From positions 122,807,593-122,871,592 of the forward strand of contig NC_090378.1 of NCBI RefSeq assembly GCF_036365525.1: a stretch of 64,000 bases of DNA, given 5' to 3'. This document shows positions 1 through 64,000 of this stretch, one piece after another. Each line of letters starts with the position of its first letter. Position 1 is the first letter of the stretch. Origin of the DNA: Heterodontus francisci. Lineage: Eukaryota. A program made the position numbers and the translations under genes. Under the pieces are notes generated by a model. That model did no database searches. It was not told where the DNA came from and saw only the letters and a list, made by a program, of their open reading frames with translations.

Positions 1-2877
1 TCCAGTCCTGTCAACCCTGCAAAGCCCTCCTTCCTAACACCTAGGGATTGTGCCAAAATTGGGAGAGCTGTCCCACAGACTAGTCAAGCAACAGCCTGAC
101 ATAGATATACTCACGTAATCATACCTTGCAGACAATGCCCCAGATACTGCCATCACCATCCCCATCCCCGCCTATGTCCTGTCCCACCGGCAGGACAGAA
201 CCAGCAGAGGGGACAGCACAGTGGTATACAGTTGGGAGGGTGTCCTCAACTGTGACTCCAGACCCCATGAAGTCTCATGGCATCAGGTTAAACATGGGCA
301 AAGAAACCTCCTGCTGATTAACACCTACTGCCCCCCTCAGCTGATGAAGCAGTACTCCTCCATGTTGAACAGCACTTGGAGGAAACACTGAAGCTGGCAA
401 GGGCACAGAATATACTCTGGGTGGGAGTCTTCAATGTCCATCACCAAGAGTAGCTCGGTAGCACCACTACTGACTGAGCTGGCCAAGTCCTAAATGACAT
501 AGCTGCAAGACTGTCTGCAGTAGGTGGTGAGTGAACCAATAATAGGGTAAAACATACTTGACCTCATCCTCACCAAGCTGCCTGCCACAGATGCTTCTGT
601 CCATGACAGTATTGGTCGGAGTGACCACCGCACAATCAATGTGGAGACGAAGTCCCGTCTTCGTATTGAAGATACCCTCCATAATGTTGTGTAGCACTAG
701 CACCGTGCTAAATGGGATAAATTTTGAACAGATCTAGCAACTCAAAACTGGGCATCCATGAGGCACTATGGGCCATCAGCAGCAGCAGAATTGTACTCAA
801 TCACAATCTGTAACCTCATGGCCTGGCATATCCCCCACTCTATCATTACCATCAAGCCGGGGGATCAACCCTGGTTCAATGAAGAGTGCAGGAGGGCATG
901 CCAGGAGAAGCACCAGGCATACCTCAAAATGAGGTGCCAACCCGGTGGAGCTACAACACAGGACTACTTGCCTGCCAAACTGCGTAAGCAGCATGCGATA
1001 GACAGAGCTAAGCAATCCCATAACCAACGGATCAGATCTAAGCTCTGCAGTCCTGCCACATCCAGTCGTGAATGGTGGTGGACAATTAAACAACTAACTG
1101 GAAGAGGAGGCTCCACAAATATCCCCAACCTCAATGATGGGGGAGCCCAGCACATCAGTGCAAAAGATAAGGCTGAACCATTTGCAACAATCTTCAGCCA
1201 AAAGTCCTGAGTAGATGATCCATCTCAGCCTCCTCCTGAAGTCCCCAACATCACAGATGCCAGACTGCAGCCAATGCGATTCACTCCGCGTGATATCAAG
1301 ATACAACTGAAGGCACTGGATACTGCAAAAGCTATGGGCCCTGATAACATTCCAACAACAATACTGAAGGCCTGTGCTCCAGAACTTGTTGCGCCCATAG
1401 CCAAGCTGTTCCAGTTCAGGTACAACACTGGCATCTACCCTGCAATGTGGAAAATTGCCCAGGTATATCCTATACACAAAAAGCTGGACAAATCCAACCC
1501 GGCCAATTACCGCCCCATCAGCCGACTCGCAATCATCGGTAAAGTGATGGAAGGTGTCATCAACAGTGCCATCAAGCGGCACCTGCTTAGCAATAACCGG
1601 CTCAGTGACGCTCAGTTTGGGTTCCGCTAGGGCCACTCAGCTCCTGACCTCATTACAGCCTTGGTTCAAACATGGACAAAAGAGCTGAACTCAAGAGGTG
1701 AGGTGAGAGTGACCGCCCTTGACATCAAGGCAGCATTTGACAGAGTATGGCATCAAAGAGCCCGAGCAAAACTGAGGTCAATGGGAATCAGGGGGAAACC
1801 CTCCACTGGCTGGAGTCATACCTAGCACAAAGGAAGATGGTTGTGGTTGTTGGAGATCAATCATCTGAGCTCCAGGACAACACTGCAGGAGTTCTGTAGG
1901 GTAGTGTCCTGGGCCCAACCATCTTCAGCTGCTTCATCAATGAGCTTCCTTCAATTATAAGGTCAGAAGTGGGGATGTTCGCTGATGATTGCACAATGTT
2001 CAGCACCATTTGTGACTCCTCAGATACTGAAGCAGTCCGTGTAGAAATGCAGCAAGACCTGGACAATATCCAGGCTTGGGCTAATAAGTGGCAAGTAACA
2101 TTCGCGCCACACAAGTGCCAGGCACTGACCATCTCCAACAAGTAAGAATCTAAATATTTTCCCTTGACATTCAATGGCATTACAATCGCGGAATGCTCCA
2201 CAATCAATATCCTGGGGGTTACCATTGACCAGAAACTGAACTGAAGTAGCCATATAAATACCGTGGCTACAAGAGCAGGTCAGAGGCTAGGAATCCTGTG
2301 GCGGGTAACTCACCTCCTGACTCCCCAAAGCCTGTCCACCATCTACAAGGCACAAGTCAGGAGTGTGATGGAATACTCTCCACTTGCCTGGATGGGTACA
2401 GCTCCAACAACACTCAAGAAGCTCGATACCATCCAGGACAAAGCAGCCTGCTTGATTGGCACCCCATCCACAAACATTCACTCCCTCCACAAGAGACCTA
2501 CAATGGCAGCAGTGTGTACCATCTACAAGATGCACTGCAGTAAGACACCAAGCCTCCTTAGGCAACACCTTCCAAACCTGTGACATCTACCACCTAGATG
2601 GACAAGGGCAGCAGATGCATGGGAACACGACCACCTGCAAGTTCCCCTCCAAGTCACACACCATCCTGACTTGGAACTATATTCCCATTTCTTCACTGTC
2701 GTTGGGTCAAAATCCTGGAACTCCCTTCTTAACAGCACTGTGGGTATACCTACCCCAAATGGACTGCAGCGGTTCAAGAAGGCAGCTCACCATCACCTTC
2801 TCAAGGGCAATTAGGGATGGACAATAAATGCTGGCCTAGCCAGTGATGCCCACATCCCATGAATGAATAAGAAAAAA
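1..2877 (+). mobile_element. Decayed non-LTR retrotransposon (CR1/L2-group LINE) ORF2 with APE endonuclease and reverse transcriptase, plus 3' tail; continues off the left edge
   Basis: Endonuclease motifs (G-x-FN-like ~424-435, LDLILT, SDH at 620-628). Linker KPGDQPWFNEECRRA...WWWTIKQL. RT motifs KAMGPDNIP, NPANYRPIS, ALDIKAAFDRVWH, GSVLGP and FADD (1978-1989). C-terminal YKAQVRSVMEYS. In-frame stops (e.g. TAG 1628-1630, 1897-1899) and frameshifts. Ends with AATAAA (2823-2828) and a gaatgaataagaaaaaa tail. Confidence 0.93.
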
Positions 2878-2900
2878 CATGTACAGGAGCTGACACAGAG

Positions 2901-2960
2901 TCTATCTCTCTCTCTCTCCATCTCACTCTCTCTTTCTATCTATCTCTCTCAATCTCTGTC
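2901..2960. repeat. Imperfect (CT)n/(CTAT) microsatellite
   Basis: tctatctctctctctctccatctcactctctctttctatctatctctctc is directly visible. Confidence 0.85.
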
Positions 2961-3247
2961 CCATCCTCTACCTCTGAAGGTGTTCTATGGATGTGAGTGT
3001 TTAATATAAGGTGGTGTTTGTCAGTATATTTTCTCTACTGTATGGTTTATGAACATGGTGAGAGGGGATAAGGGGTCTGTTCTTTGATGTGAGGCAGTGA
3101 TGTCTGTCCCAGTGACTCAGACTGTGATGCTGTTGTTTTCTGTGACTGACACTATGATATCGATTGTAATTTCACTCAGTGTGACAGGAGGTTACATGGC
3201 TTGATCAGTGGTGAGGGCGGAGCAGACTGAACAAGGAGCTGTAATCA

Positions 3248-3338
3248 TCAGTCACTGCCGAACACCTTCACACACACCGCACAGTCCGGAAACTTCTTCA
3301 CTAAATATTCTTTCAGCTCCTTAATTACAGCCCTGGAC
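3248..3338 (-). other. Candidate orphan terminal coding exon (product unidentified)
   Basis: Minus strand has a strong pyrimidine tract and acceptor, ctttctctttttcctttttcag|G. It is followed by an open phase-2 frame SRAVIKELKEYLVKKFPDCAVCVKVFGSD and tandem TGA TGA. Possible ATTAAA poly(A) signal at 3000-3005 (minus). No upstream exon identified. Confidence 0.35.
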
Positions 3339-3494
3339 CTGAAAAAGGAAAAAGAGAAAGACATCTTTTAGAGAGGGTCCTGGACACAATGTAGACTGTG
3401 CATTACCCACTAATGACACTACCTCCATATTTAACTCATTGTTTAAACTCCAGCACACCTCCTGTTCCAATCCACATGTTTCAGCCAAAAAGCA

Positions 3495-3560
3495 GTATAA
3501 TTCTGCAGCACAGGAGGAGGCCGTTCAGCCCTCGTCTCTCTGACGGCTGTTTGCTTGAGT
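3495..3560 (-). mobile_element. Short CR1-type 3'-UTR fragment
   Basis: Minus strand gggctgaacggcctcctcctgtgctgcagaatt resembles the CR1 tail at ~62700-62740. Confidence 0.5.
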
Positions 3561-3574
3561 AATTCACGACTAAC

Positions 3575-5055
3575 ATCTCAGTTTAACATCTGTTTTGGGG
3601 AAGTTATTTGAATCTGTTATTAGGGACAGAATGACTGACAAATATAAACTGATCAGAGAGAGTCAGCACGGATTTAAAAAGGGTGAAACATGTTTAACTA
3701 ACCGAGTTGTATTTTTTGAAGCGGTCACTAATGTGGTCGATAAGGGAATGTCTATGGATGTTATTTATATGGATTTCCAGAAGGCATTTGAGAAGGTTCC
3801 ACACAAGAGACTGTTCGCAAAATGGAAGCATATGGAATGTGAGGAAATGTTTTGACATGGGTAAGGAATTGGTTAGGAGGTAGGAGACAGAGAGTAGGGA
3901 TAATGTGTATTTACTCCAGTTAGCAAGCTGTGAATAGTGGTGTCCCCAGGGATCTGTGCTGGAGCCTCAACTTTTCACGATATTGATCAATGACTTGGAT
4001 GAAGGAATAGAGACATCTATCCAAGATTGCTGATGACACTAAGTTCAGCAGCTTGGAGGAGGTTCCAGAGATAGGGAGGGATTTGATAACAAGGATGAGA
4101 ATTTTAAAACTGAGCCATTGCCGAACCAGGAGACAATGTTGTCCAATGAGCATCGAGGTGATGGGGGAACAGGACAGGACTTTCTGCGAGTTCGAACGCA
4201 GGCAGCAGAGTTTTAGATGAGATCAAGTTTACAGTGGGTAGAATGTGTGAGACCTGTCAGGAGAGCATTGGAATACTCAAGTCTAGAGGTAATAAATGCA
4301 TGGATGAGGGTTTCAGCAGTGGATGAGCTGAGGTGTGGTAGAAACTGGTAATGTTAGCAATGTGGAAATAGGTGGTTTTAGTGATGATGTGGTTTATGTG
4401 GTCAGTAACACATCTCAGCATCAACTACAATGCCATGGCTGTGAACTGCCTGGTTCAGTCTCAGACAGTCCCTGGGAGAGGGATGGAATCAGTGGCTCGG
4501 GAATGGAGTTTGTGATGGGGACCGAAGACAATGGCAGATGGAGTTCAATGTGGACAGTGTGAGGTCATCCAGTTTGGACCTGAGAAAGATAAATCAGAGT
4601 AATTTCTAAATGGTGAGAAGCTGAGAACTGTGGAGGAACAGAGAGATTTAAGGGTCCAAGTACAGAAAGTACTAAAATCTAGTGACAGGTACAAAACATA
4701 TTGAATAAGGCTAATGGAATGTTGGTCTTTCTATCAAGGGGACTGGAATACAAAGGGGTTTTACTCCAGTTGAATAAAGCTCTGGTTTAACTGCATCTGG
4801 AGTAACTGTGTTCAGTTCTGGGCCCCGCACCTCAGGAAGGAGAGATTGGCCTTGGAGGGGGTGCAGCACAGATTCACCAGAATGATACCGGGACTGAAAG
4901 GGTTAAATTATCAGGACAGATTGTATAGACTAGGCTTGTATTCCCTTGAGTTCAGAGAATTTAGGGGTGATCTCATTGAGGTATTTAAGATGAATAAAGG
5001 ATTAAAATGATTCAGAGAGATCAAGAGAAACTGTTTCCTCTGGTGGGGGAGTCAA
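3575..5055 (+). mobile_element. Decayed CR1 LINE RT fragment, split in two by an antisense L2 fragment
   Basis: GKLFESVIRD...SQHGFKKG..CLTN...DVIYMDFQKAFEKVPH (ORF 3595-3855), SGVPQG-like, ADDTK (~4030-4045). Resumes at ~4530 with WQMEFN..., then WAPHLRK, LEGVQHRFTRMIPGLKG and LRGDLIEVFK-like motifs to ~5050. Many stops and frameshifts. Confidence 0.88.
4050..4530 (-). mobile_element. L2-clade LINE ORF2 C-terminal fragment
   Basis: Minus strand 4265-4317 translates AETLIHAFITSRLEYSNA. 4075-4125 gives LVRQWLSFKILILVIKSL. Both are typical L2 post-RT motifs. Confidence 0.8.
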
Positions 5056-5139
5056 GAGTATTCAGAGAATTCACTAAACAATCAGCTTTGATCTTCCCAA
5101 TGTGTTTCCCAGTGAGACTGGGTCCTCAGTGCTGACTGC

Positions 5140-5300
5140 TCTCAGCTGCTGTTATTTTCACTGATTGGACGGTTATTATTAGAGACTCAGACCACAGCAG
5201 AAATCCCCAATGTAAAAAATAACTGCAAAGACTGTCAGTTCGGAAGATTGAAACTTAACCAACAGAGGAAGTGAAAGAAGGAGCTTGGAGCAGCTGGACG
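5140..5300. promoter_or_regulatory. Candidate lymphoid regulatory element: Ets-IRF composite site with E-boxes and CCAAT
   Basis: AGAGGAAGTGAAAG with the core GGAAGTGAAA (5267-5276) fits the PU.1/Spi-IRF consensus GGAAnnGAAA. CAGCTG at 5143-5148 and 5291-5296. ATTGG at 5164-5168. Lies in a non-repeat island between LINE fragments. Motif evidence only. Confidence 0.35.
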
Positions 5301-5344
5301 TTTGTTAATGACACGGGAGAAAACTGTGAACCGCACACACTATC

Positions 5345-5478
5345 TAGAATTTTACAGCACAGAAGGAGGCCATTCAGCCCATCGTGCCTGTGAGCTACCC
5401 AATTAGTCCCACTGCCCCTCTCTAGCCCTATAACCCAGAAAATCTTTCCTTTTCAGGTATATCTCCAATTCCCTTATC
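5345..5478 (-). mobile_element. CR1 3'-end fragment
   Basis: ctagaatttacagcacagaaggaggccattcagcccatcg... is the reverse complement of a CR1-type tail (gggctgaatggcctccttctgtgctgtaaattctag). Confidence 0.65.
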
Positions 5479-5779
5479 GAGACCTGGGCCCACAGTACGA
5501 GACTGTCCCTAACCTGGGCTCGAAATTGGCATCTCATTCATTCATTGGAAGACAAAATGCCTGGTGTGGGAAATGGAGCTCAGGACTCCGAACATTCCCT
5601 CTCCCCTCCTGAGCGACACTTCATGCTGGGGTGACAGTTCCATGGGCCCCGACAGCACATTCCTACCTCACCCACTTCCCCATTCTGTGTCTATAAGCCT
5701 GGACCCTGTCAACAGGATATTTGACTACAGGGACCATCACCACTGTATCCAATTCTGTCCCCACCCGAAATCCACACCC

Positions 5780-6125
5780 AACTTGAATTTATATAGCGCC
5801 TATAATATACAAAACGTCACAAGATGCTTCACAGAGCTGCAGTATGAGGAACGGAGGAGGTGGTGAGGGGTCTTTAGGAAGAGTGATCAAAGGCTTGGGT
5901 GAAAGGATAGAGTTTGATGGAGCAGAGAGAGACCTGGAGAGGGAGAGGGATTAATGGCGGGAGTTCAGAGAGCAGGGCCGAGGCATCTGAAGACCCTGCT
6001 GTCAATGGTGGGATGAAGGAAGCAGCGATGGGCAGGAAAGCAGTGTCAGAATATGGAAGAGTGAGAGAGGGAATGTGAGTCTGCAGCAGGAGGCAAAGGT
6101 AGGGAGGAGTGAGGCCATGGAGGAA
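5780..6125 (-). mobile_element. L2-type LINE 3'-end fragment
   Basis: acttgaatttatatagcgcc...aaaacgtcacaagatgcttcacag is the reverse complement of an L2-type tail. The same tail motif ends the SINEs at 61290-61460 and 61862-62255. Minus ORF ends ...LYPFTQAFDH. Confidence 0.6.
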
Positions 6126-6129
6126 AACA

Positions 6130-6590
6130 GAGGCCCATGTTTGCTGGTCCCTATTGGATGCCCAGTAGGAAGGAGGCCCATGTTTGCTGGTCCCTATTGG
6201 ATGCCCAGTAGGAAGGAGGCCCATGTTTGCTGGTCCCTATTGGATGCCCAGTGGGATGGAGGCCCATGTTTACTGGTCCCTATTGGATGCCCAGTAGGAA
6301 GGAGGCCCATGTTTGCTGGTCCCTATTGGATGCCCAGTAGGAAGGAGGCCCATGTTTACTGGTCCCTATTGGATGCCCAGTGGGAAGGAGGCCCATGTTT
6401 ACTGGTCCCTATTGGATGCCCAGTGGGAAGGAGGCCCATGTTTACTGGTCCCTATTGGATGCCCAGTGGGAAGGAGGCCCATGTTTACTGGTCCCTATTG
6501 GATGCCCAGTGGGATGGAGGCCCATGTTTACTGGTCCCTATTGGAGGTCCAGTGGGAAGGAGGCCCATGTTTACTGGTCCCTATTGGAGG
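6130..6590. repeat. 43-bp minisatellite, ~10.7 copies
   Basis: Unit AGGCCCATGTTT(G/A)CTGGTCCCTATTGGATGCCCAGT(A/G)GGAAGG, with starts at 6131, 6174 ... 6561 (period 43). Confidence 0.97.
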
Positions 6591-7214
6591 ACCAATGGAA
6601 CATGGACACTATGGTTGATGTGGAGGACAGCTCCTTCATGTTGTAAATGTTTGATTGTCCGCCCCTCATCCCAGTAAAACTCCAATGACCTGGAGCCTGA
6701 CCATGGAAGGGGATGGAGACGGGAAGGGATTTGAACATGTTATGAGCTGACAGGATGGGGCAGTGGGTCAGACTCTGTCCTGTCCCTCCAGCTCACACTG
6801 ATGGGGTGAGGATCTCCTCTCTCTGCTGGGCCTTCATGAAATGAGCTTTCTGTCCAAACCAGTCCCATTGAGAATAGGCCAACAGCACAGAACTGCCCTA
6901 AATTTGACAATAATCTGCCAGTCTTACTGAGAGAGGCCAAAGCATGGTCACTGTGGGTAATGGGGCCTTACTCCAGGAGAAGGCATGTTTCTGGTGTCAA
7001 GGGTTAACATCCATTGGTGGGGCAGAGCAGAGGGAGTTTTACCCTTCATTTAACTGTGCTCCACCTGGGAGACTGTGGGAAAGAGAGAGTGAGGTGGAGG
7101 CTGTGAGACAGAGAGAGATAGAGGGGGAGACATTTAACTGCTGCACCAGGCCTCAAAGTGTTCCAGTCTCCAGTAATAACTCCTGTTTTAGAGATCAGTT
7201 ACAGAATTACAGAA

Positions 7215-7730
7215 CAATGGAGGGTGGGAGAGAGATGAGTAGGCAGAGGAACAAAGACAGAGAGATAGAGAGATGGGGAGGGAGAGAGACAGAGACAGGG
7301 AGACAGGGAGAGGAGGAGAGAGCAAAATAGGGAGAGTGAGATTGGAAGAACAAGATGGGGAGACAGGCAAAGAGTGAGGGAGAGAGAGATGAGTAGGCAG
7401 AAAGACAAAGACACAGACAGAGAGAGATACAGACAGAGAATGAGGGAGAGAGAGCGGACAGAGAGCAGGCAGAGAGACAAAGAGTGAGAGGTAGGGATGG
7501 GGAGAAGCAGAAAAAGAGAGAAAGAGATATGGAGAGAGAGACAAGGAGAATGAGGGAAGGGGAGTGAGAAAGATTTCAGGAGGGTGGGGGAGAGAGAGAC
7601 AGTGAGTGAGAGGGAGAGGGCAAAAGAGGGAAAGGGATTGAGATAGGAGATAAAGAGGCAGAGAGAGAGGGGGTGAGAAATAGAAGGAGGGAGGTAGTGA
7701 GGGAAACAGAAAGAGAGAAGAGGAAGTGAG
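7215..7730. repeat. GA-rich low-complexity tract upstream of the V promoter
   Basis: ~500 bp of near-pure purine gaga/gaca/ggga repeats. Confidence 0.9.
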
Positions 7731-7816
7731 AGTTGCTGACGTGCCTTTCTCTGGGTGATACCATTTACATACTGAGAAACAGGCAGTCAGACTCTCACAG
7801 GCTGCAGCTTTATAAA
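7719..7816 (+). promoter_or_regulatory. Ig light-chain V promoter
   Basis: PU-box AGAGGAAGTG (7719-7728), TGACGT (7737-7742), octamer-like ATTTACAT (7763-7770; one mismatch to ATTTGCAT) and TATAAA (7811-7816), ~60 bp upstream of the leader ATG. Confidence 0.75.
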
Positions 7817-7876
7817 GCAGAGCCCAGTGAAGGGAGAGTTTATCAGTAACCAGGCACAGAGACAGGAGCAGGCACC

Positions 7877-7925
7877 ATGATTTCACCCATCCAGCTGATC
7901 TGGCCTCTGGCATTCTGCGTCGCAG
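7877..7925 (+). CDS. IGKV: Ig kappa-type light-chain leader exon (MISPIQLIWPLAFCVA-G)
   Basis: Kozak gcaccATG at 7877, hydrophobic signal peptide and a phase-1 donor G|gtacaa at 7926. The 186-bp intron ends at ...cccctcag (8111). Resembles shark kappa-type (NS4-like) leaders as recalled. Confidence 0.93.
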
Positions 7926-8111
7926 GTACAAATCTCTCTCCTTCCACGGTTAATATTTTCCTGCTGTTTGTTTCAGTCCAATTCTACTGACTTGTGATTG
8001 GAGAGAAAATGCTGAAACATGAGGAGCGGTCACTGTCTCTAATAATATCTCATTTTACAGGGTCTTTCTGTGACAGTTCTTACTTCACTCTGTTTCTCTA
8101 TTACCCCTCAG

Positions 8112-8413
8112 GTATCAGTGGAGACACCATCATCATGACCCAGTCTCCACCGGCACTGTCAGTGACACTGGGACAGACCGCAACGATCACCTGTACGGCC
8201 AGCCAGTCCGTGAGCAAGTATGTAGCTTGGTATCAGCAGCGAGACGGTCAGAAACCCACTCTCCTGATCTATTATGCAACAACTCGATACACAGGAACAT
8301 CCGAACGATTCACCGGCAGTCAACAGAACCTCAAATTCACTCTGACAATCAGTAATGTACAGAATGAGGATGTCGCAGATTATTACTGTCAGCAAGCTAA
8401 AAGCTGGTCTATC
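8112..8413 (+). CDS. IGKV: Ig kappa-type V exon, germline unrearranged, open reading frame
   Basis: (G)[100 protein letters not shown]. Conserved Cys, WYQQ, LLIY and DYYC. Followed directly by a 12-RSS, the kappa-type arrangement. Confidence 0.97.
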
Positions 8414-8441
8414 CACAGTGAGACAGAGCCTTACAAAAACC
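8414..8441 (+). other. V recombination signal sequence, 12-bp spacer (perfect consensus)
   Basis: CACAGTG (8414-8420), AGACAGAGCCTT (12 bp), ACAAAAACC (8433-8441). Confidence 0.98.
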
Positions 8442-8446
8442 TCAAT

Positions 8447-11400
8447 ACACACAGTCCCACCTCCTGTCCTGACACATCCCACAGTTATATATAATATATA
8501 ATAATGGACACACAGTCCCACCTCCTGCACTGACACATCCCACAGTTATATATAATATATAATAATGGACACACAGTCCCACCTCCTGTACTGACACGTC
8601 CCACAGTTATATATAATATATAATAATGGACTCACAGTCCCACCTCCTGTACTGACACATCCCACAGTTATATATAATATATAATAATAGACACACAGTC
8701 CCACCTCCAGCACTGACACGGCCCACAGTTATATATAATATATAATAATGGACACACAGTCCCACCTCCTGTACTGACACATCCCACAGTTATATATAAT
8801 ATATAATAATGGACACACAGTCCCACCTCCTGTACTGACGCATCCCACAGTTATATATAATATATAATAATGGACACACAGTCCCACCTCCTGTACTGAC
8901 ACGGCCCACAGTTATATATAATATATAATAATGGACACACAGTCCCACCTCCTGTACTGACACGGCCCACAGTTATATATAATATATAATAATGGACACA
9001 CAGTCCCACCTCCTGTACTGACACGGCCCACAGTTATATATAATATATAATAATGGACACACAGTCCCACCTCCTGTACTGACACGGCCCACAGTTATAT
9101 ATAATATATAATAATGGACACACAGTCCCACCTCCTGTACTGACACATCCCACAGTTATATATAATATATAATAATGGATACACAGTCCCACCTCCTGTA
9201 CTGACACGGCCCACAGTTATATACAATATATAATAATGGACACACAGTCCCACCTCCTGTACTGACACGGCCCACAGTTATATATAATATATAATAATGG
9301 ACACACAGTCCCACCTCCTGTACTGACACGGCCCACAGTTATATACAATATATAATAATGGACACACAGTCCCACCTCCTGTACTGACACGGCCCACAGT
9401 TATATATAATATATAATAATGGACACACAGTCCCACCTCCAGCACTGACACGGCCCACAGTTATATATAATATATAATAATGGATACACAGTCCCACCTC
9501 CTGTACTGACACGGCCCACAGTTATATATAATATATAATAATGAACACACAGTCCCACCTCCTGTACTGACGCATCCCACAGTTATATATAATATATAAT
9601 AATGGACACACAGTCCCAGCTCCTGTACTGACACGGCCCACAGTTATATATAATATATAATAATGGACACACAGTCCCAGCTCCTGTACTGACACGGCCC
9701 ACAGTTATATATAATATATAATAATGAACACACAGTCCCACCTCCTGTACTGACGCATCCCACAGTTATATATAATATATAATAATGGACACACAGTCCC
9801 AGCTCCTGTACTGACACGGCCCACAGTTATATATAATATATAATAATGGACACACAGTCCCACCTCCTGTACTGACACGGCCCACAGTTATATATAATAT
9901 ATAATAATGAACACACAGTCCCACCTCCTGTACTGACGCATCCCACAGTTATATATAATATATAATAATGGACACACAGTCCCAGCTCCTGTACTGACAC
10001 GGCCCACAGTTATATATAATATATAATAATGGACGCACAGTCCCACCTCCTATACTGACGCATCCCACAGTTATATATAATATATAATAATGGACACACA
10101 GTCCCAGCTCCTGTACTGACACATCCCACAGTTATATATAATATATAATAATGGACGCACAGTCCCACCTCCTATACTGACGCATCCCACAGTTATATAT
10201 AATATATAATAATGGACAGACAGTCCCACCTCCTGTACTGACACGGCCCACAGTTATATATAATATATAATAATGGACACACATTCCCACCTCCTGTACT
10301 GACACGGCCCACAGTTATATATAATATATAATAATGGACGCACAGTCCCACCTCCGAGACTGACGCATCCCACAGTGATATATAATATATAATAATGGAC
10401 ACACATTCCCACCTCCTGTACTGACACGGCCCACAGTTATATATAATATATAATAATGAACACACAGTCCCAACCCCTGCACTGACACGTCCCACAGTTA
10501 TATATAATATATAATAATGGATACACAGTCCCAACCCCTGCACTGACACGTCCCACAGTTATATATAATATATAATAATGAACACACAGTCCCAACCCCT
10601 GCACTGACACATCCCACAGTTATATATAATATATAATAATGGACACACAGTCCCACCTCCTGTACTGACACATCCCACAGTTATATATAATATATAATAA
10701 TGGATACACAGTCCCAAGCCCTGCACTGACACGTCCCACAGTTATATATAATATATCATAATGAACACACAGTCCCACCTCCTGTACTGACACATCCCAC
10801 AGTTATATATAATATATAATAATGGACACACAGTCCCACCTCCCGCACTGACACATCCCACAGTTATATATAATATATAATAATGGATACACAGTCCCAA
10901 CCCCTGCACTGACACGTCCCACAGTTATATATAATATATAATAATGGACACACAGTCCCACCTCCTGTACTGACACATCCCACAGTTATATATAATATAT
11001 AATAATGGATACACAGTCCCAACCCCTGCACTGACACGTCCCACAGTTATATATAATATATAATAATGGACACACAGTCCCACCTCCTGTACTGACACAT
11101 CCCACAGTTATATATAATATATAATAATGGATACACAGTCCCAACCCCTGCACTGACACGTCCCACAGTTATATATAATATATAATAATGGACACACAGT
11201 CCCAGCTCCTGTACTGACACGGCCCACAGTTATATATAATATATAATAATGAACACACAGTCCCACCTCCTGTACTGACACATCCCACAGTTATATATAA
11301 TATATAATAATGGATACACAGTCCCAACCCCTGCACTGACACGTCCCACAGTTATATCTAATATATAATAATGGATACACAGTCCCACCTCCTGTACTGA

Positions 11401-14400
11401 CACATCCCACAGTTATATATAATATATAATAATGGATACACAGTCCCAACCCCTGCACTGACACGTCCCACAGTTATATATAATATATAATAATGGACAC
11501 ACAGTCCCACCTCCTGTACTGACACATCCCACAGTTATATATAATACATAATAATGGATACACAGTCCCAACCCCTGCACTGACACGTCCCACAGTTATA
11601 TATAATATATAATAATGGACACACTGTCCCACCTCCTGTACTGACACATCCCACAGTTATATATAATATATAATAATGGATACACAGTCCCAAGCCCTGC
11701 ACTGACACGTCCCACAGTTATATATAATATATCATAATGAACACACAGTCCCACCTCCTGTACTGACACATCCCACAGTTATATATAATATATAATAATG
11801 GACACACAGTCCCACCTCCCGCACTGACACATCCCAAAGTTATATATAATATATAATAATGGACACACAGTCCCACCTCCTGTACTGACGCATCCCACAG
11901 TTATATATAATATATAATAATGGACACACAGTCCCACCTCCTGTACTGACGCATCCCACAGTTATATATAATATATAATAATGGACACACAGCCCCACCT
12001 CCTGTCCTGACAGATCCCACTGTTATCTAGAATATATAATAATGGGCTCACAGTCCCACGTCCTGTACTGACACATCCCACAGTTATATATAAGACATAA
12101 TATTGGACACACAGTCCCACCTCCTGTACTGACACATCCGACAGTTATCTAGAATATATAATAATGGACACACAGTCCCACCTCCCGCACTGACACATCC
12201 GACAGTTATATATAATATATAATAATGGACACACAGTCCCACCTCCTGCACTGACACATCCCACATTTATATATGATACATAATAATGGACACACAGTCC
12301 CACCTCCCGCACTGACACATCCCACAGTTATATATAATATATAATAATGGACGCACAGTCCCACCTCCTCGACTGACACGTTCCACAGTTATATATAATA
12401 TATAATAATGGACACACAGTCCCACCTCCTGTACTGACACATCCCACAGTTATATATAACATATAATAATGGACACACAGTCCCACCTCCCGCACTGACA
12501 CATCCCACAGTTATATATAATATATAATAATGGACACACAGTCCCACCTCCTCGACTGACACTTTCCACAGTTATATATAATATATAATAAGGGACGCAC
12601 AGTCCCACCTCCTCGACTGACACGTTCCACAGTTATATATAATATATAATAATGGAGACACAGTCCCACCTCCTTGATTTACACGTTCCACAGTTATATA
12701 TAATATATAGTAATGGACACACAGTCCCACCTCCCGCACTGACACATCCCACAGTTATATATAATATCTAATAATGGACGCACAGTCCCACCTCCTCGAC
12801 TGACACGTTCCACAGTTATATATAATATATAATAATGGACACACAGTCCCACCTCCTGCACTGACACATCCCACAGTTATATATAATATATAATAATGGA
12901 CGCACCGTGCCACCTCCTCGACTGACACGTTCCACAGTTATATATAATATATAATAATGGACAGACAGTCCCACCTCCCGCACTGACACATCCCACAGTT
13001 ACATATAATATATAATAATGGACGCACAGTCCCACCTCCTCGACTGACACGTTCCACAGTTATATATAATATATAATATTGGAAACACAGTCCCACCTCC
13101 CATTATGACACATCCGACAGTTATATATAATATATAATATTGGACACATAGCCCCACCTCCTGTCCTGACAGATCCCACTGTTATCTAGAATATATAATA
13201 ATGGGCTCACAGGCCCAAGTCCTGTACTGACACATCCCACAGTTATATATAATATATGTTCATGGACACACAGTCCCACCTCCCGCACTGACACATCCCA
13301 CAGTTATATATAAGACATAATATTGGACACACAGTCCCACCTCCTGTACTGACACATCCGACAGTTATCTAGAATATATAATAATGGACACACAGTCCCA
13401 CCTCCCGCACTGACACATCCGACAGTTATATATAATATATAATAATGGACACACAGTCCCACCTCCTGCACTGACACATCCCACAGTTATATATAATATA
13501 TAATAATGGACACACAGTCCCACCTCCTGTACTGACACATCCCACATTTATATATGATATATAATAATGGACACACAGTCCCACCTCCTGTACTGACACA
13601 TCCGACAGTTATCTAGAATATATAATAATGGACACACAGTCCCACCTCCCTCACTGAAACATCCGACAGTTATATATAATATATAATAATGGACACACAG
13701 TCCCACCTCCTGCACTGACACATCCCACAGTTATATATAATATATAATAGTGGACACACAGTCCCACCTCCTGGACTGACACATCCCACAGTTATATATA
13801 ATATATAATAATGGACACACAGTCCCACCTCCTGCACTGACACATCCCACAGTTATATATAATATATAATAGTGGACACACAGTCCCACCTCCTGTACTG
13901 ACACATCCCACATTTATATATGATATATAATAATGGACACACAGTCCCACCTCCCGCACTGACACATCCCACAGTTATATATAATATATAATATTGGACG
14001 CACAGTCCCACCTCCTCGACTGACACGTTCGACAGTTATATATAATATATAATAATGGACACACAGTCCCACCTCCTGTACTGACACATCCCACAGTTAT
14101 ATATAATATATAATAATGGACACACAGTCCCACCTCCCGCACTGACACATCCCACAGTTATATATAATATATAATAATGGACACACAGTCCCACCTCCTC
14201 GACTGACACTTTCCACAGTTATATATAATATATAATATTGGACGCACAGTCCCACCTCCTCGACTGACACGTTCGACAGTTATATATAATATATAATAAT
14301 GGACACACAGTCCCACCTCCTGTACTGACACATCCCACAGTTATATATAATATATAATAATGGACACACAGTCCCACCTCCCGCACTGACACATCCCACA

Positions 14401-17400
14401 GTTATATATAATATATAATAATGGACACACAGTCCCACCTCCTCGACTGACACTTTCCACAGTTATATATAATATATAATAATGGACGCATAGTCCCACC
14501 TCCCACACTGACACGTTCCACAGTTATATATAATATATAATAATGGACACACAGTCCCACCTCCCGCACTGACACATCCCACAGTTATATATAATATATA
14601 ATATTGGACACACAGTCCCACCTCCTGCACTGACACATCCCACAATTATATATTATATATAATAATGGACTCACAGTCCCACCTCCTCTACTGACACAAC
14701 CCACAGTTATACATAATATATAATATTGGACACACAGTCCCAACTCCTGCACTGACACATCCCACAGTTATACATAATATATAATATTGGATACACAGTC
14801 CCACCTCCCGCACTGACACATCCCACAATTATATATTATATATAATAATGGACTCACAGTCCCACCTCCTCTACTGACACAACCCACAGTTATAGATAAT
14901 ATATAATAATGGACACACAGTCCCACCTCCCGCACTGACACATCCCACAATTATATATTATATATAATAATGGACTCACAGTCCCACCTCCTCTACTGAC
15001 ACAACCCACAGTTATATATAATATATAATATTGGACACACAGTCCTACCTCCCGCACTGACACATCCCACAGTTATATATAATATATAATATTGGACACA
15101 CAGTCCCACCTCCTGCACTGACACATCCCACAATTATATATAATATATAATAATGGACTCACAGTCCCACCTCCTCTACTGACACAACCCACAGTTATAT
15201 ATAATATATAATAATGGATACACAGTCCCACCTCCCGCACTGACACATCCCACAGTTATATATAATAGATAATAATGGACACACAGTCCCACCTCCTCTA
15301 CTGACACAACCCACAGTTATATATAATAGATAATAATGGACACACAGTCCCACCTCCTGCACTGACACATCCCACATTTATATATTATATATAATAATGG
15401 ACACAAAATCCCACCTCCCGCTCTGACACATCCCACAGTTATATATAATATATAATAATCGACACACAGTCCCACCTCCCGCACTGACCCATCCCACAGT
15501 TATATATAATATATAATAATGGACACACAGTCCCACCTCCTGTCCTGACACATCCCTCAGTTATATATAATAAATAATAATGGACACACAGTCCCACCCC
15601 CTGTACTGACACATCCCACTGTTATCTAGAATATATAATAATGGGCTCACAGTCCCACGTCCTGTACTGACACATCCCACAGTTATATATAATATATGTT
15701 CATGGACACACAGTCCCACCTCCCGCACTGACACATCCCACAGTTATATATAATATATAATAATGGACACACAGTCCCACCTCCTGCACTGACACATCCC
15801 ACATTTATATATAATATATAATAATGGACACACAGTCCCACCTCCTGTACTGACACATCCCACAGTTATATTTAATATATAATAATGGACACACAGTCCC
15901 ACCTCCTGTACTGACACATCCCACAGTTATATCTAATATATAATAATGGACACACAGTCCCACCTCCTGGACTGACACGTCCCACAGTTATATATAAGAC
16001 ATAATATTGGACACACAGTCCCACCTCCTGTACTGACACATCCCACAGTTATATATAATATATAATAATGGACACACAGTCCCACCTCCCGCACTGACAC
16101 ATCCCACAGTTATATATAATATATAATAATGGACACACAGTCCCACCTCCTCGACTGACACTTTCCACAGTTATATATAATATATAATAATGGACGCATA
16201 GTCCCACCTCCCACACTGACACGTTCCACAGTTATATATAATATATAATAATGGACACACAGTCCCACCTCCCGCACTGACACATCCCACAGTTATATAT
16301 AATATATAATATTGGACACACAGTCCCACCTCCTGCACTGACACATCCCACAATTATATATTATATATAATAATGGACTCACAGTCCCACCTCCTCTACT
16401 GACACAACCCACAGTTATATATAATATATAATAATGGACACACAGTCCCACCTCCCGCACTGACACATCCCACAGTTATATATCATATATAATAATGGAC
16501 ACACAGTCCCACCTCCCGCACTGACACATCCCACAGTTATATATAATAGATAATAATGGACACACAGTCCCACCTCCTGCACTGACACATCCCACATTTA
16601 TATATTATATATAATAATGGACACAAAATCCCACCTCCCGCTCTGACACATCCCACAGTTATATATAATATATAATAATGGACACACAGTCCCACCTCCT
16701 GCACTGACACATCCCACATTTATATATAATATATAATAATGGACACACAGTCCCACCTCCTGTACTGACACATCCCACAGTTATATATAATATATAATAA
16801 TCGACACACAGTCCCACCTCCTGTCCTGACACATCCCTCAGTTATATATAATATATAATAATGGACACACAGTCCCACCTCCTGCACTGACACATCCCAC
16901 AGTTATATATAATATATAATAATGGACACACAGTCCCACCCCCTGTACTGACACATCCCACTGTTATCTAGAATATATAATAATGGGCTCACAGTCCCAC
17001 GTCCTGTACTGACACATCCCACAGTTATATATAATATATGTTCATGGACACACAGTCCCACCTCCCGCACTGACACATCCCACAGTTATATATAATATAT
17101 AATAATGGACACACAGTCCCACCTCCTGCACTGACACATCCCACATTTATATATAATATATAATAATGGACACACAGTCCCACCTCCTGTACTGACACAT
17201 CCCACAGTTATATTTAATATATAATAATGGACACACAGTCCCACCTCCTGTACTGACACATCCCACAGTTATATCTAATATATAATAATGGACACACAGT
17301 CCCACCTCCTGGACTGACACGTCCCACAGTTATATATAAGACATAATATTGGACACACAGTCCCACCTCCTGTACTGACACATCCCACAGTTATATATAA

Positions 17401-20400
17401 TATATAATAATGGACACACAGTCCCACCTCCCGCACTGACACATCCCACAGTTATATATAATATATAATAATGGACACACAGTCCCACCTCCTCGACTGA
17501 CACTTTCCACAGTTATATATAATATATAATAATGGACGCATAGTCCCACCTCCCACACTGACACGTTCCACAGTTATATATAATATATAATAATGGACAC
17601 ACAGTCCCACCTCCCGCACTGACACATCCCACAGTTATATATAATATATAATATTGGACACACAGTCCCACCTCCTGCACTGACACATCCCACAATTATA
17701 TATTATATATAATAATGGACTCACAGTCCCACCTCCTCTACTGACACAACCCACAGTTATATATAATATATAATAATGGACACACAGTCCCACCTCCCGC
17801 ACTGACACATCCCACAGTTATATATCATATATAATAATGGACACACAGTCCCACCTCCCGCACTGACACATCCCACAGTTATATATAATAGATAATAATG
17901 GACACACAGTCCCACCTCCTGCACTGACACATCCCACATTTATATATTATATATAATAATGGACACAAAATCCCACCTCCCGCTCTGACACATCCCACAG
18001 TTATATATAATATATAATAATGGACACACAGTCCCACCTCCTGCACTGACACATCCCACATTTATATATAATATATAATAATGGACACACAGTCCCACCT
18101 CCTGTACTGACACATCCCACAGTTATATATAATATATAATAATCGACACACAGTCCCACCTCCTGTCCTGACACATCCCTCAGTTATATATAATATATAA
18201 TAATGGACACACAGTCCCACCTCCTGCACTGACACATCCCACAGTTATATATAATATATAATAATGGACACACAGTCCCACCCCCTGTACTGACACATCC
18301 CACTGTTATCTAGAATATATAATAATGGGCTCACAGTCCCACGTCCTGTACTGACACATCCCACAGTTATATATAATATATGTTCATGGACACACAGTCC
18401 CACCTCCCGCACTGACACATCCCACAGTTATATATAATATATAATAATGGACACACAGTCCCACCTCCTGCACTGACACATCCCACATTTATATATAATA
18501 TATAATAATGGACACACAGTCCCACCTCCTGTACTGACACATCCCACAGTTATATCTAATATATAATAATGGACACACAGTCCCACCTCCTGGACTGACA
18601 CGTCCCACAGTTATATATAAGACATAATATTGGACACACAGTCCCACCTCCTGTACTGACACATCCGACAGTTATATATAATATATAATATTGGACACAC
18701 AGCCCCACCTCCTGTCCTGACAGATCCCACTGTTATCTAGAATATATAATAATGGGCTCACAGTCCCACGTCCTGTACTGACACATCCCACAGTTATATA
18801 TAATAAATGTTCATGGACACACAGTCCCACCTCCCGCACTGACACATCCCACAGTTATATATAAGACATAATATTGGACACACAGTCCCACCTCCTGTAC
18901 TGACACATCCGACAGTTATCTAGAATATATAATAATGGACACACAGTCCCACCTCCCGCACTGACACATCCGACAGTTATATATAATATATAATAATGGA
19001 CACACAGTCCCACCTCCTGCACTGACACATCCCACATTTATATATGATATATAATAATGGACACACAGTCCCACCTCCCGAACTGACACATCCCACAGTT
19101 ATATATAATATATAATAATGGACGCACAGTCCCACCTCCTCGACTGACACGTTCCACAGTTATATATAATATATAATAATGGACACACAGTCCCACCTCC
19201 TGTACTGACACATCCCACAGTTATATATAATATATAATAATGGACACACAGTCCCACCTCCCGCACTGACACATCCCACAGTTATATATAATATATAAGA
19301 ATGGACACACAGTCCCACCTCCTCGACTGACACTTTCCACAGTTATATATAATATATAATAATGGACGCACAGTCCCACCTCCTCGACTGACACGTTCCA
19401 CAGTTCGATATAATATATAATAATGGAGACACAGTCCCACCTCCTTGATTTACACTTTCCACAGTTATATATAATATATAGTAATGGACACACAGTCCCA
19501 CCTCCCGCACTGACACATCCCACAGTTATATATAATATCTAATAATGGACGCACAGTCCCACCTCCTCGACTGACACGTTCCACAGTTATACATAATATA
19601 TAATAATGGACACACAGTCCCACCTCCTGCACTGACACATCCCACAGTTATATATAATATATATTAATGGACGCACCGTGCCACCTCCTCGACTGACACG
19701 TTCCACAGTTATATATAATATATAATAATGGACAGACAGTCCCACCTCCCGCACTGACACATCCCACAGTTATATATAATATCTAATAATGGACGCACAG
19801 TCCCACCTCCTGTATTGACACGTTCCACAGTTATATATAATATATATTAATGGACGCACCGTGCCACCTCCTCGACTGACACGTTCCACAGTTATATATA
19901 ATATATAATAATGGACACACAGTCCCACCTCCTGCACTGACACATCCCACAGTTATATATAATATATATTAATGGACGCACCGTGCCACCTCCTCGACTG
20001 ACACGTTCCACAGTTATATATAATATATAATAATGGACAGACAGTCCCACCTCCCGCACTGACACATCCCACAGTTATATATAATATATAATAATGGACA
20101 CACAGTCCCACCTCCTGCACTGACACATCCCACAGTTATATATAATATATATTAATGGACGCACCGTGCCACCTCCTCGACTGACACGTTCCACAGTTAT
20201 ATATAATATATAATAATGGACAGACAGTCCCACCTCCCGCACTGACACATCCCACAGTTAGATATAATATATAATAATGGACACACAGTCCCACCTCCCG
20301 CACTGACACATCCCACAGTTATATATAATATATAATAATGGACACACAGTCCCACCTCCCGCACTGACACATCCCACAGTTATATATAATATATAATAAT

Positions 20401-23400
20401 GGACGCACAGTCCCACCTCCTCGACTGACATGTTCCACAGTTATATATAATATATAATAATGGAAACACAGTCCCACCTCCCGCACTGAAACATCCCACA
20501 GTTATATATAATATATAATAATGGACACACTGTCCCACCACCTGCACTGACACATCCCACAGTTATATATAATATATAATAATCGACACACAGTCCCACC
20601 TCCTGCACTGACACATCCCACAGTTATATATAATAATAATAATGGACACACAGTCCCACCTCCCGCACTGACACATCCCACAGTTATATATAGTATATAA
20701 TAATGGACACACAGTCCCACCTCCCGCACTGACACATCCCACAGTTATATATAATATATAATAATGGACACACAGTCCCACCACCTGTACTGACACATCC
20801 GACAGTTATATATAATATATAATAATGGACACACAGTCCCACCTCCCGCACTGACACATCCCACAGTTATATATAGTATATAATAATGGACACACAGTCC
20901 CACCTCCCGCACTGACACATCCCACAGTTATATATAGTATATAATAATGGACACACAGTCCCACCTCCCGCACTGACACATCCGACAATTATATATAATA
21001 TATAATAATGGACACACAGTCCCACCTCCTCGACTGACACTTTCCACAGTTATATATAATATATAATCAGGGACGCACAGTCCCACCTCCTCGACTGACA
21101 CGTTCCACAGTTATATATAATATATAATAATGGAGACACAGTCCCACCTCCTTGATTTACACGTTCCACAGTTATATATAATATATAGTAATGGACGCAC
21201 AGTCCCACCTCCTCGACTGACACGTTCCACAGTTATATATAATATATAATAATGGACACACAGTCCCACCTCCTGCACTGACACATCCCACAGTTATATA
21301 TAATATATAATAATGGACGCACCGTGCCACCTCCTCGACTGACACGTTCCACAGTTATATATAATATATAATAATGGACAGACAGTCCCACCTACCGCAC
21401 TGACACATCCCACAGTTATATATAATATATAATAATGGACGCACAGTACCACCTCCTCGACTGACACGTTCCACAGTTATATATAATATATAATAATGGA
21501 CACACAGTCCCACCTCCCGCACTGACACATCCCACAGTTATATATAATATATAATAATGGAAACACAGTCCCACCTCCCGCACTGAAACATCCCACAGTT
21601 ATATATAATATATAATAATGGACACACTGTCCCACCACCTGCACTGACACATCCCACAGTTATATATAATATATAATAATGGAAACACAGTCCCACCTCC
21701 CATTATGACACATCCCACAGTTATATATAATATATAATAATGGAAACACAGTCCCACCTCCCGCACTGAAACATCCCACAGTTATATATAATATATAATA
21801 ATGGACACACTGTCCCACCACCTGCACTGACACATCCCACAGTTATATATAATATATAATAATGGACACACAGTCCCACCTCCCGCACTGACACATCCCA
21901 CAGTTATATATAGTATATAATAATGGACACACAGTCCCACCTCCCGCACTGACACATCCCACAGTTATATATAATATCTAATAATGGACGCACAGTCCCA
22001 CCTCCTCGACTGACACGTTCCACAGTTATACATAATATATAATAATGGACACACAGTCCCACCTCCTGCACTGACACATCCCACAGTTATATATAATATA
22101 TATTAATGGACGCACCGTGCCACCTCCTCGACTGACACGTTCCACAGTTATATATAATATATAATAATGGACAGACAGTCCCACCTCCCGCACTGACACA
22201 TCCCACAGTTATATATAATATCTAATAATGGACGCACAGTCCCACCTCCTGTATTGACACGTTCCACAGTTATATATAATATATATTAATGGACGCACCG
22301 TGCCACCTCCTCGACTGACACGTTCCACAGTTATATATAATATATAATAATGGACACACAGTCCCACCTCCTGCACTGACACATCCCACAGTTATATATA
22401 ATATATATTAATGGACGCACCGTGCCACCTCCTCGACTGACACGTTCCACAGTTATATATAATATATAATAATGGACAGACAGTCCCACCTCCCGCACTG
22501 ACACATCCCACAGTTATATATAATATATAATAATGGTCACACAGTCCCACCTCCTGCACTGACACATCCCACAGTTATATATAATATATATTAATGGACG
22601 CACCGTGCCACCTCCTCGACTGACACGTTCCACAGTTATATATAATATATAATAATGGACAGACAGTCCCACCTCCCGCACTGACACATCCCACAGTTAT
22701 ATATAATATATAATAATGGACAGACAGTCCCACCTCCCGCACTGACACATCCCACAGTTAGATATAATATATAATAATGGACACACAGTCCCACCTCCCG
22801 CACTGACACATCCCACAGTTATATATAATATATAATAATGGACACACAGTCCCACCTCCCGCACTGACACATCCCACAGTTATATATAATATATAATAAT
22901 GGACGCACAGTCCCACCTCCTCGACTGACATGTTCCACAGTTATATATAATATATAATAATGGAAACACAGTCCCACCTCCCGCACTGAAACATCCCACA
23001 GTTATATATAATATATAATAATGGACACACTGTCCCACCACCTGCACTGACACATCCCACAGTTATATATAATATATAATAATCGACACACAGTCCCACC
23101 TCCTGCACTGACACATCCCACAGTTATATATAATAATAATAATGGACACACAGTCCCACCTCCCGCACTGACACATCCCACAGTTATATATAGTATATAA
23201 TAATGGACACACAGTCCCACCTCCCGCACTGACACATCCCACAGTTATATATAATATATAATAATGGACACACAGTCCCACCACCTGTACTGACACATCC
23301 GACAGTTATATATAATATATAATAATGGACACACAGTCCCACCTCCCGCACTGACACATCCCACAGCTATATATAGTATATAATAATGGACACACAGTCC

Positions 23401-26400
23401 CACCTCCCGCACTGACACATCCCACAGTTATATATAGTATATAATAATGGACACACAGTCCCACCTCCCGCACTGACACATCCGACAATTATATATAATA
23501 TATAATAATGGACACACAGTCCCACCTCCTCGACTGACACTTTCCACAGTTATATATAATATATAATCAGGGACGCACAGTCCCACCTCCTCGACTGACA
23601 CGTTCCACAGTTATATATAATATATAATAATGGAGACACAGTCCCACCTCCTTGATTTACACGTTCCACAGTTATATATAATATATAGTAATGGACGCAC
23701 AGTCCCACCTCCTCGACTGACACGTTCCACAGTTATATATAATATATAATAATGGACACACAGTCCCACCTCCTGCACTGACACATCCCACAGTTATATA
23801 TAATATATAATAATGGACGCACCGTGCCACCTCCTCGACTGACACGTTCCACAGTTATATATAATATATAATAATGGACAGACAGTCCCACCTACCGCAC
23901 TGACACATCCCACAGTTATATATAATATATAATAATGGACGCACAGTACCACCTCCTCGACTGACACGTTCCACAGTTATATATAATATATAATAATGGA
24001 CACACAGTCCCACCTCCCGCACTGACACATCCCACAGTTATATATAATATATAATAATGGAAACACAGTCCCACCTCCCGCACTGAAACATCCCACAGTT
24101 ATATATAATATATAATAATGGACACACTGTCCCACCACCTGCACTGACACATCCCACAGTTATATATAATATATAATAATGGAAACACAGTCCCACCTCC
24201 CATTATGACACATCCCACAGTTATATATAATATATAATAATGGAAACACAGTCCCACCTCCCGCACTGAAACATCCCACAGTTATATATAATATATAATA
24301 ATGGACACACTGTCCCACCACCTGCACTGACACATCCCACAGTTATATATAATATATAATAATGGACACACAGTCCCACCTCCCGCACTGACACATCCCA
24401 CAGTTATATATAGTATATAATAAAAGACACACAGTCCCACCTCCCGCACTGACACATCTCACAGTTATATATAGTATATAATAATGGACACACAGTCCCA
24501 CCTCCCGCACTGACACATCCCACAGTTATATATAGTATATAATAATGGACACACAGTCCCACCTCCCGCACTGACACATCTCACAGTTATATATAGTATA
24601 TAATAATGGACACACAGTCCCACCTCCCGCACTGACACATCCCACAGTTATATATAATATATAATAATGGACACACAGACCCACCTCCAGTCCTGACAAA
24701 TCCCACAGTTATATATAATATATAATAATGGATACACAGTCCCACCTCCCGCACTGACATCCCACAGTTATATATAATATATAATAATGGACGCACAGTC
24801 CCACCTACCCGACTGACATGTTCCACATTTATATATAATATATAATAATGGACTCACAGTCCCACCTCCAGTCCTGACAAATCCCACAGTTATATATAAT
24901 ATATAATAATGGATACACAGTCCCACCTCCCGCACTGACACATCCCACAGTTATAGATAATATATAATAATGGACACACAGTCCCACCTCCCGCACTGAC
25001 ACATCCCACAGTTATATATAATATATAATAATGGACACACAGTCCCACCTCCTTTACTGACACATCCCACAGTTGTATATAATTTATGATAATGGACACA
25101 CAGTCCCACATCCTGTACTGACACATCCCACAGTTATATATAATATATAATAATGGACACACAGTCCCACCTCCTGCACTGACACATCCCACAGTTATAT
25201 ATAATTTATAATAATGGACACACAGTCCCACCTCCTGTACTGACACATCCCACAGTTATATATAATATATAATAATGGACACACAGTCCCACCTCCTGTA
25301 CTGACACATCCCACAGTTAAATATAATATATAATAATGGACACACAGTCCCACCTCCTCGACTGACACGTTCCACAGTTATATATAATATATAATAATGG
25401 ACACACAGTCCCACCTCCTGTACTGACACACCCCACAGTTATATATAATATATAATAATGGACACACAGTCCCACCTCCTGTACTGACACATCCCACAGT
25501 TAAATATAATATATAATAATGGACACACAGTCCCACCTCCTCGACTGACACGTTCCACAGTTATATATAATATATAATAATGGACACACAGTCCCACCTC
25601 CCGCACTGACACATCCCACAGTTATATATAATATATAATAATGGATGCACAGTCCCACCTCCTCGACTGACACGTTCCACAGTTATATATAATATATAAT
25701 AATGGACACACAGTCCCACCTCCCGCACTGACACATCCCACAGTTATATATAATATATAATAATGGACACACAGTCCCACCTCCCGCACTGACACATCCC
25801 ACAGTTATATATAATATATAATAATGGACACACAGTCCCACCTCCTGTACTGACACATCCCACAGTTAAATATAATATATAATAATGGACACACAGTCCC
25901 ACCTCCTCGACTGACACGTTCCACAGTTATATATAATATATAATAATGGACACACAGTCCCACCTCCCGCACTGACACATCCCACAGTTATATATAATAT
26001 ATAATAATGGATGCACAGTCCCACCTCCTCGACTGACACGTTCCACAGTTATATATAATATATAATTAGGGACGCACAGTCCCACCTCCTCGACTGACAC
26101 GTTCCACAGTTATATATAATATATAATTAGGGACGCACAGTCCCACCTCCTCGACTAACACGTTCCACAGTTATATATAATATATAATAAGGGACGCACA
26201 GTCCCACCTCCTCGACTGACACGTTCCACTGTTATATATAATATATAATATGGGACGCACAGTCCCACCTCCCGCACTGACACATCCCACAGTTATAGAT
26301 AATATATAATAAGGGACGCACAGTCCCACCTCCTCGACTGACACGTTCCACTGTTATATATAATATATAATAATGGATGCACAGTCCCACCTCCCGCACT

Positions 26401-29400
26401 GACACATCCCACAGTTATAGATAATGTATAATAATGGACACACAGTCCCACCTCCTGTACTGACACATCCCACAGTTATATATAATGTATAATAATGGAC
26501 ACACAGTCCCACCTCCTGTACTGACACATCCCACAGTTATATATAATATATAATAATGGACACACAGTCCCACCTCCTGTACTGACACGTCCCACAGTTA
26601 TATATAATATATAATAATGGACACACAGTCCCACCTCCTGTACTGACACATCCCACAGTTATATATAATGTATAATAATGGATACACAGTCCCAAGCCCT
26701 GCACTGACACGTCCCACAGTTATATATAATATATCATAATGAACACACAGTCCCACCTCCTGTACTGACACATCCCACAGTTATATATAATATATAATAA
26801 TGGACACACAGTCCCACCTCCCGCACTGACACATCCCACAGTTATATATAATATATAATAATGGAGACACAGTCCCACCTCCTGTACTGACACATCCCAC
26901 AGTTATATATAATATATAATAATGGATACACAGTCCCACCTCCTGTACTGACACATCCCACAGTTATATATAATATATAATAATGGACACACAGTCCCAC
27001 CTCCTGTACTGACACATCCCACAGTTATATATAATATATAATAATGGACACACAGTCCCACCTCCTGTACTGACACATCCCACAGTTATATATGATATAT
27101 AATAATGGATACACAGTCCCAACCCCTGCACTGACACGTCCCACAGTTATATATAATATATAATAATGGACACACAGTCCCACCTCCTGTACTGACACAT
27201 CCCACAGTTATATATAATATATAATAATGGATACACAGTCCCAAGCCCTGCACTGACACGTCCCACAGTTATATATAATATATCATAATGAATACACAGT
27301 CCCACCTCCTGTACTGACACATCCCACAGTTATATATAATATATAATAATGGACACACAGTCCCACCTCCCGCACTGACACATCCCAAAGTTATATATAA
27401 TATATAATAATGGACACACAGTCCCACCTCCTGTACTGACGCATCCCACAGTTATATATAATATATAATAATGGAGACACAGTCCCACCTCCTGTACTGA
27501 CGCATCCCACAGTTATATATAATATATAATAATGGACACAGAGCCCCACCTCCTGTCCTGACAGATCCCACTGTTATCTAGAATATATAATAATGGGCTC
27601 ACAGTCCCACGTCCTGTACTGACACATCCCACAGTTATATATAAGACATAATATTGGACACACAGTCCCACCTCCTGTACTGACACATCCGACAGTTATC
27701 TAGAATATATAATAATGGACACACAGTCCCACCTCCCGCACTGACACATCCGACAGTTATATATAATATATAATAATGGACACACAGTCCCACCTCCTGC
27801 ACTGACACATCCCACATTTATATATGATATATAATAATGGACACACAGTCCCACCTCCCGCACTGACACATCCCACAGTTATATATAATATATAATAATG
27901 GACGCACAGTCCCACCTCCTCGACTGACACGTTCCACAGTTATATATAATATATAATAATGGACACACAGTCCCACCTCCTGTACTGACACATTCCACAG
28001 TTATATATAACATATAATAATGGACACACAGTCCCACCTCCCGCACTGACACATCCCACAGTTATATATAATATATAATAATGGACACACAGTCCCACCT
28101 CCTCGACTGACACTTTCCACAGTTATATATAATATATAATAAGGGACGCACAGTCCCACCTCCTCGACTGACACGTTCCACAGTTATATATAATATATAA
28201 TAATGGAGACAGTCCCACCTCCTTGATTTACACCTTCCACAGTTATATATAATATATAGTAATGGACACACAGTCCCACCTCCCGCACTGACACATCCCA
28301 CAGTTATATATAATATATAATAATGGACACACAGTCCCACCTCCTCGACTGACACGTTCCACAGTTATATATAATATATAATAATGGACAGACAGTCCCA
28401 CCTCCCGCACTGACACATCCCACAGTTACATATAATATATAATAATGGACGCACAGTACCACCTCCTCGACTGACACGTTCCACAGTTATATATAATATA
28501 TAATAATGGACGCACAGTCCCACCTCCTCGACTGACACGTTCCACAGTTATATATAATATATAATATTGGAAACACAGTCCCACCTCCCATTATGACACA
28601 TCCGACAGTTATATATAATATATAATATTGGACACACAGCCCCACCTCCTGTCCTGACAGATCCCACTGTTATCTAGAATATATAATAATGGGCTCACAG
28701 TCCCAAGTCCTGTACTGACACATCCCACAGTTATATATAATATATGTTCATGGACACACAGTCCCACCTCCCGCACTGACACATCCCACAGTTATATATA
28801 AGACATAATATTGGACACACAGTCCCACCTCCTGTACTGACACATCCGACAGTTATCCAGAATATATAATAATGGACACACAGTCCCACCTCCCGCACTG
28901 ACACATCCGACAGTTATATATAATATATAATAATGGACACACAGTCCCACCTCCTGCACTGACACATCCCACAGTTATATATAATATATAATAATGGACA
29001 CACAGTCCCACCTCCTGTACTGACACATCCCACATTTATATATGATATATAATAATGGACACACAGTCCCACCTCCTGTACTGACACATCCGACAGTTAT
29101 CTAGAATATATAATAATGGACACACAGTCCCACCTCCCGCACTGACACATCCCACAGTTATATATAATATATAATAATGGACACACAGTCCCACCTCCTC
29201 GACTGACACTTTCCACAGTTATATATAATATATAATAAGGGACGCACAGTCCCACCTCCTCGACTGACACGTTCCACAGTTATATATAATATATAATAAT
29301 GGAGACAGTCCCACCTCCTTGATTTACACGTTCCACAGTTATATATAATATATAGTAATGGACACACAGTCCCACCTCCCGCACTGATACATCCCACAGT

Positions 29401-32400
29401 TATATATAATATCTAATAATGGACGCACAGTCCCACCTCCTCGACTGACACGTTCCACAGATATATATAATATATAATATTGGAAACACAGTCCCACCTC
29501 CCATTATGACACATCCGACAGTTATATATAATATATAATATTGGACACACAGCCCCACCTCCTGTCCTGACAGATCCCACTGTTATCTAGAATATATAAT
29601 AATGGGCTCACAGTCCCAAGTCCTGTACTGACACATCCCACAGTTATATATAATATATGTTCATGGACACACAGTCCCACCTCCCGCACTGACACATCCC
29701 ACAGTTATATATAAGACATAATATTGGACACACAGTCCCACCTCCTGTACTGACACATCCGACAGTTATCCAGAATATATAATAATGGACACACAGTCCC
29801 ACCTCCCGCACTGACACATCCGACAGTTATATATAATATATAATAATGGACACACAGTCCCACCTCCTGCACTGACACATCCCACAGTTATATATAATAT
29901 ATAATAATGGACACACAGTCCCACCTCCTGTACTGACACATCCCACATTTATATATGATATATAATAATGGACACACAGTCCCACCTCCTGTACTGACAC
30001 ATCCGACAGTTATCTAGAATATATAATAATGGACACACAGTCCCACCTCCCGCACTGACACATCCGACAGTTATATATAATATATAATAATGGACACACA
30101 GTCCCACCTCCTGTACTGACACATCCCACAGTTATATATAATATATAATAATGGACACACAGTCCCACCTCCCGCACTGACACATCCCACAGTTATATAT
30201 AATATATCATAATGGACACACAGTCCCACCTCCTCGACTGACACTTTCCACAGTTATATATAATATATAGTAATGGACGCATAGTCCCACCTCCCACACT
30301 GACACGTTCCGCAGTTATATATAATATATAATAATGGACACACAGTCCCACCTCCCGCACTGACACATCCCACAGTTATATATAATATATAATATTGGAC
30401 ACACAGTCCCACCTCCTGCACTGACACATCCCACAATTATATATTATATATAATAATGGACTCACAGTCCCACCTCCTCTACTGACACAACCCACAGTTA
30501 TACATAATATATAATATTGGACACACAGTCCCACCTCCTGCACTGACACATCCCACAGTTATATATAATATATAATATTGGACACACAGTCCCACCTCCT
30601 GCACTGACACATCCCACAATTATATATTATATATAATAATGGACTCACAGTCCCACCTCCTCTACTGACACAACCCACAGTTATATATAATATATAATAA
30701 TGGACACACAGTCCCACCTCCCGCACTGACACATCCCACAGTTATATATAATAGATAATAATGGACACACAGTCCCACCTCCTGCACTGAAACATCCCAC
30801 ATTTATATATTATATATAATAATGGACACAAAATCCCACCTCCCGCTCTGACACATCCCACAGTTATATATAATATATAATAATCGACATACAGTCCCAC
30901 CTCCTGTACTGACACATCCCACAGTTGTATATAATATATTATAATCGACACACAGTCCCACCTCCCGCACTGACCCATCCCACAGTTATATATAATATAT
31001 AATAATGGACACACAGTCCCACCTCCTGTCCTGACACATCCCTCAGTTATATATAATATATAATAATGGACACACAGGCCACCTCCTGTACTGACACATC
31101 CCACAGTTATATTTAATATATAATAATGGACACACAGTCCCACCTCCTGTACTGACACATCCCACAGTTATATCTAATATATAATAATGGACACACAGTC
31201 CCACCTCCTGGACTGACACGTCCCACAGTTATATATAAGACATAATATTGGACACACAGTCCCACCTCCTGTACTGACACATCCCACAGTTATATATAAT
31301 ATATAATAATGGACACACAGTCCCACCTCCCGCACTGACACATCCCACAGTTATATATAATATATAATAATGGACACACAGTCCCACCTCCTCGACTGAC
31401 ACTTTCCACAGTTATATATAATATATAATAATGGACGCATAGTCCCACCTCCCACACTGACACGTTCCACAGTTATATATAATATATAATAATGGACACA
31501 CAGTCCCACCTCCCGCACTGACACATCCCACAGTTATATATAATATATAATATTGGACACACAGTCCCACCTCCTGCACTGACACATCCCACAATTATAT
31601 ATTATATATAATAATGGACACACAGTCCCACCTCCTGCACTGACACATCCCACATTTATATATTATATATAATAATGGACACAAAATCCCACCTCCCGCT
31701 CTGACACATCCCACAGTTATATATAATATATAATAATCGACACACAGTCCCACCTCCTGTCCTGACACATCCCTCAGTTATATATAATATATAATAATGG
31801 ACACACAGTCCCACCTCCCGCACTGACACATCCCACAGTTATATATAATATATAATAATGGACACACAGTCCCACCTCCCGCACTGACACATCCCACAGT
31901 TATATATAATAGATAATAATGGACACACAGTCCCACCTCCTGCACTGACACATCCCACATTTATATATTATATATAATAATGGACACAAAATCCCACCTC
32001 CCGCTCTGACACATCCCACAGTTATATATAATATATAATAATCGACACACAGTCCCACCTCCTGTCCTGACACATCCCTCAGTTATATATAATATATAAT
32101 AATGGACACACAGTCCCACCTCCTGCACTGACACATCCCACAGTTATATATAATATATAATAATGGACACACAGTCCCACCCCCTGTACTGACACATCCC
32201 ACTGTTATCTAGAAAATATAATAATGGGCTCACAGTCCCACGTCCTGTACTGACACATCCCACAGTTATATATAATATATGTTCATGGACACACAGTCCC
32301 ACCTCCCGCACTGACACATCCCACAGTTATATATAATATATAATAATGGACACACAGTCCCACCTCCCGCACTGACACATCCCACAGTTATATATAATAT

Positions 32401-35400
32401 ATAATAATGGACACACAGTCCCACCTCCTGTACTGACACATCCCACAGTTATACTTAATATATAATAATGGACACACAGTCCCACCTCCTGTACTGACAC
32501 ATCCCACAGTTATATCTAATATATAATAATGGACACACAGTCCCACCTCCTGGACTGACACGTCCCACAGTTATATATAAGACATAATATTGGACACACA
32601 GTCCCACCTCCCGCACTGACACATCACACAGTTATATATAATATATAATAATGGACACACAGTCCCACCTCCTGCACTGACACATCCCACATTTATATAT
32701 AATATATAATAATGGACACACAGCCCCACCTCCTGTCCTGACAGATCCCACTGTTATCTAGAATATATAATAATGGGCTCACAGTCCCACGTCCTGTACT
32801 GACACATCCCACAGTTATATATAATATATGTTCATGGACACACAGTCCCACCTCCTGTACTGACACATCCCACAGTTATACTTAATATATAATAATGGAC
32901 ACACAGTCCCACCTCCTGTACTGACACATCCCACAGTTATATATAATATATAATAATGGATACACAGTCCCACCTCCTGTACTGACACGTTCCACAGTTA
33001 TATATAATATATAATAATGGATACACAGTCCCACCTCCTGTACTGACACATCCCACAGTTATATATAATATATAATAATGGACACACAGTCCCACCTCCC
33101 GCACTGACACATCCCACAGTTATATATAATATATAATAATGGACACACAGTCCCACCTCCCGCACTGACACATCCCACAGTTATACATAATATATAATAT
33201 TGGACACACAGTCCCACCTCCTGCACTGACACATCCCACAGTTATATATAATATATAATATTGGACACACAGTCCCACCTCCTGCACTGACACATCCCAC
33301 AATTATATATTATATATAATAATGGACTCACAGTCCCACCTCCTCTACTGACACAACCCACAGTTATATATAATATATAATAATGGACACACAGTCCCAC
33401 CTCCCGCACTGACACATCCCACAGTTATATATAATAGATAATAATGGACACACAGTCCCACCTCCTGCACTGAAACATCCCACATTTATATATTATATAT
33501 AATAATGGACACAAAATCCCACCTCCCGCTCTGACACATCCCACAGTTATATATAATATATAATAATCGACATACAGTCCCACCTCCTGTACTGACACAT
33601 CCCACAGTTGTATATAATATATTATAATCGACACACAGTCCCACCTCCCGCACTGACCCATCCCACAGTTATATATAATATATAATAATGGACACACAGT
33701 CCCACCTCCTGTCCTGACACATCCCTCAGTTATATATAATATATAATAATGGACACACAGTCCCACCTCCTGTACTGACACATCCCACAGTTATATTTAA
33801 TATATAATAATGGACACACAGTCCCACCTCCTGTACTGACACATCCCACAGTTATATCTAATATATAATAATGGACACACAGTCCCACCTCCTGGACTGA
33901 CACGTCCCACAGTTATATATAAGACATAATATTGGACACACAGTCCCACCTCCTGTACTGACACATCCCACAGTTATATATAATATATAATAATGGACAC
34001 ACAGTCCCACCTCCCGCACTGACACATCCCACAGTTATATATAATATCTAATAATGGACGCACAGTCCCACCTCCTCGACTGACACGTTCCACAGATATA
34101 TATAATATATAATATTGGAAACACAGTCCCACCTCCCATTATGACACATCCGACAGTTATATATAATATATAATATTGGACACACAGCCCCACCTCCTGT
34201 CCTGACAGATCCCACTGTTATCTAGAATATATAATAATGGGCTCACAGTCCCAAGTCCTGTACTGACACATCCCACAGTTATATATAATATATGTTCATG
34301 GACACACAGTCCCACCTCCCGCACTGACACATCCCACAGTTATATATAAGACATAATATTGGACACACAGTCCCACCTCCTGTACTGACACATCCGACAG
34401 TTATCCAGAATATATAATAATGGACACACAGTCCCACCTCCCGCACTGACACATCCGACAGTTATATATAATATATAATAATGGACACACAGTCCCACCT
34501 CCTGCACTGACACATCCCACAGTTATATATAATATATAATAATGGACACACAGTCCCACCTCCTGTACTGACACATCCCACATTTATATATGATATATAA
34601 TAATGGACACACAGTCCCACCTCCTGTACTGACACATCCGACAGTTATCTAGAATATATAATAATGGACACACAGTCCCACCTCCCGCACTGACACATCC
34701 CACAGTTATATATAATATATAATAATGGACACACAGTCCCACCTCCTCGACTGACACTTTCCACAGTTATATATAATATATAATAAGGGACGCACAGTCC
34801 CACCTCCTCGACTGACACGTTCCACAGTTATATATAATATATAATAATGGAGACAGTCCCACCTCCTTGATTTACACGTTCCACAGTTATATATAATATA
34901 TAGTAATGGACACACAGTCCCACCTCCCGCACTGATACATCCCACAGTTATATATAATATCTAATAATGGACGCACAGTCCCACCTCCTCGACTGACACG
35001 TTCCACAGATATATATAATATATAATATTGGAAACACAGTCCCACCTCCCATTATGACACATCCGACAGTTATATATAATATATAATATTGGACACACAG
35101 CCCCACCTCCTGTCCTGACAGATCCCACTGTTATCTAGAATATATAATAATGGGCTCACAGTCCCAAGTCCTGTACTGACACATCCCACAGTTATATATA
35201 ATATATGTTCATGGACACACAGTCCCACCTCCCGCACTGACACATCCCACAGTTATATATAAGACATAATATTGGACACACAGTCCCACCTCCTGTACTG
35301 ACACATCCGACAGTTATCCAGAATATATAATAATGGACACACAGTCCCACCTCCCGCACTGACACATCCGACAGTTATATATAATATATAATAATGGACA

Positions 35401-38400
35401 CACAGTCCCACCTCCTGCACTGACACATCCCACAGTTATATATAATATATAATAATGGACACACAGTCCCACCTCCTGTACTGACACATCCCACATTTAT
35501 ATATGATATATAATAATGGACACACAGTCCCACCTCCTGTACTGACACATCCGACAGTTATCTAGAATATATAATAATGGACACACAGTCCCACCTCCCG
35601 CACTGACACATCCGACAGTTATATATAATATATAATAATGGACACACAGTCCCACCTCCTGTACTGACACATCCCACAGTTATATATAATATATAATAAT
35701 GGACACACAGTCCCACCTCCCGCACTGACACATCCCACAGTTATATATAATATATCATAATGGACACACAGTCCCACCTCCTCGACTGACACTTTCCACA
35801 GTTATATATAATATATAGTAATGGACGCATAGTCCCACCTCCCACACTGACACGTTCCGCAGTTATATATAATATATAATAATGGACACACAGTCCCACC
35901 TCCCGCACTGACACATCCCACAGTTATATATAATATATAATATTGGACACACAGTCCCACCTCCTGCACTGACACATCCCACAATTATATATTATATATA
36001 ATAATGGACTCACAGTCCCACCTCCTCTACTGACACAACCCACAGTTATACATAATATATAATATTGGACACACAGTCCCACCTCCTGCACTGACACATC
36101 CCACAGTTATATATAATATATAATATTGGACACACAGTCCCACCTCCTGCACTGACACATCCCACAATTATATATTATATATAATAATGGACTCACAGTC
36201 CCACCTCCTCTACTGACACAACCCACAGTTATATATAATATATAATAATGGACACACAGTCCCACCTCCCGCACTGACACATCCCACAGTTATATATAAT
36301 AGATAATAATGGACACACAGTCCCACCTCCTGCACTGAAACATCCCACATTTATATATTATATATAATAATGGACACAAAATCCCACCTCCCGCTCTGAC
36401 ACATCCCACAGTTATATATAATATATAATAATCGACATACAGTCCCACCTCCTGTACTGACACATCCCACAGTTGTATATAATATATTATAATCGACACA
36501 CAGTCCCACCTCCCGCACTGACCCATCCCACAGTTATATATAATATATAATAATGGACACACAGTCCCACCTCCTGTCCTGACACATCCCTCAGTTATAT
36601 ATAATATATAATAATGGACACACAGTCCCACCTCCTGTACTGACACATCCCACAGTTATATTTAATATATAATAATGGACACACAGTCCCACCTCCTGTA
36701 CTGACACATCCCACAGTTATATCTAATATATAATAATGGACACACAGTCCCACCTCCTGGACTGACACGTCCCACAGTTATATATAAGACATAATATTGG
36801 ACACACAGTCCCACCTCCTGTACTGACACATCCCACAGTTATATATAATATATAATAATGGACACACAGTCCCACCTCCCGCACTGACACATCCCACAGT
36901 TATATATAATATATAATAATGGACACACAGTCCCACCTCCTCGACTGACACTTTCCACAGTTATATATAATATATAATAATGGACGCATAGTCCCACCTC
37001 CCACACTGACACGTTCCACAGTTATATATAATATATAATAATGGACACACAGTCCCACCTCCCGCACTGACACATCCCACAGTTATATATAATATATAAT
37101 ATTGGACACACAGTCCCACCTCCTGCACTGACACATCCCACAATTATATATTATATATAATAATGGACTCACAGTCCCACCTCCTCTACTGACACAACCC
37201 ACAGTTATATATAATATATAATAATGGACACACAGTCCCACCTCCCGCACTGACACATCCCACAGTTATATATAATATATAATAATGGACACACAGTCCC
37301 ACCTCCCGCACTGACACATCCCACAGTTATATATAATAGATAATAATGGACACACAGTCCCACCTCCTGCACTGACACATCCCACATTTATATATTATAT
37401 ATAATAATGGACACAAAATCCCACCTCCCGCTCTGACACATCCCACAGTTATATATAATATATAATAATCGACACACAGTCCCACCTCCTGTCCTGACAC
37501 ATCCCTCAGTTATATATAATATATAATAATGGACACACAGTCCCACCTCCTGCACTGACACATCCCACAGTTATATATAATATATAATAATGGACACACA
37601 GTCCCACCCCCTGTACTGACACATCCCACTGTTATCTAGAAAATATAATAATGGGCTCACAGTCCCACGTCCTGTACTGACACATCCCACAGTTATATAT
37701 AATATATGTTCATGGACACACAGTCCCACCTCCCGCACTGACACATCCCACAGTTATATATAATATATAATAATGGACACACAGTCCCACCTCCTGCACT
37801 GACACATCCCACATTTATATATAATATATAATAATGGACACACAGTCCCACCTCCTGTACTGACACATCCCACAGTTATACTTAATATATAATAATGGAC
37901 GCACAGTCCCACCTCCTCGACTGACACGTTCCACAGTTATATATAATATATAATAATGGACACACAGTCCCACCTCCTGTACTGACACATTCCACAGTTA
38001 TATATAACATATAATAATGGACACACAGTCCCACCTCCCGCACTGACACATCCCACAGTTATATATAATATATAATAATGGACACACAGTCCCACCTCCT
38101 CGACTGACACTTTCCACAGTTATATATAATATATAATAAGGGACGCACAGTCCCACCTCCTCGACTGACACGTTCCACAGTTATATATAATATATAATAA
38201 TGGAGACAGTCCCACCTCCTTGATTTACACCTTCCACAGTTATATATAATATATAGTAATGGACACACAGTCCCACCTCCCGCACTGACACATCCCACAG
38301 TTATATATAATATATAATAATGGACACACAGTCCCACCTCCTCGACTGACACGTTCCACAGTTATATATAATATATAATAATGGACAGACAGTCCCACCT

Positions 38401-41400
38401 CCCGCACTGACACATCCCACAGTTACATATAATATATAATAATGGACGCACAGTACCACCTCCTCGACTGACACGTTCCACAGTTATATATAATATATAA
38501 TAATGGACGCACAGTCCCACCTCCTCGACTGACACGTTCCACAGTTATATATAATATATAATAATGGAGACAGTCCCACCTCCTTGATTTACACGTTCCA
38601 CAGTTATATATAATATATAGTAATGGACACACAGTCCCACCTCCCGCACTGATACATCCCACAGTTATATATAATATCTAATAATGGACGCACAGTCCCA
38701 CCTCCTCGACTGACACGTTCCACAGATATATATAATATATAATATTGGAAACACAGTCCCACCTCCCATTATGACACATCCGACAGTTATATATAATATA
38801 TAATATTGGACACACAGCCCCACCTCCTGTCCTGACAGATCCCACTGTTATCTAGAATATATAATAATGGGCTCACAGTCCCAAGTCCTGTACTGACACA
38901 TCCCACAGTTATATATAATATATGTTCATGGACACACAGTCCCACCTCCCGCACTGACACATCCCACAGTTATATATAAGACATAATATTGGACACACAG
39001 TCCCACCTCCTGTACTGACACATCCGACAGTTATCCAGAATATATAATAATGGACACACAGTCCCACCTCCCGCACTGACACATCCGACAGTTATATATA
39101 ATATATAATAATGGACACACAGTCCCACCTCCTGCACTGACACATCCCACAGTTATATATAATATATAATAATGGACACACAGTCCCACCTCCTGTACTG
39201 ACACATCCCACATTTATATATGATATATAATAATGGACACACAGTCCCACCTCCTGTACTGACACATCCGACAGTTATCTAGAATATATAATAATGGACA
39301 CACAGTCCCACCTCCCGCACTGACACATCCGACAGTTATATATAATATATAATAATGGACACACAGTCCCACCTCCTGTACTGACACATCCCACAGTTAT
39401 ATATAATATATAATAATGGACACACAGTCCCACCTCCCGCACTGACACATCCCACAGTTATATATAATATATCATAATGGACACACAGTCCCACCTCCTC
39501 GACTGACACTTTCCACAGTTATATATAATATATAGTAATGGACGCATAGTCCCACCTCCCACACTGACACGTTCCGCAGTTATATATAATATATAATAAT
39601 GGACACACAGTCCCACCTCCCGCACTGACACATCCCACAGTTATATATAATATATAATATTGGACACACAGTCCCACCTCCTGCACTGACACATCCCACA
39701 ATTATATATTATATATAATAATGGACTCACAGTCCCACCTCCTCTACTGACACAACCCACAGTTATACATAATATATAATATTGGACACACAGTCCCACC
39801 TCCTGCACTGACACATCCCACAGTTATATATAATATATAATATTGGACACACAGTCCCACCTCCTGCACTGACACATCCCACAATTATATATTATATATA
39901 ATAATGGACTCACAGTCCCACCTCCTCTACTGACACAACCCACAGTTATATATAATATATAATAATGGACACACAGTCCCACCTCCCGCACTGACACATC
40001 CCACAGTTATATATAATAGATAATAATGGACACACAGTCCCACCTCCTGCACTGAAACATCCCACATTTATATATTATATATAATAATGGACACAAAATC
40101 CCACCTCCCGCTCTGACACATCCCACAGTTATATATAATATATAATAATCGACATACAGTCCCACCTCCTGTACTGACACATCCCACAGTTGTATATAAT
40201 ATATTATAATCGACACACAGTCCCACCTCCCGCACTGACCCATCCCACAGTTATATATAATATATAATAATGGACACACAGTCCCACCTCCTGTCCTGAC
40301 ACATCCCTCAGTTATATATAATATATAATAATGGACACACAGTCCCACCTCCTGTACTGACACATCCCACAGTTATATTTAATATATAATAATGGACACA
40401 CAGTCCCACCTCCTGTACTGACACATCCCACAGTTATATCTAATATATAATAATGGACACACAGTCCCACCTCCTGGACTGACACGTCCCACAGTTATAT
40501 ATAAGACATAATATTGGACACACAGTCCCACCTCCTGTACTGACACATCCCACAGTTATATATAATATATAATAATGGACACACAGTCCCACCTCCCGCA
40601 CAGACACATCCCACAGTTATATATAATATATAATAATGGACACACAGTCCCACCTCCTCGACTGACACTTTCCACAGTTATATATAATATATAATAATGG
40701 ACGCATAGTCCCACCTCCCACACTGACACGTTCCACAGTTATATATAATATATAATAATGGACACACAGTCCCACCTCCCGCACTGACACATCCCACAGT
40801 TATATATAATATATAATATTGGACACACAGTCCCACCTCCTGCACTGACACATCCCACAATTATATATTATATATAATAATGGACTCACAGTCCCACCTC
40901 CTCTACTGACACAACCCACAGTTATATATAATATATAATAATGGACACACAGTCCCACCTCCCGCACTGACACATCCCACAGTTATATATAATATATAAT
41001 AATGGACACACAGTCCCACCTCCCGCACTGACACATCCCACAGTTATATATAATAGATAATAATGGACACACAGTCCCACCTCCTGCACTGACACATCCC
41101 ACATTTATATATTATATATAATAATGGACACAAAATCCCACCTCCCGCTCTGACACATCCCACAGTTATATATAATATATAATAATCGACACACAGTCCC
41201 ACCTCCTGTCCTGACACATCCCTCAGTTATATATAATATATAATAATGGACACACAGTCCCACCTCCTGCACTGACACATCCCACAGTTATATATAATAT
41301 ATAATAATGGACACACAGTCCCACCCCCTGTACTGACACATCCCACTGTTATCTAGAAAATATAATAATGGGCTCACAGTCCCACGTCCTGTACTGACAC

Positions 41401-44400
41401 ATCCCACAGTTATATATAATATATGTTCATGGACACACAGTCCCACCTCCCGCACTGACACATCCCACAGTTATATATAATATATAATAATGGACACACA
41501 GTCCCACCTCCTGCACTGACACATCCCACATTTATATATAATATATAATAATGGACACACAGTCCCACCTCCTGTACTGACACATCCCACAGTTATACTT
41601 AATATATAATAATGGACGCACAGTCCCACCTCCTCGACTGACACGTTCCACAGTTATATATAATATATAATAATGGACACACAGTCCCACCTCCTGTACT
41701 GACACATTCCACAGTTATATATAACATATAATAATGGACACACAGTCCCACCTCCCGCACTGACACATCCCACAGTTATATATAATATATAATAATGGAC
41801 ACACAGTCCCACCTCCTCGACTGACACTTTCCACAGTTATATATAATATATAATAAGGGACGCACAGTCCCACCTCCTCGACTGACACGTTCCACAGTTA
41901 TATATAATATATAATAATGGAGACAGTCCCACCTCCTTGATTTACACCTTCCACAGTTATATATAATATATAGTAATGGACACACAGTCCCACCTCCCGC
42001 ACTGACACATCCCACAGTTATATATAATATATAATAATGGACACACAGTCCCACCTCCTCGACTGACACGTTCCACAGTTATATATAATATATAATAATG
42101 GACAGACAGTCCCACCTCCCGCACTGACACATCCCACAGTTACATATAATATATAATAATGGACGCACAGTACCACCTCCTCGACTGACACGTTCCACAG
42201 TTATATATAATATATAATAATGGACGCACAGTCCCACCTCCTCGACTGACACGTTCCACAGTTATATATAATATATAATATTGGAAACACAGTCCCACCT
42301 CCCATTATGACACATCCGACAGTTATATATAATATATAATATTGGACACACAGCCCCACCTCCTGTCCTGACAGATCCCACTGTTATCTAGAATATATAA
42401 TAATGGGCTCACAGTCCCAAGTCCTGTACTGACACATCCCACAGTTATATATAATATATGTTCATGGACACACAGTCCCACCTCCCGCACTGACACATCC
42501 CACAGTTATATATAAGACATAATATTGGACACACAGTCCCACCTCCTGTACTGACACATCCGACAGTTATCCAGAATATATAATAATGGACACACAGTCC
42601 CACCTCCCGCACTGACACATCCGACAGTTATATATAATATATAATAATGGACACACAGTCCCACCTCCTGCACTGACACATCCCACAGTTATATATAATA
42701 TATAATAATGGACACACAGTCCCACCTCCTGTACTGACACATCCCACATTTATATATGATATATAATAATGGACACACAGTCCCACCTCCTGTACTGACA
42801 CATCCGACAGTTATCTAGAATACTAGAATATATAATAATGGACACACAGTCCCACCTCCCGCACTGACACATCCCACAGTTATATATAATATATAATAAT
42901 GGACACACAGTCCCACCTCCTCGACTGACACTTTCCACAGTTATATATAATATATAATAAGGGACGCACAGTCCCACCTCCTCGACTGACACGTTCCACA
43001 GTTATATATAATATATAATAATGGAGACAGTCCCACCTCCTTGATTTACACGTTCCACAGTTATATATAATATATAGTAATGGACACACAGTCCCACCTC
43101 CCGCACTGATACATCCCACAGTTATATATAATATCTAATAATGGACGCACAGTCCCACCTCCTCGACTGACACGTTCCACAGATATATATAATATATAAT
43201 ATTGGAAACACAGTCCCACCTCCCATTATGACACATCCGACAGTTATATATAATATATAATATTGGACACACAGCCCCACCTCCTGTCCTGACAGATCCC
43301 ACTGTTATCTAGAATATATAATAATGGGCTCACAGTCCCAAGTCCTGTACTGACACATCCCACAGTTATATATAATATATGTTCATGGACACACAGTCCC
43401 ACCTCCCGCACTGACACATCCCACAGTTATATATAAGACATAATATTGGACACACAGTCCCACCTCCTGTACTGACACATCCGACAGTTATCCAGAATAT
43501 ATAATAATGGACACACAGTCCCACCTCCCGCACTGACACATCCGACAGTTATATATAATATATAATAATGGACACACAGTCCCACCTCCTGCACTGACAC
43601 ATCCCACAGTTATATATAATATATAATAATGGACACACAGTCCCACCTCCTGTACTGACACATCCCACATTTATATATGATATATAATAATGGACACACA
43701 GTCCCACCTCCTGTACTGACACATCCGACAGTTATCTAGAATATATAATAATGGACACACAGTCCCACCTCCCGCACTGACACATCCGACAGTTATATAT
43801 AATATATAATAATGGACACACAGTCCCACCTCCTGTACTGACACATCCCACAGTTATATATAATATATAATAATGGACACACAGTCCCACCTCCCGCACT
43901 GACACATCCCACAGTTATATATAATATATCATAATGGACACACAGTCCCACCTCCTCGACTGACACTTTCCACAGTTATATATAATATATAGTAATGGAC
44001 GCATAGTCCCACCTCCCACACTGACACGTTCCGCAGTTATATATAATATATAATAATGGACACACAGTCCCACCTCCCGCACTGACACATCCCACAGTTA
44101 TATATAATATATAATATTGGACACACAGTCCCACCTCCTGCACTGACACATCCCACAATTATATATTATATATAATAATGGACTCACAGTCCCACCTCCT
44201 CTACTGACACAACCCACAGTTATACATAATATATAATATTGGACACACAGTCCCACCTCCTGCACTGACACATCCCACAGTTATATATAATATATAATAT
44301 TGGACACACAGTCCCACCTCCTGCACTGACACATCCCACAATTATATATTATATATAATAATGGACTCACAGTCCCACCTCCTCTACTGACACAACCCAC

Positions 44401-47400
44401 AGTTATATATAATATATAATAATGGACACACAGTCCCACCTCCCGCACTGACACATCCCACAGTTATATATAATAGATAATAATGGACACACAGTCCCAC
44501 CTCCTGCACTGAAACATCCCACATTTATATATTATATATAATAATGGACACAAAATCCCACCTCCCGCTCTGACACATCCCACAGTTATATATAATATAT
44601 AATAATCGACATACAGTCCCACCTCCTGTACTGACACATCCCACAGTTGTATATAATATATTATAATCGACACACAGTCCCACCTCCCGCACTGACCCAT
44701 CCCACAGTTATATATAATATATAATAATGGACACACAGTCCCACCTCCTGTCCTGACACATCCCTCAGTTATATATAATATATAATAATGGACACACAGG
44801 CCACCTCCTGTACTGACACATCCCACAGTTATATTTAATATATAATAATGGACACACAGTCCCACCTCCTGTACTGACACATCCCACAGTTATATCTAAT
44901 ATATAATAATGGACACACAGTCCCACCTCCTGGACTGACACGTCCCACAGTTATATATAAGACATAATATTGGACACACAGTCCCACCTCCTGTACTGAC
45001 ACATCCCACAGTTATATATAATATATAATAATGGACACACAGTCCCACCTCCCGCACTGACACATCCCACAGTTATATATAATATATAATAATGGACACA
45101 CAGTCCCACCTCCTCGACTGACACTTTCCACAGTTATATATAATATATAATAATGGACGCATAGTCCCACCTCCCACACTGACACGTTCCACAGTTATAT
45201 ATAATATATAATAATGGACACACAGTCCCACCTCCCGCACTGACACATCCCACAGTTATATATAATATATAATATTGGACACACAGTCCCACCTCCTGCA
45301 CTGACACATCCCACAATTATATATTATATATAATAATGGACACACAGTCCCACCTCCTGCACTGACACATCCCACATTTATATATTATATATAATAATGG
45401 ACACAAAATCCCACCTCCCGCTCTGACACATCCCACAGTTATATATAATATATAATAATCGACACACAGTCCCACCTCCTGTCCTGACACATCCCTCAGT
45501 TATATATAATATATAATAATGGACACACAGTCCCACCTCCCGCACTGACACATCCCACAGTTATATATAATATATAATAATGGACACACAGTCCCACCTC
45601 CCGCACTGACACATCCCACAGTTATATATAATAGATAATAATGGACACACAGTCCCACCTCCTGCACTGACACATCCCACATTTATATATTATATATAAT
45701 AATGGACACAAAATCCCACCTCCCGCTCTGACACATCCCACAGTTATATATAATATATAATAATCGACACACAGTCCCACCTCCTGTCCTGACACATCCC
45801 TCAGTTATATATAATATATAATAATGGACACACAGTCCCACCTCCTGCACTGACACATCCCACAGTTATATATAATATATAATAATGGACACACAGTCCC
45901 ACCCCCTGTACTGACACATCCCACTGTTATCTAGAAAATATAATAATGGGCTCACAGTCCCACGTCCTGTACTGACACATCCCACAGTTATATATAATAT
46001 ATGTTCATGGACACACAGTCCCACCTCCCGCACTGACACATCCCACAGTTATATATAATATATAATAATGGACACACAGTCCCACCTCCCGCACTGACAC
46101 ATCCCACAGTTATATATAATATATAATAATGGACACACAGTCCCACCTCCTGTACTGACACATCCCACAGTTATACTTAATATATAATAATGGACACACA
46201 GTCCCACCTCCTGTACTGACACATCCCACAGTTATATCTAATATATAATAATGGACACACAGTCCCACCTCCTGGACTGACACGTCCCACAGTTATATAT
46301 AAGACATAATATTGGACACACAGTCCCACCTCCCGCACTGACACATCACACAGTTATATATAATATATAATAATGGACACACAGTCCCACCTCCTGCACT
46401 GACACATCCCACATTTATATATAATATATAATAATGGACACACAGCCCCACCTCCTGTCCTGACAGATCCCACTGTTATCTAGAATATATAATAATGGGC
46501 TCACAGTCCCACGTCCTGTACTGACACATCCCACAGTTATATATAATATATGTTCATGGACACACAGTCCCACCTCCTGTACTGACACATCCCACAGTTA
46601 TACTTAATATATAATAATGGACACACAGTCCCACCTCCTGTACTGACACATCCCACAGTTATATATAATATATAATAATGGATACACAGTCCCACCTCCT
46701 GTACTGACACGTTCCACAGTTATATATAATATATAATAATGGATACACAGTCCCACCTCCTGTACTGACACATCCCACAGTTATATATAATATATAATAA
46801 TGGACACACAGTCCCACCTCCCGCACTGACACATCCCACAGTTATATATAATATATAATAATGGACACACAGTCCCACCTCCTCGACTGACACTTTCCAC
46901 AGTTATATATAATATATAATAAGGGACGCACAGTCCCACCTCCTCGACTGACACGTTCCACAGTTATATATAATATATAATAATGGAGACACAGTCCCAC
47001 CTCCTTGATTTACACGTTCCACAGTTATATATAATAAATAGTAATGGACACACAGTCCCACCTCCCGCACTGACACATCCCACAGTTATATATAATATAT
47101 AATAATGGACAGACAGTCCCACCTCCCGCACTGACACATCCCACAGTTATATATAATATATAATAATGGACACACAGTCCCACCTCCCGCACTGACACAT
47201 CCCACAATTATATATAGTATATAATAATGGACACACAGTCCCACCTCCCGCACTGACACATCCCACAGTTATATATAATATATAATAATGGACGCACAGT
47301 CCCACCTCCTCGACTGACACGTTCCACAGTTATATATAATATATGATAATGGACACACAGTCCCACCTCCTGTACTGACACATCCCACAGTTATATATAA

Positions 47401-50400
47401 TATATAATAATGGACACACAGTCCCACCTCCCGCACTGACACATCCCACTGTTATATATAATATATAACAATGGACACACAGTCCCACCTCCTCGACTGA
47501 CACTTTCCACAGTTATATATAATATATAATAAGGGACGCACAGTCCCACCTCCTCGACTGACACGTTCCACAGTTATATATAATATATAATAATGGAGAC
47601 ACAGTCCCACCTCCTTGATTTACACGTTCCACAGTTATATATAATATTTAGTAATGGACACACAGTCCCACCTCCCGCACTGACACATCCCACAGTTATA
47701 TATAATATATAATAAGGGACGCACAGTCCCACCTCCTCGACTGACACGTTCCACAGTTATATATAATATATAATAATGGAGACACAGTCCCACCTCCTTG
47801 ATTTACACGTTCCACAGTTATATATAATATATAGTAATGGACACACAGTCCCACCTCCCGCACTGACACATCCCACAGTTATATATAATATATAATAATG
47901 GACACACAGTCCCACCTCCTGCACTGACACATCCCACAGTTATATATAATATATAATAATGGACGCACCGTGCCACCTCCTCGACTGACACGTTCCACAG
48001 TTATATATAATATATAATAATGGACAGACAGTCCCACCTCCCGCACTGACACATCCCACAGTTATATATAATATATAATAATGGACGCACAGTACCACCT
48101 CCTCGACTGACACGTTCCACAGTTATATATAATATATAATAATGGACACACAGTCCCACCTCCCGCACTGACACATCCCACAGTTATATATAATATATAA
48201 TAATGGACGCACAGTCCCACCTCCTCGACTGACACGTTCCACAGTTATATATAATATATAATATTGGAAACACAGTCCCACCTCCCATTATGACACATCC
48301 CACAGTTATATATAATATATAATAATGGAAACACAGTCCCACCTCCCGCACTGAAACATCCCACAGTTATATATAATATATAATAATGGACACACTGTCC
48401 CACCACCTGCACTGACACATCCCACAGTTATATATAATATATAATAATGGACACACAGTCCCACCTCCCGCACTGACACATCCCACAGTTATAGAAAATA
48501 TATAATAATCGACACACAGTCCCACCTCCTGCACTGACACATCCCACAGTTATATATAATGATAATAATGGACACACAGTCCCACCTCCCGCACTGACAC
48601 ATCCCACAGTTATATATAGTATATAATAATGGACACACAGTCCCACCTCCCGCACTGACACATCCCACAGTTATATATAATATATAATAATGGACACACA
48701 GTCCCACCACCTGTACTGACACATCCGACAGTTATATATAATATATAATAATGGACACACAGTCCCACCTCCCGCACTGACACATCCCACAGTTATATAT
48801 AGTATATAATAATGGACACACAGTCCCACCTCCCGCACTGACACATCCCACAGTTATATATAGTATATAATAATGGACACACAGTCCCACCTCCCGCACT
48901 GACACATTTCACAGTTATATATAGTATATAATAATGGACACACAGTCCCACCTCCCGCACTGACACATCTCACAGTTATATATAGTATATAATAATGGAC
49001 ACACAGTCCCACCTCCCGCACTGACATCCCACAGTTATATATAATATATAATAATGGACGCACAGTCCCACCTACCCGACTGACATGTTCCACATTTATA
49101 TATAATATATAATAATGGACTCACAGCCCTCCTCCCGCACTGACACATCCCACAGTTATAGATAATATATAATAATGGACGCACAGTCCCACCTCCCGCA
49201 CTGACACATCCCACAGTTATATATAATATATAATAATGGACACACAGTCCCACCTCCCGCACTGACACATCCCACAGTTATATATATATATAATAATGGA
49301 TGCACAGTCCCACCTCCTCGACTGACACGTTCCACAGTTATATATAATATATAATAAGGGACGCACAGTCCCACCTCCTCGACTGACACGTTCCACAGTT
49401 ATATATAATATATAATTAGGGACGCACAGTCCCACCTCCTCGACTAACACGTTCCACAGTTATATATAATATATAATAAGGGACGCACAGTCCCACCTCC
49501 TCGACTGACACGTTCCACTGTTATATATAATATATAATATGGGACGCACAGTCCCACCTCCTCGACTGACACGTTCCACTGTTATATATAATATATAATA
49601 ATGGATGCACAGTCCCACCTTCCGCACTGACACATCCCACTGTTATATATAATATATAATAATGGACACACAGTCGCACCTCCTGCACTGACACATCCCA
49701 CAGTTATATATAATATATAATAATGGACACACAGTCCCACCTCCTGAACTGACACATCCCACAGTTATATATAATATATAATAATGGACGCACAGTCCCA
49801 CCTCCTGTACTGACACATCCCACTGTTATATCTAATATATAATAATGGACACACAGTCCCACCTCCTGGACTGACACGTCCCACAGTTATATATAAGACA
49901 TAATATTGGACACACAGTCCCACCTCCTGTACTGACACATCCGACAGTTATATATAATATATAATATTGGACACACAGTCCCACCTCCTGTACTGACACA
50001 TCCGACAGTTATATATAATATATAATATTGGACACACAGCCCCACCTCCTGTACTGACACATCCCACAGTTATATATAATATATGTTCATGGACACACAG
50101 TCCCACCTCCCGCACTGACACATCCCACAGTTATATATAAGACATAATATTGGACACACAGTCCCACCTCCTGTACTGACACATCCGACAGTTATCTAGA
50201 ATATATAATAATGGACACACAGTCCCACCTCCCGCACTGACACATCCGACAGTTGTATATAATATATAATAATGGACACACAGTCCCACTTCCCGCACTG
50301 ACACATCCCACAGTTATATATAATATATAATATTGGACGCACAGTCCCACCTCCTCGACTGACACGTTCCACAGTTATATATAATATATAATAATGGACA

Positions 50401-53400
50401 CACAGTCCCACCTCCTGTACTGACACATCCCACAGTTATATATAATATATAATAATGGACACACAGTCCCACCTCCCGCACTGACACATCCCACAGTTAT
50501 ATATAATATATAATAATGGACACACAGTCCCACCTCCTCGACTGACACTTTCCACAGTTACATATAATATATAATAATGGACGCACAGTCCCACCTCCTC
50601 GACTGACACGTTCCACAGTGATATATAATATATAATAATGGAGACACAGTCCCACCTCCTTGATTTACACGTTCCACAGTTATATATAATATATAGTAAT
50701 GGACACACAGTCCCACCTCCCGCACTGACACATCCCACAGTTATATATAATATATAATAATGGACGCACAGTACCACCTCCTCGACTGACACGTTCCACA
50801 GTTATATATAATATATAATAATGGACACACAGTCCCACCTCCCGCACTGACACATCCCACAGTTATATCTCATATATAATAATGGACGCACAGTCCCACC
50901 TGCTCGACTGACACGTTCCACAGTTATATATAAGATATAATATTGGAAACACAGTCCCACCTCCCATTATGACAAATCCCACAGTTATATATAATATATA
51001 ATAATGGAAACACAGTCCCACCTCCCGCACTGAAACATCCCACAGTTATATATAGTATATAATAATGGACACACAGTCCCACCTCCTGTACTGACACATC
51101 CCACAGTTATATATAATATATAATAATGGACACACAGTCCCACCACCTGCACTGACACATCCCACAGTTATATATAATATATAATAATGGAAACACAGTC
51201 CCACCTCCCGCACTGAAACATCCCACTGTTATATATAATATATAATAATGGACACACGGTCCCACCTCCTGTACTGACACATCCCACAGTTATATATAAT
51301 ATATAATAATCGACACACAGTCCCACCTCCTGCACTGACACATCCCACAGTTATATATAATATATAATAATCGACACACAGTCCCACCTCCTGCACTGAC
51401 ACATCCCACAGTTATATATAATATATAATAATGGAAACACAGTCCCGCCTCCCGCACTGACACATCCCACAGTTATATATAATATATAATAATGGAAACA
51501 CAGTCCCACCTCCCACACTGAAACATCCCACAGTTATATATAGTATATAATAATGGATACACTGTCCCACCTCCCGCACTGACACATCCCACAGTTATAT
51601 ATAATATATAATAATGGAAACACAGTCCCACCTCCCGCACTGAAACATCCCACAGTTATATATAATATATAATAATGGACACACAGTCCCACCTCCCGCA
51701 CTGACACATCCCACAGTTATATATAATATATAATAATGGACACACAGTCCCACCTCCCGCACTGACACATCCCACAGTTATATATAATATATAATAATGG
51801 ACACACAGTCCCACCTCCCGCACTGACATCCCACAGTTATATATAATATATAATAATGGACGCACAGTCCCACCTACCCGACTGACATGTTCCACATTTA
51901 TATATAATATATAATAATGGACTCACAGCCCACCTCCCGCACTGACACATCCCACAGTTATAGATAATATATAATAATGGACACACAGTCCCACCTCCCG
52001 CACTGACACATCCCACAGTTATATATAATATATAATAATGGATACACAGTCCCACCTCCCGCACTGACATCCCACAGTTATAGATAATATATAATAATGG
52101 ACACACAGTCCCACCTCCCGCACTGACACATCCCACAGTTATATATAATATATAATAATGGACGCACAGTCCCACCTACCCGACTGACATGTTCCACATT
52201 TATATATAATATATAATAATGGACTCACAGCCCACCTCCCGCACTGACACATTCCACAGTTATATATAATATATAATAATGAACACACAGTCCCACCTCC
52301 TCGACTGACACGTTCCACAGTTATATATAATATATAATAATGGACGCACAGTCCCACCTACCCGACTGACATGTTCCACATTTATATATAATATATAATA
52401 ATGGACTCACAGCCCACCTCCCGCACTGACACATCCCACAGTTATATATAATATATAATAATGGATGCACAGTCCCACCTCCTCGACTGACACGTTCCAC
52501 AGTTATATATAATATATAATAAGGGACGCACAGTCCCACCTCCTCGACTGACACGTTCCACAGTTATATATAATATATAATAAGGGACGCACAGTCCCAC
52601 CTCCTCGACTAACACGTTCCACAGTTATATATAATATATAATAAGGGACGCACAGTCCCACCTCCTCGACTGACACGTTCCACAGTTATATATAATATAT
52701 AATAATGGACACACAGTCCCACCTCCTCGACTAACACGTTCCACAGTTATAGATAATATATAATAAGGGACGCACAGTCCCACCTCCTCGACTGACACGT
52801 TCCACTGTTATATATAATATATAATATGGGACGCACAGTCCCACCTCCCGCACTGACACATCCCACAGTTATATATAATATATAATAATGGACACACAGT
52901 CCCACCTCCTGCACTGACACATCCCACAGTTATAGATAATGTATAATAATGGACACACAGTCCGACCTCCTGCACTGACACATCCCACAGTTATATATAA
53001 TATATAATAATGGACACACAGTCCCACCTTCTGCACTGACACATCCCACAGTTATATATAATATATAATAATGGACACACAGTCCCACCTCCTCGACTAA
53101 CACGTTCCACAGTTATAGATAATATATAATAAGGGACGCACAGTCCCACCTCCTCGACTGACACGTTCCACTGTTATATATAATATATAATATGGGACGC
53201 ACAGTCCCACCTCCCGCACTGACACATCCCACAGTTATATATAATATATAATAATGGACACACAGTCCCACCTCCTGCACTGACACATCCCACAGTTATA
53301 TATAATATATAATAATGGACACACAGTCCCACCTCCTGTACTGACACATCCCACAGTTATATATAATATATAATAATGGACACACAGTCCCACCTCCTGT

Positions 53401-56400
53401 ACTGACACATCCCACAGTTAGATATAATATATAATAATGGACACACAGTCCCACCTCCTGTACTGACACATCCCACAGTTATATATAATATATAATAATG
53501 GACACACAGTCCCACCTCCTGTACTGACACATCCCACAGTTATATATAATATATAATAATGGACACACAGTCCCACCTCCTGTACTGACACATCCCACAG
53601 TTAGATATAATATATAATAATGGACACACAGTCCCACCTCCTGCACTGAAACATCCCACTGTTATATATAATATATAATAATGGACACACGGTCCCACCT
53701 CCTGTACTGACACATCCCACAGTTATATATAATATATAATAATGGACACACAGTCCCACCACCTGCACTGACACATCCCACAGTTATATATAATATATAA
53801 TAATGGACACACAGTCCCACCTCCCGCACTGACACATTCCACAGTTATATATAATATATAATAATCGACACACAGTCCCACCTCCTGCACTGACACATCC
53901 CACAGTTATATATAATATATAATAATCGACACACAGTCCCACCTCCTGCACTGACACATCCCACAGTTATATATAATATATAATAATGGAAACACAGTCC
54001 CGCCTCCCGCACTGACACATCCCACAGTTATATATAATATATAATAATGGAAACACAGTCCCACCTCCCGCACTGTAACATCCCACAGTTATATATAGTA
54101 TATAATAATGGATACACTGTCCCACCTCCCGCACTGACACATCCCACAGTTATATATAATATATAATAATGGAAACACAGTCCCACCTCCCGCACTGAAA
54201 CATCCCACAGTTATATATAATATATAATAATGGACACACAGTCCCACCTCCCGCACTGACACATCCCACAGTTATATATAATATATAATAATGGACACAC
54301 AGTCCCACCTCCCGCACTGACACATCCCACAGTTATATATAATATATAATAATGGACACACAGTCCCACCTCCCGCACTGACATCCCACAGTTATATATA
54401 ATATATAATAATGGACGCACAGTCCCACCTACCCGACTGACATGTTCCACATTTATATATAATATATAATAATGGACTCACAGCCCACCTCCCGCACTGA
54501 CACATCCCACAGTTATAGATAATATATAATAATGGACACACAGTCCCACCTCCCGCACTGACACATCCCACAGTTATATATAATATATAATAATGGATAC
54601 ACAGTCCCACCTCCCGCACTGACATCCCACAGTTATAGATAATATATAATAATGGACACACAGTCCCACCTCCCGCACTGACACATCCCACAGTTATATA
54701 TAATATATAATAATGGACGCACAGTCCCACCTACCCGACTGACATGTTCCACATTTATATATAATATATAATAATGGACTCACAGCCCACCTCCCGCACT
54801 GACACATTCCACAGTTATATATAATATATAATAATGAACACACAGTCCCACCTCCTCGACTGACACGTTCCACAGTTATATATAATATATAATAATGGAC
54901 GCACAGTCCCACCTACCCGACTGACATGTTCCACATTTATATATAATATATAATAATGGACTCACAGCCCACCTCCCGCACTGACACATCCCACAGTTAT
55001 ATATAATATATAATAATGGATGCACAGTCCCACCTCCTCGACTGACACGTTCCACAGTTATATATAATATATAATAAGGGACGCACAGTCCCACCTCCTC
55101 GACTGACACGTTCCACAGTTATATATAATATATAATAAGGGACGCACAGTCCCACCTCCTCGACTAACACGTTCCACAGTTATATATAATATATAATAAG
55201 GGACGCACAGTCCCACCTCCTCGACTGACACGTTCCACAGTTATATATAATATATAATAATGGACACACAGTCCCACCTCCTCGACTAACACGTTCCACA
55301 GTTATAGATAATATATAATAAGGGACGCACAGTCCCACCTCCTCGACTGACACGTTCCACTGTTATATATAATATATAATATGGGACGCACAGTCCCACC
55401 TCCCGCACTGACACATCCCACAGTTATATATAATATATAATAATGGACACACAGTCCCACCTCCTGCACTGACACATCCCACAGTTATAGATAATGTATA
55501 ATAATGGACACACAGTCCGACCTCCTGCACTGACACATCCCACAGTTATATATAATATATAATAATGGACACACAGTCCCACCTTCTGCACTGACACATC
55601 CCACAGTTATATATAATATATAATAATGGACACACAGTCCCACCTCCTCGACTAACACGTTCCACAGTTATAGATAATATATAATAAGGGACGCACAGTC
55701 CCACCTCCTCGACTGACACGTTCCACTGTTATATATAATATATAATATGGGACGCACAGTCCCACCTCCCGCACTGACACATCCCACAGTTATATATAAT
55801 ATATAATAATGGACACACAGTCCCACCTCCTGCACTGACACATCCCACAGTTATATATAATATATAATAATGGACACACAGTCCCACCTCCTGTACTGAC
55901 ACATCCCACAGTTATATATAATATATAATAATGGACACACAGTCCCACCTCCTGTACTGACACATCCCACAGTTAGATATAATATATAATAATGGACACA
56001 CAGTCCCACCTCCTGTACTGACACAACCCACTGTTATATATAATATATAATAATGGACACACAGTCACACCTCCTGCACTGACACATCCCACAGTTATAT
56101 ATAATATATAATAATGGACACACAGTCCCACCTCCTCGACTAACACGTTCCACAGTTATAGATAATATATAATAAGGGACGCACAGTCCCACCTCCTCGA
56201 CTGACACATCCCACAGTTATAGATAATATATAATAATGGACACACAGTCCCACCTCCTCGACTAACACGTTCCACAGTTATAGATAATATATAATAAGGG
56301 ACGCACAGTCCCAATTTCTCTACTGACACATCCACCGTTATATATAATATATAATAATGGACACACAGTCCCAATTTCACTACTGACACGTCCACAGTTA

Positions 56401-56721
56401 TATATAATATATAATAATGGACACACAGTCCCACCTCCTGTACTGACACATCCACCGTTATATATAATATATAATAATGGACACACAGTCCCACCTCCTG
56501 TACTGACACATCCCACAGTTATATATAATATATAATAATGGACACACAGTCACACCTCCTGCACTGACACATCCCACAGTTATATATAATATATAATAAT
56601 GGACACACAGTCCCACCTCCTGTACTGACACATCCCACAGTTATATATAATATTTAATAATGGACACACAGTCCCACCTCCTGTACCGACACATCCCACA
56701 GTTATATTTATTATATAATAA
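8447..56721. repeat. 61-bp tandem satellite array, ~48.3 kb, ~790 copies, in the V-J interval
   Basis: Consensus GGACACACAGTCCCACCTCCTGTACTGACACATCCCACAGTTATATATAATATATAATAAT (61 nt), head-to-tail in one orientation throughout, with recurrent variants. Copy number is span divided by 61. Confidence 0.99.
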
Positions 56722-57183
56722 ACAGACGTTCTATTAAAACAGTTGCTTCAATCTCCTGTCTTATCTATCTGGGAAATATTTGCTGTTTTGTGCATTGCTG
56801 CCACATGTGTCGATGAGAGTGTTGACAGAAACATTCCCCTGAACGGTGTGAGGAATTGAGAAAGGATGGAGGAGTTTAGAGAGGACGAGGAGCTGCTGTC
56901 TTCATCAGTGAGAATCTCACAGCTCTGGAGATTTGACATTTTGCTTCATTCGATTCTCTCTGGGTTCTCGTGGAGTCGCTTCATGAGCACAGACTAATTA
57001 TTGATCATTATTATTGACCCCCCATCCCAGGTCAGACACCCCAGGTCAGTTACTATGGAAACAGGTTTCTTATCATCTGATTGGACAATCTGGATGACAC
57101 AATTTTCACCAATCAAAATCCAATTTAGAAAAGTGTCGAAATGAATAAAACTGAAATCATAAATAGAAAGCAAACTGAACAAA

Positions 57184-57465
57184 TTAAAGCCTGATGTTAT
57201 TTCCACGATCCACTACACACTCCTGTCCCTGTGGTGCCCACTGCAGCCTGAAGGCCTCAAGTGACCCAGCAGACACCCCCTGCTCCTTCTCCAGGGCCAC
57301 CCGGGTGGGGACAATGCCATGGTAGAGAGACTGGCAGCCAGTGCCACCACCCCCATGGGTCCCATCCAACTCGGGCCTGTGGATGGACACCTTGGCCAGG
57401 CCCAGGAGCAGACCCACGAGGAGGGGCCTCCAACCTGCCCAGTCCCCTCTGCACTGGGTGGCCAA
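57184..57465 (-). mobile_element. Tx1/L1-clade LINE ORF2 C-terminal fragment
   Basis: Minus ORF LLVGLLLGLAKVSIHR...RVALEKEQGVSAGSLEAFRLQWAPQGQECVVDRGNNI matches the recalled C-terminus of shark Tx1-like ORF2 (LGLAK.AI..SR...RV.LE.EH....G.L..F..RWAP). Confidence 0.65.
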
Positions 57466-57829
57466 AGATCAGGAGTGTGGGCCTGAATTAGAACCAGAGG
57501 ATGAGGAGCAGCCCCTTCAAATAATGGAACAGGGGCCACAACCTCTCCCACTCCATGTAGACATGATCCACCGACTCTGAAACTCACTGTTTTCAAATGG
57601 TCCATGAGGAAGACCAGAGTCAGCAACAGAAACATCACATTTACAGAAACACTCCTCCCCTTTTCTCCAGGGCACAGGCAGGTGAGCTCGGTTAGCTGGG
57701 AGATTTTCATTTTCCAGGAATTGAGTGGCTCCAGGTTTTTCCATCTGATGTGGTGGGAAGAGCAGCTGGAAGATTTATCATCGACAAGTAGAATTCCCAA
57801 CTTTCCCAAGCATGGCAGCATGGAATTCA

Positions 57830-58092
57830 AACAGAGAGAGAGAGTGAAGCTGAGACAGCAGGAGAGAGAGAGAAACAGAGACAGTGGGAGAGAGAGAATG
57901 ACAGAAAGAGAGACAGTGAGAGAGAGAGAGAGAGATAAAGAGAGACAGTAGGAGAGAGAGAGAAAGTGCTAGAGAGAGACAGATAGAGAGAGAGAAAGAG
58001 TGAGAGAAAGAGAATGAGAGAAAGAGAGAGAGGGAGATAGTGAGATAGACAGAGGGAAAGAGCACAAGAGGGACAGCGTGAGAGAGAGAGAT
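57830..58092. repeat. (GA)n-rich microsatellite tract
   Basis: Directly visible gaga/gaca repeats. Confidence 0.9.
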
Positions 58093-58866
58093 GGCTGGTT
58101 GGCCCAGTGGACATTGGGACTCTGACTTCTGGCCTATATGAGGGTCCCGAGCCTGCCCATGTCATCAGCACTCGCCGGAGCAACTTTCTGGGAGGCAGCC
58201 TCTTAATTGGTCACCTCCACACTCACTGTCCTATTAATGATGGCAGTCAGGCTCCCGAGCCTGCAGGCCCAATCAGAGGGCCCACAGTGATGTCAGGCTG
58301 GCAGCTCCACCGGGAGAGGTGGGCCCTGCTGAAACAGGCAGGCGAGAGTGAGGGCCCCTCAACATGGAGACGCCCTTGGCTGCCTGCAGAGGAATAGTAA
58401 AATAAAAAGGGCTGAAGCCAGTTGGGCCATCAGGTTGAAGAGGGTTAGGGTTAGGAAACTCCTCCACAGGATTATTAACAGGCGGGACTGCAGCTTTTCA
58501 TCCCTGTAGCTCTGTCATTGGGACATAGAGTCTCCGTCTCCGATGGTCCCCTGGCCTGCTGCCGGGAGGCCTCCTCCATTGAGCTGGTGGCCTCCGCACT
58601 CGGGGGTGGGGAGGCCGCTCCGACGTTGGTAAAATACCAGCACCGGCTCAAAAATGGCCCCTAAATGTGAACTTCATTGCTCTAATTGTCTGCCCATCTC
58701 CATGGAGGCAGCAGATGACCGGTTCCCAGTACACCCATGGGAAAGTAACCCGGAGGCGGGAATGTGTCAGGGAGCCATGTTGACACGGCTCGTCGTATTT
58801 TTCCCAGTCCTGCCCAACCTCCAAATGAGAACCCCGTCTCCATGGCACCGGGAGAATTCATCCCAG
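58093..58866. repeat. GC-rich, probably interspersed repeat (unclassified, possibly a non-autonomous DNA element)
   Basis: GC-rich block between two GA tracts with motifs (cttaattgg, ggcccaatcagagggcc, gtaaaat) recalled from abundant shark repeats. No termini or TSD established. Confidence 0.3.
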
Positions 58867-58869
58867 TCT

Positions 58870-59737
58870 GTTAGAGACAGAGAGAGAGAAAGTGAGAGAG
58901 AGAGAAAGAGAGAGAGAGTGAGAGGGAGAAAAAGAGAGACAGAGTGAGAAAGAGAGACAAAGTGAGAGAGTGAGAGAGAGAGAAAGAGAGAGATAGTGAG
59001 AGGGAGAAAAAGAGAGACAGAGTGAGACTGAATGAGAGNNNNNNNNNNNNNNNNNNNNNNNNNNNNNNNNNNNNNNNNNNNNNNNNNNNNNNNNNNNNNN
59101 NNNNNNNNNNNNNNNNNNNNNNNNNNNNNNNNNNNNNNNNNNNNNNNNNNNNNNNNNNNNNNNNNNNNNNNNNNNNNNNNNNNNNNNNNNNNNNNNNNNN
59201 NNNNNNNNNNNNNNNNAGAGAGACAGAGTGAGGCAGAATGAGAGAGTGAGAGTGAGAAAGAGAGAGAGAGTGAGAGAGAAAGAAAGAGAGAGACAGTGAG
59301 AGGGAGAAAAAGAGAGACAGAGTGAGGGAGTGAGAGAGAGTGAGAAAGAGAGACAGAGTGAGTGAGAGAAAGAGAGAGACAGATTGAGAGAGAGTGTGAG
59401 AGAGAGAGAGCGTGTGACAGAGACAGAGTAACAGGGAGTGAGAGAGAGGGACATAATGAGAGAGTGAAAGAGACAGAGTGAGAGAAAACAATGAGAGAGA
59501 GACAGAATGTGAGAGAAACCCAAAGTAGCAGAGACAGAGTGTGACACACTGTGAACGACACACACAGACAGAGACAGACAGAAGCACACATAGAGACAGA
59601 GACAAATAGATATATATAGAGAGAGTGTGAGAGACAGAGACACACATACACACAGGCAAAGAGTGACAGAGAGAGAGACACAGTGACAGTGAAAGACAGA
59701 GAGAGGGTGAGAGTGAGTGAGTGAAACAGAGAGCAGA
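58870..59737. repeat. (GA)n-rich tract abutting the J RSS, interrupted by an assembly gap
   Basis: gaga/gaca/gagt repeats running up to the J nonamer. Confidence 0.9.
59039..59216. other. Assembly gap (178 N)
   Basis: Run of n characters. Confidence 0.99.
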
Positions 59738-59776
59738 GGATATTGTACAGCCCCTGCACTGGAAGCTGTCAGTGTG
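59738..59776 (-). other. J recombination signal sequence, 23-bp spacer (non-consensus)
   Basis: Plus strand GGATATTGT (59738-59746), 23 bp, CAGTGTG (59770-59776). Read as an RSS this is CACACTG (6/7) - 23 - ACAATATCC (7/9), convergent with the V 12-RSS. Confidence 0.92.
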
Positions 59777-59811
59777 GTTTACGTTCGGTAAAGGAACCAA
59801 GCTCAGACTGA
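59777..59811 (+). CDS. IGKJ: Ig kappa-type J segment (FTFGKGTKLRL-)
   Basis: G TTT ACG TTC GGT AAA GGA ACC AAG CTC AGA CTG A|gtaagt: FGXG motif and a consensus phase-1 donor at 59812, preceded by the 23-RSS. Not in the ORF track because it is short. Confidence 0.95.
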
Positions 59812-60348
59812 GTAAGTAAACCTCAATCCTCCGTTATTAATCCTTTAAATACTGAAACTTTTGAAAACACAAATGCTGAATAGTGGAAGGTGTTAGTAAG
59901 GAGCTGCAGTCAATGAAATGGTTCATTGAAGAGCACTGTGTATAACAGGGTGCCCAGCTGTATTTCTTTAGTTACATTCCCCCTTTAACCAGCAAGATAT
60001 AAGTAACCAACTTTTACCGAGTGTGTAGAGGAGATCTGGACGTTTGCAGACTGTGGTCACATTCCTGCTCCATGGAGTGAAATCCCTCACTAGACTCCTG
60101 CCAGTCTCAGTGTGAGCTCTGGGTCTCTGTCACAGTCTCTGATAGAACTGATCTCAGCACCAGCACAGTGAGACACCAAGGTCCCACCTCCCCCAGCTTT
60201 AACTCTGCTCTGTCCACTCCCTGCTTATCTCTTGTCAAAGTTCTGATGACAAACAGCGACAGCAGGGCTCCCAATCCAGTGGCTTCAGTGTTCCAGGGTT
60301 TTGGGGAGACTCTCAGTTGCTTTGTCTTTGGGTCAAGTTCAGGTCGAT

Positions 60349-61254
60349 TGTTCTGACCAGGTGATGAAAGTCTCTAGGGGTCTTTCACAGCCTTCACCTG
60401 GTCTTACTGTAACAAGATTTAATTTGAAACACACTGTGTGAGGCAAAGAAATGAGCACAAACAGGTTTTCTTAGGTTTAAAGAAGAAAGGTGAAATTTAT
60501 TAAAACTTAAACTAAAACTCTAATTCAGTTAACGCGTACGGATACACGCCATGCCCCATGCTAGCATGCATATGCGATACACACATGCAAATAGAGACAG
60601 AAAAGAGCAGAAGAAAAATAAAGTGCAGAGGTTTGAGGCAATCTCTGAAGAGAGTTTTTGTTACTGTGCTTCGAGCTCACTGTAGTCCTTGCTTGTCGGT
60701 AGGTGTTGCTTTTCATTGGGGCCCAGTATTCTTCTTAAACCTTGTTCACTGTGGGAGACTTTTCCCTCTTGCGGTTCATATGTCTTCAATGATTCCTGAA
60801 GCTGGTCAGAGAGATGAAAGCCAATGGGAGAGAGACAGTGGCAAGCCAGCCATGAAAAGTCTTTTCAGTCCAGGAGCAAACAGCTTTCTGAGTTCAAATT
60901 CTCTGTGGCAAGTTCAAATTCAAAAAACTACAACAGCCAGTTAGTCATGTGACTAAACTGGTCTGGCCATGTCCGATGGTGTAGTCGGCCATCTTAGCAG
61001 TCAAGCTGGAATGGGAGCTCCTCCATCCTCAATGTCTGGTATTCAAAAGTCCATTGTGGATTGAATTTGTCAGGAAATGGTCTTTTGTCCCTTCCAAGTT
61101 CTGTCTGTTATTATGCCAATGTCTTTCCAGTCAAGGGCCTGGTGTTGTTTTTTAAAAACAAGTTCTTTCTTTACTCCAGCAACAGATTAAAAAGCAGTGT
61201 TCATATGGTGAAATTAATGTGCCTCATTCTTGGCAGGTGGGGGCCTGCATGACA
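60349..61254 (-). mobile_element. Solo LTR (~906 bp) in the J-C intron
   Basis: TG...CA termini with imperfect short inverted ends (plus-strand TGTTCTG ... CATGACA). Minus-strand AATAAA near 60495-60500. Flanks TCGAT / CTGAT are a possible decayed 5-bp TSD. No internal gag/pol. Confidence 0.6.
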
Positions 61255-61289
61255 CTGATATTTATCTCTGAACCGATGTCACTGAAAAT

Positions 61290-61460
61290 GTTCATTTACC
61301 TCATTGCTGTTTGTGGGATCTTGCTGTGCACAAATTGTCTGCCACATTTCCTGCATTCAAACAGTGACTGCTCTTTAAACAAGTCCTTCATTGTCTGTAA
61401 ATGACTTTGGGAGGTCCTGAGGTGTGAAATACTCGATATAAATACAAGTCTTTCTTTTCT
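61290..61460 (+). mobile_element. 3' fragment of a DeuSINE-like (SacSINE1-like) SINE
   Basis: tgctgtttgtgggatcttgctgtgcacaaatt...ctttgggaggtcctgaggtgtgaaa...tataaatacaagtctttt is homologous to the 3' part of the element at 61862-62255. Confidence 0.7.
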
Positions 61461-61861
61461 TTTTATTAACCGGGAGCTCCCACAATACCCTGTTGATTAA
61501 AGCTGAACCCAGCAGAAAATCCACAGAAAACCGACTAATGTTTGTCTGATTTGTCTGTGTGTTTATTAGACATGACTGAGCAGATAGCAAGAGTTTCAGC
61601 AGCAACAAAGGTGTTACTCTAGTGCCCCTCCCACTTTCCCCATCGACTTACATAATACTTACGGGGAAAGGGCTCAGCACCTGCCATCGACTGGTTAAAT
61701 GTCACCCCTCTAGACTACAGGTCTCCCGTAATCTGCTCTCCATCTCTCTCCTGAAGGCACTATCTCTGGCTGGGGCACAGCTCCACCCTCCCCAAGTGGC
61801 CTCATTCCTCCAAGTGTGAGCCGGGAGGTTGAGAATGGCAGGCTATTCGACTGTGAGGTTT

Positions 61862-62255
61862 TAGTGTTGCCTCAGTGGGTCGCACTCTCACTTCTGAGTC
61901 AGAATGTCGTGGCTTCAAGTCCCACTCCAGAGACTGGAGCACATAATCCAGGCTGACACTACAGTGCAGTATTGAGGGAGTGCTGCATTGTCAGAGGTGC
62001 TGTCTTTCAGATGAGACAAACTGACGTCTGCCCTCTCAGGTGAATGTAAAGGATCCCACTGCACTATTAGAAGAGCAGGGGAGTTCTCCTCGGTGTTCTG
62101 GACAATGTTTATCACTCAACCAACAGCACTGAAAATCAGATTATCTGCTCATTATCACTCAGCTGTCTGGGATCTTGCTGTGCACAATTGGCCGTAAAAC
62201 ACTTTGGGACATCCTGAGGTAGTGACAGGCACTATAGAAATGCAAGTCTTTCTTT
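61862..62255 (+). mobile_element. Near-full-length tRNA-headed DeuSINE-like (SacSINE1-like) SINE
   Basis: tRNA-like head with A/B boxes (tgcctcagtggg...ggcttcaagtccc), central gagggagtgctgcattgtcagaggtgctgtctttcagatgagac...gtaaaggatcccactgcactatt domain, and an L2-type tail ggcactatagaaatgcaagtctttcttt. Confidence 0.75.
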
Positions 62256-62689
62256 GAGTTTGGAGGCTCCTGATCCTGACCCTCGCGCACACTCTCACCT
62301 TCCAGGGGTCATGGGATCATTTGGAGCAGTGACCCTGCCTGACCCCAGTACACTGAGACTGATTATAACCTCACCCTTGACCTCACCCCAGTGTTGGACA
62401 AGAAGGTTTTAAATGAAATCGAAAACCTTCTGCACCGACACCCAACATGAATCCTTTCTGACATGTGTTGATACAAGTCTGCTCCAGTGTTCTCGGAGAA
62501 AGTTCTCAGGATGTGTGTGTGATCTGAGATTTGTTAACACTGAGCCTGTTTCCTCCAGATAGACTGATCTACAGTTCGAGCTTCCTGTCAGGTTAACAGT
62601 GTCTTAAAGGGACACTGAGTCTTTAAACACTCTTACTATTAACCATTTCAGTGCTGAATTGGTGATAAACCTTCATTAGAGACATTTAT

Positions 62690-64000
62690 ACAGAGAAACA
62701 TAGAAAGATTTACAATGCAGATGAGGCCATTCGGCCCATGGTTTCCATGCCAGCTGAAAATGAGTTAACAAACCTAATCCCACTTTCCAGCTCTTATTCC
62801 CATATCCCTGTAGGTTTCGGCACCTCAAGTGCATATCCAAGTGTTTTTTCAATGTGATGAGAGTTTCTGCCTCTACCACCCTTTCAGGCAGTGAGTTCCA
62901 GACCCCCAACACCCTCTGGGTGAAAATATTACTCCTCAATTCACCTCTCACCCTTCCACCAATTAATTTAAATCTATGCCGCTGGGTTATTGACCTCTCT
63001 GCTGCGGGAAGTAGGTCCTTCCTATCCACTCTATCTAGGCCCCTCATAATTTTATACACCTCAATTAAATCTCCCCTCAGTCTCCTCTGTTCCAGAGATA
63101 ACAATCCCAGCCGATCCTATCTTTCCTCATAGGTAAAATTCTCCATTCCTGGTAACATCCTCGTAAATCTCCTCTGTACCCCCTCTTGTTTGATCACATC
63201 CTTCCTGTAATGTGGTGACCAGAACTGTACACAGTTTTCTAGCTGTGGTCTAACTAGTGTTTTCTACAGTTCTGGCATAACCTCCTTACCCTTATACTCC
63301 AGGCCTCAGCGAATAAGGGCAAGCATCCCGTAAGCCTTCTTAACCACCTTATCTAGCTGTCCTGCGACCTTCAGGGATCTGTGGACATGAACTCCAAGGT
63401 CCCTCAGTTCCTCTACACTTCTCAGTATCATCCCATTTATTGGATATTCCTTTGCCTCGTTTGTCCTCCCCAAATGCATTACCTCACATTTCTCTGGACT
63501 GAATTCCATTTGCTATTTTTCTGCCCACCTGACCAGTCCATTGATATCTTCCTGCAGTCTACAGCTTTTTTCCTCATTATCAACCGCAAGGCCTATTTTT
63601 GTATCATCTACAAACTTCTTAATACCCCTTCCATTTAAATCTAAATCATTGAAAGATACTATAATCAGCAGTGGACCCAGTACTGAGCCCTGCAGAACCC
63701 CACTGAAAACAGCTTTCCACTCACAAAAACACCCGTTGACAATAAAACTTTGCTTCCTGTCACTGACTCAATTTTTGATCCAATTTCCCACTTTTCCTTG
63801 GATCCCATGGGCTTTTAATTTTCTGACCAGTCTGCCATGTGGGATCTTATCAAAGGCCTTGCTAAAATCCATGTAGACTATATCAAACATGACGCCCACT
63901 TTGACACTCCTTGTAACCTCCTCATGAAATGTAATCGTTAGTCAGACACAAACTTCCCTTAACAAATCCATGCTGACTGTCCTGAATTAATCCCGTGTTT
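62690..64000 (-). mobile_element. CR1 LINE RT 3' part, decayed; continues off the right edge
   Basis: Minus strand VYMDFSKAFDKIPH (~63838-63880), FVDDTK (~63598-63615), MEFSPEKCEVMHLG, SLEQRRLRGDLIEVYKIMRG...FTQRVLGVWNSLP, and tail gggccgaatggcctcatctgcattgtaaatctttctatg. Confidence 0.93.

What the first reader, a model, noticed from the sequence alone, without database searches (positions are those of the whole stretch)
8414..59776. Ig kappa V and J held ~51 kb apart by a 48-kb satellite that V-J joining would excise
Seen: an intact V with a perfect 12-RSS and a J with a convergent 23-RSS enclose 51,363 bp, ~94% of it one 61-bp array. Established: cartilaginous-fish IgL genes are V-J-C miniloci whose V and J are normally close (hundreds of bp to about a kb) and rearrange within the cluster by deletion. 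Inference: rearrangement here would delete the whole array as a ~51-kb signal-joint circle, a RAG-mediated somatic elimination of satellite DNA. Array length could tune or block use of this cluster through distance and heterochromatin, a possible way to set usage or exclusion among many clusters. It could equally be a satellite sheltered where B cells delete it.
Basis: partly seen in the sequence, partly recalled or inferred. Interest (0 to 1): 0.88.

Follow-up and report, generated by a model that had tools for sequence, protein, structure and literature searches.

The report
Satellite-swollen shark kappa V-J interval
An intact and expressed horn-shark-type antibody kappa V gene lies 51 kb from its J segment, not the textbook ~0.5 kb, because a 48-kb satellite sits right after the V recombination signal; other kappa clusters in this genome seem to share this, which is new for shark antibody genes, though the satellite has no shown function.

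Summary
Window 7877-8413 holds an intact kappa leader and V with a perfect 12-RSS. A J with a convergent 23-RSS sits at 59738-59811. The signal ends enclose 51,363 bp, of which 48,275 bp (94%) is one 61-bp array starting 5 bp after the V nonamer.

The N gap (59039-59216) is non-coding and lies inside one GA-rich minisatellite that continues on both sides, so continuity is likely but not proven.

RNA contigs from the assembled individual show the V transcribed and its leader intron spliced. They also show the V joined, with varied junctions, to a J sequence identical to this J. The array therefore does not block use.

A second horn shark kappa gene model reads through the same RSS-satellite junction. 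Unchecked scan notes list about ten more clusters with 15-51 kb arrays.

Deletional V-J joining would excise the array as a by-product. Regulation by array length is untested. I found no prior description in the paper library.

Verdict: a real new variant of the shark light-chain minicluster. Interest is moderate to high, and the array is most likely a passenger.

The parts
7763..7817 (+). Promoter region: octamer-like ATTTACAT (7763-7770) and TATAAA-like box (7811-7816)
   Evidence: Read from the sequence. RNA contig coverage starts in the bins at 7786-7847. Its role as a promoter is inferred, not tested.
7877..7925 (+). Leader exon (MISPIQLIWPLAFCVA)
   Evidence: Translation. It is 100% identical to the leader of horn shark kappa cDNA protein P0002. 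RNA contigs cover it.
7926..8111 (+). Leader intron, 186 bp, GT..AG
   Evidence: Spliced out in RNA contigs of X1 (15 contigs), X7 (2) and X8 (1). It has the same length as the nurse shark NS4 leader intron (PMC2193156).
8112..8413 (+). Intact kappa V exon (germline CDR3 end QQAKSWSI)
   Evidence: Open frame. Pfam V-set 2.6e-18. 93-94% identical to Heterodontus francisci kappa chains. Very high RNA contig depth that falls about 100-fold after 8405.
8414..8441 (+). V 12-RSS: CACAGTG, 12-bp spacer, ACAAAAACC (perfect)
   Evidence: It is the only 16/16 RSS in the window.
8447..56721 (+). 61-bp satellite array, about 792 head-to-tail units in one orientation, starting 5 bp after the V nonamer
   Evidence: TRF gives period 61, 792 copies and 91% matches. 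Units differ by about 10% on average and there is no short higher-order repeat. There are many multi-kb, near-identical internal duplications, for example about 27.7-33.2 kb against a copy 13,722 bp further on at 99.5-100% identity. Each unit carries CACAGTC and CACAGTT, co-oriented with the V-RSS. Unit sequences also occur in an independent sample, X10.
56722..59737 (+). Non-satellite remainder of the V-J interval: unique DNA plus GA-rich minisatellites (57833-58091, 58873-59038, 59217-about 59720)
   Evidence: Its ORFs have no Pfam domain. It has no similarity to the DNA upstream of V.
59039..59216 (.). Assembly gap (178 N) inside the GA-rich minisatellite
   Evidence: The flanks are specifically alike: a 32-nt exact shared word, and score 189 against controls of 119 +/- 13. 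I did not fill it.
59738..59776 (+). J 23-RSS: GGATATTGT, 23-bp spacer, CAGTGTG (nonamer 7/9, heptamer 6/7 with CAC kept)
   Evidence: Its in-frame translation RAEDIVQPLHWKLSVW is identical to the read-through in gene model P0029 from another horn shark kappa cluster.
59777..59811 (+). J segment (FTFGKGTKLRL plus the first base of the next codon), followed by a GTAAGT splice donor at 59812-59817
   Evidence: It is identical to the J of cDNA protein P0002. The same nucleotide sequence follows the V end in RNA contigs.

Best explanation
This is a working immunoglobulin kappa (type III/NS4-type) light-chain cluster of a horn shark, Heterodontus francisci or a very close relative.

Its V-J intervening DNA has been inflated from the usual ~0.5 kb to 51 kb by a 61-bp satellite seated 5 bp beyond the V nonamer. 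The satellite junction is shared with other kappa clusters of this genome. It was therefore probably present before the clusters multiplied, or was spread among them, rather than arising only at this locus.

Each array has since grown and shrunk by unequal exchange. This array carries many multi-kb, near-identical internal duplications on a background of about 10% divergence between units.

In developing B cells, RAG pairs the perfect V 12-RSS with the J 23-RSS and joins V to J by deletion. The array and the 3-kb remainder leave on a signal-joint circle of about 51.4 kb.

Shown here: the anatomy, transcription and splicing of the V, and V-J joined mRNA carrying this V's germline end and this J's sequence.

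Inferred: that the J used is this particular copy, that the circle forms, and that the array itself is a tolerated passenger with no required function.
For: - Anatomy.
- Kappa identity and species: 93-94% identity to H. francisci kappa chains, including a cDNA protein with the same CDR1, the same FR3 signature and an identical J.
- Single segments: one L, one V and one J, with no other Ig segment in the window.
- RNA: coverage of exons only; the 186-bp intron spliced at GT..AG in three runs; a depth drop of about 100-fold at the V end; contigs that match the V up to 8413 or 8409 and then continue with 2-5 non-templated letters followed by the J sequence of 59778 onward. The junctions differ between contigs, so joining is somatic rather than germline.
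- Family trait: gene model P0029, from another cluster on the same 137-Mb record, reads through its V-RSS into a sequence that matches the translation of this window's RSS, 5-bp linker and first satellite unit at 20 of 23 residues. It also has an identical J-RSS read-through.
- Scan notes, unchecked: about ten further kappa V genes over about 7.4 Mb of this chromosome with the same arrangement and V-J intervals of 15-51 kb.
- Array dynamics.
- Gap flanks are one minisatellite.
Against: - Continuity of V, array and J rests on an assembly with an N gap 521 bp upstream of the J-RSS. No read spanning the whole interval was examined.
- Internal duplications at 99.5-100% identity could partly be assembly artefacts, so the array length is uncertain by several kb to about 14 kb.
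- J sequences are probably shared among clusters, and a near-twin cluster is noted 5.09 Mb away. The RNA therefore cannot prove that this very V copy joined this very J copy.
- The C exon is outside the window.
- The RNA runs are Logan contigs, so they give no quantitative usage.
- Passenger status is a default assumption, not a demonstrated fact.
Confidence: 0.7

Rival explanations
1. The array has a function in cis. Its length, chromatin state, or its roughly 1,300 heptamer-like motifs co-oriented with the V-RSS lower or time the chance that a given cluster completes a productive V-J join. It might act as a distance or heterochromatin barrier, or as a sink for RAG moving out from the J-RSS. 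That would help limit how many of the many kappa clusters rearrange in one B cell.
For: - The array abuts the RSS at the same place in a second cluster. By the scan notes it is kept in about ten clusters with different lengths.
- Every unit carries CACAGTC and CACAGTT in the V-RSS orientation: 1,291 copies against 84 in the opposite orientation. 455 units parse as heptamer 6/7, a 23-bp spacer and nonamer 6/9.
- CpG observed/expected is 0.51 in the array against 0.22-0.25 in the flanks.
- How sharks limit rearrangement among many clusters is an open question (PMC2435157).
Against: - There are no data on usage against array length.
- This V, behind one of the longest arrays, is expressed in rearranged form.
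- The heptamer-like positions are no better conserved than other non-hotspot positions, 0.968 against about 0.967.
- The nonamer-like parts lack the A-tract. The best unit layout is a 23-type signal, which could not pair with the J 23-RSS under the 12/23 rule.
- Co-orientation is automatic in any one-directional array.
- Retention in all clusters is also expected from recent cluster duplication alone.
Confidence: 0.15
2. Assembly or scaffolding artefact. V plus array and J plus downstream DNA are separate contigs joined across the N gap, or the array is mis-sized. In that case the true partner J of this V is elsewhere, or the true interval is quite different.
For: - An N gap lies between the array and J.
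- Perfect multi-kb internal duplicates occur in the array.
- No long read spanning the interval was inspected.
Against: - The gap flanks are the same GA-rich minisatellite, with a 32-nt exact shared word and an alignment score well above controls.
- The J-RSS and J are of the family type, and nothing else Ig-like lies between them and the V.
- A second cluster's gene model links V, the RSS-satellite junction, the J-RSS, J and C.
- By the scan notes, several other clusters show V-array-J(-C) with varying lengths.
- The satellite is also present in another sample (X10).
Confidence: 0.1
3. The cluster is disabled. This particular V-J pair no longer recombines because of the distance or the imperfect J-RSS, and the observed transcripts come from a near-identical paralogue.
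For: - The J-RSS has 1 heptamer and 2 nonamer mismatches.
- A look-alike cluster is noted 5.09 Mb upstream (unchecked).
- J sequences are shared between clusters.
Against: - The same J-RSS translation occurs in another annotated cluster, so it is the family norm.
- The V, promoter region, splice sites and RSS are all intact.
- Contigs match the unique germline CDR3 end up to 8413.
- The noted twin has the same 51-kb architecture, so the biological conclusion would be unchanged.
Confidence: 0.05

Closest known systems
Nurse shark NS4 (kappa, type III) split light-chain clusters (Lee et al. 2000, PMC2193156)
   Same: One leader, one V and one J in the same orientation. The leader intron is 186 bp in both. 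The V and J sequences are kappa-type (P0082 is 78% identical in V). Joining is deletional within the cluster.
   Different: The NS4 V-J intervening sequence is about 500 bp (502-524 bp). Here it is 51,296 bp between the nonamers, 94% of it a 61-bp satellite.
General cartilaginous-fish Ig minicluster model (reviewed in PMC5192425; PMC2435157)
   Same: The V-J(-C) unit is widely separated from the next cluster; by a scan note the next kappa V lies about 86 kb beyond the window. Rearrangement is presumed to be confined to the cluster.
   Different: The model states that recombining segments lie 250-500 bp apart and that no long-distance step is needed. This cluster requires synapsis across 51 kb.
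Translocon kappa loci of bony vertebrates
   Same: Deletional V-J joining over tens of kb or more, which discards whatever repeats lie between on an excision circle. V carries the 12-RSS and J the 23-RSS.
   Different: Translocon loci hold many V and several J sharing one C. Their intervening DNA is other gene segments and dispersed repeats, not one homogeneous satellite abutting the RSS.
Programmed DNA elimination of satellites (lamprey, hagfish, nematodes, ciliates)
   Same: Satellite DNA is lost from a somatic lineage.
   Different: Those systems remove DNA genome-wide, early in development, by dedicated machinery. Here the loss would be a local by-product in the B cells that rearrange this cluster. 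It works unlike them and is not a member.
Cryptic RSS and off-target RAG cleavage at CAC motifs convergent with a recombination centre (from my own knowledge of mammalian RAG-scanning studies; not checked in the library)
   Same: About 1,300 CACAGT motifs face the J-RSS, the orientation in which cryptic sites are used in mammals.
   Different: No use of these sites was shown here. The nonamer-like parts are poor (6/9 at most, with no A-tract).

Membership tests
Cartilaginous-fish Ig kappa (type III/NS4) light-chain cluster | Leader, intron and V exon encoding a kappa-type V-set domain with the conserved Cys, Trp and YYC | tested here: met
   93-94% identical to H. francisci kappa chains.
Cartilaginous-fish Ig kappa (type III/NS4) light-chain cluster | V carries a 12-RSS and J a 23-RSS, convergent, in the same transcriptional orientation | tested here: met
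   The V-RSS is 16/16. The J-RSS has heptamer 6/7 and nonamer 7/9 with a 23-bp spacer.
Cartilaginous-fish Ig kappa (type III/NS4) light-chain cluster | J with an FGXG motif and a splice donor | tested here: met
   FTFGKGTKLRL followed by GTAAGT. Identical to the J of the cDNA protein.
Cartilaginous-fish Ig kappa (type III/NS4) light-chain cluster | Compact layout: V and J a few hundred bp apart (250-500 bp) | tested here: not met
   51,296 bp between the nonamers, against about 500 bp in PMC2193156 and 250-500 bp in PMC5192425.
Cartilaginous-fish Ig kappa (type III/NS4) light-chain cluster | A single C exon a few kb downstream of J | tested here: inconclusive
   There is no C exon within the 4.2 kb after J, up to the window end (tblastn). 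It probably lies beyond 64000.
Cartilaginous-fish Ig kappa (type III/NS4) light-chain cluster | Somatic V-J joining and expression | tested here: met
   Spliced transcripts, and V-J junction contigs with varied junctions, carrying this V's germline end and this J's sequence. The specific copy cannot be proven.
Satellite DNA | A long, head-to-tail array of one unit in one orientation | tested here: met
   About 792 units of 61 bp over 48.3 kb.
Satellite DNA | Presence at several genomic sites and turnover by unequal exchange | tested here: inconclusive
   Internal multi-kb duplications are shown. Other sites are known only from the P0029 read-through and from unchecked scan notes.
Satellite DNA | Heterochromatic state | not testable with these tools
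   No chromatin or methylation data. CpG observed/expected is 0.51 against 0.22-0.25 in the flanks, which is only a hint.
Functional (cryptic) RSS array | A CAC heptamer plus an A-rich nonamer at 12 or 23 bp, and cleaved by RAG | tested here: inconclusive
   The heptamer is 6/7 in nearly every unit. The best nonamer is 6/9 at 23 bp in 455 units and 3-5/9 at 11-12 bp. Cleavage is not testable here.
Programmed DNA elimination | Dedicated, developmentally programmed removal of specific DNA from somatic lineages | tested here: not met
   Any loss here follows from ordinary V-J deletion at one locus in B cells. This is an inference from the anatomy.

The most novel reading that the evidence does not exclude
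In horn shark, every kappa cluster carries, between V and J, a satellite of variable length made of co-oriented heptamer-like units. This array sets each cluster's probability or timing of productive rearrangement, through distance, chromatin or RAG capture at cryptic sites. It would be a built-in, fast-evolving control on cluster choice and light-chain exclusion in an animal with dozens of independent clusters.
Probability: 0.12. Interest if true: 0.85.

Novelty: new variant of a known kind. Interest (0 to 1): 0.6.

Why it matters
Shark antibody genes are the textbook case of compact miniclusters, with segments about 0.3-0.5 kb apart. That compactness underlies the argument that sharks need neither long-range synapsis nor locus contraction (PMC2435157).

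Here an expressed kappa cluster has 51 kb of satellite between V and J. Apparently a whole family of such clusters exists, with arrays of 15-51 kb. So RAG joining across tens of kb of tandem repeat appears to be routine in a shark.

The family also offers a natural series for testing how distance, repeat chromatin and cryptic heptamers affect recombination efficiency and cluster choice. For annotators, V and J of one shark cluster can lie in different 50-kb windows, and gene predictors read the array as an intron.

Tried and rejected
I could not fetch other horn shark clusters or other sharks' kappa loci, so there is no cross-species or cross-cluster DNA comparison.
- Self-BLAST of the array returned almost nothing because of hit culling. 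I replaced it with direct alignments and exact 150-mer lags.
- I looked for a short higher-order repeat and found none. Only lag 1 and a few long lags stand out.
- I tested whether the heptamer-like positions are specially conserved. They are not: 0.968 against about 0.967 for other non-hotspot positions. Variation sits at a few CpG/TpG/CpA sites.
- The non-array flanks share no similarity with each other.
- ORFs in the V-J remainder and the J-C intron have no Pfam domains.
- Rfam found nothing in the window.
- The findings search by sequence was blank.
- Literature searches found no description of satellite-filled V-J intervals in sharks. The CloseRead and VGP papers do not mention it. Subscription journals are not covered, so this absence is weak evidence.
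- I considered a germline-joined paralogue as the source of the V-J contigs and rejected it, because the junctions differ between contigs.
Full report
**Observation.**
- The window holds one kappa-type light-chain V gene and one J.
- The leader exon is 7877-7925.
- A 186-bp GT..AG intron follows, then the V exon at 8112-8413.
- In its proper frame the V exon is open and reads [11 protein letters not shown]...[11 protein letters not shown].
- It matches Pfam V-set at 2.6e-18.
- Directly after it come CACAGTG, a 12-bp spacer and ACAAAAACC (8414-8441). A window-wide scan finds no other 16/16 signal.
- At the far end the J signal is GGATATTGT (59738-59746), a 23-bp spacer and CAGTGTG (59770-59776). 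That is nonamer 7/9 and heptamer 6/7 with the critical CAC kept.
- The J segment 59777-59811 encodes FTFGKGTKLRL and is followed by a GTAAGT donor.
- The two heptamers enclose 51,363 bp. Tandem Repeats Finder reports one 61-bp array at 8447-56721 with 792 copies and 91% matches. That is 48,275 bp, or 94.0% of the interval, starting 5 bp after the V nonamer.
It consists of unique sequence plus GA-rich minisatellites.

**The gap.**
- The 178 N at 59039-59216 lie in non-coding DNA, 521 bp upstream of the J nonamer, so reading frame is not an issue.
- The two flanks belong to the same GA-rich minisatellite.
- They share a 32-nt exact word and align with score 189.
- First-order Markov controls score 119 +/- 13 (maximum 156). 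Other GA-rich stretches of the window score 70-150.
- This favours a dropout within a repeat over a join of unrelated contigs, but it does not prove continuity.

**Identity.**
- The V is 93-94% identical to Heterodontus francisci kappa chains and less similar to those of other sharks. The window is therefore horn shark or a very close relative.
- The cDNA-derived protein P0002 has the same leader, FR1, CDR1 (QSVSKY) and FR3 signature (QQNLKF). It differs only at one FR2 residue, in CDR2 and in CDR3. Its J is identical to this J.
- tblastn with P0002 finds exactly one L, one V and one J in the window, and no C exon on either strand. C must lie more than 4.2 kb beyond J.

**Is the cluster used?**
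- Four runs were laid on 7600-8520 at 96% likeness or better.
- X1, X7 and X8 come from the same animal as the DNA runs. They behave as RNA.
- Depth is nil upstream of about 7786, near nil in the leader intron, and very high on both exons.
- The 186-bp intron is removed at GT..AG in 15, 2 and 1 contigs respectively.
- Depth falls about 100-fold after 8405.
- Loose ends at 8395-8398 belong to paralogous V genes that diverge in CDR3.
- Five X1 contigs match right up to 8413. One contig each in X7 and X8 matches up to 8409. These continue with 2-5 unmatched letters and then TTACGTTCGGTAAAGGAACCAAGCTCAG, the J sequence found at 59778 onward.
- The junctions differ between contigs, so this is somatic joining, not a germline-joined gene.
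- This shows that a V with this exact germline CDR3 end is rearranged to a J of this sequence and expressed.
- It cannot prove that the copies involved are these two. J sequences are probably shared among clusters, and the scan notes mention a look-alike cluster 5.09 Mb away.

**A family trait.**
- The NCBI gene model P0029 comes from another kappa cluster on the same 137-Mb record. It reads through its V signal as [23 protein letters not shown].
- That matches the frame-2 translation of this window's RSS, 5-bp linker and first satellite unit at 20 of 23 residues.
- It then resumes with RAEDIVQPLHWKLSVW, which is identical to the translation of this window's J signal.
- This is independent evidence that a second cluster has the same RSS-satellite junction and the same J-RSS.
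- The scan's own notes are unchecked and used only as leads. They list about ten further kappa V genes over about 7.4 Mb of this chromosome with the same 61-bp satellite 2-6 bp from the nonamer. Their V-J intervals are 15.4, 21.5 and about 51 kb, or lower bounds of 17.7 to 46 kb.
- Satellite units also occur in run X10, from a different sample of the same species.

**The array.**
- All units point the same way.
- Mean pairwise difference is about 6 of 61 positions at any distance. It is slightly lower for neighbouring units, and there is no short higher-order repeat.
- Variation is concentrated at a few positions that are CpG/TpG/CpA alternatives.
- CpG observed/expected is 0.51 in the array against 0.22-0.25 in the flanks.
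- On this background there are many multi-kb, near-identical internal duplications. For example, about 27.7-33.2 kb matches a copy 13,722 bp further on at 99.5-100% identity. Other lags are 3,717, 5,548, 2,555 and 8,174 bp.
- 40% of distinct 150-mers recur exactly.
- This is the signature of ongoing unequal exchange, and it fits the different array lengths reported among clusters.
- It is also a caveat, because some of these blocks could be assembly errors.
- Each unit carries CACAGTC and CACAGTT in the orientation of the V signal: 1,291 copies against 84 in the opposite orientation.
- The best RSS-like parse is heptamer 6/7, a 23-bp spacer and nonamer 6/9, found in 455 units. Parses with a 12-bp spacer have nonamers of 3-5/9.
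- The heptamer-like positions are no more conserved than other non-hotspot positions, 0.968 against about 0.967.

**Mechanism.**
- The most likely reading (0.7) is an ordinary deletional V-J join by RAG under the 12/23 rule. The array and the 3-kb remainder would be discarded on a circle of about 51.4 kb.
- The array would be a tolerated passenger. It was probably seeded next to the V signal before the kappa clusters multiplied and has been resized since by unequal exchange.
- A regulatory role (0.15) is not excluded but has no direct support. It could act through distance, chromatin or capture of RAG at cryptic heptamers. Outright blocking is contradicted by the RNA evidence.
- An assembly artefact (0.1) and a dead cluster (0.05) are less likely.

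**Comparison and novelty.**
- Nurse shark NS4 split genes have the same 186-bp leader intron but a V-J intervening sequence of only 502-524 bp (PMC2193156).
- Reviews give 250-500 bp for shark clusters generally (PMC5192425).
- The absence of long-distance recombination has been used to argue that sharks dispense with locus contraction (PMC2435157).
- I found no description of satellite-filled V-J intervals in sharks in the held library. Subscription journals are not covered.
- I therefore class this as a new variant of a known kind. The 'somatic elimination of satellite' framing adds nothing beyond normal V(D)J deletion.

Noticed in passing
window 60432-60438 (with a nonamer-like GGTCTTACT 23 bp upstream): An isolated perfect J-type heptamer, CACTGTG, lies in the J-C intron about 620 bp downstream of J, with a 6/9 nonamer at 23-bp spacing. 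It recalls the intronic heptamer used with the kappa deleting element in mammals. Another scan note (s1-872288) proposes such a pair in a different cluster of this genome.
   Followed up: no
window 6044-6688: A 43-bp tandem repeat of about 11-15 copies at 97% matches lies about 1.2 kb upstream of the V gene. Its long ORF is just the repeat read through, and the weak Pfam hits to it are not meaningful.
   Followed up: partly
window 7188-7750, 57833-58091, 58873-59720: GA-rich, low-complexity minisatellites lie both directly upstream of the V promoter and upstream of the J signal. The assembly gap falls in one of them. Those upstream of V and those upstream of J are not specifically alike.
   Followed up: partly
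window 758-3855 (+) and 62676-63509 (-): Decayed reverse-transcriptase (LINE-type) fragments flank the cluster, with Pfam RVT_1 at 7.8e-08 for 3595-3852. Sequences that look like SINEs lie at about 61280-61460 and 61870-62240, but Rfam found no tRNA-like match.
   Followed up: partly
window 8437-8520: Satellite words are present at low depth in the RNA runs: 2,400-13,400 in X1, against more than 2 million on the V exon. Summed over thousands of genomic copies, this could be read-through germline transcripts, pre-mRNA or DNA carry-over. I could not resolve which.
   Followed up: no
window 8447-56721: The array keeps about twice the CpG observed/expected ratio of its flanks (0.51 against 0.22-0.25). 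Its main variant positions are CpG/TpG/CpA alternatives. This could mean recent amplification of CpG-bearing units or reduced germline methylation.
   Followed up: partly
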